Virus record (IMG/VR): IMGVR_UViG_3300009183_006007
Location: 1 to 64,000 of that record
DNA length: 64,000 nucleotides
From: a virus
Strand: one strand, 5' to 3'
In this document: one piece after another, positions 1 to 64,000 of the stretch
How positions within the stretch are numbered: position 1 is the first letter of the stretch
Layout of the letters: every line of letters starts with the position of its first letter
The notes under the pieces: generated by a model
The model's input: only the letters and a program-made list of their open reading frames with translations
What the model was told of the DNA's origin: nothing
The model's database searches: none
Program-made: the position numbers and the translations under genes

Positions 1-1782
1 ATGTATATTGGGTCGATTAAACCACATAAAGCAAATAAGTGGATTATCCAAGATGATAAGATGGTTCAAAAAGAATTAAACTATAATCCTGGTTTATTAA
101 AAATATTTGATGAGATTGTCACTAACTCAGTCGATGAGAGTAAAAGAAGTGGATCCAAATTAAATACTATTAAAGTAGATATAAATAGAGAAACAAATTA
201 CATCAATATTTGGGATAATGGTGGAATACCTGTTGTTAAACATACTGAACATAAAGAGTGGATTCCAGAAATGATTTTCTCAAATCTTAAGGCTGGTTCC
301 AACTTTGATGATACCGAAGAAAGAACTGGAGCTGGGACAAATGGTGTTGGTTCTACTCTTACAAACATATATTCAAAAGAATTTACGGTAAGTACTTGTG
401 ATGGTAAGAATCATTACACACAAACTTTCTCTAATAATATGAGAAAAAGAACTACTGCTAAAATCAAAAAAAGCACTAAAGGATTTACAGAGATTAATTA
501 TTTAGTAGACTTTGATAAATTCGAGCTCAAAGGAATAGACGAAGATCATTTCAAAATGCTTGAGAAAAGAGTTTATGATATTGCTGGTTGTAATACTAAT
601 CTTAAAGTTTACTTTAATGGTAAACTAATTAACTTTAAGGCATTTGAAGATTATATTAAGTTATATACTCCGAATTTCTTTTATGAATCCAAAAAAGATA
701 AAACTTGGTCATTAGGTATCGCACTTTCTGAAAATGGATTCCAACAAGTTTCATTTGCTAACTCAACTGACACTTATGATGGTGGAACCCATGTTGAGTA
801 TGTTATGAAACAAATTCAAGTTGCTTTAATAGAGTATTTTCAGAAAAAACATAAAGTAGAAGTAAAGCCAAATGAACTAAGAAATCATATGTTTTTATTT
901 TTAGATTCTACTATAATCAATCCATCTTTTTCATCTCAAACAAAAGAAAAGTTAATTACTGAGGTAAAGGAATTTGGTTCTACATTTGAAGTTCCTACAA
1001 AGTTAATTCAATCAATTCTAAAATCTGAAATTGTAAATTCAATATTAGACTGGATTCAACAAAAGAAAAACGCAGAGGATTCAAAACTTCAAAGAGACTT
1101 AAATAAGAAACTTGGTAAGATTAAAGTTGAGAAACTTATTGATGCTAAAGGTAAAGATCGTTGGAAATGTTCTATTGGATTATTTGAAGGCGATTCAGCT
1201 ATCTCAGCTTTTAGAAAGTACAGAACTCCAGAGACTATGGGAGCTTTCGCTCTTAAAGGTAAATTTGTTAATGTATCTGAAATGACAAATCAAAAACTAG
1301 TTCAAAATGATGAGGTTGTAAATTTAATGGCGGCTATCGGTCTTAAACTAGGACAAACTATTGATTTGAAGAATCTTAGATATGGTAGAGTTCTTTTTTA
1401 TGTAGATGCTGATGTTGATGGTAATTCAATTGCAGCTCTTCTTTTAAATTTCTTTTACAAGTATTGGCCAGATATGTTCGATAGACGAATGGTTTATAAA
1501 GTTGAAACTCCAATTGTAGTAGCTATTCCAAAAGCTAAGACTAAAAAGAAAATTCTTTTCTATACACAAACTGAATACAATGTGTGGTCTGAAAAGAATG
1601 ATCTAAAACAATTTGAGATTAAGTATAAAAAAGGTTTGGCAGCTCTTGTTGATGATGAGTACCAAGATATTATAAATACACCTAGACTTACCTTGATAAC
1701 TAAAGATGATGTGTCAGATAAATCACTTGATATTTGGTTTGGCAAAAACTCTGATCTAAGAAAAACAGAATTGTTAAAGTAA
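1..1782 (+). CDS. Type II DNA topoisomerase, ATPase+TOPRIM subunit (T4 gp39+60-like); 5' end probably before the window
   Basis: MYIGS, EIVTNSVDE, GTNGVGS (GHKL), SSQTKE, EGDSA, DADVDG, YKKGL motifs. Confidence 0.93.
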   Translation: MYIGSIKPHKANKWIIQDDKMVQKELNYNPGLLKIFDEIVTNSVDESKRSGSKLNTIKVDINRETNYINIWDNGGIPVVKHTEHKEWIPEMIFSNLKAGSNFDDTEERTGAGTNGVGSTLTNIYSKEFTVSTCDGKNHYTQTFSNNMRKRTTAKIKKSTKGFTEINYLVDFDKFELKGIDEDHFKMLEKRVYDIAGCNTNLKVYFNGKLINFKAFEDYIKLYTPNFFYESKKDKTWSLGIALSENGFQQVSFANSTDTYDGGTHVEYVMKQIQVALIEYFQKKHKVEVKPNELRNHMFLFLDSTIINPSFSSQTKEKLITEVKEFGSTFEVPTKLIQSILKSEIVNSILDWIQQKKNAEDSKLQRDLNKKLGKIKVEKLIDAKGKDRWKCSIGLFEGDSAISAFRKYRTPETMGAFALKGKFVNVSEMTNQKLVQNDEVVNLMAAIGLKLGQTIDLKNLRYGRVLFYVDADVDGNSIAALLLNFFYKYWPDMFDRRMVYKVETPIVVAIPKAKTKKKILFYTQTEYNVWSEKNDLKQFEIKYKKGLAALVDDEYQDIINTPRLTLITKDDVSDKSLDIWFGKNSDLRKTELLK

Positions 1783-1784
1783 TA

Positions 1785-2498
1785 ATGAATGATCTAGAAT
1801 TATTACAGGTCTATAGCTTTGATAAAAAAGTTAGATATGGATCTAATAATGATGGTGGTTATGTAATAGCTGAACTTGATGGTGGATATGATTGTTATAT
1901 TTCTGCTGGTATATCTGACGAGGAAAGTTTCTCAAGAGATTTTATTAATGAATATAATATGAATGAATATAATAGTTTTGGTTTCGATGGAACTATAGAT
2001 AATTATCCATATCATTATACAGAAAAAATTTCATTTATAAAAAAAAATATAAATAGTTTTAACGATGATAGTAATTCTAATCTATCTTTTTATACTGAAA
2101 GATATAATAATATTTTTTTAAAAATGGATATAGAAGGAGGTGAGTATAAATGGTTATTGGAAATCGATGAAGAACAATTAAATAAATTTAAACAAATTGT
2201 AATAGAATTTCATGGAATTACTAATAATACCTGGGGTTATAACTATATCGATAAAATAAAATGTCTAGAAAAGTTATCAAAAACACATTACATTATACAC
2301 GCTCATGGTAATAATAATGATTGTGTTGTTAATAATATTCCAAATGTTATTGAGTTAACTTATGTTAATAAGAATTATTTTGATTTATCACCAGGATTTA
2401 ATACAACATCTTTGCCTATTATCAATTTAGACTTCTCAAATAAACTCAATTGTGATGATATTAATTTAAATTTTTATCCATTTGTGATGTCCAATTAA
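1785..2498 (+). CDS. FkbM/Methyltransf_22-like methyltransferase
   Basis: RYGSNNDGGY, LKMDIEGGEY, QIVIEFH, HAHGNN motifs. Confidence 0.7.
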   Translation: MNDLELLQVYSFDKKVRYGSNNDGGYVIAELDGGYDCYISAGISDEESFSRDFINEYNMNEYNSFGFDGTIDNYPYHYTEKISFIKKNINSFNDDSNSNLSFYTERYNNIFLKMDIEGGEYKWLLEIDEEQLNKFKQIVIEFHGITNNTWGYNYIDKIKCLEKLSKTHYIIHAHGNNNDCVVNNIPNVIELTYVNKNYFDLSPGFNTTSLPIINLDFSNKLNCDDINLNFYPFVMSN

Positions 2499-2504
2499 AA
2501 TCAC

Positions 2505-2512
2505 TATCTTTG
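2505..2512 (+). promoter_or_regulatory. Bacteroidota-type -7 promoter element TATCTTTG
   Basis: Matches TAnnTTTG; 5 nt before the ATG at 2518. Confidence 0.6.
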
Positions 2513-2517
2513 CTTTT

Positions 2518-2841
2518 ATGAGAGATCGTGCCTGGAGAAGATATGTCGAAGAACGTGTAGTTATTAGAAGACTACATTGGTATAGTAGTAGTGTCACTTG
2601 GAGTTGGAGAGGATTTGAAGATGTTAATAAAATATGTCATCAACATCCAAAATTTAATAGTAGTATCGGAACACAGATAAACTTTAGATTCAAGACACAC
2701 ACAACAACAAAATATGATAGTAGGTATAAAACAAAATACTCACCAAATAGAGGACCAAGATATTGGCGTGATGGTTTTAAAACTAGAGAAAACGACAAAA
2801 AAATATTCTTAAAAATATTAAAAGAAAATGGACTTAAATAG
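2518..2841 (+). CDS. Basic hypothetical protein
   Basis: ORF behind a TAnnTTTG element. Confidence 0.6.
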   Translation: MRDRAWRRYVEERVVIRRLHWYSSSVTWSWRGFEDVNKICHQHPKFNSSIGTQINFRFKTHTTTKYDSRYKTKYSPNRGPRYWRDGFKTRENDKKIFLKILKENGLK

Positions 2842-3373
2842 TTTAATACCTGATAAATTCAGACCTTTAGTTAATCCGAACTGGGTTATTAAAGGTAAAT
2901 TTCTTATGTTTAAGAAGTATGAAAATATACCTATTTGTTTTATCGAAGATGATATTGTTTATATTTTCTTAGACGCTAAGATTTCAAAACAGGTAATATT
3001 ATTAACTAAACATATTGTTGATCAAAATATTGAATTTTACTTTACTAGTCCGACTTTATCAAATCCAAAGGGTGTAGATGAAGATGATTATAAAGATTTA
3101 ATAATCAGACATTATTTATTATCATTTGTAAATAAGTTATTTTATAACGGATTCAAAAATATCGATTTTGACTTAATTAGAAATATGGTTTTGTGGTGTG
3201 AGAAAGAAGATTGTTATGAATTAATTAAAGATAATTATGATGATATACTAAAAGATGTTTCACGTAAACACTATGATTACTATGCTAATAAGGAATTTTA
3301 TGATTATGAAATTGATATCAGAGAGGAATTTCAAACTTTATATCGAGAAATACAGATAAATAAAATTCTTTAA
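2828..3373 (+). CDS. Hypothetical protein with C-terminal R-x3-I-x2-IL tag
   Basis: Ends YREIQINKIL. Confidence 0.7.
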   Translation: MDLNSLIPDKFRPLVNPNWVIKGKFLMFKKYENIPICFIEDDIVYIFLDAKISKQVILLTKHIVDQNIEFYFTSPTLSNPKGVDEDDYKDLIIRHYLLSFVNKLFYNGFKNIDFDLIRNMVLWCEKEDCYELIKDNYDDILKDVSRKHYDYYANKEFYDYEIDIREEFQTLYREIQINKIL

Positions 3374-3377
3374 TCCA

Positions 3378-3407
3378 TTCAGAACAAAAATACACACTTT
3401 CAGAACA
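3378..3407 (+). promoter_or_regulatory. Candidate LytTR-type operator: TTCAGAACA-N12-TTCAGAACA
   Basis: Perfect 9-bp direct repeats at 3378 and 3399 (21-bp period) upstream of the secreted-protein pair. Confidence 0.5.
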
Positions 3408-3545
3408 TTTTTATAAATAAAAAAATTGATATTAACATTAGTGTTTGCAATGCTAATTGGTTAACTACATATGCTCATTTGTGTGAATTTTTCAAAACTT
3501 AGTATATTTTTCTAAATATATACAGCAAATTAAAAATGTATATTT

Positions 3546-5000
3546 ATGAAAACAATCTTATCTTTATTTTTCGTTATTTTATCATTTGGTCTTTTAGCAC
3601 AAGGTGTTGCTATTAATACTGATGGTAGTAACCCGGACGCATCCGCTATTCTGGATGTCAAATCAAATTCTAAAGGTGTTTTAATACCTAGAATGACACT
3701 TTCCGAAAGATCATCAATCTCAACACCAGCAAGTGGTTTACTTGTATATCAAACTAATGGAACAAGTGGTTTTTACTTCTATGATGGAAGTGGATGGGTT
3801 AGATTAGCAACCGGTTCAGAAGTAGACCAAACCGTTTCTTTAACAGGAGGTACAGGTATTTCAGTTTCTGGAACTTACCCTAACTTTACTATTGTTAACT
3901 CAAGTCCATCAAGTGGTGGTACTTTAACAAGTGTAACCGCTGGTACTGGATTGTCAGGAGGAACTATAACTTCAACTGGGACTATTTCAATGCCTTCAGT
4001 TGGAACAGCTGGAACATATGGTTCAGCTACTCAAGTTCCTGTCCTAACTACAGATGCGCAAGGTAGAGTAACCGGTGTTACAAACACAACAATTTCTGGT
4101 GTTGTTCCTTCTGCTGGTAGTGGTGACTATATTCAAAATGGAACTTCTCAACAAACAACCGCAAATTATAATATAGATGGAAACGGAACATTAGGTGGTG
4201 ATATCAATGTTAATGGTTCCGATATTAATGGACCAGGTATAAGTGGTGGAACAAGTGGTATCTTAAGAATCAATTCAAACACAGATGTTAGAGTTGCCTT
4301 AGATAAAGACGCTAATGGTTCTCAAAGTTTTGATATTGCTCCTAATGGTGGGTCAACTGCAGTCTTTTCAGTAACTGAGGCGGGAAATGTCTCTACAGAT
4401 GGTTATGTGAGAATGAAAGAATCAGGAACAACTCCAACATTTTATACGGCTTTACAAAGTGGTGACTTAACAGGAAATTTAACACTAACTTTACCAATAA
4501 CTGCAGGTGCTTCAGGTCAATATTTAAAAACCGATGGAACTGGAGTAACTTCTTGGAGTACTTTAACTCAAAGTTCTTCAACTACTTATCAAACTGCCGC
4601 TCTTGTACCAACAACCACAACATCATCGGTTATTACAGGTTTGACAACAACTTTTACAGCTGACGCTAATCACCTTTATTATATATCAACAACAGGATGT
4701 GTTGTTGACGCTTCTGCCACAACAAATAGAAATGTCAACTCACAAGTTGGTATTTTTGTCGATGGTGTTGTATTAGCCGCGGGAACTCAAGTGGCTTGTG
4801 CTCAAAATTTAGGAACAATATCTTTATGGACTTATGGTAATTGGTCAATAAATCAGGTTATATCACTTACTGCGGGGTCACATACAATAGATGTTAGAGC
4901 AAACAGAAGGACTGATTCTAATATTGATAATCCTACAGTTGGTGGGGCATCAGGAACTGTTTGTCAAGGACAATTAACTGTTATGGTTATTTCTAAATAA
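3546..5000 (+). CDS. Signal-peptide, Gly/Thr/Ser-rich Bacteroidota-type surface or fibre-like protein
   Basis: Sec signal [19 protein letters not shown]; [31 protein letters not shown] module; fibre-like repeats ([22 protein letters not shown]). Confidence 0.7.
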
Positions 5001-5014
5001 AATAATAAGAAAAT

Positions 5015-6397
5015 ATGAAAAAAATTTTAACAATATTATTCACATTTTTAACATTCACTCAATTACTATCACAAAATAGTTTTATAGTGAATGGTGGTTT
5101 AGATGTTGTAGCAACTGGTTCTGTTGAAATAGTTTTAAGTGATTATAACTATACTAATCAAACTGGTTCGTTATTAAATATTGGTAGTTACTTAAATTTC
5201 ACAGGAAGTACAAACCAAACAATAACTGGAACTACTCAATTTGAAAATATAAAAGTAAATAAATCAAGTGGTGAGTTACTATTAGTTGATGATATTTCAG
5301 TTTCAGGTGACGTTACTATGACAAATGGTAGTATAAATTTAAATGGTAAAATATTAGATTTAGGAACAACCGGCTCGCTTGTAAATGAAACAAATATTAA
5401 AAAAGTTTACTCAACATCATCAACATCCTATGTTAGAGTTATAAGAACAATTGGTAGTGGTGTTACAATAAACCCAGGTAATATTGGTTTATCATTAGTA
5501 ACAACAAATGCACTTGGTAGTACCGAAGTTAGAAGAAGAAATGAAATTGTTGATGTCGGATCATCAAATATGAGTATCGATAGAGTTTATTCAGTTTTCC
5601 CATCTACAAATAATGGAAGTCTTAATGCGACACTAGACGTTAACTATTTTAATTCAGAATTAAATGGATTAGATGAAAGTTCTTTAGCAACTTTCAGAAG
5701 ACCATCTATAAGTTCAGCTTGGGTAAATAAAGGTGGGACAAATATACAAACTTCAACTGGAAGTGGAACAGGTATAGTTCAAAATTTGAATTGGATGGAA
5801 TTTTCAGAAGTTACACTGGCTTTAAATGCAACTCCATTACCGATAGAACTATTAAGCTTCTCGGCTGATTGTTTCGATGGTGGTGTTAAATTAACTTGGG
5901 TAACAGCATCTGAGTTAAACTCTGACCATTTTGAAATAGAAAGATCTAGAGATGGTTTCAATTGGGATTTAGTTTTAAATAAACCTGCTGCTGGAAATAG
6001 TAATCAAGTTCTTACATATGAAGTAGATGATAAAGGAAGTAAATTGTTTGATGATATCTTATATTATAGACTTAAACAATTTGACTTTGATGGTTATTAT
6101 AAAATCTATGATGCAATTTCAATAAATTGTTTGAAAGATGTCAATAATTACATAAAAATATATCCTAACCCTAGTGATAACTTATTTAATATTATATTAA
6201 ATAATGATTTACTAATTGGAAATTCTGTAATAAAAATAACAGATGCATTGGGTAGAACAATTTATAACAATAATGTTAATGTAACTCCTGGTGTGAATTT
6301 ATTTGTTTTAGATTTAGATATTAAACCTGGTATTTATTACATATCAATTGATAATAATGGACACTCATCTGGTGTAGTTACACAAATAATAAAGTAA
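5015..6397 (+). CDS. T9SS type A sorting-domain protein
   Basis: Signal peptide; PLPIELLSF...W.TASE.N..HFEIERS.DG; YYRLKQFDFDG; IYPNP...GIY CTD. Confidence 0.85.
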   Translation: MKKILTILFTFLTFTQLLSQNSFIVNGGLDVVATGSVEIVLSDYNYTNQTGSLLNIGSYLNFTGSTNQTITGTTQFENIKVNKSSGELLLVDDISVSGDVTMTNGSINLNGKILDLGTTGSLVNETNIKKVYSTSSTSYVRVIRTIGSGVTINPGNIGLSLVTTNALGSTEVRRRNEIVDVGSSNMSIDRVYSVFPSTNNGSLNATLDVNYFNSELNGLDESSLATFRRPSISSAWVNKGGTNIQTSTGSGTGIVQNLNWMEFSEVTLALNATPLPIELLSFSADCFDGGVKLTWVTASELNSDHFEIERSRDGFNWDLVLNKPAAGNSNQVLTYEVDDKGSKLFDDILYYRLKQFDFDGYYKIYDAISINCLKDVNNYIKIYPNPSDNLFNIILNNDLLIGNSVIKITDALGRTIYNNNVNVTPGVNLFVLDLDIKPGIYYISIDNNGHSSGVVTQIIK

Positions 6398-6409
6398 TAA
6401 AAAATACTT

Positions 6410-6440
6410 AAAACCCACTCAAAACTGAGTGGGTTTTTTT
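6410..6440 (+). terminator. Intrinsic terminator
   Basis: AAACCCACTC-AAAACT-GAGTGGGTTT followed by a T tract. Confidence 0.85.
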
Positions 6441-6470
6441 ATTCAAATTAAATTGTGAAAAATGAATATT

Positions 6471-6478
6471 AATATATA
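6471..6478 (+). promoter_or_regulatory. Putative late promoter AATATATA
   Basis: Recurrent motif just upstream of tagged and structural genes. Confidence 0.65.
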
Positions 6479-6484
6479 AAACAT

Positions 6485-8011
6485 ATGAACTATATTCAAA
6501 AATATAATGAGTGGGAGAATATTTCAGAAGCTACTTTAGATGATACTAAAGAGTTAGTTGATTATGATATATCAAGAAAGGGTAGAGTTAAAATTAACTT
6601 ACTTGGTATTAGTGAGAATATAAAGTTAACTACATGTAGTTCAGTTCCCGCTGACAATGAGTTTGTAATTCAAATTAGACCTAGTTCTTTTAGATTAATT
6701 GAATTCTCAAAATTTATTGAGTTGTATAAAATAGAAGACATGAATAATATATTTGTTTATGAAACAACTTCTACTAAATATCCATATGCTGTTGTTTTAA
6801 AAGGAACAAAAACAACTATGGTTAGACAATCTAATAGGGTTGGTGGTTCTGCCAGAGGTAACTATTTTAGAGAAACCGCTTTTATAATAACACTTGCTAT
6901 TAGACTTTGGGAAAATAAAGGAGTTAAAATTGATATTTATTCCAATAGAGGAAAAATCGAAATGAATTTTGCTAAAGGAGTTGCAACTATGTCTAAGAAG
7001 GAAAGAGCTGAATTTAGAAATCAATATGATGAGTTTGTTCATGATAAGAAAATATATGATGCTATGGTTACTCAAATAGATTCTTTGATTCAATATCTTG
7101 GTGTTTCGATTTTTAATATTAAATCGGTGGTTAAGAACTCAGTAGATTTACTTATTAATAGAATAGCTAATGATTTATTAGATGATGAAGAAGACTTACA
7201 TAGTGATATTGTTAAAAGTCAACCTCAAAATATAGCTGATTTTAATACCTTTGAAATTCCTAAAGGTGTAACCTTATCAAAATGGAATCCAAGTGATATC
7301 TGGATTTTATATAAAGACGCCGATTGGACTTTAATCGAACCAAAAGGATATGATGATAATGAAATAGAGAGTCTTGAAGAATTAAATGTTTACTTACATA
7401 ATTGTATTGTAAATAAAGAAGGTATAGTTGGTGTTTCACTTAAACAACAAATAACTAATGCTGGTGGTTTATATGAAATAAATTTAGATGAGAATAGAAA
7501 GTTCTCACACGATTATAAAGGATATTATGTTAAAAACACTATAAAGTCTTCTAAGATTAAATTCTCATATGAGAAACTTGGTGGTGTAATCGGTGGTGGT
7601 GAAATAGATGTTAGAACATTTGACACTGATACTAAATCTCCAATATCTGCTGAGGTTAAAGGTTCTACAGCTTCTCAACATATGAGTGGTAAAGCCGGTT
7701 CTTATATAAAGTTTGTTATGCCTGTTGATAAATATAAAGTATTAGAATTTATCAGAAAGAATAATGTGGATGATATTAAGGAATTTGTAGAAAATAACTA
7801 TACATTCACTAAATCAGATTTGAAAGTTATTTTTGAAAAAGACTTAGAAAGTCCAAAAAATGGTCAAAGTAACTCTAGAATGCAAGCTATTATATTTACT
7901 GATTGGTTAGAAAGTTTATCTAAAAAAACTAGAAATGAAGTAGTTTCTGGTATAATTAGATATGCAAAGTCAGAATCTAATTGGTCAGCTCCTCACTTAT
8001 TGTTAAAATAA
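6485..8011 (+). CDS. Hypothetical protein with N-terminal capsid-targeting-like tag; possible PD-(D/E)xK nuclease fold
   Basis: Starts MNYIQKYNEW; KWNPSDIW...GVSLKQ. Confidence 0.55.
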   Translation: MNYIQKYNEWENISEATLDDTKELVDYDISRKGRVKINLLGISENIKLTTCSSVPADNEFVIQIRPSSFRLIEFSKFIELYKIEDMNNIFVYETTSTKYPYAVVLKGTKTTMVRQSNRVGGSARGNYFRETAFIITLAIRLWENKGVKIDIYSNRGKIEMNFAKGVATMSKKERAEFRNQYDEFVHDKKIYDAMVTQIDSLIQYLGVSIFNIKSVVKNSVDLLINRIANDLLDDEEDLHSDIVKSQPQNIADFNTFEIPKGVTLSKWNPSDIWILYKDADWTLIEPKGYDDNEIESLEELNVYLHNCIVNKEGIVGVSLKQQITNAGGLYEINLDENRKFSHDYKGYYVKNTIKSSKIKFSYEKLGGVIGGGEIDVRTFDTDTKSPISAEVKGSTASQHMSGKAGSYIKFVMPVDKYKVLEFIRKNNVDDIKEFVENNYTFTKSDLKVIFEKDLESPKNGQSNSRMQAIIFTDWLESLSKKTRNEVVSGIIRYAKSESNWSAPHLLLK

Positions 8012-8035
8012 ACTTTATTTCACTTTGTTATATAA
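8010..8035 (+). promoter_or_regulatory. Putative middle promoter AAACTT-N15-TATAA
   Basis: Recurrent bipartite motif. Confidence 0.55.
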
Positions 8036-8040
8036 TTAAC

Positions 8041-8403
8041 ATGGCAAAGAAAATGAAATCACCTACAACTACAACATCAAGTAATGGTACATTAACAACC
8101 AGTAATAGTGGTGCTACATTAACAACAAGTTATAACGGTAATATAAACTATGTTACAACTGGATATTCATCTATTTCAACAATATATCATATTTTAGGAG
8201 AAGACTTTGAGACTAGTAATTATTTAGATGGAACAACTGCTGTTATGATATCCACTTTAAATGTTTTAGGAAGACCATTCTATGAAGAATTGAAAAAGAA
8301 TAAGATATCTTTTCCACAAGAAATGGATGAATTTATTCAACAAAGACTTAAAGTTTTAGAAAGAGATCTTAAAATAGAATCTATCATAGAAAACAATTCA
8401 TAA
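8041..8403 (+). CDS. Hypothetical protein with C-terminal tag (start likely 8041, not 7981)
   Basis: ATG follows promoter motif; ends ERDLKIESIIENNS. Confidence 0.65.
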   Translation: MAKKMKSPTTTTSSNGTLTTSNSGATLTTSYNGNINYVTTGYSSISTIYHILGEDFETSNYLDGTTAVMISTLNVLGRPFYEELKKNKISFPQEMDEFIQQRLKVLERDLKIESIIENNS

Positions 8404-8418
8404 TAAATCAAAAGTTGG

Positions 8419-8445
8419 AAACTTATAGTATTATTTTATCTATAA
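8419..8445 (+). promoter_or_regulatory. Putative middle promoter AAACTT-N16-TATAA
   Basis: Recurrent bipartite motif. Confidence 0.6.
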
Positions 8446-8466
8446 AATTAAAATTAAGAAAATCCA

Positions 8467-9441
8467 ATGATATGTGATTTAATAATAGATGGGAATTATA
8501 TTTTAAGTAAAAATACATTTACCCTACATAAAAACAATTTACTTTTTGGTGCACTTCATAAGTCACTAGAAAATACAATAAACAATTATAGAAAATGGTA
8601 TCCATTTGCTAATGTTTACTTAGTATCAGACTCTAAAGAAAAATCTTGGAGAAAACAACTAACAACAAGCTACAAAGCCACCAGAAAAAAAGATTCAGAT
8701 ATTGACTGGACATTTGTTTATACTGCCTATGGTGAGTTTAAAGATTCAATGAAAGGACTTGTAAAAGTCTTAGAAGCCCCACACGTTGAGGGAGATGATT
8801 GGATTTCATTTTTGGTAACAAAAGCAAATAGAGAAGGTAGGTCAACAATTATAGTTTCAAATGACTACGATATTAAACAGATAGTAAACTATGGTTTGGA
8901 TCCTTTATTTATTAACATTATGACTAATGAAATGTATAATAGAGAGAAGTTATTTCTACCTAAAAATTATCAAATCTTTTTGAACAAAGTATCTAAACTA
9001 CCAAGTGATGATATCTTTAATCTTAATGACAATAGTGACTTTTTACTATTACTTGATAGATTTATCAACAAGTATGAAATTAACGAGATTAATCCGGTTG
9101 AATCTTTAATGGTTAAAATAATATCAGGAGATGCCTCAGATAACATTGGATCAGTTTGGTCTGTTGTTAAAAATGGTAAGAAAAGAGGGATTGGTAATAA
9201 AGGAGCTCAAAGTATTTATGATGAGTATATTTTAGAGTTTGGAGAGATAAACTTATCTGATCCAGATTTATATGAGAATATAGCTGACTTAATCTGTGAG
9301 AAAAAGAAATTGAGTAAAACTCAAATCGAATCTATTGTCGAGAATATAAAAGATAATATGAAACTGATAGATTTGAGAATGCACAATTTACCAGGTGAGA
9401 TAGTTGAAAAGATGGAAAATGGATATTCAAATATAAAATGA
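8467..9441 (+). CDS. T4 RNase H-like 5'-3' exonuclease (FEN/PIN fold)
   Basis: IIDGNY, SWRK..YKATRK, EGDDWI, SNDYD, GDASDNI. Confidence 0.85.
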   Translation: MICDLIIDGNYILSKNTFTLHKNNLLFGALHKSLENTINNYRKWYPFANVYLVSDSKEKSWRKQLTTSYKATRKKDSDIDWTFVYTAYGEFKDSMKGLVKVLEAPHVEGDDWISFLVTKANREGRSTIIVSNDYDIKQIVNYGLDPLFINIMTNEMYNREKLFLPKNYQIFLNKVSKLPSDDIFNLNDNSDFLLLLDRFINKYEINEINPVESLMVKIISGDASDNIGSVWSVVKNGKKRGIGNKGAQSIYDEYILEFGEINLSDPDLYENIADLICEKKKLSKTQIESIVENIKDNMKLIDLRMHNLPGEIVEKMENGYSNIK

Positions 9442-9442
9442 T

Positions 9443-9841
9443 ATGGTAGAATTAATAGATGTAGCAAAAGCAATATTTACTAATAAAAATAATTGGAAGA
9501 ATATATCTGATGAAGATAAGGAAAGATTTTTCTTTATCTTCAATAGATATTTTTCTAAAAAATATCCAGAAAAGTCCCAACTTTTGAATCTAAAAGTAAT
9601 AGATAAAGTATCAGCTCTTGATCTTTGGTATCATTTTATGTTAAACAAACCTTATCCAAATTGGTTTTGGTCAAAGAGTGAAAAAGCTGAAAAGTCTGAT
9701 ATCTCGGAAAAAGAATACAAACTACTTTTATTAAACTTAAAAATAAAAGATATAGACTTGGACTACTTAATAGAACACCACATAGAATTTATTAAAGAAG
9801 AATTAAAGTATTATAAAGATTTAGATAAAAACAATAAATAA
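9443..9841 (+). CDS. Hypothetical protein, possibly clamp-loader small subunit (gp62-like)
   Basis: FIFNRYFS...WFWSK pattern; size and position next to rnh. Confidence 0.35.
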   Translation: MVELIDVAKAIFTNKNNWKNISDEDKERFFFIFNRYFSKKYPEKSQLLNLKVIDKVSALDLWYHFMLNKPYPNWFWSKSEKAEKSDISEKEYKLLLLNLKIKDIDLDYLIEHHIEFIKEELKYYKDLDKNNK

Positions 9842-9851
9842 AACAAACAAT

Positions 9852-10415
9852 ATGAGCATAACAATTGAAAAACAAACAACAAGTATGAAATGGTATATCG
9901 TTAGAGCACAATCTAATAGAGAGAGATCAGTATCTGAAAGAATTATGAAAGAAGCTGAAAAAGGAGACTTAATGAATAAAGTAGGTCAAGTAGTAGTTCC
10001 TATTGAAAAAAGTTTCTTTATGAAAAATGGTAAGAAAGTTGTTAGAGAAAAAGTAATGTACCCTGGGTATATCTTTGTAGAAACTAATGCAATTGGTGAA
10101 TTAAAATACTTCATCAAAGGATGTAACGGAGCTAGTGGTTTCTTAACCAACAGAGCTGGTGATATTCAAGCACTACAACAAATTGAAATCGACAGAATGT
10201 TGGGTATCCAAAAAGAAGCTGAAGAAAAAGAAATCGAAACAACTTTTGTTTATGATGAAGAAATCAAAATCATTGATGGACCATTTAATGGATTCGTTGG
10301 AACAATTGAAGAAATTAAAGAAAAAGAACAAAAAGTTAAAGTTGGTGTCTTAGTCTTTGGAAGAAAAACACTTATGGAACTTAGCATCAATCAAATTGAT
10401 AAAAAGACAAACTAA
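9852..10415 (+). CDS. nusG: Transcription elongation factor NusG
   Basis: WYIVRAQSNRE, YPGYIFVE, KOW IIDGPFNGFVG, VFGRKT. Confidence 0.92.
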   Translation: MSITIEKQTTSMKWYIVRAQSNRERSVSERIMKEAEKGDLMNKVGQVVVPIEKSFFMKNGKKVVREKVMYPGYIFVETNAIGELKYFIKGCNGASGFLTNRAGDIQALQQIEIDRMLGIQKEAEEKEIETTFVYDEEIKIIDGPFNGFVGTIEEIKEKEQKVKVGVLVFGRKTLMELSINQIDKKTN

Positions 10416-10417
10416 AA

Positions 10418-10606
10418 TTGGATAACAAGGATATATATAAGAAGATATTAGAAGCTTCTAATATCATTGCTCAATCAAGTAGAAGGTCTTCAGCTAATTA
10501 TATGGTAACATCACCTGATGTTGCTGATATGATACAAGATATTTATAATCAAAAAAAGTCTCGTTGGAGAAAAGAAAAGATTAAAAAACTATTTCCTGAT
10601 GAGTAA
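10418..10606 (+). CDS. Mini-protein: major-capsid-like segment plus C-terminal tag
   Basis: KILEASNIIAQSSRRSSANYMVTSPDVA; ends WRKEKIKKLFPDE; TTG start. Confidence 0.6.
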   Translation: MDNKDIYKKILEASNIIAQSSRRSSANYMVTSPDVADMIQDIYNQKKSRWRKEKIKKLFPDE

Positions 10607-10751
10607 GATAATTCTTAAGGGTGTTTTACAAACATTTGATAACAAACACAATGGTAGAATCTATTCAGAAGAAATCTTTACAAAGGCATATAAAGAGAGT
10701 GTTAGAAAACTTATAAGAAAGAAGAAAATTAGAAAATTATTCGATGAGTAA
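10599..10751 (+). CDS. Unlisted 50-aa mini-protein: prohead-protease-like segment plus C-terminal tag
   Basis: Own translation MSKIILKGVLQTFDNKHNGRIYSEEIFTKAYKESVRKLIRKKKIRKLFDE; overlaps both neighbours. Confidence 0.7.
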   Translation: MSKIILKGVLQTFDNKHNGRIYSEEIFTKAYKESVRKLIRKKKIRKLFDE

Positions 10752-11367
10752 ATATTTAGAAGGTATAACAAAAGATATGATTGAATCACAAGGTTATCTT
10801 TATGATGATATGAGTCCTATGGTTATTGACATGGAAGTGATTGATAATTCAGATAAAAATGCTACAAGAATGATAATCAAAGATAAATCTGGTAAAGAAA
10901 AATCAATTGATGGTGAAGATAACATTATAAGTTTTATAGATGAAATTAAATCAAGATACAAACAACTAAAATATGATAAAACTTATTTGAATATGGCTAC
11001 AGAGTGGGCTAAACTCTCACATTGTAGTAGAAAACAAGTAGGTGCTTTAATAGTTAAGAATGGTATGATTATATCTGATGGATATAATGGAACACCAACT
11101 GGATTTGATAACTCTTGTGAGAACGGAGATGGTGATACTAATTGGTATGTTATTCACGGAGAAGCCAATGCTATTCTGAAATGTGCTAAACACGGGCATT
11201 CTTGTGAGGGTGGTACTTTATACCAAACACATTCGCCTTGTAGAGATTGTTCTAAACTTATCTTACAATCAGGAATAAAAAGATTAGTATATAAAGAAGA
11301 TTACAAAGATACTTCAGGATTAGATTTTCTAAGAGAGGCTAAAATTGAAATAGTAAAATATGGATAA
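10744..11367 (+). CDS. dCMP deaminase with N-terminal extension
   Basis: SHCSRKQVGA, GYNGTP, HGEANAI, SPCRDC. Confidence 0.9.
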   Translation: MSKYLEGITKDMIESQGYLYDDMSPMVIDMEVIDNSDKNATRMIIKDKSGKEKSIDGEDNIISFIDEIKSRYKQLKYDKTYLNMATEWAKLSHCSRKQVGALIVKNGMIISDGYNGTPTGFDNSCENGDGDTNWYVIHGEANAILKCAKHGHSCEGGTLYQTHSPCRDCSKLILQSGIKRLVYKEDYKDTSGLDFLREAKIEIVKYG

Positions 11368-12043
11368 TGAACTAAAATTAATGGTAGAAGATTTTAAGGT
11401 TGAACAAATTTATAAAAACTCACTATTCTCTGTAAAAAGTATCTGTGAGCATTTAGAAATTTGGGATAATTATTCAGATGAGGAAAAGTTCAAGTTAGAA
11501 AACTTTACAGCCAGAGACTCCAAATTAAATAAGAACTTTACTTATAAAGGTAAGTATGACTCAAATTTAACATATGGTGAGATAACAAAAAAAGGAGTTC
11601 AAACAATAATTGAAAAGATAACTAAATATAAAGATATAAAAGAATCTGACGTATTTGCTGATATTGGAAGTGGTTGTGGTAAGTTGGTTTTACAAATGGC
11701 AGTTAAAACAAAATTCAGAAATTTAGTTGGTGTTGAGATTGTTGATATCAGAAATAAATATGCAAAATCAATATTAGAACAAATATCACCAATTGATGAT
11801 AAAAAGATTTTTTTTATCAATAAAGATGTAAGAGATTTTGACTTATCTATATGTAAAGTAATATTCACCAATAATGTACTTTTTGATTCTAACCTAAATA
11901 ATTTAATTTATGATAGACTACCTGAAGGTTGTCATATTATATCAATGTCACCATTTAACAAATGTAAGTTCTTAAAAGACACCTTTGATGTTGAAGTATC
12001 ATGGTCAGATAAAAAACATAAAATTTATTATTATATAAAATGA
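11360..12043 (+). CDS. DOT1-like class I SAM methyltransferase
   Basis: TYGEIT, FADIGSGCGK, GVEI, IFTNN. Confidence 0.7.
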   Translation: MDNELKLMVEDFKVEQIYKNSLFSVKSICEHLEIWDNYSDEEKFKLENFTARDSKLNKNFTYKGKYDSNLTYGEITKKGVQTIIEKITKYKDIKESDVFADIGSGCGKLVLQMAVKTKFRNLVGVEIVDIRNKYAKSILEQISPIDDKKIFFINKDVRDFDLSICKVIFTNNVLFDSNLNNLIYDRLPEGCHIISMSPFNKCKFLKDTFDVEVSWSDKKHKIYYYIK

Positions 12044-12534
12044 TATTTAGAGAATTTTTACAAAATATTAAAACACAATTAGTTAATGTTGAACCTAAAT
12101 CAATATCCGTTTACCCAATTGGTGAAAATAACCTAGAAGGTATTAAAGTTTTAATTGATAATTGTTATAGAATGGGTAGTGAAAATAACAACATTAGAGT
12201 TGCAACAATGGACCCGTCATTGTGGTTAGGTCAATTCTTAGATAAACATTGGAATAAAATTTCTTATGTAACATCATTACCAACCTTTATTATAATGAAA
12301 GTTGAAGATAATAAAATAGTTTCAAAACAATATAATACAGAAATAAGAGAGTTTGAATCTGAAGACTTAATTAATGATTTTTTTGAAAGAGGAAGATGGA
12401 AAACACTTGTTATATTCTCTATTATAAAACACGTTGACTTAGTTAGTCTAAGTTCAACATATCGAGTAAGATATGCTGATATAACAGAGAAGTATGAAGA
12501 AAGAGATAATATAATAAACGAAATACTTAAATAA
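12040..12534 (+). CDS. Hypothetical protein with C-terminal tag
   Basis: Ends ERDNIINEILK. Confidence 0.65.
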   Translation: MIFREFLQNIKTQLVNVEPKSISVYPIGENNLEGIKVLIDNCYRMGSENNNIRVATMDPSLWLGQFLDKHWNKISYVTSLPTFIIMKVEDNKIVSKQYNTEIREFESEDLINDFFERGRWKTLVIFSIIKHVDLVSLSSTYRVRYADITEKYEERDNIINEILK

Positions 12535-12539
12535 AAAAT

Positions 12540-13016
12540 ATGGAATTAGTAACAACAAAAATTTGTATGGCATTTGACTTAGGAGTTCATGGTAATTACT
12601 TTGGTGGTAATATGATGTCTCTATTAGATGAATCGGCAGCGGCTTACTCTTGTCAAATATGTGACTCGGCTAAAATGGTCACACTAAAAATAGAAGAAGT
12701 GATTTTTCAAAGTCCAGTTAAAGTAGGTAATCTTATTAAGATTTATGCTTCTGTTGATAAATTTGGAACAACTTCAATAACTATTAATCTTGAGGCAAGA
12801 AAACATAATGTTCACACAGGTAAACAAGAATTGGTATGTTCAACAAAAATGATATTTGTTAAACTAGATGAAGAAGGATCTTCCATTCCTATTTCAGATA
12901 GAGTTAAATCAAGATATTCAGATAGATTCAAAAAGTATGGTAGAGGATTACTTCATCCAGAAGAACTTGAAAAAGAAAATGAAGAAAAGAAAATTGCTAG
13001 GCTAGCAACAAAATAA
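12540..13016 (+). CDS. HotDog-fold acyl-CoA thioesterase
   Basis: HGNYFGGNMMSLLDE, FQSPVKVG, FGTTSI. Confidence 0.85.
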   Translation: MELVTTKICMAFDLGVHGNYFGGNMMSLLDESAAAYSCQICDSAKMVTLKIEEVIFQSPVKVGNLIKIYASVDKFGTTSITINLEARKHNVHTGKQELVCSTKMIFVKLDEEGSSIPISDRVKSRYSDRFKKYGRGLLHPEELEKENEEKKIARLATK

Positions 13017-13025
13017 ATAAAAAAA

Positions 13026-13370
13026 ATGGAAAATTTACAATTAATAATGGCAACCGTTTTGATCACTCTAATATCAGGTGCACTGGTGGGTTCTTTAATC
13101 TACTTGGGTGTAGTTGTGAGAAAGTTAAGACGAACTGTTAAAGACAATGTAGTAGACATTACAAATCTACAAAATAACCTAAATGGTGAGGTTATAAACA
13201 TATACAACAGAATAGATGAAGTTGAAAAATGTTTATATCAAAAATTAGATCAATTATATACATCATCTGATGATAATTATTCAGAATTGGATAGAAAAAT
13301 AGATAGTCGATACGACAAATTGGTAGATAATATCTATAAAGATATGGAACAACTAAGACAAACAAAATAA
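13026..13370 (+). CDS. Membrane-anchored coiled-coil protein
   Basis: N-terminal TM helix then heptad-like region. Confidence 0.65.
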   Translation: MENLQLIMATVLITLISGALVGSLIYLGVVVRKLRRTVKDNVVDITNLQNNLNGEVINIYNRIDEVEKCLYQKLDQLYTSSDDNYSELDRKIDSRYDKLVDNIYKDMEQLRQTK

Positions 13371-13387
13371 TAAACTACTAGCCTAGC

Positions 13388-13417
13388 AAAAAAGAGAGTC
13401 AAATGACTCTCTTTTTT
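13388..13417. terminator. Bidirectional intrinsic terminator
   Basis: AAAAAAGAGAGTC-AAAT-GACTCTCTTTTTT between convergent genes. Confidence 0.85.
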
Positions 13418-13670
13418 AGTTTAATACTTGTTTTAACTTCCAATCTCTTTCTTTAGAATTATCTTCAAATTGAAGTTCCTCTTCAGCAAATATAATAGGA
13501 ATTAAATGTTGCTTTATTTGATATTGACTTGGATATAAATCTAACTCAACTCTATAAACATTTAAGTCTTGTGTTGATTCCTTACTAGTAACTATACTAC
13601 CTACTCGATACTTAAGATCATCATAAGCTCTTGTTACAATAACAACCCGATCACCCTTTGAGAACTTTAA
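13416..13670 (-). CDS. KOW/SH3-like small protein with C-terminal tag; start uncertain
   Basis: KFSKGDRVVI...ERDWKLKQVLN; no ATG at the expected start. Confidence 0.45.
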   Translation of the reverse strand, partial: LKFSKGDRVVIVTRAYDDLKYRVGSIVTSKESTQDLNVYRVELDLYPSQYQIKQHLIPIIFAEEELQFEDNSKERDWKLKQVLN

Positions 13671-14577
13671 ATTGTTGTCTGTATCTGATAACTGCCAGGT
13701 CTTTCGCTTTCGCTTCAATTTCCGTGTCAAAGTCAAGACCAAATGTTTTAATTTCTTCATAAATATAATCTGCATGTGCTGTTTGTTTTCCTGAATTATC
13801 TTCTAATGTTTTTGGTGAACTCATATGAGTCATTGGTTGAATATCACCCCAAGTAGAACAAGCAAGTTTTAATGCCTCTTCTTGTGAGATATCTTTTGGT
13901 CCATAATTATGATGATGAAAATCATGAGTTATAGGTATTCCAATTTTCTTATAAATTAAATCATATAAAATCTTTGTTGAATATTGATTAGGACCATCGT
14001 CATTTTCAACAACCAATCTTCTACGACAAGACTCACTTAAATTAAAAAATTGTTTACAGAATCTGTCAGCAGCTTCTTCTCTTGTTGGTTTGGTGGTATT
14101 AACATGTATGTTAATTGGATAATAACGGGTCTGATCTAAACACATTAAATCCATTATTTGAGCATGTTTATCTAATTCATCAATAGCATTTTTAACAACA
14201 ATTGGATTTTCACTAGCTGGAATACAGAAGTGTGTTGGGTGAAAAGAAAGTCTTATTTTTTTAGACTTTGAATAATCACCTATTGACTTTAACTTATCTG
14301 ATATAAGTTTGAAGTTTGGTAAATCTTCTAATTTATAAAAACCAATACATGGAAACATGTCACTTGACATTCTATAAACAAAAATATTATTTTTTACATT
14401 CCATTGAAGTATTTTTTCAAGATCATTTATATTCTGTATGGCTAACTCAGATACATATCCAAGACCTTTAGTCTCAAATGTCTTTTTAGTCATTCCTCTA
14501 TTGACTGTTATTTGGTCTTTTTTCTTTTTACCCTCGTTTATCGAGATATTAATACAACAATATCCTATATTACCCAT
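13651..14577 (-). CDS. uvsE: UV damage endonuclease
   Basis: IGYCCIN, YRMSS, RLSFHP, INIH, LVVENDD, DFHHH, AHADY, EAKAKD. Confidence 0.92.
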   Translation of the reverse strand: MGNIGYCCINISINEGKKKKDQITVNRGMTKKTFETKGLGYVSELAIQNINDLEKILQWNVKNNIFVYRMSSDMFPCIGFYKLEDLPNFKLISDKLKSIGDYSKSKKIRLSFHPTHFCIPASENPIVVKNAIDELDKHAQIMDLMCLDQTRYYPINIHVNTTKPTREEAADRFCKQFFNLSESCRRRLVVENDDGPNQYSTKILYDLIYKKIGIPITHDFHHHNYGPKDISQEEALKLACSTWGDIQPMTHMSSPKTLEDNSGKQTAHADYIYEEIKTFGLDFDTEIEAKAKDLAVIRYRQQFKVLKG

Positions 14578-14582
14578 AAATA

Positions 14583-14590
14583 CAAATATA
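14583..14590 (-). promoter_or_regulatory. Bacteroidota-type -7 element TATATTTG
   Basis: 5 nt upstream of the uvsE ATG. Confidence 0.6.
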
Positions 14591-14738
14591 CTAAAAAATA
14601 ATATATAGTATATGATAATTTATAGAATTTTTAATAAAATAATATCACACCAAGAAAAGTAACTTGGTGTATTAAAAAGAACAACCTAGATACACCTGGT
14701 AAAAATTATTGGCAAACCAATAAATAGAATTAATTTTT

Positions 14739-14746
14739 AATATATA
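14739..14746 (+). promoter_or_regulatory. Putative late promoter AATATATA
   Basis: 4 nt before the ATG at 14751. Confidence 0.65.
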
Positions 14747-14750
14747 CAAT

Positions 14751-15317
14751 ATGAGAATTATAAAATACACAGAGTTTATTAAAGAAGAATTTACAGACAC
14801 TCCAGAATCATATATTGAGGTAGCTCTTAAACAAATTAAGAAGAAAATCGACAAGATGTTTGAATTTCAAGAGGCTATTGATACTGAACCATCTGATGAA
14901 GAAGAAGGTGATAAAGAAATCAGAAAAGCTAAATTAGATAGTAAGAAGAAGTCAGAGATGTCATTCAAAGATTTGGGTGTGAGACTTGAAAGTTCGGAGA
15001 TATCAAAATATTCTAAACTTCATGACTCTTTAACTATTAAATTTTCAGATGATGAAGCAACTTATAGCTTACTTATATCAATTGACTTAAAAGATGCTCT
15101 ACCAAAAGATCCAAATGGTGACTATTCATATGAAGACATTGAGAAATGTTATATGAAACTAAAGAAATATAATCTTGATACATTTGAAGTTATTGGTCAA
15201 ATAACTAAAAATGTTGAGATTAAGAAAATTGACGAAGATTTCCTAATTAGTTTAAAAATTGATATGGATGATAAATTCGGAGATGATGAAGAATTTGAAA
15301 TTGAAACCAATGATTAA
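14751..15317 (+). CDS. Acidic hypothetical protein with N-terminal tag
   Basis: Starts MRIIKYTEFIKEE. Confidence 0.7.
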   Translation: MRIIKYTEFIKEEFTDTPESYIEVALKQIKKKIDKMFEFQEAIDTEPSDEEEGDKEIRKAKLDSKKKSEMSFKDLGVRLESSEISKYSKLHDSLTIKFSDDEATYSLLISIDLKDALPKDPNGDYSYEDIEKCYMKLKKYNLDTFEVIGQITKNVEIKKIDEDFLISLKIDMDDKFGDDEEFEIETND

Positions 15318-15515
15318 AAAGTATAAAGAATTTTCAATTAACTTGGCATATGTCTTGGAGTAATAGAAGAAATTATGAATTCGACTATGATGTTAAGTTA
15401 GTTGATAATAAGATACATCTTATTTATAAACAGATGTTTCAACTTGATAGACATAATCGCAGAATAGAACCTGAAAATTAATAAAGGAGACATCATTTAT
15501 TTTAATAAATAGTGT

Positions 15516-16034
15516 ATGGTATATAATGTAGTAACAAATGCGATGGTTATGAATGAAGTAAAAAAATGTAGATACTTCAAAATGAATCTTGGTCTCGCAG
15601 CAACAGTCGATAAAGGAGTTAAAAGAGATTACAATGATAAAGATAAGTTCTCTTATAACTATTCAAATACTTATAAAACATTTATTTACGCTCAAGGTAA
15701 TGTTGGTGATATAAAATTTTATATTGACCATTATATTAAAGATCCAGTAATGGCAGTTTATTACTCTGATAATTTTGAGGAGTTTTTATTTGATATTGAT
15801 TTTAATCAAATAAAAGAAAAAGGAATAGATGGATTTTTAGGATATATCTTGAAAGAAGTAGATACTCAATATGAGGAAAGACTAAAAGAAAATACTTTAA
15901 AGAAAGCTGAACCTAAAAAATCTGGTAATCCTGATTTAGTTCTTCAAAATCCAGGAGCCGTAACATATGAAGATTTGAAAGCTTATTTAGAAATAGAAAG
16001 ATCACAAAGATATAAAAATAATAATCAGTTATGA
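15516..16034 (+). CDS. Hypothetical protein
   Basis: 172-aa ORF overlapping the endolysin start. Confidence 0.65.
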   Translation: MVYNVVTNAMVMNEVKKCRYFKMNLGLAATVDKGVKRDYNDKDKFSYNYSNTYKTFIYAQGNVGDIKFYIDHYIKDPVMAVYYSDNFEEFLFDIDFNQIKEKGIDGFLGYILKEVDTQYEERLKENTLKKAEPKKSGNPDLVLQNPGAVTYEDLKAYLEIERSQRYKNNNQL

Positions 16035-16990
16035 AATTAAGTAGAGTGCTAACAATATCGATGTCTGGAGATGATGTAACATTTCTACAGACTAATTTAA
16101 AAAACTTTGGTTTCTTAAAAGAAAGAATTGATGGTTATTTTGGACAGAATACACTTGTGGCTGTTACAAACTTCCAAAGAAAGATGAACATAAAGGCCGA
16201 TGGTGTTGTGGGTTCTTTAACTTGGAGTAAAATGATAAACTATGGTAAACCAGTAGAAGTTAAAGTAGTATCAGTTCCGAAATATGAAGACATACCACTT
16301 AAAGTTTCTCATATTGGTGAGAGTGGTTTTAAAATATACGATTGTTTATTATCTGATGATGAATATATTAAAACAGAAACTAGAAAAGAAACAATCTATT
16401 TACATCACACCGCTGGTGGTTCTAGACCGGATTGGACTGTAGGTGGTTGGGAAAAAGATACTGATAATAATGGAAATTCATTAAAAGTTGCAACAGCTTA
16501 TGTCATAGGTAGAAAGTCATCGTCTTCAAATGAAACCATATGGGATGGTAAGATTATAAGAACATTTGATGATAGATATTGGGCTTATCATTTAGGTATT
16601 AAAAAAGATAATGTTGAATTAAACTCAAAATCAATTGGTATAGAAATTTGTAATTATGGTCCACTTACTAAAAGAGGTGATGTTTTTTATAACTATGTTA
16701 ATAAACCAATTCCTGAAAGTGATGTTGTTAAATTAGATAAACCATTTAGAGGGTATCAATATTATGAGAAATACACAGAATATCAAATAGAAAGTCTTAG
16801 ATTGTTACTTCTTTATTTATCAAATAGATGGGGTATAGAATTTGAAAAAGGTATTTATAACGAAGAGTGGTTTGAATATAATGACAAATGGTTTACAAAT
16901 GGTGGATTAAGAAGTCACACACAAGTTAGAAAAGATAAAATTGACGTATTTCCTCAACCAGAGTTAATCCAGATGTTAAATAGTCTTTAA
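16031..16990 (+). CDS. Endolysin: peptidoglycan-binding domain plus N-acetylmuramoyl-L-alanine amidase
   Basis: DGYFGQNT..AV..FQ...ADGVVG; IYLHHTAG, SIGIEICN, SH...RKDKID. Confidence 0.88.
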   Translation: MKLSRVLTISMSGDDVTFLQTNLKNFGFLKERIDGYFGQNTLVAVTNFQRKMNIKADGVVGSLTWSKMINYGKPVEVKVVSVPKYEDIPLKVSHIGESGFKIYDCLLSDDEYIKTETRKETIYLHHTAGGSRPDWTVGGWEKDTDNNGNSLKVATAYVIGRKSSSSNETIWDGKIIRTFDDRYWAYHLGIKKDNVELNSKSIGIEICNYGPLTKRGDVFYNYVNKPIPESDVVKLDKPFRGYQYYEKYTEYQIESLRLLLLYLSNRWGIEFEKGIYNEEWFEYNDKWFTNGGLRSHTQVRKDKIDVFPQPELIQMLNSL

Positions 16991-17247
16991 TTATAGATAA
17001 TTGCTAAAGTCTTATAGATAATTATTTGATTTTCAGTAGAAAGTTCTTCAAAATCAATAAAGTAGTCTATATCATCATCTTCAAAAATGTGAAGTAGTAT
17101 AACCTCTTCTTCTTCTAACCATTCAATAGAATTAAAGGTCATATCCCCGACGTTTATATCAATAACTAACTCATATAAACCTATACCTAATATTTTAATT
17201 AGGTCTCTTACTTTTTCCTTCATTCTTGACGAGATAATTTTTTTCAT
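16987..17247 (-). CDS. Hypothetical protein
   Basis: ORF preceded on the minus strand by AATATATA (17253-17260). Confidence 0.55.
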   Translation of the reverse strand: MKKIISSRMKEKVRDLIKILGIGLYELVIDINVGDMTFNSIEWLEEEEVILLHIFEDDDIDYFIDFEELSTENQIIIYKTLAIIYN

Positions 17248-17307
17248 TTCTATATATATTATTGTGTTATAATATAAAAAAATATCAATATTGGAATTTT
17301 CAAAATT

Positions 17308-17315
17308 AATATATA
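17308..17315 (+). promoter_or_regulatory. Putative late promoter AATATATA
   Basis: Recurrent motif. Confidence 0.6.
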
Positions 17316-17338
17316 TTGGTAGAAAATAATTTTAAAAT

Positions 17339-18598
17339 ATGTCAATATTAAGATATAATGATTACATCTCGGAGAAAATGGCTTATGAGATGATACTTGA
17401 GTCAAAAGTTATCTATTCAAAGAAGTTTATTAATTTACTTAGTAAAATGAAAACGAATAAATTAGCAAAAGAATTATTAAACCTTTATTCAAAAGATGTT
17501 GATGCTCTAACACAAAATTATATCGATATTACTGATGAAAAAGATGCTGTGAGTTTTACACCTGATAGAAAGGTTCAAGAATTAACTAAAGATAAACCAG
17601 AAACTTGGTCTGTTACGGATTCTCAAAGATACTTAACTAAAAGTGATAGAAATAATAAAATATTTGAAGCTTTAGGATATGATAAAGAAAAATATGAATG
17701 TTGGGCACCAGAAGTAGATACAGTTGGATTAATACTTTCTGAGACAGTTAGTAGATCATCTGGTAAAATATATGTAATGTTTCAAGAGTATAAAGCAACA
17801 GATGAACCTAGAATCGGTGTTATTAACAAAGATGCTTTGGAATTATCAGATGCTGAAGATATGAGAATTTGGTCAACATCAAGAAATCCAATTAAAATAG
17901 GTAGACTAGTAAGAGCTATTTTAAATGCCGCTAAAATTACATTTGTTGATAAAGACATTGAAGATTTTACAAATACATATAAAGCAACTTATGACTTTGC
18001 TAAAGATGCTCTTAGACAATTTGATATTGTTAAAGGTGATAAGATTGCTTATTGGTATAATCAAGATAATTATGTAGATGGTGGTGGTTCTTTAAATAAC
18101 TCTTGTATGGCTGATGTAGATACTGATGATTATTTTGATATTTATACACAAAATCCTCAAGTATCACTTGTTATTCTTTATGGAGATACTGGTGTTATAG
18201 ATGGTGATAAGTATAGTGCCGATCTTATTAAAGGAAGAGCAATTCTTTGGGATTGTAAATTAGATGGTCAACCCGTTAAATTTATGGATAGAGTATATAC
18301 TACTCACGATTCTGATGTTGAGTTATTCAAACAATTTGCTGAAAAGAATGGATGGTGGTATAAAAAATCACAATCTATGGAACCAAGTGAAAAATTAACA
18401 AATGGTTCAGATGTTAAAAAAGGAGTAATAATTGCTAATCTTAATGATACTGACTTTAATTATTATCCTTATTGTGACACTATGTGTTATATTGATAGTG
18501 AATCAGGTGTTGTTTCAAATACATATTGGGATGATTCTAATAAACTTTTAAGAGATACTGGAGGTGAGTATGAAGATTCATATGATATGGAAGATTAA
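17339..18598 (+). CDS. Hypothetical protein with N-terminal tag
   Basis: Starts MSILRYNDYISE; SLNNSCM...GRAILW...FMDRVY. Confidence 0.7.
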   Translation: MSILRYNDYISEKMAYEMILESKVIYSKKFINLLSKMKTNKLAKELLNLYSKDVDALTQNYIDITDEKDAVSFTPDRKVQELTKDKPETWSVTDSQRYLTKSDRNNKIFEALGYDKEKYECWAPEVDTVGLILSETVSRSSGKIYVMFQEYKATDEPRIGVINKDALELSDAEDMRIWSTSRNPIKIGRLVRAILNAAKITFVDKDIEDFTNTYKATYDFAKDALRQFDIVKGDKIAYWYNQDNYVDGGGSLNNSCMADVDTDDYFDIYTQNPQVSLVILYGDTGVIDGDKYSADLIKGRAILWDCKLDGQPVKFMDRVYTTHDSDVELFKQFAEKNGWWYKKSQSMEPSEKLTNGSDVKKGVIIANLNDTDFNYYPYCDTMCYIDSESGVVSNTYWDDSNKLLRDTGGEYEDSYDMED

Positions 18599-18604
18599 AT
18601 AATA

Positions 18605-18633
18605 AAAAAACCCAGTCAAATAACTGGGTTTTT
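18605..18633. terminator. Bidirectional terminator
   Basis: AAAAAACCCAGT-CAAATA-ACTGGGTTTTT. Confidence 0.85.
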
Positions 18634-18754
18634 GTTTTTCATACTAATCAATAAACGGGGTTAAAACATCAGGCTCTATGCTTTCGTTTCCTTACCTTAT
18701 TACTAATAGGTTTCTGCTCCGTTCCTTTTCCTGACTTACAACCTAATGAAAGTA

Positions 18755-20647
18755 TTACTTAACTTCTTCATAAGATGTATCTTCAACGTCTCCACCGCCA
18801 TTACCATTGTCAGTGCTTTCGTTAGAACTTTGTGGTTCTTCTTGAGATTGTTGATATAATCTTGTACTAATTGTTTGCCAAGTTTCATTTAACTTATTAG
18901 ATGTTTCATCAATTGATGTTACATCTTTTTCTGAGTGAGCCTTTTTCAAAGCATCTAAGTCAGTATTAAGTAAAGACTTATCTTCATCAGTCAACTTATC
19001 AGAAAATTCTTTGATTTGTTTTTCTGTTTGGAAGATAAGATTATCAGCCATGTTTACTTTGTCAACCAATTCTCTTTCGAGACGATCAGACTCAGCATTT
19101 AACTCAGCCTCAGCTTTCATTTTTTCAATTTCCTCTTTAGATAGTTGAGAACCACCTTCAATTCGGATTTTGTTTTCTTTACCACTAGCTTTATCTTTAG
19201 CAGATACAGATAGAATACCATTAGCATCAATATCTAATGTTACTTCTACTTGAGGAATACCTCTCGGAGCTGGCATGATACCATCAAGATGGAATCTACC
19301 TAACGAACGGTTATCCTTAGCCATTGGTCTTTCACCTTGTAGAACGTGAATTTCTACAGATGGTTGATTGTCAGAAGCTGTTGAGAACGTTTCAGACTTA
19401 CGGGTCGGAATTGTTGTATTAGCTTCAATCAACTTAGTCATCACACTACCCATAGTCTCAATACCTAAAGATAGAGGTGTTACATCAAGAAGAAGAACAT
19501 CAGTAATACCACCACTCAAAACAGCTCCTTGAATAGCCGCTCCTAAAGCAACAACTTCATCAGGGTTAACAGATTTGTTTGGTTTCTTACCTAAGTACTT
19601 CTCAATTGCTTCTTGAATAGAAGGTATTCTTGTAGAACCACCAACAAGAATTACTTCATCAATGTCAGATGGTTTAAGTCCTGCATTCTTCAAAGCACTT
19701 TTAGCACAAGCGATAGCTCTATCAACAAGACTTGAGGTCATTTGATCAAACTTAGCTTTAGTTAATTGTTTAACGAAGTGTAAAGGAATACCATCTTTAG
19801 CAGTGATGTATGGAAGATTGATTTCTGATTGAGAAGTTGAAGATAATTCAATTTTCGCTTTCTCAGCAGCTTCTTTCAAACGTTGAAGACCCATAGCATC
19901 TTTTGAAAGATCCATTCCGTGTTCAGATTTGAATTCATCAACCATCCAAGTAATGATTGCGTTATCAAAGTCGTCACCACCTAAGTGAGTATCACCATCA
20001 GTAGATTTAACTTCAAATACACCATCACCAATTTCTAGAACTGATACATCATGAGTACCACCACCACAATCGAATACTAAGATTTTAGAATCTGTATTCT
20101 TTTTATCTAACCCGTAAGCTAGAGCTGCCGCAGTTGGCTCATTAATGATACGCTCAACTTTCAAACCAGCGATTTCACCAGCTTCAATAGTTGCAGTTCT
20201 TTCAGCGTCCCCGAAGTAAGCAGGAACCGTAATAACAGCTCTTTTTACTTCATATCCTAAATAGTCTTCAGCAGTTTTCTTCATTTTCTGAAGAATCATT
20301 GCTGAGATTTCTTGTGGAGTGAAAGTTCTATCATCGATTTTAACACCTGGTACATTTTTACCAGCTTTAACAACTTCATAAGGAACTCTCGTTACCTCAT
20401 CAGTGCAAGCTGAAAAATCTTTACCAATGAACCTCTTAATAGAGTAAACAGTATTTTTTGGATTGGTAACTGCTTGTCTTTTAGCGGGGTCTCCAATTTT
20501 TCTATCTTTGTCGGTAAATCCGACAACTGAAGGAGTTGTTCTTTTCCCTTCAGAGTTGGTGATTACGATTGGTTCACCACCTTCAACTACAGCTACACAT
20601 GAGTTTGTAGTTCCTAAGTCAATTCCAATAATTACGTCTTTTGCCAT
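18755..20647 (-). CDS. dnaK: Chaperone DnaK
   Basis: [31 protein letters not shown]. Confidence 0.97.
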
Positions 20648-20674
20648 ATTTATTTTTTCTTTTTTTTATTACTA

Positions 20675-20700
20675 TTATATCAATTTACTTGCCAAAGTTT
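20675..20700 (-). promoter_or_regulatory. Putative middle promoter AAACTT-N15-TATAA
   Basis: Upstream of dnaK. Confidence 0.55.
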
Positions 20701-20779
20701 ATTATGTGACATTTTGTCATATATTTTTTCTTAACATAAGATTATATTTTTTGATATTAAAAAAGTTTATATATAACTA

Positions 20780-21049
20780 ATGAAATTTATAAAAGAATGG
20801 TCTGAATGGAATCCTACATTAAATAAGGAAGTTTTAGATTTTGTTGAAACCAATAAAGTGAACTTAAGACATCTTTGGAAAGATGATATGAGTGAAGAAG
20901 AAAATATGAAATTCTTAATAGATTACTTTACTGAATACCCAGATGAAATGACTTCTTCTATAAAGACTGACAAAATTAAATCAGTAACACCTATATCCGG
21001 TATTAAAAATGCGGTTCCGACTCTTCAAAATATTGGAGGTGTTTGTTAA
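20780..21049 (+). CDS. Hypothetical protein with divergent N-terminal tag
   Basis: MKFIKEWSEW; TATATATA at 20768. Confidence 0.6.
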   Translation: MKFIKEWSEWNPTLNKEVLDFVETNKVNLRHLWKDDMSEEENMKFLIDYFTEYPDEMTSSIKTDKIKSVTPISGIKNAVPTLQNIGGVC

Positions 21050-21312
21050 ATATTAACTAAACTTTTTTCATTCCATTTTTCTAATGGAATTGAAATTAAA
21101 GATTTTGTAAAATGCTCGTGTGATTTTCTTTGTTCTTCGGTTCCTCTATTAAAGTTCCAAAATTTAGCATCATCAGATGAGCATTGTAAAGTAACTGATC
21201 TTCCACCACCATCTGTTCTATATAGTCTAGAACCACAAATACTACATTTATAATTTGTATTCATTTCATTTAGTTGGTTAAAAAATGATTCATATTTAGT
21301 TAAGTGCTTCAT
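21046..21312 (-). CDS. Small Zn-ribbon-like protein with N-terminal tag
   Basis: MKHLTKYESF; CSICG; TATATATA at 21319-21326. Confidence 0.65.
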   Translation of the reverse strand: MKHLTKYESFFNQLNEMNTNYKCSICGSRLYRTDGGGRSVTLQCSSDDAKFWNFNRGTEEQRKSHEHFTKSLISIPLEKWNEKSLVNI

Positions 21313-21338
21313 TATTACTATATATAAAATTAAAATAG

Positions 21339-22670
21339 TTAATTATCATCAGATTCTTCCGGATCTTGAAAGAACAAGGTTTTATCCTTTGTTTGTAACC
21401 ATTCTCTAGATAGATTTAATCTCTTAGTTAAATCTCTTAACCAAGTCTTAGCCATTTCATATGGTTCACATCTTTGTAATGATTTCTCATATCTTTCCAT
21501 ACCACCATAGATTTTAAGAATATCTTCTTTAGATAACTTTCTCATATCATCAGCTTTAACCATAGCCATTACAAAACTAAAGTTTGTGTTATCTTTTTCC
21601 TGTAAGGCATAATCTTTTCTAGAAATACCAGAATTGATATATTGTTTATAAGCCTTTTCAATATCTACTGATTTATCAGTTAAAGCCTTTTTCACAATAG
21701 AAATAATTTTGTTAATTCTAATATGTGCTTCTTTTTCATCTTCTGGAACTTGTCCTAAGATATCATCTATCTTATCATCTAAGATATAACCAATAATAAT
21801 ATGTTCTCTATATAAGTCTTCGGTAAGTAAACCATGACGTTCACAATACCAAGGAGTCTTCAACTTAAAGAAGAAGTCTCTTCCGTGTTCATCTTCACAA
21901 GTAACAATTGAACCTTCTTTATCTACTTGAGTTGCAGTTAGTTCAATTAACTTGTCTAAGTCATGAATTTCATCTTCAAATGGAGCAACTCTAATAGAGC
22001 CAACTTTATCTAAGTGGTCTCTAATATCAATATGTTTACCAGTAACATTATCTCTTAATCTTAATAAGATTAATTCTTCACTTGGGTATCTTAGAACAAT
22101 ACGATTGTTTGGTGCCACATATTCAAAAATTGGCACGATATTATTATTCAAAGCCCAATCAACTAAAGATTTAACTTCTTTATTAGTTTTATAAACTCTG
22201 TTTATACCATCAGCTTGGTCATTATCAAATCCCATTTTGGATTTACCAATAACTTTACCATTTGGTAGTTTAATGAATGAAGCAATAGAACCATCTTCTT
22301 TGTTATTTACAAATTTGATTTTATAGTTCTTAACAACTGAATATAAAGAGTCAGGTACTTGATTTAAGTTAAAGAACTTTTCAAGTAAAACATATCTATT
22401 GAATAGGGAACCATCTTCATTAAAAACGAAAGTTAGTCCTCTCATTTCATAACCTTTCAATTCTGGTTTATCAGGAATAGGGTTAGAGAAGTCTTTGTAT
22501 TGAGCAAGACGATAATTAAACACAGATACATTAAATCCATCAACAACCATCTTAGATTCATAAAATGGTGCTTCCTCACCTGAACATAACTCTACGGCTT
22601 GTTCATATGTTGGGATAGCGTTTATTGAAACACTTTCCTTTATAAACTCTGTATATCTAAATAATTTCAT
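21339..22670 (-). CDS. RNA ligase 1 (T4 RnlA-like) with N-terminal tag
   Basis: EMRGLTF, KFFNLNQ, KEDGS, FEYVAPNNRIV, EG, FKLKT; starts MKLFRYTEFIKES. Confidence 0.88.
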   Translation of the reverse strand: MKLFRYTEFIKESVSINAIPTYEQAVELCSGEEAPFYESKMVVDGFNVSVFNYRLAQYKDFSNPIPDKPELKGYEMRGLTFVFNEDGSLFNRYVLLEKFFNLNQVPDSLYSVVKNYKIKFVNNKEDGSIASFIKLPNGKVIGKSKMGFDNDQADGINRVYKTNKEVKSLVDWALNNNIVPIFEYVAPNNRIVLRYPSEELILLRLRDNVTGKHIDIRDHLDKVGSIRVAPFEDEIHDLDKLIELTATQVDKEGSIVTCEDEHGRDFFFKLKTPWYCERHGLLTEDLYREHIIIGYILDDKIDDILGQVPEDEKEAHIRINKIISIVKKALTDKSVDIEKAYKQYINSGISRKDYALQEKDNTNFSFVMAMVKADDMRKLSKEDILKIYGGMERYEKSLQRCEPYEMAKTWLRDLTKRLNLSREWLQTKDKTLFFQDPEESDDN

Positions 22671-22675
22671 CTTTG

Positions 22676-22683
22676 TATATATT
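22676..22683 (-). promoter_or_regulatory. Putative late promoter AATATATA
   Basis: 5 nt upstream of the RNA ligase ATG. Confidence 0.6.
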
Positions 22684-22916
22684 CATATTTTCAATCTAAA
22701 AAGATTTAATAATCTTTCACTTTTTTCAAATACCTCACCATCTTCACTAGTGACCATAATCTCACCAGTTTCAAAAACTTCTATCAACCAGTAAAGTTCT
22801 CCATCTTTTTCAGTTCCAAAAAAGGCAGCTTCGTCGGTCTCATAAACAAATTCAAGTTCTAATTCATCAGACTCTTTGAATAGTTTAGTATTTGATGCTT
22901 TATGTGATAGATTCAT
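22683..22916 (-). CDS. Hypothetical protein
   Basis: ORF in operon. Confidence 0.55.
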   Translation of the reverse strand: MNLSHKASNTKLFKESDELELEFVYETDEAAFFGTEKDGELYWLIEVFETGEIMVTSEDGEVFEKSERLLNLFRLKI

Positions 22917-22917
22917 T

Positions 22918-23334
22918 TTATTTACCTAGAAGTTTATCTAAGTTAGCATTTCTATTAATAATCTTATCTCCACCGATAAGTCTTTTAATATGGTCAACTG
23001 AAAACTTATATGAGTTTCCGTTTGTGGATATAGCAATTACAGGATACTTTCTATTCTTAGTTTTGATGTCTGTAATTTCATAAACACCATTTGTTCCATG
23101 AAATTGCATACCTATAATATTCTGAGTGAATCCTAATCTTTTACAAACAGATTCGAATATCTTATCAACTCTTTCATTTTTCTCAGTAGTTACTACTGAC
23201 ATTGTAGTAGTATATTTTGCAGGATTATAACTAATAGTACCAAATTCTATTTTAACATTTTCATCTTTCTCAATTTGAGCCAATGCTTTTCTAATTTTGT
23301 CTTGTACAGATTTAATTTTAATATCAGTTATCAT
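22918..23334 (-). CDS. Hypothetical protein with C-terminal tag
   Basis: Ends NRNANLDKLLGK; TATATTTG upstream. Confidence 0.7.
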   Translation of the reverse strand: MITDIKIKSVQDKIRKALAQIEKDENVKIEFGTISYNPAKYTTTMSVVTTEKNERVDKIFESVCKRLGFTQNIIGMQFHGTNGVYEITDIKTKNRKYPVIAISTNGNSYKFSVDHIKRLIGGDKIINRNANLDKLLGK

Positions 23335-23356
23335 ATATCTTATTTTGTTTGAAATA

Positions 23357-23384
23357 CAAATATAATAAATTTAATTAATATATA
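23357..23384. promoter_or_regulatory. Back-to-back promoters: TATATTTG (minus, 23357-64) and AATATATA (plus, 23377-84)
   Basis: Both motifs in a 55-nt divergent gap. Confidence 0.6.
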
Positions 23385-23389
23385 CAAGT

Positions 23390-23977
23390 ATGCGAAACAG
23401 ACCAATAACTGATAAAGAAAGAAAAGCTTGGAAATTTGCTAGAGAAGCACATAAAGGTCAAGTAAGAAAGTTTATAAACAAACCATATTTCGGAGCTCAC
23501 GTTGTAAAAGTAAATGGTATTGTTAAACAATATACAACTGATGAAGATATACTATGTGCTGCTTTACTTCACGATACAATTGAGGATTGTTTTGAGGATC
23601 CAAAAGTAGGTTATCAGATTATTGAGAGTGAGTTTGGTAAAAGAGTGGCTGATATAGTAATGGAGTTAACTTCTTCAAAAGAAGACATTGAATCAAAATA
23701 TGATACAAAAGGTGATTATCTTATATCAAAAATGTCTAGTATGTCAGATGATGCTTTGATTGTGAAATTAGCAGATAGATTACAAAATATATCAGATGCT
23801 TTTACCGCTTCTGAAAGATTTAGAAATAATTACTTTCAAGAAACTGCTAAAATCATGGGTCAGTTAGAAAAGAATAGAAGATATAATCGAGTTCAAGGTT
23901 TACTTGCAGGACAAATAAAAATGAAACTTGACAATATCGGTACTATATTTAAAATAAAAAGATTTGATGAAATTTAA
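23390..23977 (+). CDS. HD-domain (p)ppGpp hydrolase-like protein (Mesh1/small alarmone hydrolase)
   Basis: AHKGQVRK...PY..H, AALLHDTIED, VKLADRLQN. Confidence 0.85.
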   Translation: MRNRPITDKERKAWKFAREAHKGQVRKFINKPYFGAHVVKVNGIVKQYTTDEDILCAALLHDTIEDCFEDPKVGYQIIESEFGKRVADIVMELTSSKEDIESKYDTKGDYLISKMSSMSDDALIVKLADRLQNISDAFTASERFRNNYFQETAKIMGQLEKNRRYNRVQGLLAGQIKMKLDNIGTIFKIKRFDEI

Positions 23978-24162
23978 GAAAGTGAGTTAATGATAGCTTC
24001 ATATTGCTTATCACTCAAAATCTTAATTTGTCTATTACCAAAATCAACCTTAGTAAGATACTTACTTGTTTTCAATTGTTTCCGAATAGATAGTACAAAA
24101 GAATTATCACCTTTGTAAGCTCTAATTTGTTTGTTTAGTTCATTTTTTTCTTCGATAGTCAT
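23974..24162 (-). CDS. Hypothetical protein
   Basis: TATATTTG at 24177-24184 upstream. Confidence 0.6.
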   Translation of the reverse strand: MTIEEKNELNKQIRAYKGDNSFVLSIRKQLKTSKYLTKVDFGNRQIKILSDKQYEAIINSLS

Positions 24163-24214
24163 ATTTCAATTTTTTACAAATATAATAAAAAATCTTTAAA
24201 ATGAAATAAGTTGA

Positions 24215-24445
24215 CTAATTTGTCAACTTATTTTCTATTTTTATACTTTTCTCCCATTCGGATACCAGTTTTAGATTTTTTGCATCTAACAGATTTTTTA
24301 TATCTCCTATTTTATGATTTACCCATGCGTTCTTTTTTGGGTAGAAGATTTTAGCCATTATGTAACCAAGTTCAGTTACATAAAAATTACATAGAGTGGC
24401 TTTGCCGTCAGGTGTGTCCACTTCCGAATTAACAGATTTTTTCAA
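24215..24445 (-). CDS. Hypothetical protein
   Basis: ORF with an AAACTT..TATA motif upstream. Confidence 0.5.
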   Translation of the reverse strand: MKKSVNSEVDTPDGKATLCNFYVTELGYIMAKIFYPKKNAWVNHKIGDIKNLLDAKNLKLVSEWEKSIKIENKLTN

Positions 24446-24594
24446 TAGATTAATGTGATTTTTTATAGCTTATGCTGTGTGCAAAAAGTTAATTATATAT
24501 TCATGTTTTTTTATAAGTTTGTCAACTTTTTTGATTTTTTTAATAAATTTTTTATAAATTTTTAAGACTAGAAATTAGGTTAAACTTTAATAGA

Positions 24595-24621
24595 AAACTT
24601 TGTTAGGTTCTGGCTCTATAA
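24595..24621 (+). promoter_or_regulatory. Putative middle promoter AAACTT-N16-TATAA
   Basis: Heads the grpE-dnaJ operon. Confidence 0.6.
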
Positions 24622-24643
24622 GATAAAAAATAACTATTTTAAA

Positions 24644-25129
24644 ATGACAATCAAAATTTATCCAGAAGATATAGTAAGAATGTGTTTATGGGATAACTAT
24701 GTATATTACATCGTTGGATCAGAGAAAGAAGCAGAAAAAATTCTGAAAGAAAATGCTGAAATGGAAATTACAGAAAGAGATGCACTTGTAATAGGTTTAT
24801 TGAAAATTATTGAGACAGATAATCTTATTCATAAATTTAATACTTATGTAATGGAATTTTTAACAAACAAATCTATAAAACATAATGACTATTTACTAGT
24901 TAGAAAAAAAACATTTGACTTATCAATTGATAAGTTTGTAGATAAATTCCCAGATTATTGGGAACCAAATAGCTACTGGTCTAATTCTTTAAAAGACTTA
25001 GTAGATTATGTAGAAGTAATGAAAGTAGATATCGAAAAGATTGAGATTCATAAAGTTGTAGATAAAAACGTAACTTATGAGTTTTATAACTCAAATAATA
25101 TAAAAAAACTTTTAAAATTTAATTATTAA
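24644..25129 (+). CDS. Hypothetical protein
   Basis: 161-aa ORF. Confidence 0.65.
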   Translation: MTIKIYPEDIVRMCLWDNYVYYIVGSEKEAEKILKENAEMEITERDALVIGLLKIIETDNLIHKFNTYVMEFLTNKSIKHNDYLLVRKKTFDLSIDKFVDKFPDYWEPNSYWSNSLKDLVDYVEVMKVDIEKIEIHKVVDKNVTYEFYNSNNIKKLLKFNY

Positions 25130-25131
25130 TT

Positions 25132-25596
25132 ATGGAGGAAAACACAAACCCTGAAGAAACTATTGAAAACACAATAGATCCTATTGAGGATCTAAAGTTG
25201 AAATTATCAGAATCTGAAGATAAGTATGTTAGACTTTTCGCAGAGTTTGATAATTATAAAAAGAGAGTTCAAAAAGAAAAAGAAGATATCAAAAACAATA
25301 CAAAGGTATCTATGATAACATCTATTCTTGATATGGATAATGATATTGCTATTGCTATCAAAAATATCAAAGATGAAGTAACCAGAGAAGGTGTTGAACT
25401 GATTGCTCAAAAGTTAGAAAGATTCTTAAAGAGTCAAGGTATCGAAAGTATTCAAACTGAAACTTATGATGATGAGTTACACGAAGTTATCAGTGTAGTA
25501 CCTACTGGCAAGACTGAGGTTATTGATGTCGTTAGTAAAGGTTATATGTTAAATGGTAAACCTTTCAGACACCCAAAAATTGTTATTGGTAAATAA
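25132..25596 (+). CDS. grpE: Nucleotide exchange factor GrpE
   Basis: RLFAEFDNYKKR, LHEVI, KGYMLNGKPFR. Confidence 0.92.
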   Translation: MEENTNPEETIENTIDPIEDLKLKLSESEDKYVRLFAEFDNYKKRVQKEKEDIKNNTKVSMITSILDMDNDIAIAIKNIKDEVTREGVELIAQKLERFLKSQGIESIQTETYDDELHEVISVVPTGKTEVIDVVSKGYMLNGKPFRHPKIVIGK

Positions 25597-26168
25597 TGAA
25601 AACTAAAAGCTTATTAGAAATTTATAAAGATGTTGACTATAAAAAAACCATCATTGATACATTGTGTCAAGGTATAGGTAGTCAACATATTTATTCTTTT
25701 AAGGCTTTATTAGAGTACGTGATAGATAAAAAATATCATCTATTCGACAGAGAAGAATTCAAAGGTTCTTTATACTCAGATGAAGATGAAACTTTAGATT
25801 TAGTTTTACCAGCAGTTAGGAGAGTTTTTGGAAAAGTTTTCATTGACCAACCACCTCTATTTAAAAGTGGAGGTCCTTTTACAGCTAGATATAAATTATT
25901 CACTATGTATTTCAATGCTGATGAATTTGTTGATTATCTAATTGATATGTTTATTAAATCAAAAGATTGTCTTCAACACTTTGAACATATTGATAGAACT
26001 GCTGAGACATTATCTTTAATAGTTGATAACTATGTTGCTGATTTAGTTCAACGAGTTCTAAGTATTGAAGATCACCAAGAAGCAATTAATAATATTTTGA
26101 AGCAAATTAAAAGAGAAGAAACTATTGAACAAGTACTTGATGATGAAGAATCAAATGAACTATTATGA
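25596..26168 (+). CDS. Hypothetical protein with capsid-like LPAVRRVF motif and C-terminal tag
   Basis: LVLPAVRRVFGK; KREETIEQVL near the C-terminus. Confidence 0.6.
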   Translation: MKTKSLLEIYKDVDYKKTIIDTLCQGIGSQHIYSFKALLEYVIDKKYHLFDREEFKGSLYSDEDETLDLVLPAVRRVFGKVFIDQPPLFKSGGPFTARYKLFTMYFNADEFVDYLIDMFIKSKDCLQHFEHIDRTAETLSLIVDNYVADLVQRVLSIEDHQEAINNILKQIKREETIEQVLDDEESNELL

Positions 26169-26479
26169 TTGATTGGTATGTTGAAATATCCGACTCAGCT
26201 CCAGAAGGATTCAAAGGAGATAGGTATTTAGGAAATGTCATAGATACAGCCTCTCCTTGTATGGATTACTTTTGTAATCGACTGACTGAGATGAAAGATT
26301 GGAAACTAGAAGATGCTAATAATATCTTTAGGGAAATAATAGAAGAACTTCCAATTATGTCAGCCAAAATTTATAACAATGAATTTAGAATAGATTATAA
26401 TAGATGGGTAACTATAAAACTGACAGAAACACCCATACAAATATATAGAGAATCAAAAATAAGACAAATATTAGAATAA
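26165..26479 (+). CDS. Hypothetical protein with C-terminal tag
   Basis: Ends [11 protein letters not shown]. Confidence 0.65.
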
Positions 26480-26480
26480 G

Positions 26481-27548
26481 ATGAGTAAAGATTATTACAA
26501 AGTACTAGGCGTAGATAAAAACGCTTCAGATGATGAAATAAAAAAAGCATATAGAAAAAAAGCTATGGAATTTCATCCAGACAAAAATCCGGATAATCCA
26601 GAAGCAGAGTCTAAATTTAAAGAAGCTGCTGAAGCATATGATACATTATCATCACCGGATAAAAAAGCTAGTTATGATAGATACGGAACAACTGGTAACC
26701 CATTTGGTGGAGGTGGAAATCCATTTGGTGGAGGTGGATTTAATATGGAAGATATTTTTTCACAATTTGGTGATGTATTTGGAAATTCATTTAATCAAAG
26801 ATATGGTGGTGGACAAAGACCACAAAGTAAAGGATCTAATCTAAGAATAAAAGTTAGTTTAACTATTGATGAGATTCTAAAAGGAGCAGTTAAGAAATTA
26901 AAATATAAGAGACAAGATAAATGTAATTCTTGTAATGGTGTAGGTGGAACTGATCCAAGAACTTGTATTCCTTGTAATGGTTCTGGTCAAAGAACAATTG
27001 TTCAAAACACACCATTCGGTCAAATCAGACAAGTCGCTACTTGTCCAGATTGTTCTGGTAGTGGTAAAGTTGTTGCTGTGAAATGTAACTCTTGTAGAGG
27101 TGAAGGAGTAAGTATTAAAGAACAAGTAGTTGATGTTGAAATCCCCAAAGGAGTTTCTAATGGAATGCAATTAACAATGCAGGGATTTGGTAACTTTATT
27201 AAAAATGGATCGGCTGGTGACTTACAAATTATAATAGAAGAAATAATTGACCACTCTTTTAGAAGAGAAAATAATAATATAGTTGTGGAAAAAACTATAT
27301 CTGTTATAGATGCTATTATTGGATCAAATATTAAAGTCTCAACACCACATGGTGAGATACCAATTGCTATTGAGCCAGGAACAGAACACGGAAAGGTTTA
27401 TAGAGTATCAGGTAAAGGAATTCCAGATATTAATTATGGACTTGGTGATCTTTATGTTAAAATCAGTATTAAAATTCCAAAGAAAATTGAGTTGGATGAA
27501 AAATACACTCTTGAGAAATTAAAATCTTCGAAAAACTTTTCAGTATAA
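26481..27548 (+). CDS. dnaJ: Chaperone DnaJ
   Basis: J domain HPD, G/F region, four CxxCxGxG. Confidence 0.96.
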
Positions 27549-27552
27549 GAAT

Positions 27553-27582
27553 AAACCTGTTCAAATAAGAACAGGTTTTTTT
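27553..27582. terminator. Intrinsic terminator
   Basis: AAACCTGTTC-AAATAA-GAACAGGTTT followed by a T tract. Confidence 0.8.
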
Positions 27583-27583
27583 A

Positions 27584-27763
27584 TTAGATAAAAGAAAGTT
27601 TGTGTTTAGGTTTTCTTGTATAATCTTTAGCAGATTTGTGTGCTTTATGAGTAGATACCCATCCAGTAGAATTTTCTAAAGACATTTCTCTTGAAGCTTT
27701 TTTATTTGCTTTCATAGCGTCTTCTTTTGTGAATTTTCCTAAGTGAATTTTACCGTTTTTCAT
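27584..27763 (-). CDS. Unlisted 59-aa basic protein with ArfA-like tail
   Basis: Own translation MKNGKIHLGKFTKEDAMKANKKASREMSLENSTGWVSTHKAHKSAKDYTRKPKHKLSFI; TATCTTTG upstream. Confidence 0.65.
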   Translation of the reverse strand: MKNGKIHLGKFTKEDAMKANKKASREMSLENSTGWVSTHKAHKSAKDYTRKPKHKLSFI

Positions 27764-27803
27764 TTTATATAGTTTTTTGTAGTGATTTATCTTATTTGTC
27801 TTA

Positions 27804-27845
27804 CAAAGATATAAAAAATAAGTAGATTCTCCAAATTAATATATA
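27804..27845. promoter_or_regulatory. Back-to-back TATCTTTG (minus) and AATATATA (plus)
   Basis: 27804-11 and 27838-45. Confidence 0.6.
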
Positions 27846-27864
27846 AAGAAAATAAACATAATTT

Positions 27865-28671
27865 ATGGCATTAAATGATATAAATGGATATGGTGACACT
27901 TATGTTCCCTACCAAGGGGGATATACGATAGAAGAAATGGTGGATCTTGTTCAAAATGAATTAACAATTTCTTGTGCATTACCAAAGTCTTTACCTGATG
28001 CAAATATCAGACAGATAATTGAAACAAGAGCTTTACCTTGGTTCTATAGATCTTATCAATTCGCCGTTCAAAAAATGTATTTCTTAATAAAGAAAGATGC
28101 TTTCTTCTCAGAAGAATTTACAAAATATAATTATGTTAATGTTCCGTGTGAGATTCAATCAGTTGTTTATCTTTATGAGGTTAGAGGAGATAGTTTATTT
28201 CAATTAGGTATTAACACTCCTAACTTATCAGTAAACTTAGGTGTTACCAATCAACCTTATTTATCATCTTATGTTACAACTATTGGTGAATTAGGTGTTT
28301 ATAAAACGGTATTAGACTCGATGTCTGATATGTTAAATCAGTTAAATAAATATACATTAAAGTATCAGTTTAATCAATTGAACCATAGAATTCATATCTT
28401 AACTAATGTTCAATATGATGTTATTATGGAAGCTTATGCTAATATTCCTGCTGAAAATCTATTCAAAGATGATTTATTCTTTAAGTATGTAACCGGATAT
28501 GCTAAACAACAATTAGGTAATATGATGGGAAGGTACGATTTTCAATTACCGGGTGGTATTAAAATACAGGCTGCTGACTTAGTTTCACAAGGTAAAGAAG
28601 AAGTAAAAGAAGTTGAAGAGGAAATTAAGGGTCAATCGAATTCAACTTGGTTCATTATGGTGAAAAAATAA
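27865..28671 (+). CDS. Neck protein (T4 gp13-like)
   Basis: YQFNQLNHRI; KYVTGYAKQQLG...QLPGGIKI...GKEE resembles the gp13 C-terminus. Confidence 0.7.
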   Translation: MALNDINGYGDTYVPYQGGYTIEEMVDLVQNELTISCALPKSLPDANIRQIIETRALPWFYRSYQFAVQKMYFLIKKDAFFSEEFTKYNYVNVPCEIQSVVYLYEVRGDSLFQLGINTPNLSVNLGVTNQPYLSSYVTTIGELGVYKTVLDSMSDMLNQLNKYTLKYQFNQLNHRIHILTNVQYDVIMEAYANIPAENLFKDDLFFKYVTGYAKQQLGNMMGRYDFQLPGGIKIQAADLVSQGKEEVKEVEEEIKGQSNSTWFIMVKK

Positions 28672-28678
28672 AAAGTAA

Positions 28679-29074
28679 ATGAAACACTTAAAAAAATTTA
28701 ACGAATCATTAAAAGAACCAATTGATGTTGAATCTGATATTATCGAGTTCAAAGAAAAATTGGGTAAAGCTTATCATAACTTCTTTTTAAAAATGTATGT
28801 CTATTCACCTGAAGAAGAATATGCTAAAGCAATGAATAATATAGAACACCTTATAGTATCTAATCCAACTATGACTGATGATTGGGATGTTTGGGAAGTT
28901 TATGGAACAGATGATTATGGTAGAAATTCTGGAACAATTATGAATGTTAGAGCTGTTTCTAAATTACATGCTAAAATTAAAGTAGCTACTATTAAAAATA
29001 ATTTAGAAATATTAGCTACTGGTTACTACTCAGCATCTAAGACTTCTAAATCCGATTTCCATAGGTATATATAG
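28679..29074 (+). CDS. Hypothetical protein with N-terminal tag
   Basis: Starts MKHLKKFNES. Confidence 0.7.
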   Translation: MKHLKKFNESLKEPIDVESDIIEFKEKLGKAYHNFFLKMYVYSPEEEYAKAMNNIEHLIVSNPTMTDDWDVWEVYGTDDYGRNSGTIMNVRAVSKLHAKIKVATIKNNLEILATGYYSASKTSKSDFHRYI

Positions 29075-29089
29075 TGTATCTAATCAAAA

Positions 29090-29120
29090 TAAAAAAACCC
29101 AGTCGATGACTGGGTTTTTT
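29090..29120. terminator. Bidirectional terminator
   Basis: AAAAAACCCAGTC-GAT-GACTGGGTTTTTT. Confidence 0.85.
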
Positions 29121-29167
29121 GCTCTGTTCACACGGAGTGCCAATTGATTTTTAAGAGTCAATATCTC

Positions 29168-30184
29168 TTACTTGTTAAATCGATTAAATGAGTTTTGACT
29201 AATAACTTCCCATCTGACTTCACCTATGAAATCTTCAAGACTTCTACTATCTGTATATGACATAGCAGATTTTAAGTAATCAGTAAAGTTCTCACACCAA
29301 CCTTCTAAAGTATAATCAACCTTATTGTATTTAGTAATACCTTCTCCAGTTTTTAATTCAGATTTGTTCCAAGACTTTTGAACTTCTTTAGTAGACATTC
29401 CTCTATAATATTTATAGACATCAATCCCAGTATTAAAATTCAAAGTTGCTATTTCTGGTTCAATTGTGTGATAAACTCCATTAGCATCTTGTAAAAAGTT
29501 ATCACCACAACTTTCTAAACATTTGTTAAATACGCCGCCTAACATCACATAGTCAGCTCCCAAAGCAAGTGCCTTTATAATATCAGAGAAGTTTCTGAAT
29601 CCACCATCAGCAACTATTTTAGTTGGTTTATCATAAATATGTTTCCAATCAGCACATTCGCTAATAAGTGAAGCCATTGGATAATGGATGGAAACATTGG
29701 CAGAGGTAGTACAAGCACTACCACCACCAATTCCAACTCTTATATAATCGACGCCTATTTCACAATACTTTCGGTAAGTATCTGGGTTAGCGATATTCCC
29801 AATCATCAATTCTATATTATATCCGTAAGTTTCTTTAATTTGTTTAGATGTTTCCCATAGTTTCATCATATGACCATTAGCAACATCAATTAGAACTCTT
29901 TTAGGAAGAGGTTTACCCGATTTAATGATTTCAATGATTTCATCTAATCCATATGAGTAGAAATAGTTATCATTTTTCAAATCATCATATTTGACGTGTC
30001 TTGGAAGACAGACATTAATAAGATTATCATCAAATGATTTAACATTTGTTTCATCGATTACTTTATCCATTGGTGCTGTAAATAATGGTAACCTACCATT
30101 ACTTAATGGATTAATTTCTTTTCTTGAGGCAATCGTACTTAATGTTTCAGGCACAATAGAAACATCATTCCAGTCATATTTCAT
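29168..30184 (-). CDS. GMP reductase / IMPDH family enzyme
   Basis: APMD, IDVANGH, RVGIGGGSACTT, IVADGG, ALGADYVMLG, YRGMS. Confidence 0.88.
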   Translation of the reverse strand: MKYDWNDVSIVPETLSTIASRKEINPLSNGRLPLFTAPMDKVIDETNVKSFDDNLINVCLPRHVKYDDLKNDNYFYSYGLDEIIEIIKSGKPLPKRVLIDVANGHMMKLWETSKQIKETYGYNIELMIGNIANPDTYRKYCEIGVDYIRVGIGGGSACTTSANVSIHYPMASLISECADWKHIYDKPTKIVADGGFRNFSDIIKALALGADYVMLGGVFNKCLESCGDNFLQDANGVYHTIEPEIATLNFNTGIDVYKYYRGMSTKEVQKSWNKSELKTGEGITKYNKVDYTLEGWCENFTDYLKSAMSYTDSRSLEDFIGEVRWEVISQNSFNRFNK

Positions 30185-30199
30185 AAATTTGATTTATTT

Positions 30200-30514
30200 T
30201 TAATAAAAGATATATCTACCTTCTTCTTTGACGCAATAGATAGAGATTGGATAAAGTCTTAACTCTCCTTGAGTTTCATCGACCATAAATCTCATTGCTC
30301 CGTCAACAACCTCTTCATTTATAATTTTAGTTGTTATTCCATTAAGACCTTTGAATATTGTGTAATTTATTTCATCAGATTCTACTATCTTAATGAAGTG
30401 GTCTTCTTTTCGAAGAATTTTACCCATATGGCCTTCTTCAAAATAGGCTTTTTCAATAATAGATTTTAGAACATCTGAGTTACTAAACTCAACTTTAATT
30501 TCGTGTTTAATCAT
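30200..30514 (-). CDS. Hypothetical protein
   Basis: ORF; AAACTT-N14-TATAA at 30553-30577 upstream. Confidence 0.6.
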   Translation of the reverse strand: MIKHEIKVEFSNSDVLKSIIEKAYFEEGHMGKILRKEDHFIKIVESDEINYTIFKGLNGITTKIINEEVVDGAMRFMVDETQGELRLYPISIYCVKEEGRYIFY

Positions 30515-30577
30515 TTTTTAAATTATTTTGTTAACATTGATTTACTTTTGTTTTATAGATTAGGGAGTAGAAAGTTT

Positions 30578-30585
30578 AATATATA
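30578..30585 (+). promoter_or_regulatory. AATATATA motif with no downstream CDS
   Basis: Points into the structured element at 30600-30680. Confidence 0.55.
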
Positions 30586-30599
30586 CTTTATATTTTTAA

Positions 30600-30680
30600 T
30601 CCGACTTAGGGCCGGAATAGTTATAACCCCATCGGGTTACTATTGAGAAACACCGAATTCGCTCCTCGGTGTTCTCGCTT
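30600..30680. ncRNA. Candidate small structured RNA matching 23S rRNA H69-H70
   Basis: GC-rich island with three hairpins; 16/19 match to 23S 1911-1929 plus a TTCGCT match to 1932-1937. Confidence 0.6.
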
Positions 30681-30872
30681 TTAAATAAGTTTGTTTAATT
30701 GTGATTCTCTATGACATTCTTTACAAACTCTTACATTCATGAACCCATTTATCCCAAGTACGGTTCTTGGGACTTGTATAATACTGGATTCTTTTGTTGG
30801 TGTTTCATTCTTACATAAATGACAATCAACCACCATTATCCATTCTTCCATTGGATTTAACCGACGGTTCAT
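30681..30872 (-). CDS. Small Zn-finger protein with C-terminal tag
   Basis: CHLC...CKEC; ends HRESQLNKLI. Confidence 0.65.
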   Translation of the reverse strand: MNRRLNPMEEWIMVVDCHLCKNETPTKESSIIQVPRTVLGINGFMNVRVCKECHRESQLNKLI

Positions 30873-31273
30873 ACAAGTTCATTTAATAAGATGTTTCTTA
30901 ATTCAGATTTATCTAATTCAGTTTCTTCAAATACAGAAATATCAAATACAACTTTTACATCATCGTTTCTAAACTTAGAAGATATAGTAGCTCTATTTAG
31001 ATATGTTTCCATTTCCCAGAATTCACTGGTCTCAACCACTAACCTATCTCTATCTCTAGACATTTCACCTTTTTGTAGCAATAGTTTGAACCTAAAAATA
31101 TCGTTTAGTGTATTGTTAGTATCATCAAGTTTTATATCTAAGAGAATTATATCATATAGTGATCGAGGAATTGTAACCGTTAACTTAACTGGTTCCATAC
31201 TATACCACATATCTCCTTTGATTTGAGTTTTCCACTTACACGGAAAACCTTTACCATTGTAAAAAAACTTCAT
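30869..31273 (-). CDS. Hypothetical protein with C-terminal tag
   Basis: Ends LRNILLNELV. Confidence 0.65.
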   Translation of the reverse strand: MKFFYNGKGFPCKWKTQIKGDMWYSMEPVKLTVTIPRSLYDIILLDIKLDDTNNTLNDIFRFKLLLQKGEMSRDRDRLVVETSEFWEMETYLNRATISSKFRNDDVKVVFDISVFEETELDKSELRNILLNELV

Positions 31274-31545
31274 TAGTAAGTATCTTTATTTGAGAATGTG
31301 ATAATAACATTCTTTGGACTTCCAATTTTCATCAAACCTTCTTTGATATTTGGAATATCATTAGGAACATCATCAATTTTTCCCCTGAAAACTACTTTAT
31401 CAATTAAGTGATAATTAGTTAAAAACCAGGAGTTATAAGACATCATGTCATCCTGATGTAACATTAGGATTCCGTTATCTGATTGTAGTTGTGTTTTGTT
31501 TTTAAAAATGCCCAACTCACGCATTTTTTTAATTTGAATTTCCAT
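31273..31545 (-). CDS. Hypothetical protein
   Basis: TATATTTG at 31562-31569 upstream. Confidence 0.6.
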   Translation of the reverse strand: MEIQIKKMRELGIFKNKTQLQSDNGILMLHQDDMMSYNSWFLTNYHLIDKVVFRGKIDDVPNDIPNIKEGLMKIGSPKNVIITFSNKDTY

Positions 31546-31645
31546 ATTTTTAATATATAAACAAATATATGAAGTTTAATTAAATAATCCAAAAACTAAA
31601 CAAACTTAATTTATTTACTATAAAAATAACAAACTAATTTAAAAT

Positions 31646-32602
31646 ATGGAACATATATTACAAGAAAACAAAGACCGTTTTGTAATGTTTCCCTTAAAAT
31701 ATCACGATATTTGGGAAATGTATAAAACTCAACAACATTCATTTTGGACTGCAGAAGAAATTGACTTAGCTCAAGATTTAACTGATTGGAATGAAAAATT
31801 AAATGAGAATGAACAACATTTTATTAAAATGGTTCTGGCTTTCTTTGCGGCATCTGATGGTATCGTAAATGAAAATTTGGCTGAGAACTTTTTGAAAGAG
31901 GTTCAGTATCCAGAGGCTAAATCATTTTATGGATTCCAAATTGCTATGGAGAATATTCATTCTGAAACATATTCTTTATTAATTGATACTTATATCAAAG
32001 ATTCGGAAGAAAAAGATAGATTGTTTCACGCAATTGATAACTTTCCTTCTATTAAAGAAAAAGCTGATTGGGCTTTGAAATGGATTGAATCTGATTCACT
32101 TGATGAGAGATTAATTGCTTTTGCAGCAGTTGAAGGCATCTTCTTCTCAGGTTCATTCTGTTCTATCTTTTGGTTAAAGAAAAGAGGTTTAATGCCTGGT
32201 CTAGCATTTTCTAATGAGTTAATCTCTAGAGATGAGGCTTTACATTGTCAGTTTGCTTGTTTATTACATAATAGATATATTAAAGATAAAGTATCAGAGG
32301 AAAGAATCAAAGAAATCATCTGTTCAGCAGTTGATATTGAAAGATTATTTATTACAGAATCTTTACCGGTTTCTTTAATTGGAATGAATGGTAAATTAAT
32401 GGAACAATACATTGAGTTTACTGCAGACTTTTGGTTACAAGCATTAGGATGTTCAAAAGTTTACAATGTAGAAAATCCTTTCGACTTTATGGATATGATT
32501 TCATTACAAGGTAAAACTAACTTCTTTGAAAAAAGAGTTGCTGAGTATCAAAAAGTATCAGACAAAGCAATTGACTTTGACAAATTAGATGATGATTTTT
32601 AA
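31646..32602 (+). CDS. nrdB: Ribonucleotide reductase class Ia beta subunit
   Basis: [46 protein letters not shown]. Confidence 0.96.
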
Positions 32603-32622
32603 TTAAATTATCTTAAAAAATT

Positions 32623-32651
32623 AAACCCACTTCAAAAGAGTGGGTTTTTTT
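32623..32651 (+). terminator. Intrinsic terminator
   Basis: AAACCCACT...AGTGGGTTT followed by a T tract. Confidence 0.8.
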
Positions 32652-32655
32652 ATTT

Positions 32656-32663
32656 AATATATA
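32656..32663 (+). promoter_or_regulatory. Putative late promoter AATATATA
   Basis: Heads the 32668-34840 tagged-gene run. Confidence 0.65.
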
Positions 32664-32667
32664 TGTT

Positions 32668-33186
32668 ATGAAAATTATTAGGACACGATTGAAACCTTTT
32701 GGAGGGTCAGCTGAATTCATTTCTATGAAAGGAAAGATTAAATCCATCATTGAAAAAAACAAAGGAGATGTATTTCATTTTGTAATGGAAGATAGTGGTG
32801 TTAAAACCGTAAAAGAATTTGGACCGGAAAATATTAATCCAGAATTAGTAGGTCAATCTATTATTATCTGTGATGGACCTTGGATGGCACAATTTAATGA
32901 TGATGGTACAATTGATGTTGTAATTGGGACTAATGAATCATTACCTCGTCAACAATCTGTTGATCAACTTAAAAGAGTTATGAAGATGTCAGCAAAAACT
33001 GATATTGGTAATAGAATATCTGATATGAATAAACAAGGAGCTAATGTTCAATATATTCAGAATCCAATTGATTCAGGAATTGAATCATATGAAGACTTTG
33101 AAAAAAAGAATAAATCATTTGTACCTTCTTGGAATCTTAAACATTTATTAAGTCCATTTTCAGGAGAATCAAAAAAGAAGAAATAG
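32668..33186 (+). CDS. Hypothetical protein
   Basis: Tag-like segments near the C-terminus (IESYEDFE, LKHLL). Confidence 0.65.
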   Translation: MKIIRTRLKPFGGSAEFISMKGKIKSIIEKNKGDVFHFVMEDSGVKTVKEFGPENINPELVGQSIIICDGPWMAQFNDDGTIDVVIGTNESLPRQQSVDQLKRVMKMSAKTDIGNRISDMNKQGANVQYIQNPIDSGIESYEDFEKKNKSFVPSWNLKHLLSPFSGESKKKK

Positions 33187-33207
33187 AAAAAAAGAAATAA
33201 AAAAAAT

Positions 33208-33924
33208 ATGAAACATTTAAAAACTTATAATCAAATGAATGAGGAAATATCCTTTAAAGGATTAGCCCCAATTTTAACATCTTTAATTATGACACTAAGT
33301 TCTTCAGATGTTGCTGCATTTGGTGGTGCATTTGGTGGACATGGTGGATTTGGTGGACATGGATTTGGTAATCCATATGCTAATAGAGGAGGTGGACAAA
33401 TTGGCAACGGAGAAGGAAACGGACAAATTGGTATCGGACAAATTAGTGATCCCGGATACAAAAGACAGGCATCTAGTATAATTCAATCTCAATCAAGAAA
33501 TATAATTAATGATTTGGAAAAGATGAAATCAGTAACTGATGATCCTCAATTACTATCCTTAATTAGCTCAATTAGTGAGTTATCAAATTGGCAATATTCT
33601 GAGGGTGTTGAACCGATTAATTTGGTTCTTGGTAAGTTGAGAGGTTATATTAAATCACATGATGTAAATGATGATGTAATAAATAGCACTTTAGATCATT
33701 TATCAAAGGGTGATATTGATAATATTAAATCTGACTATAACAGATTGTTGACAGAATATGATGATATTATCGGACATGGTACTGGTAATGCTAGATCTGG
33801 AAATGTTAGTGGATTTGTTACTGCTATAGATGTTTTAAATATTATTTTATGCTTGTTATTATCAGTTTTAGTATTAGTTGTGGGTAAAGGATTCTGGGAT
33901 TTATGGAGAACTAAATCCTATTAA
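33208..33924 (+). CDS. Gly-rich membrane protein with N-terminal tag
   Basis: MKHLKTYNQMNEE; hydrophobic segments at both ends. Confidence 0.7.
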   Translation: MKHLKTYNQMNEEISFKGLAPILTSLIMTLSSSDVAAFGGAFGGHGGFGGHGFGNPYANRGGGQIGNGEGNGQIGIGQISDPGYKRQASSIIQSQSRNIINDLEKMKSVTDDPQLLSLISSISELSNWQYSEGVEPINLVLGKLRGYIKSHDVNDDVINSTLDHLSKGDIDNIKSDYNRLLTEYDDIIGHGTGNARSGNVSGFVTAIDVLNIILCLLLSVLVLVVGKGFWDLWRTKSY

Positions 33925-33937
33925 AAAATAAATAATT

Positions 33938-34546
33938 ATGAAATACTTAAAAAGATTTAACGAAAGTAATAGTACACCATTTAGAAGTAAACTTCTTTAT
34001 AAAGATTCTAATATTGGTAAATATGAACTATATGTTGATGGTTCTACTGGATGGGGAATAATATTCCCTAATGGTTATATGGAAATTGAAGAGGGTCCAC
34101 ACGAGTCTGTTGGTTTTATGAATGGTGAAATAAATGGAGTTAGTATAGGAGCAAGAGGAAATGATGTACCTAGAATACCTGGAAAATATTGGGAAGGTAA
34201 TATGTCAAGTGATGAATTGTCAAGATTTTTTGATAGGGTTATTAGCAAATACAATAATATCACTGAATCATCTGATGATTATAAAGATTTAAGTATGTAT
34301 AATCCATACTATAGTGATAAAGATGAAAGTGATAAAGATAATCTATTGAAATGGTATATGAAAGGATTTAATGATGAGTTAAGAGGAACAACCACAATTG
34401 AATCAGACAATAAAATAGATATGGTTGCTTATAACTTAGGAGCACAACACGCCATAATTGGTGATGATGTTTCTAGTATTGATAATCTATCTGATGAAGA
34501 AATAATATCTATGATTGAAGATATTTATAATAAAAATCAAAAATAA
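33938..34546 (+). CDS. Hypothetical protein with N-terminal tag
   Basis: MKYLKRFNES; internal ISKYNNITES. Confidence 0.7.
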   Translation: MKYLKRFNESNSTPFRSKLLYKDSNIGKYELYVDGSTGWGIIFPNGYMEIEEGPHESVGFMNGEINGVSIGARGNDVPRIPGKYWEGNMSSDELSRFFDRVISKYNNITESSDDYKDLSMYNPYYSDKDESDKDNLLKWYMKGFNDELRGTTTIESDNKIDMVAYNLGAQHAIIGDDVSSIDNLSDEEIISMIEDIYNKNQK

Positions 34547-34549
34547 GAT

Positions 34550-34840
34550 ATGAAATATTTAAAAACATTTGAATCATATGATAATGATATCGCTACTCAG
34601 ATAGCTGAAGACCTTTTACCAAAACTTCAAAAGCTTAGACAAGAGAAAGGTAAGTTTACCGTAGGCATGTTTGATAACTATATGGAAGAAAGAGGTGGTA
34701 ATATGAAACTAACTGATGAAATTATGAGTATACTTGTAAGTATGGGATTTGATTTTGATCCATATGATGATGAAGATGATAATGAATATGGTGATGATGA
34801 TTTAGATGATCATCCACTTTTTTCATATAATAAGAATTAA
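34550..34840 (+). CDS. Acidic hypothetical protein with N-terminal tag
   Basis: MKYLKTFES. Confidence 0.7.
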   Translation: MKYLKTFESYDNDIATQIAEDLLPKLQKLRQEKGKFTVGMFDNYMEERGGNMKLTDEIMSILVSMGFDFDPYDDEDDNEYGDDDLDDHPLFSYNKN

Positions 34841-34870
34841 AAAAGAGAGACCAATTGGTCTCTCTTTTTT
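34839..34870. terminator. Bidirectional terminator
   Basis: AAAAAAGAGAGACC-AATT-GGTCTCTCTTTTTT. Confidence 0.85.
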
Positions 34871-35042
34871 ATTTTAATACCATATACTTAACACCGTCAA
34901 CAATCTTCACTTTATACTTTCCAGTATCTTCTGATTTGACTTTCTTCTCAGCTCTTTTGGTAGCCTTAGTTCCTTTGGTGCTTTTATCTACTTCACCAAA
35001 TTTATTCTTTAATACCTCTCTCATTGAAAATCTCTCAGTCAT
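34869..35042 (-). CDS. Unlisted 57-aa basic protein
   Basis: Own translation MTERFSMREVLKNKFGEVDKSTKGTKATKRAEKKVKSEDTGKYKVKIVDGVKYMVLK; TATATTTG at 35067-74; terminator after it. Confidence 0.65.
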   Translation of the reverse strand: MTERFSMREVLKNKFGEVDKSTKGTKATKRAEKKVKSEDTGKYKVKIVDGVKYMVLK

Positions 35043-35066
35043 ATTTTTTAGTTTTTGTTTGTCTTA

Positions 35067-35108
35067 CAAATATAAGGAATCTTTTTGAATAACAATATTA
35101 AATATATA
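35067..35108. promoter_or_regulatory. Back-to-back TATATTTG (minus) and AATATATA (plus)
   Basis: 35067-74 and 35101-08. Confidence 0.6.
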
Positions 35109-35112
35109 CAAT

Positions 35113-35553
35113 ATGAAATATCTTAAAGGATTTAACGAATCAATGGAAGAACAAATCTATAAACAAGTTCTTGATTCTATAAAAGATTGTTTTCAAGAGT
35201 TTGAGGATAATGGTTGGTATTGGATAGCGGATTCTTATTCAGGTACTTATCCAGGTATATCTATTTGGCAAAATCCAAACTTTAATTGTAGAATGATGAA
35301 TAAAGAAGAATCTGATCCAAGAAACTGGACTCTAAATAAAAATCCTTACGAAAAAAACATTGATATTACTGGTGAAATTAAATCAGATGGTTCTATTAAT
35401 TGGGAAATGAATGAAGACGAAACAGATAGTGAAGATGGTAAAGATTTTTTAGTTGCTGTAAAAAGATTACATGATGAAACTGGACTTGATTTCAATTTCT
35501 CATATAATAATAGAGGTGGTGAAAGAAGAATAATAATACAAGGTAGAATATGA
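35113..35553 (+). CDS. Hypothetical protein with N-terminal tag
   Basis: MKYLKGFNES. Confidence 0.7.
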   Translation: MKYLKGFNESMEEQIYKQVLDSIKDCFQEFEDNGWYWIADSYSGTYPGISIWQNPNFNCRMMNKEESDPRNWTLNKNPYEKNIDITGEIKSDGSINWEMNEDETDSEDGKDFLVAVKRLHDETGLDFNFSYNNRGGERRIIIQGRI

Positions 35554-35948
35554 AAAGACTAAGAAAATTTAATGAGAGTGTATCTCAAATAGATTATGAT
35601 TATGTATATAGTTGTTTTGCTGAACTTATAGATGATAATAAAGCTGAGATAGAATTGATGCAAGGTGAATATGTTAAAGTACCATACATAACTATTAGAT
35701 TAAAAACTATTCCTAAAATAGATCCTAGAACTACTAGTCAAGCAAAACCTATTGAAAATAAAAAGTCCTCTATCTATAATTATATTACAGGACATAATAG
35801 TAATAATGAGTTATTACAAGAATTAGAAGTTAGTATAAATAGATTATCGGAAGAATATCCTGATTATAAATTACAATTTAATGATTGGGGTACTTCCATA
35901 TTTATGGAAATATTTAAAAATACAGAAGAAGAAAAATATCCATTTTAA
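35550..35948 (+). CDS. Hypothetical protein with N-terminal tag
   Basis: MKRLRKFNES. Confidence 0.7.
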   Translation: MKRLRKFNESVSQIDYDYVYSCFAELIDDNKAEIELMQGEYVKVPYITIRLKTIPKIDPRTTSQAKPIENKKSSIYNYITGHNSNNELLQELEVSINRLSEEYPDYKLQFNDWGTSIFMEIFKNTEEEKYPF

Positions 35949-36487
35949 TGAAAATAAAGAATTATATACAATTTATAAAAGAATCATCTGGATATCAATA
36001 CGGATGTGTAATGGTTGAAGTACCAGTAAGTAATTGGAATGAGATAACTAGTTATATCGATCCAGAAGATGTTTATACAGGAGGTGATGATACTCACGGA
36101 ATTCAAGAAAATCCACATGTTACTATATTATATGGTTTACATAAAGAAGTAACATCAGAGATGGTTAAATCAGTATTTGAAGGGTTTACAAAAGACATTA
36201 ATATAGAAGTTAATGGTATTGACATCTTTGAAAATAAAGACTATGATGTTGTCAAGTTTAATGTTAATCCTGATGGTGCTCTTCAAGAACTACATGATAA
36301 ACTTTCTGAGTTTCCTAATTCAAATGATTTTCCGGATTACAAACCACATATAACAATTTCGTATGTTAAAAGTGGAACAGGTAAAAAATATGTTAAACCA
36401 GATTATAAATATGAAGTTAAGAATGTTGATAAGATAACTTATTCAATGGTTGATGGTAATAAAATAAAATTCAAATATACTAAATAA
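35948..36487 (+). CDS. 2H phosphoesterase, T4 gp57B/Acb1-like, with N-terminal tag
   Basis: PHVTILYG and YKPHITISY (two HxT motifs); starts MKIKNYIQFIKES. Confidence 0.78.
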   Translation: MKIKNYIQFIKESSGYQYGCVMVEVPVSNWNEITSYIDPEDVYTGGDDTHGIQENPHVTILYGLHKEVTSEMVKSVFEGFTKDINIEVNGIDIFENKDYDVVKFNVNPDGALQELHDKLSEFPNSNDFPDYKPHITISYVKSGTGKKYVKPDYKYEVKNVDKITYSMVDGNKIKFKYTK

Positions 36488-37743
36488 TGAAACATCTAAC
36501 TCCATATAAAATATTTGAATCGATGTTTAAGTTAGACACTATAGCTAATCAGTTTATTACTGATATGTCTAAAGTTTATAATCTTAGATTTGGAGAATCA
36601 TTTGATAAAAATAAAGCCAATTGTGCTTGGTTTACTGGTGAGTTTTACAAATGGGCAAAATCAAAAGATTTGAATGTTAAAGTAGTTTACTTTGATTCTA
36701 ATATTGAAGCTCATATTGCTCCTATGATAGATGATAAAGTTATAGATTTTGCTATTAAACAATTTACTAAAAATCCTAATGATAATTATTTAATACTTAT
36801 ACCAGAAGACTATAAGAAATATGGATATGATAAGTTTGAAATATATGATGAGATGCCTAAATTAGAAACTATTTTTTCGGCTGATAAAATTCAAGAATCT
36901 AATCAAATGTATTATAGTATCTATGATTGGTTTGAAGATCTAAAAAGATATCAATGGTCAAAAAATCAAAAGTCAATGGTAAATGAATCATCACTAAATA
37001 AATGGTGTGATTATTTTGTTGGTGATGGTTATTGGGGAAAGATTAAAGATTTAGTTGATAAAATATTTATTTCTTTATCTAAAGTTGATACTGAGTATAT
37101 AAATGACAGAATGTATGATGTTTATGATGAGATACCTTCTGGTAAAGAAAAATGGACAATGTGTTGTGTTGCTTATGGTGGTTATGAAAATCATGATAAA
37201 CCAAATAAAGTAAAATACAATGGTGCGATTTATATTAAAAATCCTAAAGACGGTGATAAATTAGATATAATCATACACATTCTAAAAGAAATAGTTAGTC
37301 CAACATTAACAATTGGTTACCCTTCTTATGTAATAAGACAAAGTGATGAACAATTTTATGTTACTGATAAGAAATGGCAATGTAAAAACTTTAACATCGA
37401 TGACTATGGTATACAAGATGGATTTGAATATAAAACAGATGATAGAAGAGGTAAAGGTAATGTATATTCATCCGATATTAAAAATAAAAAAGATTATTCT
37501 ATTGATAAGATATTAGATATGTATAAACCTTGTATCGCTATTAACATAGGAGGATATCAAGATGCACACTCAACTGGTAAAATGAATATGAGAAAATTAG
37601 AGTCCGATATAGATGAAGTTTTACCTTCTATTTTACCAACCTTAGATTATGAAGAAGTTATATTTGATTCTTCAAGAGGTGATAGAAGATTTGATGATGA
37701 TATAGATATTTATGAATACACAATTAAAATATTACTAAAATGA
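36487..37743 (+). CDS. Two-module hypothetical protein with N-terminal tag
   Basis: MKHLTPYKIFES; internal IQES and VNES. Confidence 0.7.
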   Translation: MKHLTPYKIFESMFKLDTIANQFITDMSKVYNLRFGESFDKNKANCAWFTGEFYKWAKSKDLNVKVVYFDSNIEAHIAPMIDDKVIDFAIKQFTKNPNDNYLILIPEDYKKYGYDKFEIYDEMPKLETIFSADKIQESNQMYYSIYDWFEDLKRYQWSKNQKSMVNESSLNKWCDYFVGDGYWGKIKDLVDKIFISLSKVDTEYINDRMYDVYDEIPSGKEKWTMCCVAYGGYENHDKPNKVKYNGAIYIKNPKDGDKLDIIIHILKEIVSPTLTIGYPSYVIRQSDEQFYVTDKKWQCKNFNIDDYGIQDGFEYKTDDRRGKGNVYSSDIKNKKDYSIDKILDMYKPCIAINIGGYQDAHSTGKMNMRKLESDIDEVLPSILPTLDYEEVIFDSSRGDRRFDDDIDIYEYTIKILLK

Positions 37744-38237
37744 AAATAAAAACATTCGAATCTTTTAATGATGAGTTCTCAGGTGAATGGGATGGACCGA
37801 GATGGCAACAACATTTTAAAAGGTTGAAAGAAGATCCTGATTATAAGATTAGATGGATAGAACACCGAGATTCACAAGTTAAGGAATATTGGATGAGTCT
37901 TAAACCATTTGAAAAGGAATCTGATGTGCCTGATTTACCAAATCCATTAAACGACTTTTATAAACAAAGAATTATAGAACTAGGTGGTATTCCTAAATCC
38001 GAGTTAGAAGATGGTCAATGGTATTATGGTAACTTTAGAAATTCAGACTTAGGTAAGTGGGATTCTGAGAAACAAGAATTTGGACATTGGAGATATAAAT
38101 TTGGACACAGATGGGACACTTGTAATCATTTCGAAGATGATAATAGATATGCACTTTTTGTTCCATTAAGAAAAGCTAACAATGAAGAGTTAGAATCAAT
38201 TAAAAAAATAGAAAATGAAGCATCTAAAAACATATAA
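37740..38237 (+). CDS. Hypothetical protein with N-terminal tag
   Basis: MKIKTFESFN. Confidence 0.7.
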   Translation: MKIKTFESFNDEFSGEWDGPRWQQHFKRLKEDPDYKIRWIEHRDSQVKEYWMSLKPFEKESDVPDLPNPLNDFYKQRIIELGGIPKSELEDGQWYYGNFRNSDLGKWDSEKQEFGHWRYKFGHRWDTCNHFEDDNRYALFVPLRKANNEELESIKKIENEASKNI

Positions 38238-38484
38238 AATATTTGAGTGGGTTGAAGTTAGTAATAAACTTGAGAAGAAATTTGAATTTAAGGATTTCTT
38301 ACAAGCTCTTAAATTCATAAATGAACTTTCTAAAATTTGTGAAGAGCAAAATCATCACCCCGAAATAAATTGGATTTATAATAAAGTGAAACTTACTTTA
38401 TCTACACACGATGCTGGTGATATTGTTACAAAAAAAGATTTAAAATTATCAAAGTCAATTGATGAAATACTTAAAAACATATAA
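38215..38484 (+). CDS. Pterin-4a-carbinolamine dehydratase-like protein with N-terminal tag
   Basis: FEFKDF..A, NHHPEI, YNKV..TLSTHDAG; starts MKHLKTYKIFE. Confidence 0.85.
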   Translation: MKHLKTYKIFEWVEVSNKLEKKFEFKDFLQALKFINELSKICEEQNHHPEINWIYNKVKLTLSTHDAGDIVTKKDLKLSKSIDEILKNI

Positions 38485-39172
38485 ACTATTCGAATCAGTT
38501 ATTACTGAATTTGAATTTCCTACAGAATTGGATATTCAAGAACTATTCTATGATCTAACAGATGAAGATACAAACTCTAAATGTAAATTATATTCATCAG
38601 GTTATCAGTTTTTTACAACAGATAATATAACAAGATCTATTAGAAGTCAATTATTCTCCGATATGAGTTTTGAAGAAAACTGGATAAATAAAGAATGTGA
38701 AGATACTCAAGATACTTGGAAAAATATGTTTATTGATTTATCTAAACCTGTATCAAATGATATGATTAAATTGGCTGTTAGAAATTATAATGATGTTTAT
38801 TTTTTAGAGGTTGAAGAATCAAAAAATAGTGCTGGTAAAAGTTATCTTGAAAGATTACAAGAAAATATATTAAATGATATTATTCCGGCTTATCCAATTA
38901 TTTATTTAAATCTAGGTCTTTTTCATCCAGATAAATTACCAGTAGTTGTAGAGTGTTTACAAAGATTATATGAAGTAACTGGGTTTAGACCAACTTCATC
39001 AGTTTGGGCTGAAGATTATGTAGATGAGGAAACAGGAGATCTTGTTACTTTTTATGGAGCTGACTTACAACTTTATAAAGTAAATGATATAGAATATCAG
39101 AATCTATGTAAGATTGTTGGAAGAATAAATCCAAATAATAAAACACAAGAAGTAACTAAACATTTTTTATGA
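38462..39172 (+). CDS. Hypothetical protein with N-terminal tag
   Basis: MKYLKTYKLFES. Confidence 0.7.
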   Translation: MKYLKTYKLFESVITEFEFPTELDIQELFYDLTDEDTNSKCKLYSSGYQFFTTDNITRSIRSQLFSDMSFEENWINKECEDTQDTWKNMFIDLSKPVSNDMIKLAVRNYNDVYFLEVEESKNSAGKSYLERLQENILNDIIPAYPIIYLNLGLFHPDKLPVVVECLQRLYEVTGFRPTSSVWAEDYVDEETGDLVTFYGADLQLYKVNDIEYQNLCKIVGRINPNNKTQEVTKHFL

Positions 39173-39306
39173 CAGACTTAGCAAAAGAAATAATTCAAAC
39201 TAACATTGATGTATGGGGTGAGAACTTTCTTATCGGTGGATTGATAACTATGTTAGTAGTTGGAGTTGTAATTACTCTAGTTCTTATTAAGAGAAATAAG
39301 ATATAA
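39169..39306 (+). CDS. Unlisted 45-aa single-TM protein
   Basis: Own translation MTDLAKEIIQTNIDVWGENFLIGGLITMLVVGVVITLVLIKRNKI; ATGA overlap. Confidence 0.55.
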   Translation: MTDLAKEIIQTNIDVWGENFLIGGLITMLVVGVVITLVLIKRNKI

Positions 39307-39335
39307 ACTATTTTTCAAATAAACAAGAAATCTTA

Positions 39336-39365
39336 AAACTTTTTCACACACAATTAATATAAATA
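39336..39365 (+). promoter_or_regulatory. Putative middle promoter AAACTT-N16-TATAA(ATA)
   Basis: Upstream of the SSB gene. Confidence 0.55.
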
Positions 39366-39417
39366 CTAATCAGATACACAAAGTATTTGATATAAACAAA
39401 AAAAATATAAAGCAATT

Positions 39418-40383
39418 ATGGCAAATGAATTTGACGATTTATTTAATGGTAGTCTAGATACAAAGATGGACTTCCTTAATGATCAAAAAGCAGTAAACAA
39501 TGACGGTATTTACCGTGTAGATCTTTCTAAAGTGAAAGACAAAAAAAGAGGTTGGAGATCTGTAGTAAGATTAATTCCTAACTTAACTAAAGATGGTAAA
39601 GTAGGACAATCAGCTATTGAGAAAATCACTCACTATGTTGATATTAAACAACCAAGAGAATTAGCAGGTTGGTTCGACTCACCAAAGAATTTCAACGAGA
39701 AATGTCCTTTGACTGATTTGTATTACACAATGCAGAATTCAAAAAATGCAATCTTAATCGAGAAATCAAAACAATTAAAATATTCTAAGAAATATTACTC
39801 TTATGTATTGGTTCTAGAAGACGAACAACAACCAGAATTAGTTGGTAAGATTTTAATCTTCCAATACGGTAAAACTATTAAAGATAAAATCATGGCTGAA
39901 AAGAATGGTGAAATCTCTGGAGTTGGTTGTAACGTATTTGATTTAGCAGCTGGTAAAGATTTCGTTTTAGTTGTTAAAGAAATTCAAACAGGTGACGAAA
40001 CATATCCTGATTACAAAATGAGTATGTTCAAACCAGAAGTATCTTCTTTACCTATCTATTTCAAAGAGAAACAAGCTTTCAAAAACGCACCTCTTAACGA
40101 TGGTAAAATTGAAGCTTCAGTTCAAGGTAAAATTAGAGAGTTCTTATTAGACCGTGAACACGACTTAGAAGAATTTTCACCAAAACATCTTGATGAAAAA
40201 CAACAAGCTAAAATCACAGAAATTACAAACTTCTTAACTGGTAAAGCTTCTTCTTCATTCTCTGGAGCAAAAGAATCAAAACCAACTTCTAGTGACTTTG
40301 AATTTGAAGATAACTTCACAAAAGAAGCATCTACAACAACAAGTGAGTCTGAAGATGAAGACGATTTCTTTTCTGGGTTGTAA
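39418..40383 (+). CDS. Single-stranded DNA-binding protein (T4 gp32-like)
   Basis: VRLIP, KCP, YYSYVLV..D...PELVGKI.IFQYGKTI, GKDF.L; acidic C-terminus DEDDFFSGL. Confidence 0.82.
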   Translation: MANEFDDLFNGSLDTKMDFLNDQKAVNNDGIYRVDLSKVKDKKRGWRSVVRLIPNLTKDGKVGQSAIEKITHYVDIKQPRELAGWFDSPKNFNEKCPLTDLYYTMQNSKNAILIEKSKQLKYSKKYYSYVLVLEDEQQPELVGKILIFQYGKTIKDKIMAEKNGEISGVGCNVFDLAAGKDFVLVVKEIQTGDETYPDYKMSMFKPEVSSLPIYFKEKQAFKNAPLNDGKIEASVQGKIREFLLDREHDLEEFSPKHLDEKQQAKITEITNFLTGKASSSFSGAKESKPTSSDFEFEDNFTKEASTTTSESEDEDDFFSGL

Positions 40384-40408
40384 AATTCTTATAATAAATT
40401 AATTACAA

Positions 40409-40447
40409 AATAAGAGTTCTTTTTTCAGGGAACTCTTATTTTTTTTT
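40409..40447 (+). terminator. Intrinsic terminator
   Basis: AATAAGAGTTC...GAACTCTTATT followed by a T tract. Confidence 0.75.
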
Positions 40448-40458
40448 ATATATACTTT

Positions 40459-41100
40459 ATGATAAAGATATGTATAAAATGCAAGAAGGAAAAAGAGTTG
40501 GAACTTTTTGTAAAAGCTAAAAACTCTTGTAAAGAATGTGAGAAGGAATATAAGAGAAATCACAGAGAAAAAAATAAAGAAAAAATAAAAGAAAGTGCTT
40601 CTAAATATTATGAGAGTAATAAAGATTCTATCTTAGAAAGAGTTGCTAATAATTATTCCAACAACAAAGAGAAAAAACTTAAGTATCAAAAGGAATATGC
40701 ATCCTTAAATAAAGAGAAGATTTCTGCTTACAAGATGGAATATCAGAGAAATAGAAGACTTAGTGATCCTGTTTACAAATTGAAATATGTTGTTGGTCGT
40801 TTAATAAGAAACTCACTTAAATGTAAGGGGTTATCTAAAAATAAACGTTCTAAAGACATTTTGGGATGTTCTATAGAATTTTTTAAAGTTTATATAGAAG
40901 AGAAGTTTATAGATGATATGTCTTGGGATAATTATGGTACTAATTGGGATATAGACCATAAAATACCATTAGCAACTGCAATAACAGAGGAAGATGTATT
41001 AAAATTAAATCACTATACAAATCTACAACCATTGGATTCATACATAAATAGAAATGTTAAACGTGATAAAGTAGATTTCTATAAAACTTTTAATAAATAA
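40459..41100 (+). mobile_element. Free-standing HNH (homing) endonuclease
   Basis: CxxC Zn pairs; LGCS, MSWDNYG, WDIDHKIPL, NHYTNLQPL. Confidence 0.75.
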
Positions 41101-41138
41101 AAAATATAATCAATAGATATAAAAATAAAAACAAAGAG

Positions 41139-42068
41139 ATGAGTCTTAAAGATAAAATATTTAAAAATAATAAAACTGGAGAAGTTGTAAAAGTTATCGA
41201 TTCGTTTGAAAACATTGCTATTCTTGAAAATAGAGATAAAGCTGATGTTAGTAGACTTATGAATCCGGAATTTTATACCGAACAAATAGATCCATCAACT
41301 TTCTTTAATAACCAAGGTTCTTATAACTTACTAGCAGATAAAATTAAAAATATACCAGCTGATAAAATCAGAGATGATGAAGGTGGAGAAGTTATGATTA
41401 ATATAGATGGTAATAATTCATCAAGTTCTGTTAGACCATCTACTGATGAAAGTGCTATAGTTATGGTATCTGAAGAAGATGAAAGAGCTGAGTTAGCTAG
41501 AAAGTATAATGTTGATACCTCTCAAAATGAGGTTGCTAAACAAAATCAAGCCTTTGCTAAACTATTAGGTGAAGAAGAGGAAGTTCAAACTATTGAAGTA
41601 AATAGAGAACAACCTCAACCAGTTCAACAAAGACCTCAGGTTCAATCACAACCTATTCAACCAGTTGCTCAAGTAGAAGATCCTATTATTACAATGTTTA
41701 AGAATGTTAAAAGAATAAAAGATTTTTCAATATCTCTTGAAATAAAAAATAAAATTCCAAGACCTGACTTTATTGAAATGATGGAAGATTCATATAATAC
41801 AAGTATTATTGATTTCCTGGCATCTGAATTTACAGATAACTTACTTAGAAATCCACAAATCATAGAAGATATGATTAGACAGAAGATTAAAGAGGTTGTT
41901 TACGGTGCTGAAGTTGGAGTTAAAGATGTTAATCCACAGATTACTGATTCAGTTACTCAGGTTGAACACGAACCTCTTAGTATTGAAAAGGAACCTGTTT
42001 TATCAAAAGACCTTCCTAAAAAAACAACTACTAGAAAACCTAGAGCTAAAAAAGAAGTTTCTAAATAA
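41139..42068 (+). CDS. Hypothetical protein
   Basis: 309-aa ORF; AAACTT-N15-TATAA at 41084-41109. Confidence 0.7.
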   Translation: MSLKDKIFKNNKTGEVVKVIDSFENIAILENRDKADVSRLMNPEFYTEQIDPSTFFNNQGSYNLLADKIKNIPADKIRDDEGGEVMINIDGNNSSSSVRPSTDESAIVMVSEEDERAELARKYNVDTSQNEVAKQNQAFAKLLGEEEEVQTIEVNREQPQPVQQRPQVQSQPIQPVAQVEDPIITMFKNVKRIKDFSISLEIKNKIPRPDFIEMMEDSYNTSIIDFLASEFTDNLLRNPQIIEDMIRQKIKEVVYGAEVGVKDVNPQITDSVTQVEHEPLSIEKEPVLSKDLPKKTTTRKPRAKKEVSK

Positions 42069-42463
42069 TGATTGATGAAAAATATCTAAAAGTAGCTATA
42101 AATATAAGAAGAACATATTTAAAACTAATTAATAATCTAGATTTATATAAAAAAATAGCAGACTCAATTTCTAAAAAATTAATCGAGACAGTAAAAGATA
42201 TTGAAGATATCGAAAAAGATTACATTGATAAAAAAATTAATGATGAGCAATCTTTACAAAAAGCTTTATCTATTTTAAGTAGTGTTGAGAAAGAAGGTAA
42301 AAGATTGGAAGAAGCTATAGATCCAATAAATATAGAGATAGAAAAATTAGCAAAAGAAGAACAAGAATTATTTCGACAAATAGTTGAACGACATTCTAAC
42401 TTATCACAAGACCAAATAGTCTCAATAGTAAGAGATAGATTAATAAAAGAGGGACTTTCTTAA
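42068..42463 (+). CDS. Coiled-coil hypothetical protein
   Basis: TAATG overlap. Confidence 0.65.
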   Translation: MIDEKYLKVAINIRRTYLKLINNLDLYKKIADSISKKLIETVKDIEDIEKDYIDKKINDEQSLQKALSILSSVEKEGKRLEEAIDPINIEIEKLAKEEQELFRQIVERHSNLSQDQIVSIVRDRLIKEGLS

Positions 42464-42513
42464 TAAGAAGGTTTCTTTTTTTTATATATAATTCAAAAGA
42501 TTCTATCTCATAA

Positions 42514-44475
42514 ATGGCAAAAATTTCCAAATATATTAAACTGGACAAGAATATTCTTTTAGAATATATTTATAATGAAGGTAACTTACTTAGCGAACCA
42601 TATAACATACTTGTAGATTCTAGAGATAGAAGACAATCATATATGGCTGCTGGTGATTCAGCAACCGGAAATGGCGTAGGTAATCAATTATTTAAAGTTG
42701 ATAGTGTATCTGGTAAATATGCTAAAGTAAATCCAGACTATTATTCATTTTTACAAGTTAAAGATTACACATCAGGAACCCCAGTTAGACACGATACTTT
42801 AAAGTTTCACTTACCTATTAACTGGACATTTGGAGAGTATTTAGGATTCTATGTTAGAATCTATGGATTCGATACATCAAATACAAGAATATATGACTTA
42901 TGTAACTTTTACTTTGATATGACTGATATTAGTCAACAATATTTATTGAACTTTACATCACCACCTCTTTTATTTCAAGAAAAATTATGGGGTAAAAATG
43001 TTCAAATTGATATACCTGCATTAAATGATTTATCATCACAGAGAGTAAATAACTCACCTAAAGAGAATAGTATAAATGCTAACTTAACAGGAGGTGTTGG
43101 GTTAAATATGACTTCTCCCGTTTTTATAGATTTTCATTTTGTTAAAAATATTCAGACTATAAATGCAGTTACTAGTTATTTATTAACACCTAAGGTAACA
43201 TCAACAATACCACAAACTCCAGAGTTTGAAAGACTAGGACTTGTAATTCAACATTCTCCAAATGGTGACTTCTTTGAAATATTTGGAACCTATAATAATA
43301 CGATTTCAGGATTTAATCAATTTATAGATGAGTCTTATAATATTGGTCATAGATACTATGTTCAATATAATGTAACAATGTATGAGCAAAATATTAGAGG
43401 TAAGACTACAACAGTTACTCAACATGAGAATTTTAATGAAACAGTTGAATACAGACCTATTATAAAATATTCAACAACAACAGCTATAATTGATGTAGAG
43501 ATGAGATTAATAGATGCTGTTGATGATTCTTATATTTTAAGAAGAGCTTCTTATGGTATGTTACAGGATGAAGTTGCTAAGTATTCATTAAGAATGATGA
43601 AGATTAATTTAGTAAATGCTTCTAAACCAAAGATTTATAATATTAAAGCTAGTATTGATCCGTCACTAGTTGGATTCTCAAACTCAATGGGTAGAATAAC
43701 AAAACCAATTTCTCAGTCAAAAGCTGTGAGTGGTATTATCGCAGGTGGTGGGAATGGTTCAAATGGAAATGGAACAGGAAATGGAACAGGAAATGGAACA
43801 GGAAATGGGTCAGGATCATCTAATGTTACTATTCAAACTGTTAAGGTTCCTTTCCCGGTTCTTACTGAGAAATTTAATATTATAGGTAAGTCGGATAACG
43901 CAATTGTTAATAAAACAACTTTCTTTGGACTAGGCAAAATAACTATAGTAATATATCCATTTGATAATGTTATCAAATTTGTATTGGCTGATGGAACACC
44001 AACAACTCCAAACTATCTTAATATGACAGGGTTAGGTGAGATAAGATTAGTATTTAAAAATACAACTGATATTGTTGAAATACCATTATATTCAGAAACT
44101 GAAATAAATTTAGAGATAGGTCAAATTGCATTTAAAATAACAGAAAGTAAAATATCAACTTTAAGAAAAATAGAAAACTCAGGAATTAACATATTCTATA
44201 TAACTGCAACTAATCAAGGGTTATCAACTGCTATCTATACAGGATTGTATAAATTATATGATAGTATAAATAATGCTAGTCAACTTAATGCTGAAGCTCC
44301 TTCAAGTAGCTCGAATCCAAGTATTATTAAAGATCCTAATTTACCATCAGAAACTGCAATAGTTACTAGAAGAAAAATAGGAACTGAAAGCAAGCCTGTT
44401 GTTAAACCAGGTTCTATTTCAAGTTCTGTTAAAAATACAATTAGTACAGCCATTAATAAAAATAATAATTTATAA
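42514..44475 (+). CDS. Probable virion structural protein
   Basis: Behind TATATATA (42483); beta-rich; GNGT linker. Confidence 0.5.
   Translation: MAKISKYIKLDKNILLEYIYNEGNLLSEPYNILVDSRDRRQSYMAAGDSATGNGVGNQLFKVDSVSGKYAKVNPDYYSFLQVKDYTSGTPVRHDTLKFHLPINWTFGEYLGFYVRIYGFDTSNTRIYDLCNFYFDMTDISQQYLLNFTSPPLLFQEKLWGKNVQIDIPALNDLSSQRVNNSPKENSINANLTGGVGLNMTSPVFIDFHFVKNIQTINAVTSYLLTPKVTSTIPQTPEFERLGLVIQHSPNGDFFEIFGTYNNTISGFNQFIDESYNIGHRYYVQYNVTMYEQNIRGKTTTVTQHENFNETVEYRPIIKYSTTTAIIDVEMRLIDAVDDSYILRRASYGMLQDEVAKYSLRMMKINLVNASKPKIYNIKASIDPSLVGFSNSMGRITKPISQSKAVSGIIAGGGNGSNGNGTGNGTGNGTGNGSGSSNVTIQTVKVPFPVLTEKFNIIGKSDNAIVNKTTFFGLGKITIVIYPFDNVIKFVLADGTPTTPNYLNMTGLGEIRLVFKNTTDIVEIPLYSETEINLEIGQIAFKITESKISTLRKIENSGINIFYITATNQGLSTAIYTGLYKLYDSINNASQLNAEAPSSSSNPSIIKDPNLPSETAIVTRRKIGTESKPVVKPGSISSSVKNTISTAINKNNNL
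43765..43808 (+). repeat. In-frame tandem repeat (GGAAATGGAACA)x3.7, encoding GNGT
   Basis: Seen directly. Confidence 0.9.
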
Positions 44476-45074
44476 TGAGATTAAGTAGTCAGGGTAGTCA
44501 GTTCGTTTTTAATCTTCCAAGTGATTTTCTCAAACCAGAGGTACTTGCAACATATACTCCAATTTTAGAAAAGAATTGGGTTCAATATGAGAATGTTATA
44601 GATTATATTAATTCGACAATTAAGTCGGTTAATTTCCCAGGTATCTCATTTGATATGCCTAAACAAACATTAATCAGAGGTAAGGAAAGACAATACAAAC
44701 CAGCAAAGAATGTTCAGGATATCACAACTACACACGATTTAACAATTACTTTTAGATCAGTAGATTCTGATTTAAATTATTGGTTAGTTTTTGATATTAT
44801 TAATAAACATTATTTAGATGTTGAAAACTCATTTGTATTTCCATTTACAATTACTTGTGTTGATATACATAGAGATGGTATTTATGTTATTAGATTTTAT
44901 GAAATTATATTAAAATCATTATCTGAGAATAACTTTAATTACTCTCAACAAAAGGTGAGCTCTAAAGAATTCACAATGACATTTCATTTTAACTTCTATG
45001 ATATTGAATTCTTACTTAATAGAAGTAAGATATTGGAATTGGGCACATTACCAATAATTATTCAGAAGCTCTAA
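44475..45074 (+). CDS. Tail-tube/baseplate-fold protein (gp19/gp54-like)
   Basis: IKSVNFPGIS, LTITFRSVD..LNYW, FTMTFHF pattern. Confidence 0.5.
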   Translation: MRLSSQGSQFVFNLPSDFLKPEVLATYTPILEKNWVQYENVIDYINSTIKSVNFPGISFDMPKQTLIRGKERQYKPAKNVQDITTTHDLTITFRSVDSDLNYWLVFDIINKHYLDVENSFVFPFTITCVDIHRDGIYVIRFYEIILKSLSENNFNYSQQKVSSKEFTMTFHFNFYDIEFLLNRSKILELGTLPIIIQKL

Positions 45075-45282
45075 ATATTTTATTAATAGAGTTCTTTCTT
45101 CTTTTATTTCTTGATTCTAATCCTAAGCTTTTTAGAATTTCCATGTCAATAGATTTTGATAATTCATCTGATAACATTTTACTCAGTTCATCAACAACAT
45201 CAAGTCCATAATGTTCACTTAATTTATCTGCTTCCGAATTTGAGTAGATTTCACCACCGGATCCTGTTTTAATTTGATTCAT
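45058..45282 (-). CDS. Mini-protein: major-capsid-like segment plus C-terminal tag
   Basis: HYGLDVVDELSKMLSDELSKSIDMEIL; ends RRKNSINKIFRASE. Confidence 0.65.
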   Translation of the reverse strand: MNQIKTGSGGEIYSNSEADKLSEHYGLDVVDELSKMLSDELSKSIDMEILKSLGLESRNKRRKNSINKIFRASE

Positions 45283-46375
45283 TTGATAGTTCTTTTTTTA
45301 CTCTACTTAGAGATGATCCAATTATCTGATGCATGTCATAATATTTATACTCAGATAATCTACCTCCAAATATTATATTTGGATACTGTTCACTTAATTT
45401 TTTATATTGGTTATAAATTTTATTATTTTTATCATCATTTATTGGATAAAATGGAACACAACTTCTATTATAATCTAAAGGATATTCTTTTGTTATCCAA
45501 GTAACATTTGATTTTGAATTTTCAAAATGTTTATGTTCTGTAATTCTTGTATATGGTACTTCCTCTGATGTATAATTTACAATTGAACATCCTTGAAAAT
45601 CTTCTTTATCTAATTTCTCATTAATAAATCTAAGAGATCTATATTCCAATTCACCAAATTGATAGTCAAAAAACTCATCAATCTTACCAGTGAATACTAT
45701 TTTTTTAGCCATAGAATTAAAATATTCTTTATTAGAGAAATAATTATTACTTAATCTAACTTCAATCCCTTCAAGTAGTTTTTCAAATATTTTTGTATAT
45801 CCACCAATCGGTATACCCTGATATTTATCAAAGAAGTAATTATCATCAAAGTTAGTTCTGATAGGTAGTCTTTTAATAATTGAAGATGGTAAATTCTTAG
45901 GATGTTTACCCCATTGTTTTTTAGTATATCCTTTTATAAATATTTCATAAATATCTCTACCAACTTGTGATAATATCCAATCTTCAAGATTATAAGGACT
46001 TTCACAAGGAATTGAAACTTCTTTAAGTTTTTCTTTTGCTTCTTCAGGTGTATTAACACCCCATATCTGATTTAGAGTTAAAAGATTAATAGGAAATGAA
46101 TATACTTTATCTTCAAATTTAACCTTTGGGTTGTGTTTATAAGGATGGAATTCACAAAATTGATTTATCCAATTCCATATTACTTTATCATTTGTATGAA
46201 AAATATGAGGACCATAAGTATGTATGTTTATATTATCCTTTTCTTCTGTATAGCAGTTACCAGCAATATGGTCTCTACCTTCAATAACTAAACATTTTTT
46301 ACCTAACTTATTCATCTCATAAGCAAATGTTGATCCAAATAATCCAGATCCAACTATTAAATAATCATACATCAT
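45269..46375 (-). CDS. glf: UDP-galactopyranose mutase
   Basis: IVGSGLFG, HIAGNCY, YGPHIFHT, YQGIP, GRLSEYKYYDM. Confidence 0.95.
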   Translation of the reverse strand: MMYDYLIVGSGLFGSTFAYEMNKLGKKCLVIEGRDHIAGNCYTEEKDNINIHTYGPHIFHTNDKVIWNWINQFCEFHPYKHNPKVKFEDKVYSFPINLLTLNQIWGVNTPEEAKEKLKEVSIPCESPYNLEDWILSQVGRDIYEIFIKGYTKKQWGKHPKNLPSSIIKRLPIRTNFDDNYFFDKYQGIPIGGYTKIFEKLLEGIEVRLSNNYFSNKEYFNSMAKKIVFTGKIDEFFDYQFGELEYRSLRFINEKLDKEDFQGCSIVNYTSEEVPYTRITEHKHFENSKSNVTWITKEYPLDYNRSCVPFYPINDDKNNKIYNQYKKLSEQYPNIIFGGRLSEYKYYDMHQIIGSSLSRVKKELSNESN

Positions 46376-46982
46376 ATTTTGTTTTAAAATTTTTATTGAA
46401 TAGGTATGTCCAAACTCTCTCCATTACCCAAGGCATTTTATTACCTTGAGTACCACCACCTCCACCGGTGTTAATGTTATCAATATCTGTTCTATCAAAT
46501 TCTTTTAATAAGTCTTCATAGAATTCTTTTTTTCTTCTTAAAATTGCTGACTTTTTAACAATAAACTGAGCACCTACAACAAATACTAAATACTCTGGAT
46601 AATTATTAAAAAACTTATCAAATATTATTTCTCTAACTTCCAACTTTGGATGGTGAGGATTACCATCTAAATCACATTGTAATAAATAACTTAAAGGGTA
46701 AAATTCAACATCTTCATTAAAATTTTGAATAAAGTCAGTATCTTTATTCAAATGTCCTTTTACACCATCGAATGGGTTTCCTTGTAAAAAACAAGTATAA
46801 TCAGATAGATTATCATAATTTTCTATTATATGTGTTAGGTATGTATGTGCTTCTCTTCCAAAATTTGGTAAGTTTATAAAACCATTATCTTCACCACTTT
46901 TATCGTATATAAATAACCTAGACTTATCAAACTTGGATACCCAAGACATATCTTCTTTATATTTAGCAACTACTATATCCAC
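46365..46982 (-). CDS. DUF3431-like glycan-related protein
   Basis: VVAKYKED..W, LPNFGREAHTYL, FLQGNPF, GAQFIV, MERVW. Confidence 0.75.
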   Translation of the reverse strand: MDIVVAKYKEDMSWVSKFDKSRLFIYDKSGEDNGFINLPNFGREAHTYLTHIIENYDNLSDYTCFLQGNPFDGVKGHLNKDTDFIQNFNEDVEFYPLSYLLQCDLDGNPHHPKLEVREIIFDKFFNNYPEYLVFVVGAQFIVKKSAILRRKKEFYEDLLKEFDRTDIDNINTGGGGGTQGNKMPWVMERVWTYLFNKNFKTKYDV

Positions 46983-46993
46983 TTTTCCACAAA

Positions 46994-47680
46994 TTATTTT
47001 TTTTCATATAACTCTTTAGGATAACTTTGTTGATAGTGATCCACATTTGAACGCCAAGCATTATGATATTTAGCATCCGGTAATTGACAAAGCCACATCT
47101 CAGCCATCATCCTCCATCTCACACAATCACTATCAGGTAACCAATTATAGGGACTTGGTAGATTCTTAATGTGAGAAGATTTACTCCACCAGAAGTTACC
47201 ACTATAATGAACAGGAGCTTTTCCATAACCCCACCAAGATGGATGTGAGTTTATGTCATCAGGATTACCACCTAAATTAACACCTGAGGTATCATTAGAT
47301 TCTAAATCTTTAACTCTATCACTCCACTTATTAATATTAAAGTATGATAAGTAATTAGTCCAGTCTTCTATTGTTTTAACACCCGGTTTAGTTACTCCTT
47401 TTGTGTGTAGATATAAAATATCAAATTCTTCATTTTTTGAATGTTCATGTATGATATCCAATGTGGGAAATTCACATTTAGATATATCTGAGTTAGAATC
47501 AATTATAACATATTTCTCACTAACTAGATTAAATGATAACAGGCTTCTATCACCATTAAAAACTAAATATATCTTATTAGCAGAATCATATAAACCACTT
47601 TGTTTAATTCTTGTTAATAAGTTCCAAAGAACTTGATTAACACTTCCAACCATTGATACATTTATATAAATATTAATCAT
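46994..47680 (-). CDS. Glycosyltransferase-like protein (start likely 47680)
   Basis: LYLHTKG, HYSGNFWW, AEMWL. Confidence 0.6.
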   Translation of the reverse strand: MINIYINVSMVGSVNQVLWNLLTRIKQSGLYDSANKIYLVFNGDRSLLSFNLVSEKYVIIDSNSDISKCEFPTLDIIHEHSKNEEFDILYLHTKGVTKPGVKTIEDWTNYLSYFNINKWSDRVKDLESNDTSGVNLGGNPDDINSHPSWWGYGKAPVHYSGNFWWSKSSHIKNLPSPYNWLPDSDCVRWRMMAEMWLCQLPDAKYHNAWRSNVDHYQQSYPKELYEKK

Positions 47681-48443
47681 TCTCTGTAATATATTTCTCA
47701 ACTCTATTATATCTCTCAATATTCGGTAGACCCCAAACATCCATATCGGAATTCCATTGTCTAGTATACCACATATGTATTCCAATATCTTCAGAATCTT
47801 CAGTTAATCTTGGATTTGTAGATTTAAATCTCTCATCAAAGTGTGGGTATAGATAATCAAATTTACAACCTAAATCTTTCATTAACCATAAAAATGCATA
47901 ATATGGTTCTTGTTCTGATTCAAAATTTGAATCAGCAAACTTTCTATGATTATATACAAAATCATTTTTATACTCTTCTTTAAATTTCAAATTTGCATTA
48001 TTAAACCATAAATAATTTTTACCATCATAGGTTCCTAATTGATATTTCAGACTCTTTAAGTCTATATTTATTCTTTTTATATCAGAGACTCTACCACACA
48101 TAAAAAATGTATTAATAGCAACTCCATTAGCTCCTCTGAAATGATGGTATCCATCAGAGCATCCAATTAAGTCTATATTATTAGACTCCATTGAATTAAT
48201 AACTTTTAAAACTTCATCCTTACTTGTTATGAAGAAGTCTTCGTCTATGTGTATGTAATATTTTTTATTTGATTTTTTAACCTCATCTATCCAATAAAAC
48301 CAAGAGTTGGGCCAATTTCCACTACCATTAACTATTATATGTTGGCTTTCTGGGAATAAATTTTTAATTATACCAGATTGGTGTTCTAACCATTTTGTAT
48401 ATAAAGTGGTTGTTACAAAAACTATATCTTTATCTTTTATCAT
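47673..48443 (-). CDS. GT-A-like protein
   Basis: YIHIDEDFF; lies in the glycan cluster. Confidence 0.5.
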   Translation of the reverse strand: MIKDKDIVFVTTTLYTKWLEHQSGIIKNLFPESQHIIVNGSGNWPNSWFYWIDEVKKSNKKYYIHIDEDFFITSKDEVLKVINSMESNNIDLIGCSDGYHHFRGANGVAINTFFMCGRVSDIKRINIDLKSLKYQLGTYDGKNYLWFNNANLKFKEEYKNDFVYNHRKFADSNFESEQEPYYAFLWLMKDLGCKFDYLYPHFDERFKSTNPRLTEDSEDIGIHMWYTRQWNSDMDVWGLPNIERYNRVEKYITEND

Positions 48444-49231
48444 ATTTTTATCCAGTTACTTGGTAATATATCACTTTCATTTAGATTAGTTTGAAATCCA
48501 AACCAATTATTAGGAGCAATAACCTTTTTATTTGGATTCGAGTTTAACCAAGCACCCCACCAACTAAATGATGAGTTTGCTATTATATTATTCTTACACA
48601 TTGACATAAGCCAAAGGTCTTCAACATCATCAAATCCTTCCATAAATATCATATTATTAAATGTTAGATTGTCTTTACACCATTGAATATCATCTGAGAA
48701 TACAAATATGTAATCATACTCTCCAATAATATCTAATGCTTTTTTATAATACTCAATGGATTGAACTGGATGATACCCATTTGATGTTACATAGTCTGTT
48801 CTTCTAACATGAAGTGAAACTACATTTGTATCTATAAAGGGTGTTAGGTTTAACTTTTTTAATATCTCATCAGAAGGAGATAAATCTTTTCTTATCAAAT
48901 CAGATGATTCTAAAAAGTATTTTTCAGATTGCCAATATCCATCTAAGTAATAATTATAATTATTATCATAACTCAACTCATTAAATTTAAAATTATCACT
49001 TAGTTTTTGAAAGTTTTTGCCATTTGATAAATTAGATGGATTGAATGCTGATGTATTAATATTAGGAAACTTGGATAATGAATAGTTTCTTTTTGTAGTT
49101 CCTGGTATATGTTGATTATAAAAACTCAAATCAATGTATAATTCAACATTATATTTATTTGATAGATTTCTACCATAAGCCCATTGGAATAACTGGTTTG
49201 CTAATCCACCTTGTAATTTAGTTATTATCAT
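48440..49231 (-). CDS. Alpha-1,2-fucosyltransferase (GT11)
   Basis: GGLANQLFQ, GYWQSEKYF, HVRRTDY, FSDD, IANSSFSWW. Confidence 0.93.
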   Translation of the reverse strand: MIITKLQGGLANQLFQWAYGRNLSNKYNVELYIDLSFYNQHIPGTTKRNYSLSKFPNINTSAFNPSNLSNGKNFQKLSDNFKFNELSYDNNYNYYLDGYWQSEKYFLESSDLIRKDLSPSDEILKKLNLTPFIDTNVVSLHVRRTDYVTSNGYHPVQSIEYYKKALDIIGEYDYIFVFSDDIQWCKDNLTFNNMIFMEGFDDVEDLWLMSMCKNNIIANSSFSWWGAWLNSNPNKKVIAPNNWFGFQTNLNESDILPSNWIKI

Positions 49232-49236
49232 TTTAA

Positions 49237-49830
49237 TTAGTTAATTTTAGTAGCTATGCTATTATGTGGTGTATAACTTGTACCATTTGATACCTTATAT
49301 CCTAAATTTTCTAAAAAGTTAGACATATCTACTGCATCGATATGCATGTTCTCATAGTATATTTTACTAACATTAAAATTATCAAAGTCAATGCTTTTAA
49401 TGATTTTAGAATCAAATCCTTCAGCATCAATAAAAAGAATATCAATATTTTTTAACTCATACTTATTAAAGAGTTCATTTATTGTAGAACAATTAACTTC
49501 CATTTCTATCAATTGTACATCATATGGCTTATCGGATGTATATTCTGGTCTATTAAAAACTTTATTTATATGAGATTTTAACAGAGAAGCTTGTTCAACA
49601 TTTTCATCCATTTTTTCATGTAAGTAAAATACTTCACTTTTTTTATCTACATCATCTGTTATTGCTATATTTTCAATAGATAAATTATCTATATCTTCAT
49701 AACACTTCAAAAGACTTTCATTAAATTTACTCATAGGTTCTACTAATATAAGTTTACTAACAGAAATATCTTTTATTATACTTGTCAATTCATCATTTCC
49801 TCTATTTGCTCCAATTTGTACTACTATCAT
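49237..49830 (-). CDS. FkbM family methyltransferase (start likely 49830)
   Basis: QIGANRG, LVEP, IDAEGFD. Confidence 0.85.
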   Translation of the reverse strand: MIVVQIGANRGNDELTSIIKDISVSKLILVEPMSKFNESLLKCYEDIDNLSIENIAITDDVDKKSEVFYLHEKMDENVEQASLLKSHINKVFNRPEYTSDKPYDVQLIEMEVNCSTINELFNKYELKNIDILFIDAEGFDSKIIKSIDFDNFNVSKIYYENMHIDAVDMSNFLENLGYKVSNGTSYTPHNSIATKIN

Positions 49831-49838
49831 TTCTTTTA

Positions 49839-50546
49839 TTATTTTTTTGCTAAAATCCAACAATTAACAACATTTCTTTCCTCATTTTTAATACCATATT
49901 CTGATAAGTCTTTATAACCTGGCCACTGATGATTTGAAAATAATTTTGTTATATATTCATAATTACCCCATTGACCAACTTCTAAAACTTCAAATCCACA
50001 TGACTTAAATAACATTGTTAAACCTATAGGTGTAAATCCATTAAAATATATAGGCATTGAATGTGGTATATTTATTGTCGGAACACTTGTAAAAACATAT
50101 CCACCTTTAACTAAACTATTATAAATATTTTTAACTGCTATAAATGGATTATATAGATGCTCTAATGTTTGATTAAATAAAAAGAAGTCATACTTTTCAA
50201 TATCATTAATCTCATGTAAATCACCAGAAAAATCAGATGTGTTATATTCAATTAATTTCGAATTAGAATATTTTAATAATTTTATCTCAGGATCATCATC
50301 GTATGTATATGCTAAATTTTCGGAAATTATATTATACTTTTCAATCCAATCTTTGAAGTCTAAAATTGTTCTAACTCTAGTATAATCACGAGTGTCCCAT
50401 TTATAATATGGGTGTGAAAAAATCTCATCTAAAAAATTAATTACATTAGAATCTAAAATATCATATTTTGATAAGTAATTATTATTCTTTTTTACTAAGT
50501 TGTATATTTCTTTAATTTCTTTTTCTGTAAATTTTTTAAATTCCAT
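49839..50546 (-). CDS. Class I SAM methyltransferase-like protein
   Basis: NQTLEHLYNP..LVKGGY. Confidence 0.7.
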   Translation of the reverse strand: MEFKKFTEKEIKEIYNLVKKNNNYLSKYDILDSNVINFLDEIFSHPYYKWDTRDYTRVRTILDFKDWIEKYNIISENLAYTYDDDPEIKLLKYSNSKLIEYNTSDFSGDLHEINDIEKYDFFLFNQTLEHLYNPFIAVKNIYNSLVKGGYVFTSVPTINIPHSMPIYFNGFTPIGLTMLFKSCGFEVLEVGQWGNYEYITKLFSNHQWPGYKDLSEYGIKNEERNVVNCWILAKK

Positions 50547-51360
50547 TATTTATATTTATAATTTTATTATAACAACCATCATAAGAAAAAAAATTGTTAT
50601 ATATTGATTTACCATTTATAATATAATTATCTATTTCAGAATCACTTTTTGACTTTAATATGTCATCAATTTTATCTAATTCACTTTCATGTATTAAAAT
50701 TCCTATATTATTAAATTCAAATTCATTTTCAAATGGTATTAATGGATCATCATAAATATAAACTGGAATACTACCAGATTGTAAGGCCTCACAAATTCTA
50801 AATGATGTTAGTCCATATCCACGAGGACAAAGAGAAAAAACACTTCTAGACATAACATCCTTAAATGTGTTATAATCAACTGAGTCTGAAATAAAAAAAT
50901 CACCTTTTTTAAGATTTTGAAAAATAAAATCTCTTATTTTATGAGTTTTTCTTCCTATAAAAGAAGCAAAGATATTCTTTTCTCTACTCACAACTTCTCC
51001 TTGACAAATCAACGGAATTGCATAAGATTTTTCTTTGTAGTTACCCCAACCACCTTGACAAAATATTAAAATATCTAAATCAGATAAGTCGTTTAATATA
51101 TTATCATCATATTGAACAATTGTAAAATACTTTTTACTCCTATCAAGTCCATTTAATAAATTCTGTAACTCAGAAATATCTCCTTTTCCATAGTCTTTAG
51201 AAATATAATAGTTTGTCCAAAAAATAGGAATATAGATTCTATCTGATAATATATCAGATATTGAGTATTTATCATAAAAATATTCCTCAAATGTTTGATT
51301 ATTACCAGGTGGATAAATTAAAATATTTCTTGGTCTAAGATTCTCACTAATTTCTAACAT
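50536..51360 (-). CDS. Exostosin/GT47-like glycosyltransferase
   Basis: FSLCPRGYGLTSFRICEAL..GSIPV. Confidence 0.85.
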   Translation of the reverse strand: MLEISENLRPRNILIYPPGNNQTFEEYFYDKYSISDILSDRIYIPIFWTNYYISKDYGKGDISELQNLLNGLDRSKKYFTIVQYDDNILNDLSDLDILIFCQGGWGNYKEKSYAIPLICQGEVVSREKNIFASFIGRKTHKIRDFIFQNLKKGDFFISDSVDYNTFKDVMSRSVFSLCPRGYGLTSFRICEALQSGSIPVYIYDDPLIPFENEFEFNNIGILIHESELDKIDDILKSKSDSEIDNYIINGKSIYNNFFSYDGCYNKIININNGI

Positions 51361-51363
51361 AAT

Positions 51364-52083
51364 TTATGACCATTTTTTAACATCCTCAACTATTTCATTG
51401 ATGAAAATATCACTACCTGGTCCACTAGTCACAAAATAACTTGATGAGTGTAATCGGTGTTTATATTCTAAATTAGGAACAACTTCAAATTTTGAACCAT
51501 CTATATTCTTAAATAATAAATAAATAATATAATAAGCATCTGCGGCAAAAGGATCTTTAACTGGTTCTTCCTTTTCAATACATTCTAAATATGTTTCTTT
51601 ATTAAAGAAGTAGTTACCAGTATTAAAAATACAATCCCAAATACTTCTACCAGCAGAAATATTATTTCTATAATCTTCTTTATGTAAGACACCTATATAG
51701 TTTTTATAGTTTAATATTGGTGAATCACATATAGCATGTGATGGACAATAGATAGTTTTAATATCTTTTTTGTCAATTATATTATCTATATAATCAGTGT
51801 CAATTATATTATCAGAATCTAATAGTATAATCCAATCATTACTTGATAAAGTAACAGCCTTTTTTTTATTTAAAAAAGCACCTAGATTACTATCATTCCT
51901 ATATAGTTTAATTTTTGGATTTTTAAGATTATCTATTCTATTTTTTAAATCATTGTATATGTCTATACTAGAGAAGTCATCTACTATAACTATCTCATCT
52001 ATTCTATCATCAGTTAGTACTTTATTAAAGCTCTCTATTACTAATTCTGATCTGTTATAGTTGGTTATCGAAAGTGTTATCAT
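51364..52083 (-). CDS. GT2 glycosyltransferase
   Basis: ITNYNR, IVDDFS, NLG, LLDSD. Confidence 0.85.
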   Translation of the reverse strand: MITLSITNYNRSELVIESFNKVLTDDRIDEIVIVDDFSSIDIYNDLKNRIDNLKNPKIKLYRNDSNLGAFLNKKKAVTLSSNDWIILLDSDNIIDTDYIDNIIDKKDIKTIYCPSHAICDSPILNYKNYIGVLHKEDYRNNISAGRSIWDCIFNTGNYFFNKETYLECIEKEEPVKDPFAADAYYIIYLLFKNIDGSKFEVVPNLEYKHRLHSSSYFVTSGPGSDIFINEIVEDVKKWS

Positions 52084-53005
52084 AATATTTTAATGTTTTT
52101 TTAATTCCATCTTCTATACAGAATTTGTATTCTATTTTACTTTCAGATACTCTATAGTACACCCCTTTTGGTTTATCATTCAAGACTTTTATCTCTGGGT
52201 TGTATCCATATATATTTGAAGCAATTTTAGCTAACTCTGAAAAGGATGTTGCTATTGAAGTTCCTATGTTTAATGATCTACCATCATTTATAGTGTACAT
52301 TGTATTATTAACATACTCAACAATATCATCAATATAAACAAAGTCTCTAATAGAATCACTCCATATTACCAAAGGATCTTCTTTATCTACTATTCTTTTT
52401 ATTATAGCTGGGAAAGGATATGCTGTATTTTGGTCTTCACCATATCCTGAAAATGGCCTATAACTAATAACATTTAGACCAGTATTTTGATGAGCTATTT
52501 TACAAAGATACTCACCTGTCATTTTAGCCCAACCATATGTTAAATCAGGCAATCCTATATTGTTATCATAATCCAATAATGATTCATTTAATTTAATCTT
52601 CTCATCATTATCCATTTGATGTTTAACTGGATAAACAGCGCTTGATGAAAAGAAAACCAATCTATCTACTTTTTTATCAGAACACCATTTTATAACATGT
52701 GAGTCTATAATTAAATCAGTTGCTACATCGAGAGGACTTTCTTCAATTTTTGTTCTACCACCAACAATAGCTGCTAAGTGAATAACAATATCGTATTTAG
52801 TCTCATCTACATTCAAGAATTCAATTATATCTTTTTCAATAAATTTAAAATCACATTTAAGTCTATCTTGCCATTGGTCTGGATATAAAGAACTTTCAGA
52901 TGACATATTATCAACTCCTATTATTATATACTTATCAGAGAAAAATTTACAAAAGTGTCGACCAACAAATCCACAACACCCAGTTATTAACATTTTTTTA
53001 TTCAT
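52055..53005 (-). CDS. NAD-dependent epimerase/dehydratase
   Basis: TGCCGFVG, HLAA, SSSAVY, YGWAK. Confidence 0.9.
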   Translation of the reverse strand: MNKKMLITGCCGFVGRHFCKFFSDKYIIIGVDNMSSESSLYPDQWQDRLKCDFKFIEKDIIEFLNVDETKYDIVIHLAAIVGGRTKIEESPLDVATDLIIDSHVIKWCSDKKVDRLVFFSSSAVYPVKHQMDNDEKIKLNESLLDYDNNIGLPDLTYGWAKMTGEYLCKIAHQNTGLNVISYRPFSGYGEDQNTAYPFPAIIKRIVDKEDPLVIWSDSIRDFVYIDDIVEYVNNTMYTINDGRSLNIGTSIATSFSELAKIASNIYGYNPEIKVLNDKPKGVYYRVSESKIEYKFCIEDGIKKTLKYYDNTFDNQL

Positions 53006-53900
53006 ATATTTTTTTAAATTTTTTAATAAAATTCTGAGCTAGTTGAAAATAAGTACCTTGTTTTTTTAAGTAATCATATCCATCTTGTTGAACCTTTGTA
53101 AATAAATCTAGATTATTTTTGTATAAATTTATATAGTGTTGAACATCTTCAAATGTAGATACATATTTTACTATTCCATTTGTACATTCTTCCGCTGATT
53201 TATTATCACTTAGAACAATACATCCGTAAGCCATTCCCTCAAATACTCTTTCTACAACACAAGAATTTTCAATATTAGGATCACTATGAAAACCTAAACA
53301 AACTCTACTATTTAAGTAAGCTTTTACTTTTTCTTCTTCTGATAAAAATACATCAGATGAGTTGCTATAATATTTAAAGCAGTTATTTAGAGAAGATACC
53401 CAACTTGTTTTATATGGAGCACCAATAAAACAAGAATCATATGTTATATTCTTTTCTAATTTACCAATATCATCTGGATGAATAGAACTAGAAAAAACAA
53501 AGGGTATCCATTCTTTACAATTCATTGAAAATTTATAAGCATCAATATGTTGTTGTGATGATCTTGGTTCATTTCTATAATATTCACCGGTTATTAAATA
53601 TTTCTTAAATGGCATATTCTCTATCATTTTACTTTCAAAATTAAAATGCCAACATATAAAATATGCTTTGTCTAATTTTTTACCTATATCATAAACCACA
53701 TTAATATCACCCATTGTAATAAAATGATTTGATAACAGAAATATATTTTCATCACTGTTATATTGCTCAATATTATTCAAAGTAGTAAGTTCAATAAATT
53801 CATAACCATTTTGTTTAAAACCATTACAAAATTTAGTTGATGTATAATGATGACTACCAGGACAAGGAATTTCAGGAGTATTTAAATTTATTATTTTCAT
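52998..53900 (-). CDS. CgeB/Glyco_trans_1_2-like glycosyltransferase
   Basis: ERVFEGMAYGCIVLSD. Confidence 0.7.
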   Translation of the reverse strand: MKIINLNTPEIPCPGSHHYTSTKFCNGFKQNGYEFIELTTLNNIEQYNSDENIFLLSNHFITMGDINVVYDIGKKLDKAYFICWHFNFESKMIENMPFKKYLITGEYYRNEPRSSQQHIDAYKFSMNCKEWIPFVFSSSIHPDDIGKLEKNITYDSCFIGAPYKTSWVSSLNNCFKYYSNSSDVFLSEEEKVKAYLNSRVCLGFHSDPNIENSCVVERVFEGMAYGCIVLSDNKSAEECTNGIVKYVSTFEDVQHYINLYKNNLDLFTKVQQDGYDYLKKQGTYFQLAQNFIKKFKKIYE

Positions 53901-53902
53901 TT

Positions 53903-54532
53903 TTAAATATTTTTATTTATATAAAGAGCATCACCCCATTCAAATTCAGTCATTGATGTTTCAACTCTTTTGAATCCATAGTTTCCTAAATACTCATCTA
54001 TTTCATTTAATAAAGCACAATCTTTATAAAGTGTGTCTGTATTCACTTCAGTATAGATATATTTAAAGTTACTAATCGTATCACCAAACCCTTTTATAGC
54101 CAACAATTCAGCTCCTTGTATATCAATATTAACGAAATCATATTTAGAAGTATCTATATTATTCTCTTTGAATAAAGTGTCAACTCTTTTTGACATAACT
54201 TCTATTGTCTCAGTAACATAAATATGAGGATGATGTATTTTATGTTTATCCAATTCTAATATTGATGAGGATTGTCCATTATTTGTTACATTTAGACTGA
54301 AAACTTGATTATCTGAATCAGAAATAGCATAGTTAAAAACCATCTCAGAATAGGATCCATCATTTATAAAGTCTATATTTTTATACACATTGGGATTTGC
54401 TTCAATCCAAATTGTATTATTTAATCCTTGTGAGATATAATCCTCTCTTTCTTCCATTAAATGGGCACCAATATGGATTATACCTTTTGGTTTTCCATAT
54501 TTATTTACTATGTCATTAAATTTTATTAGCAT
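53903..54532 (-). CDS. FkbM family methyltransferase
   Basis: HIGAH, WIEAN, SSSIL, IDIQGAEL. Confidence 0.88.
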   Translation of the reverse strand: MLIKFNDIVNKYGKPKGIIHIGAHLMEEREDYISQGLNNTIWIEANPNVYKNIDFINDGSYSEMVFNYAISDSDNQVFSLNVTNNGQSSSILELDKHKIHHPHIYVTETIEVMSKRVDTLFKENNIDTSKYDFVNIDIQGAELLAIKGFGDTISNFKYIYTEVNTDTLYKDCALLNEIDEYLGNYGFKRVETSMTEFEWGDALYINKNI

Positions 54533-54535
54533 ATA

Positions 54536-55180
54536 TTATAATATTTTTCTTAAATCAAATTTTTTTGTATTAAAATTACTATTACTATGTAATCTATGTA
54601 ATACTAGTTCCGAAGGAACATTTATAAACTTTTTACCTTTTCTCATTAGTCTTAACCAGAAATCATAATCTTCAGGATCAATATCTCTCCACCCATTTAT
54701 ATCTAAGGCATCTTGTTTTTTAAATACGACACTACTATTAGCTATCTGATTAAGACCTTTCATTGAAAGATGTTCTATTTGAGTTGGATGAGTTGATAGA
54801 TTTGGTCTACCAATTATATTACCCTCCTCATTAATATAAGATATTAGTGTTCCAACAACATCATATTTATCAAAATATGGAATCTGACTTTCCAATTTAT
54901 TAGACAACCAAATATCATCATCATCTTGAATTGCTACCCAATCATACTTAGCCTCTTCAATCATTTTATTTAGTGTCTTGTATTTACCTTTATCATCACC
55001 AAAATCAAAAACTCTTATTCTCGGATCATTATACCTATAAACAATTCCTTTTGAACTATCTGTAGTTCCATTAAATCCAATTAATAATTCAAAATCTTTA
55101 AATGATTGGTTTAAAACAGATTCAATTGCTAGTGAAATATATTTCTCACCATTATAGGTCGCTAGTAGTATTGATATCAT
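54536..55180 (-). CDS. GT2 glycosyltransferase
   Basis: LLATYNGEKY, QDDDD, EDYDFWLR. Confidence 0.9.
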   Translation of the reverse strand: MISILLATYNGEKYISLAIESVLNQSFKDFELLIGFNGTTDSSKGIVYRYNDPRIRVFDFGDDKGKYKTLNKMIEEAKYDWVAIQDDDDIWLSNKLESQIPYFDKYDVVGTLISYINEEGNIIGRPNLSTHPTQIEHLSMKGLNQIANSSVVFKKQDALDINGWRDIDPEDYDFWLRLMRKGKKFINVPSELVLHRLHSNSNFNTKKFDLRKIL

Positions 55181-55776
55181 TTACTTTTTATTTTTATCAT
55201 AGCTTCTTCCCAAATAGAAGAATTATTCCAATCTCCTTTTTCTTCTGGAAAACAAGTTATTATTTCATCACTCTCAAAATAAACACCAGGTCCAGCAACA
55301 ATATATTTTATATTTTCTTTATTGAATTTACTTTTGGTGATATTTTTAAATTTTTCTATATTTCCTATAGACCCTCTATATAATACAATTAAATCCGTCT
55401 CACTTTTTAATATATCAATAAATCGATTTATTCTTCTATTATATTTTTCCAGATTCATTTCAATGTAATCTTCCCAATTATCGTTAATTACTTTTTCACC
55501 AAACACACCAGTGCCTATATTTTCAAAATCGATTACTTCACTATTGGGATAATCATGTGGATACTCAAAACCATAGTGGTCTATAACTCTTGTTTTCGAA
55601 GAATTCAATCTTAAATTTTTATGAAAGTTAATGAAGTCCTCAGATATACAATCTACTATTCTACTCAAATCACTAACCATCCAATCAAATGGTAGTGATT
55701 TTGTTCTTAAATTCATATTTTTTAGTGCGGAAGATGTTGAACAGTCATTTCCTAATGTTATATAATTATAATCCAT
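55177..55776 (-). CDS. DUF1796 papain-like peptidase family protein
   Basis: LGNDC, SLPFDW, HD, KYNRRINRF. Confidence 0.7.
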   Translation of the reverse strand: MDYNYITLGNDCSTSSALKNMNLRTKSLPFDWMVSDLSRIVDCISEDFINFHKNLRLNSSKTRVIDHYGFEYPHDYPNSEVIDFENIGTGVFGEKVINDNWEDYIEMNLEKYNRRINRFIDILKSETDLIVLYRGSIGNIEKFKNITKSKFNKENIKYIVAGPGVYFESDEIITCFPEEKGDWNNSSIWEEAMIKIKSK

Positions 55777-55777
55777 A

Positions 55778-56467
55778 TTATTCTTCTAATCTTATTTCTG
55801 AGTGATTTTTATCCAACGCTAATAGTCTTCTACCAAATGGACAATCAATCCACCATTCAATACAACAATAAGACGGATCTAAAATTTTAGTTGGTTTATT
55901 ATCAATCATATATCTATTTAAATGACTTTCATCATGCCAAATAGCAATTAAATCCTTTGAGTAGTCTATGTCAATATTATTTGATATATGACTAGCCATT
56001 TTTAAGTATTCATTAGAAGTTCCTCCATTAAATCCACCAGCAAAATATTGCATTTCTTCGTGGTCATAAACACAAGCTAGTGATAAAGGATTAGTTTCTG
56101 GTGTTCCTCTTCTGTCGTAATAACCAGGATGTTGTGTAGCAACTCTTTCACTTAAGATTTCATTTCCGACATACCCTACAAATCTCATATCAGCATCACA
56201 ATAATATAAATAATCCATTTCTGATAATTTATCTGAACTCTCGGTAAATATCTTATATCTACCTAAAGTCATCCAAGGCCATTCTTTATGATTGACATCT
56301 ATTTTAACAATATTTCTACTTGATTGTATATCAATATCTTTATTTGTAAAAATAAAATATGTAACTTCACAATCCTTTAAGAAGAATTCATCAGCACTTG
56401 ATATAAGTGGTTGTAGAAATCGAGTATATTTATTTGTTGCTATTACTAGCAGTCCTACTTTTTTCAT
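55778..56467 (-). CDS. GT6 (ABO-type alpha-1,3-Gal/GalNAc transferase)
   Basis: IATNKY, DADM, YFAGGFNGG, WHDESHLNRY. Confidence 0.92.
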   Translation of the reverse strand: MKKVGLLVIATNKYTRFLQPLISSADEFFLKDCEVTYFIFTNKDIDIQSSRNIVKIDVNHKEWPWMTLGRYKIFTESSDKLSEMDYLYYCDADMRFVGYVGNEILSERVATQHPGYYDRRGTPETNPLSLACVYDHEEMQYFAGGFNGGTSNEYLKMASHISNNIDIDYSKDLIAIWHDESHLNRYMIDNKPTKILDPSYCCIEWWIDCPFGRRLLALDKNHSEIRLEE

Positions 56468-57387
56468 TTAAAAACTTTATTACATTTTATACAAAATACA
56501 GACTTTTGTTTTACAATTACAGAATCTATAACTTTTGTTTTAATAGTTATAGATAATTCACCACCACATTTACAAATCTGAACTTGTGGTACATGTTCTA
56601 ATATCTTATCAATAGTTTTGGTGGCTTCTTTAGTTTTGATGGCTTCTTCATCAGATAAAATTTTATCAATAAACTCTTTACTTAATCCTAAATTAGAAAG
56701 CATATTTTTATCACTCTCTAATGCTATCTTAATATCTTCTATTTTTCTTGATTTTGTTGTTATTTGCTCACTATGTATTCTATAAAATAATAAAAAATCT
56801 TCACATATATAAAATTTAAATTTACCAGAAGTTCTTTTCCATAATTCCCAATCTTCTTTAGGTATTTCACTTGGAATATATTTGTTCTTATTAATGAAAT
56901 TCCTACTATAACAAACAGATGGATGTCCAATTATATTATCAAATTCTAACTTTTCTGAAATGTTTTCACCGTTATATTTAAATTCATCTTGACCCCCCCA
57001 TCCATTAAATTTAATATCACCAATATATTTAAAATTAGAACTAACTATATCATATCCCTCTTTAATTTTAACTAATTGTATATCAAACCTATTTAAATCA
57101 TAACAATCATCTAAGTTAATATTGAATACGCAATCTATATCATCTTCGATACATTTATCAAATAAATAATTCATAGCTTCTGCATGATTTTCTAAATTCT
57201 CTGAGAAAAATTTATAATTACTCCCAAAGTGATTTGAGAAGTTAAAATCATCACCACCATAATTCAAATCATATACAAAATAGTCTTTGTAAGTTTGATT
57301 AACTATCGATTGAATACACTCTTCAATCCATTCGGACTTATAGATTTTATTTATATTTTTATGATATAGTATTACAGCGGATTTCAT
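56464..57387 (-). CDS. GT2-like glycosyltransferase
   Basis: SIVNQT, NLDD, HPSV, EDWELW, YRIH. Confidence 0.75.
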   Translation of the reverse strand: MKSAVILYHKNINKIYKSEWIEECIQSIVNQTYKDYFVYDLNYGGDDFNFSNHFGSNYKFFSENLENHAEAMNYLFDKCIEDDIDCVFNINLDDCYDLNRFDIQLVKIKEGYDIVSSNFKYIGDIKFNGWGGQDEFKYNGENISEKLEFDNIIGHPSVCYSRNFINKNKYIPSEIPKEDWELWKRTSGKFKFYICEDFLLFYRIHSEQITTKSRKIEDIKIALESDKNMLSNLGLSKEFIDKILSDEEAIKTKEATKTIDKILEHVPQVQICKCGGELSITIKTKVIDSVIVKQKSVFCIKCNKVFK

Positions 57388-58115
57388 TGTTTTACACTAA
57401 ATTTTGGTTTTGCAAAAATCTCATCAGCGACAGATTTTTGTAGTGTTGGATCAACAAAGTGATCGTTTTGTTGATGTATTCTATAATAGTAGACCGGATC
57501 AGGATTAAACTTAACTCTTTCAAATCCAGCAATCTCCATTAGTGGTGTCATTATAGCAACATCGTAAGTTATTGTATAGAAATTACCATCTTTATCTTTA
57601 TAACAAGATAACTCAGGATCTTGATTCATTAATTCCTTATAGAGTTTGTATTTGAATGTTCTTATATGAGAGGCCCAATATCCACCAGTTCTTAATTTCT
57701 CAAAGCTTTCTTTTGTGTATGCAATGCAGTGACCAGGTTGACCATTTGGTAAAATATACTGACCATAAGTTAAAAGAGTCTCATCTTGATAAAGATTGTT
57801 AATTATATCTACTGCATCTTTTCTAATTAGAAAATCATCACCATCTAACAAACAGATGATATCTTCATCTTCTAAATTAGATTCAACTATTCCAAAGTGA
57901 ATATTAGGAAGAGCTGTTATTCTTTTTTCATTTCTTCTAATAATAAATCTATCATCTTTCGGTATTCTACTTATAGTACCATCATTTGACTCATCATCAC
58001 AAAAGATTGCAATCCAGTTTTTATTATCTTGTTTAAGAAGTGTATCAGCACATTGTGATATAAAATCTTTAACATTTCTAAATGGAATTATAAATACGAA
58101 TCTATTGTTTTTCAT
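57384..58115 (-). CDS. GT2 glycosyltransferase
   Basis: IPFRN, DDESNDGT, LDGDD. Confidence 0.85.
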   Translation of the reverse strand: MKNNRFVFIIPFRNVKDFISQCADTLLKQDNKNWIAIFCDDESNDGTISRIPKDDRFIIRRNEKRITALPNIHFGIVESNLEDEDIICLLDGDDFLIRKDAVDIINNLYQDETLLTYGQYILPNGQPGHCIAYTKESFEKLRTGGYWASHIRTFKYKLYKELMNQDPELSCYKDKDGNFYTITYDVAIMTPLMEIAGFERVKFNPDPVYYYRIHQQNDHFVDPTLQKSVADEIFAKPKFSVKQ

Positions 58116-58122
58116 TGGTTTT

Positions 58123-60105
58123 TTATATATTTTTTATATCACTCTCCATCATGATTTTTACCAATTCATTAAACTTAACTTTTGGTTTCCATCCTAATTC
58201 CTTTCTGGCTTTAGAAGAGTCTCCTAAAAGAATATCTACTTCTGCTGGTCGATAATATCTACTATCAATCTCTACAAGTACTATTCCTTCTTTAGTAATA
58301 CCTTTCTCTGACTCTCCTTCACCAACCCAGATAATATCCCATCCACATTCTTTTCCAGCTAATTCTATAAACTCTTTAATTGAATGTGTTTCATTTGTTG
58401 AAAGAACATAATCATCTGGTTTGTCTTGTTGCATCATTAACCACATACCATAAACATAATCTTTAGCATATCCCCAATCTCTTTTAGAATAAAGATTTCC
58501 TAATTTAAGAGTTTCAAAATTGGTATACTCTGCATCAAGATTAAGTTTTATTTTAGAAAAGGCTTTTGTTATTTTACGAGTAACAAATGTCTCACCTCTT
58601 CTTTCACCTTCGTGGTTAAAAAGTATTCCGTTACAAACAAACATATTATAAGATTCTCTATAATTCTTTGATATCCAAAGACCATACATCTTAGCACAAC
58701 CATAAGGACTTCTAGGGTGCATTTTAGACTCTTCAGTATATCCCGTTTCAGGCATGTTTTCAGCGATACCTCCATATAACTCTGAGGTAGAAGCTTGATA
58801 AACTTTACAACTTGGACAATGATTTTTAACAGCCTCTAAAATAACTAAAGTTCCTAATCCATCAACTTGACCAGTATAATATGGAATTTCAAAGGAAACT
58901 CTTACATGTGATTGAGCTGCTAAATTATAAATTTCATCAGGTTGTATTTCATTTATAATATTTGAAATAACTAATGGGTCGGTAAGATCACCATAGTGTA
59001 GTTTTAATTTATCAAAAATGTGGTCTATTCTATCAGTATTAAAAGTTGATGTTCTTCTTATGATACCGTGTACTTCATAACCCTTATCTAAGAGTAATTC
59101 AGCTAAATGACTACCGTCCATTCCTGTAATACCTGTAATCAAAGCTATTTTTTTACTTAAATTCATTTTTTCATTTGATTTTTTCAAATTAACATAATCA
59201 TTATATGTCTTTTCTATTCCATCTTTCAAAGATGTTTTATATTCCCAGCCAAGACCTTTCAACTTAGAAACATCTAAAAGTTTTCTTGGTGTACCATCTG
59301 GCATTTCAGTATTGAAGTAAATATCTCCTTCAAAGCCAACTATATTTTTAATACCAACTGCAAGTTCAGCAATTGTAACATCTTGACCAGTTCCAATATT
59401 TACTATTTCAGAGTCATTATAATTTAACATAAGGTGATGACAAGCATCAGCCAAGTCATCAACGTAAAGAAACTCTCTTTTAGGTGTTCCTGTTCCCCAG
59501 ATTTCAACCTTGTCTTTTCCTTCTAACTTAGCTTCGTGAAATTTACGAATCATTGCTGGTAAAACATGAGAGTTATTCAAATCATAATTATCATTTGGAC
59601 CATAAAGATTTGTAGGCATTACAGAGATAAAGTTAGTACCATATTGTTGATTAAATGATTGACACATTTTAATACCAGCAATCTTAGCAATAGCATAAGC
59701 ATCATTTGTTGGTTCTAATAAACCAGTTAATAAATATTCTTCTTTAATTGGTTGTTCTGAAAACTTAGGATAAATACAAGATGATCCTAAGAATAGTAAT
59801 TTTTTAACATTGTAATCTTTTGAGCTTTTGATAATATTTGATTGAATCATAAGATTTTCATAAATAAAATCTCCTTTCATTTCGTTGTTGGCTTTTATAC
59901 CACCTACTTTAGCGGCACAAAGAAAAACATATTCAGGTTTTTCAGATGAAAAAAATGATTGAACGTCTGTCTGATTTAATAGATTTAATTCTTTTCTAGA
60001 TGTTGTTATAATATTTTTATAACCTAACTCTTTAAGTTTTCTAACTATTGATGATCCAACCATACCGTTATGACCAGCAACATATATTTTCGATTCTAAA
60101 TTCAT
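58123..60105 (-). CDS. Fused GDP-L-fucose synthase (Fcl) and GDP-mannose 4,6-dehydratase (Gmd)
   Basis: N half [21 protein letters not shown]; C half [26 protein letters not shown]. Confidence 0.93.
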
Positions 60106-60116
60106 ATTTATTATAT

Positions 60117-60152
60117 AAAAAAAAAGAGAGAAGTTAACCTTCTCTCTTTTTT
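60117..60152 (-). terminator. Terminator after clpC, overlapping an AACTT..TATATAA promoter motif for the glycan cluster
   Basis: AAAAAGAGAGAAG-TTAAC-CTTCTCTCTTTTT. Confidence 0.75.
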
Positions 60153-60154
60153 AA

Positions 60155-62284
60155 TTACTCAGAATCTTTCTTTTTTCTTGTAGCTTTCTTCTTTGGTGGA
60201 GAAGTAATTACAACAAACATATTATCATCTTCTTTGTTATAATCCAATAATAATTTAGAATTTTTCTCAGGATTCTGTTGAATGATTTCCTCTGTTAGAA
60301 CATCTTCAACATATTTCTGAATAGCTCTCTTCAAAGGTCTTGCTCCATATTCTGGATCAAACCCTTGAGTAGCGATATATTCAGATGCTCCTTCTGTGAT
60401 TTCTAATTCAAATTCCATCTTTTTAACTCTTTCTACCAAGCCACCCAACTCAATATCAATGATTTTGTTGATATCTTCTTTGTTTAAAGAGTTAAACATT
60501 ACAACATCATCAATACGATTTAAGAACTCAGGTGCAAATTTCTTCTTCAATTCTTTTTCAATTACTGAATTAGTTTCTTCGGTTGATTTGCTTTCTTTAT
60601 TCTTAGTAGAGAATCCAACACCTGTTCCGAATTCTTTCAACTGACGTGAACCAGTATTAGAAGTCATAATGATAATTGTATTCTTAAAGTTTACTTTTCT
60701 ACCAAGTGAATCTGTTAACTGACCATCATCAAGTACTTGAAGTAACAAGTTGAATACTTCTGGATGAGCTTTCTCAATCTCATCTAAAAGAATTACTGAG
60801 TAAGGTTTACGTCTAACTTTTTCAGTTAACTGACCACCTTCATCGTGTCCAACATATCCTGGAGGAGCTCCAATCAAACGAGATACTGCGAATTTCTCCA
60901 TATATTCAGACATATCAATTCTAATTAAAGAATCTTCTGACTCGAATAAGTATCTAGCAAGAATCTTAGCCAATTGAGTTTTACCAACTCCTGTAGGTCC
61001 CAAGAACATAAATGAACCAATTGGTTTACTTGGATCTTTCAAACCAACACGACCTCTTTGAATAGCTTTTACAATCTTCTTAACAGCTTCATCTTGACCA
61101 ATAACTTTACCAATGATACTTTCTTGCATTTTGGCTAATTTACTAGTTTCGTTTAGAGATACTTTTTGAAGAGGAATGCCAGTCATCATCGAAACAACTT
61201 CAGCAACATTATCTTCTGTAACCGTTTGTTTGTTGTTAGAACATTCTTCTTCCCATTTCTTTCTCTCTTTTTCCAAAGACTCGTTAAGTTGTCTTTCAAC
61301 GTCTCTTAACTTAGCAGCTTCTTCATATTTCTGAGAACGAATAACTCCATTTTTCTTTTCTTTAATCTCAACTATCTTATTTTCAATATCAGTGATTTCT
61401 TTCGGAACAACGATATTAGAAATGTGAACACGAGATCCAGCTTCGTCTAAAGCATCAATAGCCTTGTCTGGTAAGAATCTATCAGCAACATATCTGTCAG
61501 TTAAGTCAACACAAGCCTTGATAGCTTCTTCTGTGTAAATCACATTATGGTGTGATTCATACTTATCTTTAATGTTGTTGATAATTTGGAATGTTTCATC
61601 TGGTGATGCAGGTTCAACAATAACTTTTTGAAAACGTCTTTCCAAAGCTCCATCCTTTTCAATATGCTTACGATATTCATCTAAAGTAGTAGCACCAATG
61701 ATTTGGATTTCTCCACGAGCTAAAGCCGGTTTGAACATATTAGAAGCATCTAAAGATCCTGAAGCACCACCTGCACCGATAATTGTATGAATTTCATCGA
61801 TGAAAAGTATCACATCTGGTTCTTTTTCAAGTTCAGCCATTAAAGCTTTAATTCTTTCTTCAAATTGACCACGATATTTAGTTCCAGCAACCATAGAAGC
61901 CAAATCCAACATAACGATTCTTTTATTAAAAAGAATTCTACTAACTTTTCTTTGAATGATTCTCAATGCTAATCCTTCAGCGATTGAAGATTTACCAACA
62001 CCAGGTTCACCAATTAAAATAGGGTTATTCTTTTTTCTACGAGATAGAATTTGAGATACTCTTTCGATTTCTTTTTCTCTACCTACGATAGGGTCAAGAC
62101 GACCTTCTTCCCCCATTTTGGTTAAGTCTCGACTATAAGTGTCTAAAACCGGAGTTTTAGATTTAGAATCAGACTTTTTAGAAGAACCAAAAGATGAATC
62201 ATCTTCATCATCTTCAATAGCGGATCTAATATCAGGTATTGTGTAATTTCCCTCTTCAATTTTTTTATTATCCATAGTATTCAT
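60155..62284 (-). CDS. clpC: ClpC-type AAA+ unfoldase lacking the N-terminal domain
   Basis: Two Walker A motifs ([16 protein letters not shown]), UVR helix [14 protein letters not shown] loop. Confidence 0.9.
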
Positions 62285-62295
62285 TATTTTATTAT

Positions 62296-62640
62296 TTAAT
62301 TTATATTATTTTTATTGTCATTGTTTAGTAAATCATCTATAATTTCATCACGTCTTTCAGAAATATTTGATGGGTTTAATAAATCACATCTTAAAGATAT
62401 ATTCATTCTGGATGAATTGCAATCAATAGATTTTATTTGAGTTCCTTTTCCATCGAATTCTTTTCCTATTAAATCGAATTTAGTTTTATTCTCATACATA
62501 TTAAAAAAGAAATCAGAATATGTTGGGTATTTCTTCAAATCGATTTCTATATTAATTGTTGCGTGTGCCATAACAGATAATTGAACAACACAATCTTTAA
62601 TAAAATAAATCTCATTTTCTATTTTTACCCAATCACTCAT
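62296..62640 (-). CDS. Hypothetical protein with C-terminal tag
   Basis: RRDEIIDDLL near the C-terminus. Confidence 0.65.
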   Translation of the reverse strand: MSDWVKIENEIYFIKDCVVQLSVMAHATINIEIDLKKYPTYSDFFFNMYENKTKFDLIGKEFDGKGTQIKSIDCNSSRMNISLRCDLLNPSNISERRDEIIDDLLNNDNKNNIN

Positions 62641-63233
62641 GCTAATCTGAAATTTCTAAGAAAGTCTATTAAAAATACATTCTTCTCACCACCAACAAAA
62701 TTTACCCAAGTTTTATAAACTTTTTGGTCTTCTTTATTAGTTGATTCTCTTAATTTATTAATTATTGATTTTCTTGTTTCGTATGGATCATCTGTAATAA
62801 GTAAATCTCCATAGTTATCTATAACCCAGTCTCCAAAATCAGGATACTTTTTCCTATTAAAAACTCTTTCATCTACAACAAAAACAATTGCAGACAACAT
62901 ATCATTTAGATCGGGTTCATAAAAGGTAGCAACCTCAACATTATTCTGTTCTAATGTAATTAGATTTGACTCCATTGAACCAACAAATGGCTCATCAGTT
63001 GAATGATATCTATTTATAGAGTGATTAGAAGTTCCACCATTTAGTATAATAAATGTTTTCCAGTTATCAGCCCAATCATTATACTGAGTATTTAGTGATT
63101 GATTGTGTTCACCAAGATACTTCATTTTTTGACCATATTCAACTACAGCATGTCCAAACTGAATAGCCTGTTGAATTGGTGAGATATTGTATGGAACTAA
63201 TCCATACATTCTTAGTTCTAATTTATTTTCCAT
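62637..63233 (-). CDS. Peptidyl-tRNA hydrolase type 2-like protein
   Basis: MY.LV...S..QQAIQFGHA, KTFIIL, FYEPDL. Confidence 0.5.
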   Translation of the reverse strand: MENKLELRMYGLVPYNISPIQQAIQFGHAVVEYGQKMKYLGEHNQSLNTQYNDWADNWKTFIILNGGTSNHSINRYHSTDEPFVGSMESNLITLEQNNVEVATFYEPDLNDMLSAIVFVVDERVFNRKKYPDFGDWVIDNYGDLLITDDPYETRKSIINKLRESTNKEDQKVYKTWVNFVGGEKNVFLIDFLRNFRLA

Positions 63234-63243
63234 ATTTTTTATA

Positions 63244-63726
63244 TTAGATTTTATTGGAAAGGTTTTTATTACTGAATTGTTTTATTCCAGTAACTTCAAT
63301 TATAACTATATTTTTGATATAATCAGGAATTACAACTTCAAAATCTTGACTAGGTATTTCAATTTCGGCAATAATTAAATGACCTTCAAATTTATCAACT
63401 TCCCATTTTAATTTACCTTGTGGATAGATACATCTTTTTTTAGATATACTTCTAGATTCTACTTCTTCTTTTTTACAATTCTCAACAAATAGGTTAAACT
63501 CCTCTTTTGTTAGAGGATGTTCATCTTCCATATTCACACCTTTTGAAATTGTTGTTTTGATGGTATGTATATAATACTTACCTTTAATATTAGAGTTACA
63601 ATATCGAGCTCGTTCCCAAATACCTTCTTGATTTTTAAAATACCATTGTTCAATTTTAATAACCTCAGTTGGTTTTACATCTGGCATTGATTTGAGTAAA
63701 AATTTTCTCTCTATTTCTAATTCCAT
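63244..63726 (-). CDS. CYTH-domain protein
   Basis: EIERKFL, KKR, WEVDKF, IAEIE. Confidence 0.85.
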   Translation of the reverse strand: MELEIERKFLLKSMPDVKPTEVIKIEQWYFKNQEGIWERARYCNSNIKGKYYIHTIKTTISKGVNMEDEHPLTKEEFNLFVENCKKEEVESRSISKKRCIYPQGKLKWEVDKFEGHLIIAEIEIPSQDFEVVIPDYIKNIVIIEVTGIKQFSNKNLSNKI

Positions 63727-63743
63727 TTATTATACTATTTATC

Positions 63744-64000
63744 TTATTTTTTAATGAATCTTTCGACTCTTTCAAAGTACGAAGATATGAATAAAAGTCC
63801 AATTGTTAAAATAATTGGCATTAATACTGTACCCATTCCACATAAAATACCTATTCCTGATATTACCCATATAAATGCTGCTGTTGTTACACCAATTATC
63901 TTATCATCGTGTTTCATAATAACACCACCTCCTAAAAATCCTATACCTGTTACGATATTTGATATTATTCTTGTTGGATCACCACCTCCATAATATTTAG
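63744..64000 (-). CDS. MgtC/SapB family membrane protein, 5'-partial (not in the ORF track)
   Basis: Minus-strand translation GDPTRIISNIVTGIGFLGGGVIMK...GVTTAAFIW. Confidence 0.88.
   Translation of the reverse strand, partial: KYYGGGDPTRIISNIVTGIGFLGGGVIMKHDDKIIGVTTAAFIWVISGIGILCGMGTVLMPIILTIGLLFISSYFERVERFIKK

Follow-up and report, generated by a model that had tools for sequence, protein, structure and literature searches.

Introduction

In phage T4, the capsid targeting sequence (CTS) of the internal proteins IPI-III and Alt is a short peptide carried by unrelated proteins, which one machine handles as a class. The tag described here resembles it in this respect; the CTS, however, is an N-terminal sequence of late proteins, where the prohead protease cleaves it, whereas the tag is C-terminal and non-late. 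Microcompartment encapsulation peptides and encapsulin cargo-loading peptides are also similar, in that unrelated cargo proteins carry, at one terminus or the other, a short amphipathic helix whose small hydrophobic face docks on one shell protein. In contrast, the carriers of the tag are small orphan proteins and not enzymes. The BMC shell family PF00936 is absent from three tag-rich genomes (LR745206.1, LR756504.1 and a 476-kb relative), which led us to reject an encapsulation peptide, and we know of no compartment in these phages. The degrons and tethers of AAA+ proteases (the ssrA tag, the MuA C-terminus, the SspB XB peptide and the SpoIIAB tail for ClpCP) are C-terminal peptides that give many proteins to one unfoldase, and the phage has both ClpC and ClpP. 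Those peptides are unstructured, lie at the very end of the protein and are mostly non-polar or basic, whereas the tag is helical in character, varies in its distance from the end, has some internal copies, and combines an invariant Arg with an acidic position.

A library of variable bodies with one C-terminal docking module for one hub is found in the poxvirus ankyrin/PRANC (F-box-like) proteins and in the cellulosomal dockerin-cohesin system. There, each module is a folded domain 40-70 residues long whose hub is known (Skp1 or cohesin); the tag, in contrast, is a helix of 9-13 residues with a putative hub. The PIP-box and the T4/RB69 gp45 clamp-binding tails share with the tag a C-terminal site and the h-x-x-h-h hydrophobic spacing, but the tag lacks the Gln and the aromatic pair and has an Arg four residues upstream. 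To our knowledge, a clamp with more than 100 clients would be unprecedented.

Huge-phage genes are mostly small orphans without a handle for study. The tag, on one gene in six to eight, would sort such orphans into a functional class that is non-late, fast-evolving and handled together, and it offers a simple experimental hook, since a reporter fusion could be used to fish for the reader. We found no published description of the tag in the literature, and it looks like a previously undescribed address label.

A C-terminal tag on unrelated small proteins

The analyzed window is a 64,000-nucleotide stretch of a 75-kb contig from an uncultured giant phage (megaphage) of Bacteroidota. The whole contig has 107 ORFs and shows synteny with LR745206.1 (635 kb; 975 ORFs). 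LR756504.1 (444 ORFs examined in 240 kb) represents a second tag-bearing lineage, and the 476-kb relative (97% complete) is the third tag-rich genome. The initial annotation had proposed a shared C-terminal pattern, R-x3-[IL]-x2-[ILV]-[LIFV], and this was present in all 13 listed ORFs, 0-9 residues ahead of the stop codon (Table 1). Every motif was found in the ORF named for it, but the positions under which they had been listed are the low coordinates of the ORFs and not those of the motifs.

Table 1. Tagged ORFs of the window and the phage clpC gene
Feature	Coordinates	Strand	Length (aa)	Tag and residues to stop	Tag coordinates	Remarks
Tagged ORF	2828..3373	+	181	REIQINKIL-stop	3344-3370	Family A1
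Tagged ORF	7981..8403	+		RDLKIESII+4	8362-8388	True start probably at 8041
Tagged mini-ORF	10418..10606	+	62	RKEKIKKLF+3	10568-10594	
Tagged mini-ORF	10599..10751	+	50	RKKKIRKLF+2	10716-10742	
Tagged ORF	12040..12534	+	164	RDNIINEIL+1	12502-12528	
Tagged ORF	13416..13775	-		RDWKLKQVL+1	13422-13448	
Tagged ORF	22918..23334	-	138	RNANLDKLL+2	22927-22953	
Tagged ORF	25596..26168	+	190	REETIEQVL+9	26112-26138	grpE/dnaJ interval
Tagged ORF	26165..26479	+	104	RESKIRQIL+1	26447-26473	grpE/dnaJ interval; family A2
Tagged ORF	30681..30872	-	63	RESQLNKLI-stop	30684-30710	CxxC...CxxC zinc-ribbon-like body
Tagged ORF	30869..31273	-	134	RNILLNELV-stop	30872-30898	
Tagged mini-ORF	45058..45282	-	74	RKNSINKIF+4	45073-45099	
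Tagged ORF	62296..62640	-	114	RDEIIDDLL+9	62326-62352	Directly upstream of clpC
N-domain-less ClpC	60155..62284	-				Candidate hub (context only)

Analysis of all 107 contig ORFs revealed 13 tags within the last 20 residues, compared with a mean of 0.51 tagged ends (maximum 4 in 2000) after shuffling of whole proteins and 0.87 (maximum 5 in 5000) after shuffling of the last 20 residues only, in agreement with the proposed C-terminal enrichment. Internal copies of the pattern in the contig proteins numbered 3 versus 7.6 expected, and none was detected in the first 20 residues of the 107 ORFs. The pattern was defined after the fact, from the window, and recurs independently in LR745206.1 and LR756504.1. 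In LR745206.1 the original pattern is C-terminal in 140 of 975 ORFs versus 87 internal copies, and the tagged ORFs number 140-173 (14-18% of genes); in LR756504.1, a variant tag is carried by 68 of 444 ORFs.

About one in eight proteins of the contig carries the tag, and the carriers are small, not late-expressed and otherwise unrelated. As had been claimed, their N-terminal bodies share no similarity: no BLAST paralogy was identified among the 13 tagged proteins, and only 9 of 173 tag-stripped bodies in LR745206.1 have any BLAST paralogue. No Pfam or PHROG family was assigned to the tagged bodies (10 window proteins by Pfam; nine large proteins of LR745206.1), the Gp23-like and phrog_138-like resemblances of two mini-ORFs being described below. 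AF2 models of two tagged proteins, from families A1 and A2, differ in topology.

Consensus and conservation of the tag

The consensus in LR745206.1 is K-x3-R-[DEN]-x-K-[IL]-x-x-[IL]-L. Among 112 C-terminal copies that match the motif at all other positions, 102 have Arg at position 0 and none has Lys, a preference absent from internal matches. Enrichment was also seen for D/E/N at +1 and for K at both +3 and -4, the two positions from which acidic residues are excluded; position-specific constraints of this kind are typical of a recognized peptide. K-4, R0 and K+3 would form a basic ridge on one helix face, with +4, +7 and +8 as the hydrophobic positions. The LR756504.1 flavor, R-K-x-[KI]-I-x-[DEN]-L-L-stop, is charge-rearranged and occurs on a protein set non-orthologous to that of LR745206.1.

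The distance from the end of the tag to the stop codon is 0-11 residues (mode 1-2), and the residues that follow the tag are K/D/N/E. Full-consensus copies were also identified near N-termini or between domains (23 versus about 6 expected, as estimated from residue frequencies), so a free C-terminus is not strictly needed. No proline- or glycine-rich linker precedes the tag, and the amphipathic pattern extends upstream to about -9; on this basis, the tag could be the last part of a structural helix instead of a free peptide.

Selection is, on codon and orthologue evidence, acting on the peptide and not on the DNA or RNA. Synonymous codon use within tags is that of the genome (Arg AGA 72% in tags, 76% in the genome), codons vary from copy to copy, and A-ending codons are slightly in excess at +7 and +8. 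The tag was kept in eight orthologue pairs at 34-62% identity. The LR745206.1 orthologue of 2828..3373 has kept it; orthologues of 7981..8403 (45% identity) and 22918..23334 (62%) end in RDRKIDEVI+2 and RNANIDKLI, respectively; one orthologue of 30869..31273 ends in REVLLNELV and another, at 39% identity, in RDLIINDLF+6; and that of 45058..45282 retains RKNSINKIF. For 25596..26168, the orthologue in the 476-kb relative carries REENINQIF+8, and no tag was detected in that of LR745206.1.

In families A1 and A2, the Arg is invariant, hydrophobic positions swap within class only and the x positions vary freely. Across 23 family A1 sequences, R173 and I175 are invariant and the tag is conserved by residue class; the AF2 model (pLDDT 88) places it in a separate last helix (171-180; pLDDT about 85), which could pack against its own body. 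In family A2 (33 of 127 homologues aligned), Q92, I93, Y94, R95 and K98 are invariant and few segments are as conserved as the tag. Its AF2 model has a body at pLDDT 80-92 and a detached tag helix (90-103) at pLDDT 41-44; being conserved but not packed, this tag resembles a docking element.

Gene class of the tagged proteins

The claim that tagged ORFs lack the upstream and N-terminal signals of other phage genes held. A AATATATA-type box within 45 nt upstream was present for none of the 13 tagged ORFs versus 19 of the 94 other contig ORFs, and no tagged window ORF had an N-terminal MK[YH]LK-type leader. In LR745206.1, a late-type promoter box precedes 3 of 173 tagged versus 163 of 802 untagged ORFs (p = 8e-12), and a capsid-type (CTS-like) leader occurs together with the tag on 2 of 173 proteins compared with 12.6 expected. 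The tag is, by these sequence counts, a mark of a non-late gene class that is almost mutually exclusive with the leader class, and these figures, with the C-terminal position, led us to reject it as a T4 capsid targeting sequence. The data suggest that tag and leader are two mutually exclusive addresses on a quarter of the proteome.

Candidate readers of the tag

A peptide-selected tag on unrelated bodies marks a non-late class and has spread through the clade. We interpret it, at a probability of roughly 60%, as a portable helix that serves for docking or addressing, is carried by fast-evolving early accessory proteins and is read by one shared partner. A terminal helix of about 12-18 residues, with its basic ridge followed by a small hydrophobic patch, would be the common label that the phage adds to many small early/middle accessory proteins, a set with rapid turnover. 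One shared partner would handle the entire class, by binding, placing or processing its members, and the variable body would do the specific job of each protein, most likely host take-over or counter-defence. We infer the binding of one partner from the sequence pattern. This partner is probably phage-encoded or at least lineage-specific, because the flavors are lineage-specific and no host protein with the tag was found in four Bacteroidota genomes. Host linear-motif mimicry was rejected, as the tag-plus-stop DNA pattern (strict motif only) was at control level in these four genomes (82 versus 72); at 30 loci inspected, every in-frame match lay in a spurious ORF (stop-to-stop 9-83 codons). 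A MoxR-VWA reader was also rejected: PF07726 is absent from LR745206.1 and the 476-kb relative and below cut-off in LR756504.1, and all VWA_2 matches were below cut-off. The sliding clamp, an alternative raised in the initial annotation, is disfavored, because the phage PolB fragment carries a different, T4-type aromatic tail (...MDIFGGFK) and not the tag. The tag logo, with Arg at -4 from the first hydrophobic residue and aliphatics only, fits neither the clamp-binding consensus of replication enzymes, Q-x-x-[ILM]-x-x-[FY]-[FY], nor their aromatic tail of the T4 type.

The same annotation had read the tagged proteins as variable bodies with a docking helix for one hub, which is still the best reading, and had suggested N-domain-less ClpC as that hub, which our results leave as no more than a candidate. 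The match of the phage protein with B. subtilis ClpC begins at residue 149, and both the M-domain and the GVGF loop (VGF ClpP-docking loop) are present. Its closest cellular homologues are from Bacteroidota; Sphingobacterium ClpC (850 aa) has the N-domain. The ClpC N-domain is the usual site for adaptors and phospho-arginine. A role of the tagged proteins as ClpC adaptors, as originally suggested, is unlikely at 140-173 proteins per genome, and substrates or tethered clients would fit better given this number. A MecA/McsB-type adaptor, which would bind the N-domain and M-domain of ClpC, was rejected, as the phage ClpC has no N-domain and no Pfam adaptor homology was found in the 10 window and nine large LR745206.1 proteins scanned.

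That N-less ClpC with ClpP reads the tag, the tagged proteins being substrates (a genome-wide degron clearing early proteins) or tethered clients, is a tentative and rather unlikely alternative. In its favor, the phage protein is a true ClpC with M-domain and VGF loop yet without the adaptor-accepting N-domain, and each of the three tag-rich records checked encodes both N-less ClpC and ClpP. The gene immediately upstream of clpC is a tagged one in the window and also in LR745206.1, where the orthologue of 62296..62640 is only 34% identical and carries RENIINDIL+11; the tag itself is near the C-terminus of non-late genes. However, LR756508.1, a huge phage with a 657-aa N-less ClpC, has no tag in 180 ORFs (92 kb), the co-occurrence of ClpC and tag was seen among related genomes with many genes in common, and clpC is apparently co-transcribed with non-late genes, so that degradation would not be delayed. 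Helical periodicity, conserved polar positions, a varying distance from the end and N-terminal or internal copies are also unlike ssrA-type degrons, an identity rejected because the tag shows neither the extreme C-terminal position with a free carboxylate nor the non-polar end. A bolder version, equally doubtful, is an addressing system of the megaphages' own, in which the invariant-Arg helix would deliver early effectors, more than 100 in number and fast-evolving, to a single reader encoded by the phage, with N-less ClpC-ClpP as the most concrete candidate; the tag would be a class degron erasing the early program, and the N-terminal leader a second, late address to the capsid.

Alternatively, no protein reader may be needed for a tag on more than 100 proteins, which could work by self-association, stability or charge, among other ways. 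Dimers or bundles of tagged proteins with themselves or one another would need no co-evolving partner, would work at either terminus and would suit an amphipathic helix with basic and acidic positions beside a hydrophobic stripe in both lineage flavors. We consider this improbable, as an interface of three hydrophobic positions over 9 residues would be very short, so many different proteins would mix promiscuously at a seemingly high cost, and a strict Arg, never Lys, is a feature that one would rather expect of a specific pocket. An intrinsic element that caps the C-terminus against host exoproteolysis or C-terminal degron surveillance would agree with the upstream amphipathic pattern without a linker, with the confidently modeled helix of family A1 and with the proneness of small proteins to degradation; it leaves unexplained the invariant Arg on unrelated folds, the non-late restriction, the lineage flavors and the detached, low-confidence yet highly conserved helix of family A2, and is quite improbable. 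Docking on the phage Hsp70 system (DnaK/DnaJ/GrpE), a membrane or nucleic acid has slightly lower odds still. Two tagged genes lie between grpE and dnaJ in three genomes and the basic ridge would suit such targets, but DnaK/DnaJ bind extended hydrophobic stretches with basic flanks and disfavor acidic residues, contrary to a helical tag with D/E at +1, and the hydrophobic face is too small, with too many acidic residues nearby, for a membrane anchor. That the pattern arose by chance, from composition or as a DNA/RNA-level signal at gene ends has a negligible likelihood, and is refuted to the extent that sequence statistics allow. In favor of such an origin are the AT-richness of the genome, with its Lys/Ile/Asn-rich ends, and the slight A-ending codon excess noted above; composition-keeping C-terminal shuffles nevertheless gave at most 5 tags versus the 13 observed, tag codons follow genome usage, and orthologues keep the tag with synonymous and within-class variation.

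If the reader of the docking helix were a phage protease or scaffold, this would amount to virus-encoded wholesale protein sorting or clearing, for which we know of no precedent in phages. In Bacteroidota, the tag might also find use as a portable tag for docking or degradation.

Individual tagged genes

The ORF at 12040..12534 had no Pfam or PHROG family match. The start of 13416..13775 is uncertain because of a 125-nt overlap with the 3' end of uvdE, and a terminator-like hairpin follows this ORF. Two of the mini-ORFs resemble parts of capsid proteins: the body of 45058..45282 has a weak likeness to a capsid-protein segment (phrog_138, E = 0.0024), and that of 10418..10606 is similar to an interior part of the major capsid protein of T4-type phages (Pfam Gp23, 26.3 bits with a cut-off of 24.4; model positions 222-260).

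A C-terminal tag on unrelated small proteins

The initial annotation listed 13 small ORFs of the window that encode unrelated proteins ending in a shared tag, R-x3-[IL]-x2-[ILV]-[LIFV]. Our analysis confirmed this observation and revealed a phenomenon far larger than these 13 ORFs. All 13 motifs were located in the named ORFs, 0-9 residues ahead of the stop codon, and no paralogy was detected among the 13 proteins. Enrichment at the C-terminus was evident across the 107 ORFs of the contig, with 13 tags in the last 20 residues compared with a mean of 0.51 after whole-protein shuffling and 0.87 (maximum 5 in 5000) after shuffling of the last 20 residues. Three internal copies were observed compared with 7.6 expected, and no copy was found at the N-termini of the 107 ORFs. 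Pfam and PHROGs searches with the tagged proteins identified no family apart from capsid-fragment matches. The 62-aa ORF at 10418-10606 scored above the Pfam cut-off against an inner part of the Gp23 capsid model, and ORF 45058-45282 gave a weak match to a capsid PHROG. A C-terminal tag was seen on several such small capsid-fragment-like ORFs; in the megaphage relative LR745206.1, the ORFs at 93266, 207176, 255010, 291407 and 554784 likewise look like fragments from the interior of the major capsid protein, and five partial paralogues of a 560-aa capsid protein are present.

The start of one tagged ORF (13416-13775, minus strand) is uncertain, because this ORF shares 125 nt with the 3' end of uvdE, read in a different frame. 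A 214-aa protein of the sugar operon ends in KKFDLRKIL-stop, with Lys replacing the otherwise invariant Arg, and was left out of the tag counts. The tag-like end of a 161-aa conserved orphan directly upstream of grpE (66% identity to its LR745206.1 orthologue) is NSNNIKKLLKFNY, with Asn in place of Arg.

Distribution of the tag across the megaphage clade

The whole LR745206.1 genome (975 ORFs) was analyzed with the same simple ORF caller as the contig. The original pattern was present within the last 20 residues of 140 ORFs, and in 173 when Gly was permitted at +8 (counting from the Arg at position 0; ends such as ...LGI-stop); the original pattern also had 87 internal copies. Carriers were 41-246 aa in length, except for a 731-aa orphan and a 503-aa chance match. 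ClpP (221 aa) was likewise treated as a chance match, the loose pattern being satisfied by the family's own ...YGxIDxIL end, and two helicases and an RNA ligase have internal matches that were rejected as lying within known domains. The tag logo reads K(-4), S/Q(-3), R(0), D/E/N(+1), K(+3), I/L(+4), N/D/K(+5), I/L/V(+7), L/I/F(+8), followed by 0-3 residues. Among 112 C-terminal copies in which every other motif position fitted the pattern, 102 had Arg at position 0 and none had Lys; internal matches displayed no Arg preference. When the tags were removed, 9 of the 173 bodies had any BLAST match to another LR745206.1 ORF.

Analysis of 240 kb of a second megaphage lineage, LR756504.1, revealed the variant R-K-x-[KI]-I-x-[DEN]-L-[LI] at the end of 68 of 444 ORFs, mostly exactly at the stop. 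No tagged orthologue pair was common to the two lineages, indicating that the tag repertoire turns over fast. A pattern scan of IMG/VR identified at least 118 loci. Among the matches listed, all multi-tag loci of at least 5 kb have homologues in LR745206.1, and the three multi-tag loci almost devoid of such homologues are cut-outs of 1.7-4.8 kb from contigs of 85-172 kb; judged by homology, the multi-tag loci among these matches are fragments of this clade. We found no description of the tag in the literature, and it is not mentioned in the Mar_Mega_1 paper, which covers LR745206 among the megaphages treated together with Mar_Mega_1 (PMC9723777).

Selection on the tag peptide

Codons differ between the tag copies of the window, and synonymous codon use within LR745206.1 tags is that of the genome itself, which argues that the signal sits in the peptide and not in the DNA. 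A pattern-matching tag was retained in the LR745206.1 orthologues (34-62% identity) of 7 of 8 window proteins, and in all three orthologues within the locus compared in a 476-kb IMG/VR relative. We also examined two families, A1 (homologues of ORF 2828-3373; 23 sequences) and A2 (homologues of the 104-aa ORF 26165-26479; 33 of 127 homologues). Arg was invariant in both and K(+3) was invariant in A2; hydrophobic positions exchanged only among I, L, F and V, and the x positions varied freely. Family A1 endings alternated between ...INKIL-stop and ...INIIGI-stop, showing that Leu and Gly-Ile ends are interchangeable.

Tagged genes, the late box and the N-terminal leader

A T4-late-like box was reported to be missing upstream of the tagged genes, and this proved correct, with 0 of 13 tagged compared with 19 of 94 other window ORFs preceded by it. 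In LR745206.1, 163 of 802 untagged ORFs had the box AATATATA in the 40 nt ahead of them, compared with 3 of 173 tagged ORFs (P = 8e-12). An N-terminal leader, MK[YH]LK.[YF], was identified on 71 of the 975 ORFs, 30 of them with a late box; leader and tag occurred on the same ORF twice, compared with 12.6 expected (P = 1.5e-4). Tagged genes lie close together in runs on one strand (median gap -4 nt), some with a Bacteroidetes-type TAnnTTTG element upstream. The size, charge and hydrophobicity of tagged proteins match those of other small ORFs. On this evidence, the tag marks accessory proteins of a non-late, fast-evolving class.

The leader, in its longer form MK[YH]LK.[YF]..FE, is also found within window positions 14751-39172 (for example 33208-39172) and resembles the T4 capsid-targeting sequence. 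In LR745206.1, 42% of leader ORFs lie directly behind a late box. The late box of dnaJ lies inside the 3' end of the preceding tagged gene.

Predicted structure and candidate partners

The AF2 model of family A1 has an alpha/beta body of high confidence, and its tag forms a separate final helix (residues 171-180, pLDDT about 85). In family A2 the body (pLDDT 80-92) is ordered differently from A1, and the tag helix (residues 90-103) has a pLDDT of 41-44; five invariant residues of the family fall within it. A tag that is conserved yet unpacked in the A2 model is the signature expected of a docking element. Foldseek searches of the PDB with both models returned nothing at E <= 0.001, and the ESM Atlas gave no usable match to the tag region. 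Pro and Gly are depleted between -4 and +7, amphipathic periodicity reaches back to about -9, and one helix face holds K-4, R0 and K+3 plus the hydrophobic +4, +7 and +8. The full consensus also occurs between domains or 15-30 residues from an N-terminus, in 23 copies compared with about 6 expected from residue frequencies.

These data are best accounted for by a portable address or docking helix that would bind one putative partner, probably encoded by the phage (probability roughly 0.6). With the shuffling results in hand, we give an artefact a negligible chance. That the tag is an intrinsic stability element is very improbable, set beside an A2 tag helix that is unpacked; self-association through the tag, which displays an amphipathic face, is distinctly unlikely.

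Reading by ClpC-ClpP, the most concrete specific candidate, is unlikely. The phage ClpC aligns to Bacillus subtilis ClpC from residue 149 and thus lacks the N-domain, with the M-domain and VGF loop retained. This N-less ClpC occurs with ClpP in all three tag-rich records checked, relatives have 1-3 ClpP genes, and in both genomes compared (the window and LR745206.1) the gene immediately upstream of clpC is tagged. Co-folding of N-less ClpC (alignment of 71 rows) and the tagged product of ORF 26165-26479 (alignment of 33 rows), run without controls, gave ipSAE values of 0.00 and 0.01, which weigh neither in favour of binding nor against it. LR756508.1 (484 kb, G+C 38%) encodes an N-less ClpC of 657 aa, and the R-tag was found on 0 of its 180 ORFs at 1-50000 and 435058-476935. 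Other targets, namely the Hsp70 system, membrane or nucleic acid, are highly improbable. Three genomes have a pair of tagged genes in the interval from grpE to dnaJ. A helical, partly acidic tag looks unlike a DnaK or DnaJ client peptide.

Several further candidates gained no support. The sliding clamp is disfavoured, as the PolB fragment ends in ...MDIFGGFK instead of the tag, an end we take to be a T4/RB69-like clamp tail. Of three tag-rich genomes, two lack MoxR and none has a microcompartment shell gene; all VWA matches were under the cut-off. Host mimicry was discarded since, across four Bacteroidota genomes, the tag-plus-stop pattern showed no enrichment over the control and its in-frame matches fall in spurious ORFs.

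Source genome and host

The window covers the first 64 kb of a 75,196-bp contig (G+C 28%) and, judged by its gene content, is from a T4-related giant phage with a complete Hsp70 set and a sugar-modification operon. Synteny was found between the contig and the 408-491 kb region of the uncultured phage LR745206.1 (634,780 bp), which has homologues of 61 of the 107 contig ORFs; the 476-kb record is a second relative. A Bacteroidota host is indicated both by a sorting domain for type IX secretion in one window protein and by the nearest cellular ClpC homologues, which are from Bacteroidota (70-74% identity across the best segment).

Coordinates of features in the window and, where stated, in LR745206.1
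Feature	Position	Strand	Remark
Topoisomerase II large subunit			window gene
Flap endonuclease			window gene
NusG			window gene
dCMP deaminase			window gene
UvdE	13651-14577	-	window gene
RNA ligase 1			window gene
RNR small subunit			window gene
gp32-type SSB			window gene
DOT1-like methyltransferase	11360-12043		Pfam DOT1, E = 2e-20
DnaK	18755-20647	-	Hsp70 set
161-aa orphan	24644-25129		tag-like end
GrpE	25132-25596		Hsp70 set
DnaJ	26481-27548		Hsp70 set
2H phosphoesterase	35948-36487		Acb1 family, E = 2e-9
214-aa sugar-operon protein	54536-55180	-	Lys for Arg
ClpC without N-domain	60155-62284	-	
Two PolB genes	LR745206.1 130568-131992 and 232803-234344	- and +	

The family B DNA polymerase of LR745206.1 is apparently divided between two genes separated by about 100 kb, one for an N-terminal part (513 aa) and one for a C-terminal part (474 aa). 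The DOT1-like methyltransferase, an unusual phage gene, lies in the NusG/dCMP-deaminase operon of the window. The match of the 2H phosphoesterase is to Acb1, an anti-CBASS family. Its sequence opens with the leader (MKIKNYIQFIKES), and the enzyme may be packaged and serve in counter-defence.

Follow-up and report, generated by a model that had tools for sequence, protein, structure and literature searches.

The window considered here is the whole stretch of DNA that was analysed, 64,000 nucleotides of a viral contig (IMG/VR record IMGVR_UViG_3300009183_006007, positions 1 to 64,000). About one in six proteins of the fragment open with the same N-terminal leader of 7 to 13 residues. The first-pass annotation had listed 17 such N-termini, and all 17 are present at the starts it gave, those at 21312 and 22670 belonging to genes on the minus strand. 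I will refer to genes that encode the leader as tagged and to the protein behind it as cargo. The tagged genes are given below, with the promoter cores that head two of the units; a slash marks the predicted cut.

6485..8011, + strand: tagged gene, 508 aa; leader MNYIQKYNE/W; ATATATA at 6472-6478, 6 nt before the ATG
14751..15317, + strand: tagged gene, 188 aa; leader MRIIKYTEFIKE/E; ATATATA at 14740-14746, 4 nt before the ATG
17339..18598, + strand: tagged gene, 419 aa; leader MSILRYNDYISE/K; ATATATA at 17309-17315
20780..21049, + strand: tagged gene, 89 aa; leader MKFIKEWSE/W; ATATATA at 20769-20775, 4 nt before the ATG
21046..21312, - strand: tagged gene, 88 aa; leader MKHLTKYE/S; ATATATA at 21319-21325
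21339..22670, - strand: tagged Rnl1-family RNA ligase, 443 aa; leader MKLFRYTEFIKE/S; ATATATA at 22676-22682
28679..29074, + strand: tagged gene, 131 aa; leader MKHLKKFNE/S; second in a unit headed by a neck-adaptor-like gene
32657..32663, + strand: late-type promoter core (TAATATATA), heading the unit 32668-34840
33208..33924, + strand: tagged gene, 238 aa; leader MKHLKTYNQMNE/E; in the unit headed by ATATATA at 32657-32663
33938..34546, + strand: tagged gene, 202 aa; leader MKYLKRFNE/S
34550..34840, + strand: tagged gene, 96 aa; leader MKYLKTFE/S, identical in the orthologue
35102..35108, + strand: late-type promoter core, heading the unit 35113-39306
35113..35553, + strand: tagged gene, 146 aa; leader MKYLKGFNE/S; ATATATA at 35102-35108, 4 nt before the ATG
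35550..35948, + strand: tagged gene, 132 aa; leader MKRLRKFNE/S
35948..36487, + strand: tagged 2H phosphoesterase (Acb1-like), 179 aa; leader MKIKNYIQFIKE/S
36487..37743, + strand: tagged gene, 418 aa; leader MKHLTPYKIFE/S; orthologue starts MKYLTKYKLFE
37740..38237, + strand: tagged gene, 165 aa; leader MKIKTFE/S
38215..38484, + strand: tagged pterin-4a-carbinolamine dehydratase (PCD), 89 aa; leader MKHLKTYKIFE/W
38462..39172, + strand: tagged gene, 236 aa; leader MKYLKTYKLFE/S

The product of the gene at 6485 belongs to phrog_1462 (function unknown) and has a second possible cut site, ISE/A, at residue 15. Upstream of the gene at 28679 lies one (27865-28671, with ATATATA at 27839-27845) that matches the head-tail adaptor phrog_211, and the gene at 35113 opens a run of seven consecutive tagged genes. 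Window cargo of known family consists of the RNA ligase (Pfam RNA_lig_T4_1, E = 8.9e-20, residues 76-275), the 2H/Acb1-like phosphoesterase (Pfam 2_5_RNA_ligase2, 9.2e-11; Acb1, 2.1e-9), and the PCD (Pfam Pterin_4a, 9.4e-24, residues 11-85), whose homology to solved PCDs begins at residue 8-12, that is, at the predicted cut (P1'). The window also has Hsp70- and DnaJ-like genes, identified by eye only. One marine metatranscriptome (contigs only) contained 6% of the sampled words and gives no evidence of expression or habitat.

A portable leader conserved as peptide

The leader takes several forms, MK[YH]LKx[FY](N)E, ..YK[IL]FE, and ..Yx[ED][FY]IxE, and the next residue is usually S or N. I defined a strict pattern as M-[KRIN], an early basic and an aromatic residue, and an end of the form phi-x-E or aromatic-E at residue 7-14. 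Of the 17 listed leaders 16 match, the exception being the variant at 17339 (MSILRYNDYISE; orthologue MILLKYNEYITE). In the window the pattern is found at 16 of 89 gene starts, as compared to 3 of 290 20-mers beginning at an internal Met (Fisher p = 1.4e-8), and in the complete relative LR745206.1 (635 kb) at 133 of 956 starts, as compared to 20 of 2895 controls (p = 8e-62). The original figure of 17 proteins, correct as a list, understated the scale, which in the complete relative comes to about 14% of the proteome. Two forms are strictly positional in 197,000 residues: [LIV][KR]x[FY]NE[SN] occurs 18 times at an N-terminus and [FY][KQN][ILV]FE[SN] 14 times, and neither occurs internally. The count of tagged genes is a lower bound, since only ATG starts were called. 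An apparent loss of the leader from the orthologue of the gene at 38462 (LR745206 446130) proved to be an artefact of this kind, for the orthologue does encode the leader, from a TTG start codon.

Orthologues retain the leader. That of the gene at 14751 starts MKIRKYIEFITE, and that of the 2H protein, which starts MKLKKYKQFIKE, is a fusion with a DnaQ-like exonuclease. The leader of the Rnl1 ligase is kept in 120 close orthologues, but these are the best 120 of 1468 hits, all 87-98% identical, and so untagged relatives were not reached. At the conserved positions, codon choice for Ser, Glu, Lys, Leu, Asn, and Phe follows genome-wide usage, and selection on the leader therefore acts at the level of the peptide; I rejected a signal at the level of RNA on the same ground. 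A search of the literature found no published description of the leader.

The leader had been described as portable, fused to varied cargo, and the complete relative bears this out: its 133 tagged proteins fall into 126 clusters, 119 of them singletons (BLASTP, E 1e-4). One might still imagine paralogues of a single expanded family that inherited their common start, as tagged genes often stand in tandem arrays (33208-39172, for example), but the cargo spans unrelated Pfam families with cellular homologues, and the clusters and singletons contradict a single family. I give that explanation next to no credence. Besides the families seen in the window, the relative's cargo includes a CCA-adding enzyme, a polynucleotide-kinase-like match, a NUDIX protein, M15 cell-wall and M42 peptidases, and a MazE-like protein. 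The median pI of the tagged cargo is 4.9, with only 14% above pI 8, and lengths go up to 1283 aa. Transmembrane segments are found in 2% of tagged and 10% of untagged proteins, and phi-x-E motifs occur at 0.98 of the number expected from matched composition in tagged proteins, as compared to 1.11 in untagged. The ESM Atlas, searched with two cargos of no known family, returned viral hypothetical clusters only. The quality of the AF2 models of Rnl1 (25-sequence alignment, mean pLDDT 41) and PCD (single sequence, pLDDT 54) was insufficient to place the leader relative to the fold.

Association with late-type promoters

Each of the 17 listed genes lies behind an ATATATA motif or in a tight same-strand unit headed by one, just as the first-pass annotation had it; the same is true of 33 of the 72 other genes in the window. 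In LR745206, TAATATATA units hold 109 of 133 tagged genes and 303 of 823 untagged genes, whereas units with the host-type TAnnTTTG hold 9 of the tagged and 225 of the untagged. The portal, protease, and major capsid genes of LR745206 likewise stand behind TAATATATA, as does the neck-adaptor-like gene, and a gp55-like late sigma factor is present. Judged by promoter class, then, the tagged genes belong to late-type units.

The promoter core at 35102-35108 ends only 4 nt before the ATG, and the mRNA may therefore be leaderless. Because the core stands 0-8 nt from the ATG in about a third of tagged genes (43 of 133, as compared to 69 of 823 untagged genes), the N-terminal pattern could conceivably be linked to the translation of late mRNAs, frequently leaderless, where the host does not use Shine-Dalgarno sequences, serving as a ramp for initiation or early elongation; the A/T-rich start and the opening M-K would suit such a role. 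A ramp does not account for codon choice at the conserved residues, which matches genome-wide usage even in TCN versus AGY for Ser, nor for conservation that is strongest at residues 7-12 and takes the specific form [FY]..E[SN]. Moreover, genes internal to operons carry the leader with no promoter nearby, the same short-distance promoter serves 69 untagged genes, and versions of the leader in sister phages alter the first residues while retaining the phi-x-E end. I consider a translational role quite improbable.

Scaffold, protease, and capsid protein of relatives

The incomplete 75-kb contig from which the window comes has no protease, scaffold, or capsid gene, and so the evidence on head machinery comes from relatives that are about 72% identical in DNA. 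These have a match to the Gp23 capsid protein (E = 6.8e-26). The protease of LR745206 falls in phrog_207 at 2.6e-30, the same PHROG that takes in T4 gp21 at 8.1e-76; its match to Pfam S77, at just 20 bits, lies below the cut-off, and a phmmer search of the protease against PDB gave no meaningful match. In the relatives this gp21-family protease is fused to a scaffold of about ten tandem 14-residue repeats, the unit of which ends Y-S-E-Y-[IL]-A-E/N and is conserved in four Mahaphages.

The end of the repeat resembles the leader. Of the occurrences of the heptad Y-x-[ED]-[FY]-[IL]-x-E in 197,000 residues, 7 are at N-termini, where 0.4 are expected, 10 are in the scaffold, 3 are in a mini-scaffold protein, and only 4 lie elsewhere; the leader at 14751 is of this type. 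The capsid-targeting sequence (CTS) of T4 IPII and IPIII is MKTYQEFIAE/A according to the T4 record and a paper, as the first-pass annotation had given it for IPIII, and the likeness it saw to the leaders ..KYTEFIKE/S, ..YKIFE/S, and ..FNE/S is real. A single rare pattern is common to the scaffold heptad (..YSEYIAE/N), the T4 CTS, and the leaders (..YTEFIKE/S, ..KIFE/S, ..FNE/S). The leader also ends, as do T4 gp21 sites, in hydrophobic-x-Glu, except in its commonest short form (..TFE/S, ..KYE/S), where P3 is not hydrophobic. Sites in the T4 record include gp22 MLKEQLIAE/A and ..SIFES, gp24 MAKINELLRE/S, and gp68 ..SINEN.

The capsid propeptide has an E-N pair that is invariant in five Mahaphages and T4 (I-N-E/N and I-F-E/N, respectively). 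Sister Mahaphages have their own versions of the leader, with the end [FY]-[IL]-x-E or [IL]-F-E kept. These motifs are absent from Lak-B1, and the first 50 kb of PTm1 showed none. In LR745206 and LR756500, leader and capsid site alike have Asn or Tyr at P2. Co-variation of the leader version with the scaffold repeat across sister phages is suggestive at best, and I have not counted it as evidence.

Since the leader resembles both the T4 CTS and the scaffold repeat of its own phage group, many different proteins are probably loaded by means of it into the head of this huge uncultured Bacteroidota phage. The explanation I lean towards, with slightly better than even confidence, is that the CTS-like leader attaches proteins to the prohead core and is itself removed by a cut after Glu. 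That it is a propeptide of the T4 CTS kind, employed on a much larger scale than in T4, I judge marginally more probable than otherwise. Late in infection, tagged proteins would be made from the promoter class of the head genes. The leader, mimicking one 14-residue unit of the scaffold repeat, would let each protein dock on the scaffolding core while the prohead assembles, and the gp21-family head protease would cut it after Glu, as it presumably cuts the scaffold repeats and the propeptide of the capsid protein. Mature cargo would stay in the head and enter the next cell with the DNA. All four events, docking, cleavage, retention, and injection, are inferred.

Several points weigh against this explanation. 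The loading of some 130-150 different proteins is unprecedented in scale, PCD and primase-like Toprim cargo have no obvious use once injected, the cargo is acidic, unlike the basic internal proteins of T4, and short motifs can converge. The leader might instead be an address or handle for a target other than the capsid: another phage-made compartment, phage chaperones, or, as an N-terminal degron, the means of degradation. Any peptide signal might be specific to the N-terminus, conserved as peptide, and portable, and acidic, enzyme-rich cargo suits action in the cytoplasm; the start of the leader, M-basic-hydrophobic-hydrophobic, also seems to resemble known ClpX N-motifs. A non-capsid address nevertheless leaves unexplained the rare heptad in common with scaffold repeats, the phi-x-E/S or N end in common with the capsid propeptide, the near-identity to the T4 CTS, and the strong tie to the promoter class of head genes. 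I regard it as unlikely, though deserving of some weight.

The evidence on cleavage sites would serve equally well for a propeptide that the head protease removes for some end besides delivery, for example to keep enzymes inactive or tethered until late, or for disposal, with neither retention nor injection. T4 offers a precedent in its core proteins gp22, gp67, and gp68, which are cut and expelled and are not delivered. However, folded cargo of 10-140 kDa cannot exit a closed shell, T4 gp21 works inside the prohead and CTS fusions remain in the head, and a leader of 10 residues is unlikely to inhibit 126 unrelated folds. Processing with no delivery seems to me distinctly unlikely.

Implications and comparison with known systems

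In huge phages, the majority of genes lack a known function. Should the leader mark head-loaded proteins, then what a huge phage carries into the cell could be listed from sequence alone, and the leader would single out a large group of proteins with likely roles in take-over and counter-defence. It is a real possibility, though I would put it somewhat short of an even chance, that environmental Mahaphages (460-735 kb) pre-load of the order of 100 different proteins, some one-seventh of their coding repertoire, by means of leaders that resemble scaffold repeats. The cargo would then include enzymes for RNA repair and for the degradation of nucleotide signals, cell-wall hydrolases, and many proteins of no known role, and sequence alone might reveal the "starter proteome" that uncultivated huge phages inject. 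Such loading would explain in part why these phages need very large capsids. The link between leader, T4 CTS, and scaffold repeat suggests that the CTS acts by co-assembly with the scaffold, and the T4 CTS might then be the reduced remnant of a general mechanism of loading by scaffold mimicry. A tag this short and transferable might also prove useful as a tool for loading large capsids.

The closest known system is the T4 CTS, where proteins with nothing else in common (IPI, IPII, IPIII, and Alt) likewise begin with a leader of about 10 residues, which gp21 removes. The patterns are nearly identical (MKTYQEFIAE/A in T4 and MKLFRYTEFIKE/S here), with hydrophobic-x-Glu followed by a small residue. 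Relatives in this phage group, like T4, encode a gp21-family protease and a gp23-family capsid protein. The tagged genes lie in late-type units, and some of the cargo looks like counter-defence, as does IPI* of T4. The differences are in scale, at least 133 genes of a 635-kb genome (about 14%) as compared to 3-4 proteins in T4; in the leader, which has several forms per genome and versions that differ between sister phages; and in the cargo, acidic and inclusive of enzymes here, whereas T4 internal proteins are small, basic, and DNA-binding. The scaffold of the relatives, unlike that of T4, is fused to the protease and consists of 14-residue repeats that the leader resembles.

The giant phages phiKZ, 201phi2-1, and SPN3US also have many head proteins (about 50) and a gp21-like protease that cuts after Glu at a short motif, and their propeptides are believed to direct proteins into the prohead. 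Those propeptides, however, are 80-275 residues long with no common sequence, and about 8-19 proteins are processed, whereas here one short leader is reused on more than 100 proteins. In the Dar anti-restriction system of phage P1, the N-terminal 30 residues of DarB suffice for a reporter to be packaged in the capsid, and the cargo is delivered as a counter to host defence. The P1 head is not of T4 type. Its signal, known for a single protein, is unlike the leader in sequence and is not described as a common or cleaved tag.

A short leader at many gene starts

The window covers the opening 64 kb of an IMG/VR viral contig of 75,196 bp (CheckV completeness 17%), has a G+C content of 28% and encodes a T4-type gp32. 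Its nearest DNA relatives are LR745206.1 (634,780 bp) and LR756502.1 (642,428 bp), with which about 70% of a 5.1-kb probe aligns at 72-73% identity. Both are curated Mahaphage genomes, listed at 634 and 642 kb, with Bacteroidetes as predicted hosts. The 1468 relatives of its Rnl1 RNA ligase in public data show that the phage group is common. Three regions were judged by N-termini only:

18755-20647 (minus strand) and 26481-27548 (plus strand): N-termini resembling Hsp70/DnaK and DnaJ by eye
45000-60000 (minus strand): long run of apparent sugar-modifying enzymes and glycosyltransferases

The first-pass annotation listed 17 window proteins with a shared N-terminal tag, and all 17 are where it placed them. 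The tag is a peptide of 8-13 residues ending in Glu (the leader; proteins bearing it are called tagged, and what lies behind it cargo). A strict leader pattern fits 16 of the 17 and is found at 16 of the 89 gene starts in the window, against 3 of 290 20-mers beginning at an internal Met (p = 1.4e-8); throughout LR745206 the figures are 133 of 956 starts and 20 of 2895 controls (p = 8e-62), the leader counts being lower bounds because several leaders follow a second Met or a TTG start. The forms [LIV][KR]x[FY]NE[SN] and [FY][KQN][ILV]FE[SN] occur 18 and 14 times N-terminally in LR745206 and never internally (197,000 residues).

Other phages were surveyed with a DNA pattern for MKx[phi][KR]x[FY]xE, whose reversed controls gave 0-1 matches per strand. 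There were 33 matches in LR745206, 30 in LR756502, 10 in LR756500, 5 in a 59-kb IMG/VR relative, 2 in LR756504, 1 each in T4 and PTm1, and none in LR756501 or Lak-B1. The whole genomes of two further Mahaphages have their own versions, strongly enriched at N-termini: MKYI[KL]EYE[ED]F[IL]xE[ANS] in LR756500, and MIKK[FY]K[LI]FE[SAN] and MIKK[FY]xx[FY]I[NK]E in LR756501. PTm1, a cultured Tenacibaculum phage, shows no leader over its first 50 kb. Across 400 kb of Lak-B1, N-termini are all but free of leader motifs (1 of 479 genes); that phage has only a small family of paralogues starting ..LYES. Lak-B1 also has four tandem genes beginning MK[VI]Q[VI]R[RH][SG]VFETNSSSTH; both kinds of start look like those of paralogues, not a portable tag.

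Lak-B1 (MK250020.1, first 400 kb), e.g. 41466, 99336, 198324, 232538: examples of these starts, the small family reading MK..KKxLYESIMKS.SK

Cargo, promoters and the level of the signal

The tag had been claimed to be portable, and its cargo is indeed unrelated: 133 LR745206 proteins stripped of the leader give 126 BLASTP clusters, of which 119 hold a single protein. Paralogy, which would also produce a shared start, is scarcely credible beside these figures. The known cargo in the window comprises the Rnl1 RNA ligase, a 2H/Acb1-like phosphoesterase and a pterin-4a-carbinolamine dehydratase. The list from LR745206 is longer: a CCA-adding enzyme, a polynucleotide-kinase-like PHROG match, NUDIX, NFACT-R, GH16, two peptidases (M15, of the cell-wall type, and M42), the 2H domain joined to a DnaQ-like exonuclease, and one Toprim and one MazE-like protein. 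Most cargo has no known function, and some 88% of it has no Pfam match. The leader is an add-on to the domain: the window dehydratase aligns with solved structures only from residue 8-12 onward, just past the Glu of the leader, and the alignment to an 80-residue solved homologue starts at that protein's own residue 3. Among the best 120 of the 1468 Rnl1 relatives, all 120 start M(K)KLF[RK]YxEF[IL]xES, and pairs of orthologues from the window and LR745206 retain the leader pattern while its variable positions drift.

Two motifs lie upstream of genes in the window, a Bacteroidetes-type TAnnTTTG and TAATATATA(A/C/G), the latter an ATATATA-type promoter core. The former (often TATATTTGTA; -7 element) stands ahead of small, mostly minus-strand genes, a separate and largely untagged class, presumably early and read by the host polymerase:

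13651-14577, minus strand: TAnnTTTG upstream
22918-23334, minus strand: TAnnTTTG upstream
23974-24162, minus strand: TAnnTTTG upstream
34869-35042, minus strand: TAnnTTTG upstream
G000 68094, minus strand: TAnnTTTG upstream

TAATATATA precedes the portal (phrog_213, 2.2e-59), protease and major capsid genes of LR745206 and a neck-adaptor-like gene in the window. A gp55-like late sigma factor (phrog_234) is encoded too. When each gene was classed by the first motif met going up its tight same-strand unit, 109 of 133 tagged LR745206 genes fell in TAATATATA units, against 303 of 823 untagged genes (p = 7e-23), and 9 of 133 in host-type TAnnTTTG units, against 225 of 823 (p = 3e-8). The listed window genes had been said to belong to ATATATA units, and so they do, 17 of 17 as compared to 33 of 72 other window genes. 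Their promoter class suggests that the tagged genes are late.

In 43 tagged genes of LR745206, TAATATATA ends 0-8 nt upstream of the ATG. So short a distance at many ATGs points to a large class of leaderless late mRNAs, and the shared start might then be a translation feature of such messages. I consider such a translation feature improbable. Codon choice at the conserved leader Lys, Leu, Phe, Asn, Glu and Ser is that of the genome at large, with TCA, TCT, AGT, TCC and TCG all used for Ser, so the peptide is conserved and not the RNA; the leader most probably acts as a peptide signal. Over LR745206, distances from TAATATATA to ATG peak at 3-6 nt and again at 17-25 nt; in the window:

6472-6478, 14740-14746, 20769-20775, 32657-32663, 35102-35108 and others: promoter cores ending 4-6 nt before ATG

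Head genes and the scaffold repeat

Neither a protease gene nor a full capsid gene was found in the 75-kb contig, and the link to head assembly therefore rests on the relatives. In LR745206 the capsid protein is of the gp23 family (Pfam 6.8e-26), and the gene directly upstream encodes a protein of 707 residues. Its N-terminal 250 residues fall in phrog_207 (2.6e-30), as does T4 gp21 (8.1e-76); the protease domain lies at 198546 to about 199300. Past this protease part come about ten tandem 14-residue repeats, ENLDKNIAYSEY[IL]A, and an acidic tail, so that Y-S-E-Y-[IL]-A-E|N (the bar marks a predicted cut after Glu) returns every two heptads. The scaffold repeat is also conserved in LR756502, LR756504 and LR756501. 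In the LR745206 proteome, Y-x-[ED]-[FY]-[IL]-x-E is found 7 times among first residues (0.4 expected), and elsewhere 10 times in the scaffold, 3 times in a mini-scaffold protein (14-residue spacing) and only 4 times anywhere else.

Capsid-protein and scaffold fragments also occur as small genes, those in the window matching internal segments of T4-type major capsid proteins. The mini-scaffold ends in RKKKIKNLFN, a C-terminal tag that apparently carries all these fragments, of capsid protein and scaffold alike.

LR745206 460435-460686, minus strand: mini-scaffold, 83 aa, three scaffold-type 14-residue repeats
Window 10418-10606, plus strand: Gp23-like mini-ORF, 62 aa (Pfam Gp23 2.4e-6; phrog_138 3e-5)
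Window 45058-45282, minus strand: Gp23-like mini-ORF, 74 aa (Pfam Gp23 1.7e-4; phrog_138 2.3e-3)
LR745206 255082-255243, 440206-440298, 222134-222304: similar small capsid-protein matches

The Glu-Asn of the capsid propeptide is invariant in five Mahaphages and T4 (I-N-E|N, I-H-E|N, M-N-E|N, L-Y-E|N; T4 I-F-E|N). Leaders, scaffold repeats, capsid propeptide and T4 sites follow one grammar, in which an aromatic or aliphatic position is followed by any residue, then by Glu and a small polar residue. Motifs of the phi-x-E type, allowing for composition, have an O/E ratio of 0.98 in tagged cargo and 1.11 in untagged proteins, a hint that cargo may avoid internal cut sites. Processing by the protease with no delivery to follow would make use of the same sites, and I regard it as quite unlikely.

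LR745206 has two M42-type (glutamyl) aminopeptidase paralogues (Pfam M42 1.2e-74), the untagged one just downstream of the capsid gene, past one small tagged gene, and the other leader-bearing. As a speculation, the pair might rid the head of scaffold and leader peptides.

LR745206 202934-204292, plus strand: M42 paralogue, phrog_4191 7.3e-65
LR745206 401118-402320, plus strand: M42 paralogue, phrog_4191 9.5e-71

The leader beside known capsid signals

The best-supported mechanism, to which I give somewhat better than even chances, is that the leader is a head-loading propeptide like the capsid-targeting sequence (CTS) of T4, resembling the scaffold unit and cut by the gp21-family protease. 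This reading is weakened by the acidity of the cargo (median pI 4.9), unlike the basic internal proteins of T4, by a number of cargo species without precedent, by some cargo with no obvious reason to be injected, and by head genes read from relatives. A handle or address for some other destination would suit such cargo, and is unlikely, if conceivable.

The T4 CTS quoted in the first-pass annotation agrees with the T4 record and with a paper, which give MKTYQEFIAE|A. Leader ends also resemble the start of T4 gp22 (MLKEQLIAE|A) and its internal ..SIFES, the start of gp24 (MAKINELLRE|S) and the internal ..SINEN of gp68. The Mahaphage paper does not mention the leader, and none of the 21 papers found to use the phrase 'capsid targeting sequence' deals with huge uncultured phages. 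Three features seem not to have been described before: the reuse of a single short leader on about 14% of a proteome, the existence of clade-specific versions, and its likeness to the repeat unit of a protease-fused scaffold. In T-even phages the CTS of internal proteins is established, as is the idea of diverse proteins sharing only that sequence, and DarB of P1 has an N-terminal capsid signal. The propeptides of giant phiKZ-like phages are long and dissimilar, whereas the leader described here is short and, in LR745206, used over and over.

Follow-up and report, generated by a model that had tools for sequence, protein, structure and literature searches.

Among the closest described counterparts of the element analysed here are trans-encoded antisense small RNAs that act through loop contacts, as in the kissing of OxyS with fhlA and the loop nucleation of CopA and RNA I. 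Phages, for their part, take over translation with proteins and tRNAs. We are not aware of a phage or bacterial small RNA that base-pairs with rRNA as its target, nor of rRNA guides of the snoRNA type in bacteria or phages. A literature search for phage or bacterial small RNAs that base-pair with rRNA found none, and a search for descriptions of the RNA family presented below was equally empty. A catalogue of structured RNAs from IMG/VR contains 8,495 unnamed candidates, 1,241 of them with a predicted terminator, and reports no overlap with rRNA predictions (PMC10690425); the parts of that report considered here make no mention of complementarity to rRNA for these candidates.

The window, by which we mean the whole stretch of DNA that was analysed, is 64 kb of a 75,196-base IMG/VR record with about 30% G+C. 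CheckV places the completeness of the record at 17%, and it is therefore a fragment of a very large phage. An earlier note on this DNA had pointed to a GC-rich island with an AATATATA motif (30578-30585), three hairpins and a 16/19 match to antisense 23S rRNA, including a wobble, two differences facing A1918/A1919 and a separate UUCGCU match; on rereading, all of these sequence claims hold. What its picture of a bare stretch devoid of open reading frames lacked is context: the island appears to be a discrete plus-strand gene, with a promoter-like box ahead of it and an end that resembles a terminator, for an RNA of ~85-90 nt. We propose, with somewhat less than even confidence and from sequence comparison, that the product may be a trans-acting antisense small RNA against host 23S rRNA. 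The locus is made up as follows.

30200..30514, minus strand: 104-aa open reading frame, a syntenic neighbour in the huge-phage subfamily only
30574..30585, plus strand: promoter-like box GTTTAATATATA, a putative promoter ~12-15 nt 5' of hairpin 1
30597..30685, plus strand: whole small-RNA gene, an end-to-end match of the family covariance model
30600..30616, plus strand: hairpin 1, stem TCCG/CGGA (30600-30603 with 30613-30616), loop carrying CUUAGGGCC
30616..30644, plus strand: hairpin 2, outer stem AAUAG/CUAUU, inner stem UAACCC/GGGUUA
30645..30676, plus strand: hairpin 3, 9-nt loop AUUCGCUCC (30657-30665) on a stem of 11 bp that has a single bulged A
30677..30683, plus strand: terminator-like tail, GC then UUUU, overlapping the stop codon of the minus-strand 63-aa open reading frame
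30681..30872, minus strand: 63-aa open reading frame with CxxC...CxxCH, lying between the RNA and the 134-aa open reading frame and abutting the terminator-like end
30869..31273, minus strand: 134-aa open reading frame, flanking the RNA on its other side and, like the 104-aa frame, syntenic in the huge-phage subfamily only

The box GTTTAATATATA is kept upstream of the orthologous copies, and one-mismatch copies of it precede the plus-strand genes at 31548 and 32652. A repeat search found no second copy of 30597-30685 in the window or in the 75-kb record. ARAGORN reported no tRNA or tmRNA gene in the window; a tRNA-like reading, with CUUAGGA as the anticodon loop of a tRNA-Leu and hairpin 2 as the D-arm, was dropped because of the wrong arm order, the 8-9 nt loop of most members and the empty ARAGORN result.

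With several parts of the element used in turn as anchors, pattern scans matched 54 viral contigs and 68 metagenome contigs. More than 100 viral and metagenome contigs carry the RNA, giving 74 distinct variants after duplicate removal, while pattern scans of 185,579 prokaryote genomes, one genome per species, gave zero matches. Distant BLAST returned one syntenic copy, in the 634,780-bp uncultured phage LR745206.1; among the other GenBank phages, neither megablast with 29100-32000 nor distant searches with copies from subfamilies B and C gave a match. A covariance model was built from 33 of the 74 variants and recovers exactly one copy per locus in 75 loci, two borderline matches (L146 and L148, E 0.03-0.08) being left out of the membership count. 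The window copy matches this model, R1, over model positions 1-87 (30597-30685; 86.9 bits, E 4e-15). Rfam 15 gave 0 matches in the 64-kb window and 0 in 14 loci covering relatives of all subfamilies; when the cutoff for 30400-30800 was relaxed to E 10, the sole matches were three weak, unrelated ones, all outside the element. Judged by these searches, the family is real, widespread and, in the collections searched, phage-only, and the assignment of the element to a new class of phage structured RNA missing from Rfam is well supported by the comparison.

Three parts are common to all members: a covarying stem around the invariant CUUAGGAC(C) loop; a variable middle hairpin with AGUUA; and an 11-bp covarying hairpin with the invariant loop AUUCGCU(A/C)C, mostly followed by a U-run. 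The covariation score of the whole structure is 0.385 versus 0.133 after shuffling, with 0/500 shuffles as high, and it collapses once the pairing partners are slid by one column. In hairpin 3, which RNAalifold predicts independently, 98.4% of the cells are paired over 60 distinct rows and compensatory changes occur in 8/11 pairs; its top three pairs, CGA/UCG, are invariant in sequence, unlike the remaining, covarying pairs. CUUAGG is directly enclosed by a stem of at least 4 bp in 45/74 variants, compared with ~12% when the flanks are shuffled. This hairpin 1 stem is 4-6 bp long and comes in at least 10 types (e.g. TCCG/CGGA, ACGG/CCGT, AGTGG/CCGCT, AGGT/ACCT and AACCG/CGGTT), and its loop block is invariant save for A-to-G and C-to-U changes and one-base indels. 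Other members have a junction with an extra covarying 5' hairpin in place of hairpin 1; CUUAGG is always unpaired. Hairpin 2 varies in length across the family, and its helix 4 changes on both sides in 6/6 pairs.

The covarying stem of hairpin 3 also bears on the strand. It contains 34 G.U/U.G cells versus 1 A.C/C.A cell, and since the former are mismatches on the minus strand, the RNA strand is plus. In several subfamilies, a run of T5 to T8 directly 3' of hairpin 3, or a separate downstream terminator, lies on the same strand, and TATA-like boxes stand 2-25 nt upstream of family members. Wobble statistics, terminators and boxes together place the predicted RNA on the plus strand. A late timing of its expression would be read solely from the TATA-like box. 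Small parts of 28000-33000 are present in five metatranscriptome runs. Contigs from four of these libraries cover the GMP-reductase-like and RNR genes and none covers 30338-31005, an observation that weighs neither way on transcription, as contigs cannot show absence; some of the lake and freshwater metatranscriptome contigs are nearly identical in sequence.

These strand data weigh on a second proposal of the earlier note, in which 23S H69/H70 would be mimicked in sense by a transcript of the minus strand, acting as a decoy for an rRNA-directed nuclease or modifying enzyme. Such a transcript could arise in the window's subfamily, where the flanking genes are on the minus strand and no minus-strand terminator lies between them, so that a read-through mRNA would hold the sense-like sequence. 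The window copy also folds better on that strand (-33.4 kcal/mol, z -4.1) than on the plus strand (-27.2 kcal/mol, z -2.4), and the earlier remark on better minus-strand pairing of hairpin 1 holds for this copy, but not for the family as a whole. Against the mimic, however, are the 34 hairpin 3 cells that would be mismatched, set against a single A.C; the U-run terminators, found on the plus strand only, and the TATA boxes; the plus-strand neighbours in subfamilies B and C, where no minus-strand transcript is expected; the helices supported by covariation, which differ from the H69 helix; and the sense pieces, which are out of order. We regard the mimic as very improbable.

Returning to the plus-strand RNA, its complementarity to 23S rRNA was examined with numbering verified on E. 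coli rrlH. Positions 30605-30623 agree at 16/19 bases with reverse-complemented E. coli 23S 1911-1929, and the three differences are a G facing U1923, which can wobble, and GA facing A1919/A1918. Within this stretch, the hairpin 1 loop block CUUAGGGCC (30605-30613) is antisense to 1921-1929 with one G.U, and AUAGUUA on the 5' side of hairpin 2 extends the match to 1911-1917. UUCGCU in the hairpin 3 loop (30657-30665) is antisense to 1932-1937; the earlier observation that this piece lies out of order is confirmed, the two pieces being permuted with respect to 23S. In the window copy, loop 1 has a predicted duplex energy of -12.9 kcal/mol and loop 3 one of -7.4 kcal/mol. The window copy is among the members least similar to 23S, as seen when members are aligned, with gaps, to antisense 23S 1906-1929 and 1930-1948:

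L017: 19/19 to antisense 1906-1929; 9/9 to antisense 1930-1948
L083: 22/23 to antisense 1906-1929; 9/9 to antisense 1930-1948
L028: 21/23 to antisense 1906-1929; 11/11 to antisense 1930-1948
L037: 22/24 to antisense 1906-1929; 17/17 to antisense 1930-1948
L055: 22/24 to antisense 1906-1929; 15/15 to antisense 1930-1948
Window: 16/19 to antisense 1906-1929; 9/9 to antisense 1930-1948

A chance match within an ordinary GC-rich terminator region could be considered for the window copy taken by itself. When the window element was shuffled with dinucleotides kept, 47/1500 shuffles reached 16/19 to some rRNA on either strand (p ~0.03), i.e. 3% of shuffles do as well, and matches of 8-10 nt to rRNA are common, as sense-strand controls demonstrate; on the window sequence alone, the significance of the 23S match is only marginal. 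The relatives match better, though, and the matching bases are the conserved ones. For each of 11 members tested, 0/300 shuffles reached the score against antisense 1906-1929. The two near-invariant blocks CUUAGGACC and UUCGCUAC have one complementary site each in the E. coli rRNAs, 23S 1921-1929 and 1930-1937, and these sites are directly adjacent; the calculated chance of a 9-mer and an 8-mer matching adjacent sites in 4.6 kb of rRNA is of the order of 1e-6. Furthermore, the stretch 3' of CUUAGGRCC, which lies outside every search pattern, resembles antisense 1906-1920 in 57/74 variants, above the 95th percentile of the null. At the level of the family the 23S match is far beyond chance, and the out-of-pattern match and the shuffles effectively refute coincidence, the probability of which we put at practically nil.

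The family reads as, in effect, a circular permutation of antisense 23S 1906-1948 in which the fold leaves the parts facing 1921-1929 and 1930-1937 exposed. The area around 23S 1921-1937 is universally conserved and is the region of the I-CeuI site; the E. coli 23S target sequence is identical. Where the complement of the RNA is GCGAAUU, 23S reads GCGAAAUU and has one A more, a misfit to the pairing.

Several further likenesses to rRNA were encountered. Antisense 10-12-mers to other places in rRNA (for example 23S 1857-1866 in the window and 16S 231-242 in L038) are as frequent as sense-strand matches and were set aside as chance. The subfamily C tail AAGUGAGC was likewise rejected, as its 7-8 nt to 23S 1099-1105 only are at chance level. 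Full-length RNAduplex scans of 12 members versus the E. coli rRNAs produced long loopy duplexes everywhere. A 13-mer search of the 75-kb record for more rRNA-like stretches gave four places, all at chance level; one of them, a 24-nt string at 53861-53884 made of 23S 427-439 and 1935-1947, is inside a coding region. No second site complementary to the loops was found in the 75-kb record.

Variation within the loops differs between the two blocks. Loop 1 substitutions were counted where the scans left loop 1 free or where members came by synteny. Among confident members, the only changes are A7G (the window and several other lineages), A4G (L011, L137 and L139), C1U (L139) and single-base indels, and each of the three substitutions preserves pairing with GGUCCUAAG through G.U. 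In loop 3, position 8 faces U1931 and is A in 43 variants and C in 17, with repeated toggling; the window carries the C form, which is unpairable with U1931 and leaves 6 bp. This toggle counts against simple pairing to 23S. A mutual-information scan for a partner of the A/C position gave lineage-linked columns only.

The behaviour of loop 3 speaks for an account in which the RNA depends on a protein, for example as a scaffold, sponge or regulator to which an RNA-binding protein of phage or host attaches, with the loops serving as protein-recognition sites and the 23S likeness being a captured, rearranged rDNA relic. The A/C toggle suits recognition of an exocyclic amino group better than pairing with U1931, and the top CGA/UCG of hairpin 3 is invariant although the rest of the stem covaries. 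Stems, too, resemble antisense 23S in some members (GACAAG in L037, AUAG in hairpin 2), as shared ancestry would have it. In AT-rich phages, however, a relic is expected to drift, yet it is the unpaired bases complementary to 23S that are invariant while the stems covary, and every loop 1 substitution is wobble-compatible with 23S.

The neighbouring genes speak to the same question. In the huge-phage subfamily, a small, weakly PUA-like protein always adjoins the RNA. This 104-aa protein has no Pfam, PHROG or Atlas match; its AF2 model (pLDDT 79, pTM 0.71) gives only weak fold matches (Foldseek E >=0.17, VIA Z <=4.8), below significance, which recur on the PUA-like RNA-binding domains of rRNA- and tRNA-modifying enzymes. 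We treat the PUA-like fold, with Z under 5, as a lead from the model. The 134-aa open reading frame also has no Pfam, PHROG or Atlas match. The 63-aa open reading frame has a weak HNH_5 match (E 0.043), is missing from LR745206 and most relatives, and on this comparison is a lineage-specific insertion. Neighbour genes differ completely between subfamilies, and the family has no protein neighbour common to all, which again tells against dependence on a protein. On balance, we consider the protein-dependent account, which is the main rival, unlikely.

The gene context also bears on an element acting in cis on its transcript, be it a terminator or insulator, a processing site or a ribosome tether near the next gene. 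In several subfamilies, hairpin 3 would also serve as an intrinsic terminator. Copies in subfamilies B and C share the strand of their neighbours, with a start 6-14 nt or less from the stop codon upstream, and those of subfamily C continue without a terminator into the next gene. In the window's subfamily, by contrast, both neighbours lie on the strand opposite to the element, which possesses a promoter-like box of its own; the neighbours are wholly different from one subfamily to another. The window copy has UUUU only and a 9-nt loop, and a simple terminator scan made no call there, compared with the T5 to T8 that follow hairpin 3 in relatives; a terminator leaves hairpins 1 and 2 and the invariant loops unexplained. 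An ordinary terminator of this phage (families D2 and D7) consists of a simple GC hairpin and a T7 run, with a loop that is not conserved, and three hairpins with invariant loops far exceed what termination needs. A cis-acting role, conceivable in subfamilies B and C, does not suit the antisense placement in the window, and we hold it to be quite improbable. The RNA is oriented independently of its neighbours, running opposite to them in the window's subfamily and in the same direction in others, and the neighbours of one subfamily are unrelated to those of the next; the arrangement suggests a self-contained, probably trans-acting module.

A further line of evidence that such a module may be directed at rRNA comes from subfamily C, whose T4-like surroundings include a family B DNA polymerase and a PP-loop ATPase. 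Its members carry an extra hairpin with a covarying stem (AU/GC/CG and GC/CG) and the invariant loop GGCUGCU. Loop and closing pairs together give CGGCUGCUGG(C), the exact antisense of 16S 517-527 (the 530 loop) in 12/12 distinct members. A 16S match of 10-11 nt is expected ~0.1 times per RNA, which makes it moderately unlikely, and it was noticed post hoc; the sense-strand controls hold nothing comparable. 16S 517-527 is among the most conserved 16S segments. Counting against the pairing of loop 3, the 5' block of subfamily C already covers 23S 1930-1933, overlapping the target of that loop. We regard the antisense-16S hairpin as suggestive support, at the sequence level, for an anti-rRNA role.

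Taken together, the results are consistent with the following scheme. Pairing with the uninterrupted 23S segment G1921-A1937, where helix 69 has its foot and helix 70 begins, would be nucleated by two near-invariant blocks that are always unpaired, CUUAGGAC(C) in hairpin 1 and the hairpin 3 loop block (A)UUCGCU(A/C)C, and this pairing could then spread into the flanking antisense-like segments, among them AUAGUUA, antisense to the H69 loop. The 5' loop would address the 5' target segment and the 3' loop the 3' segment. Because the two blocks are permuted with respect to the target, they cannot form a single continuous duplex with it; the EBS2/EBS1 topology of group II introns, together with the kissing principle of OxyS and CopA, makes the arrangement physically reasonable. 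In the mature ribosome, 1920-1924 are paired within H69 and the region is at the subunit interface and partly buried, so access may need nascent or free 23S. Bound there, the RNA would block formation or function of H69/H70, and the outcome might be disturbed late 50S assembly or subunit joining, or rRNA exposed to nucleases. Opening rRNA to nucleases could serve nucleotide salvage; the window copy is located among nucleotide-metabolism genes.

The scheme has several points of contact with the data. As in the seed of a base-pairing small RNA, the conserved, unpaired blocks are exact antisense of 23S 1921-1929 and 1930-1937; the promoter-like box and the terminator-like end, putative marks of an independent transcription unit, are present and conserved; and the loops stay constant in phages of differing G+C and gene context, as would be expected with a universal partner. 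The suggestion of a plus-strand antisense or guide RNA, which the earlier note had offered as its other possibility, is partly supported, namely as to the strand, as to the conservation of unpaired 23S-complementary bases across 74 variants and as to the wobble-compatible changes, and its action on the 50S subunit remains a conjecture from sequence. The circular permutation of antisense 23S 1906-1948 would allow a more exotic use as well, in which the RNA could be a template whose repeated copying gives an intact sense H69-H71 decoy.

More broadly, we put forward, as a tentative proposal that falls short of probable, that freshwater T4-like and huge phages encode a dedicated anti-rRNA small RNA, which would pair with 23S H69/H70 and, in one subfamily, also with the 16S 530 loop, to disable, reprogram or dismantle host ribosomes. 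The region of decoding and of the subunit interface contains both H69/H70 and the 530 loop. A functional complementarity would amount to a new viral mode of action on the ribosome; with its target conserved to this degree, one RNA could work in almost any bacterium, and it would represent a natural design for a broad-range antisense agent against the ribosome. Even under another mechanism, the family is a well-supported, widespread, phage-specific class of structured RNA absent from the RNA family databases.

Among known systems, the RNA family was drawn from the same kind of source data as the IMG/VR catalogue and may be among its unnamed candidates (PMC10690425). Ribosomal-protein leaders and the 23S-methyl motif (RF01065) share with the element a non-coding, conserved sequence related to a piece of rRNA; these leaders, however, are sense mimics that act in cis by binding an rRNA-binding protein, whereas the window RNA is antisense, stands alone and has no Rfam match. 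With the snoRNA-type guides and chaperones of archaea and eukaryotes (box C/D, H/ACA and U3), the RNA has in common a small structured form and conserved unpaired segments complementary to rRNA, sometimes to several sites; it departs from them in the permuted order of its guide segments and in having no known partner enzyme. The plus strand of 30597-30685 contains no UGAUGA and no CUGA, which separates it from box C/D RNAs, and it differs from H/ACA RNAs in that its blocks are in terminal loops, with no internal pocket and no 3' ACA, and cover the contiguous 1921-1937 with no unpaired U between them.

Similar in geometry is the EBS2/EBS1-IBS2/IBS1 pairing of group II introns, where two separate loops likewise contact two adjacent segments in the same 5'-to-3' order. 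This shared permuted topology makes the proposed arrangement physically plausible, although the element is ~90 nt long and has neither intron domains or a catalytic core nor an Rfam intron match or a nearby reverse transcriptase. Comparable in design are OxyS-fhlA kissing and the loop nucleation of CopA and RNA I: like the window RNA, these are short stand-alone RNAs with a promoter-like box and a terminator hairpin, and RNAs of the OxyS/CopA type also present conserved single-stranded loops on stems, two loops facing two nearby target segments. They differ in what they address, an mRNA or a plasmid primer, whereas the presumed target of the window RNA is rRNA and its gene resides in lytic or huge phages.

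In relatives of the huge-phage subfamily, to which the window belongs, the candidate small-RNA gene (30597-30685, plus strand; hereafter the RNA) keeps its synteny with the two metabolic genes flanking the locus, and throughout this subfamily a 104-residue protein adjoins it. The neighbouring features are:

29168-30184, minus strand: GMP-reductase/IMPDH-family gene, on one side of the RNA locus
30200-30514, minus strand: 104-aa protein
30681-30872, minus strand: ORF of 63 aa carrying CxxC...CxxCH; weak match to HNH_5 (E 0.043)
31646-32602, plus strand: ribonucleotide reductase small subunit gene, on the other side

The AF2 model of the 104-aa protein (pLDDT 79) gives weak fold matches, with Z up to 4.8, and these repeatedly fall on PUA-like RNA-binding domains (RsmE, RlmI/RlmO-type, TruB, ASCH, YTH). 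This protein could be an RNA-binding partner. The 63-aa ORF is an insertion separating the RNA's terminator-like tail from the 134-aa ORF (30869-31273, minus strand); its occurrence is confined to the close lineage of the window, and LR745206 (an uncultured phage of 634,780 bp that holds a syntenic copy of the RNA) and most relatives lack it.

The promoter-like box upstream of the RNA, GTTTAATATATA, recurs in the window with one mismatch:

14735, 31548, 32652 and 51091, plus strand: one-mismatch copies
6315 and 42530, minus strand: one-mismatch copies

The copies at 31548 and 32652 lie just 5′ of plus-strand genes (the ribonucleotide reductase small subunit and a 172-aa ORF, respectively), a placement compatible with a phage promoter motif.

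The last hairpin of the RNA ends in the following element, found at the same place in relatives:

30672-30682, plus strand: hairpin 3, its 3′ arm with the tail

Within the window's subfamily, this element reads UUCUCGCUUUU or, in relatives, UUUUCGCUUUU, and a G-C in it is linked to the C variant of loop 3. In the relatives' version the loop's UUCGCU occurs a second time. In contrast to hairpin 3, the phage's ordinary terminators are short GC hairpins between A-runs and T-runs, without conserved loops:

6411, 13388, 18605, 27553, 29092-29120, 32622 and 34841: bidirectional terminators

Other repeated or rRNA-like sequence is found in the window:

28666, 33925, 35100, 36487, 38215 and 38462: repeated DNA at ORF starts (families D1, D3, D9 and D16)
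53861-53884, minus strand: 24-nt rRNA-like string at the start of coding ORF 52998-53900

Because the repeats lie at ORF starts, the proteins encoded there have similar N-terminal leaders, starting MK.LK...F.E. In the 24-nt string two 13-mers overlap, one matching 23S 427-439 and the other 23S 1935-1947 at every base; such 13-mers occur in the record at a chance-level count.

In subfamily C, the relatives in T4-like contexts, there is an additional hairpin:

L004:5266-5368, L044:4344-4448, L032:2812-2915 and 9 further loci: additional hairpin

These loci have a conserved tail, CUAAAGUGAGC, in common. The stem of the additional hairpin covaries and its loop, GGCUGCU, is invariant; taken together with its closing pairs, the loop is perfectly complementary, in antisense, to positions 517-527 of 16S rRNA (530 loop).
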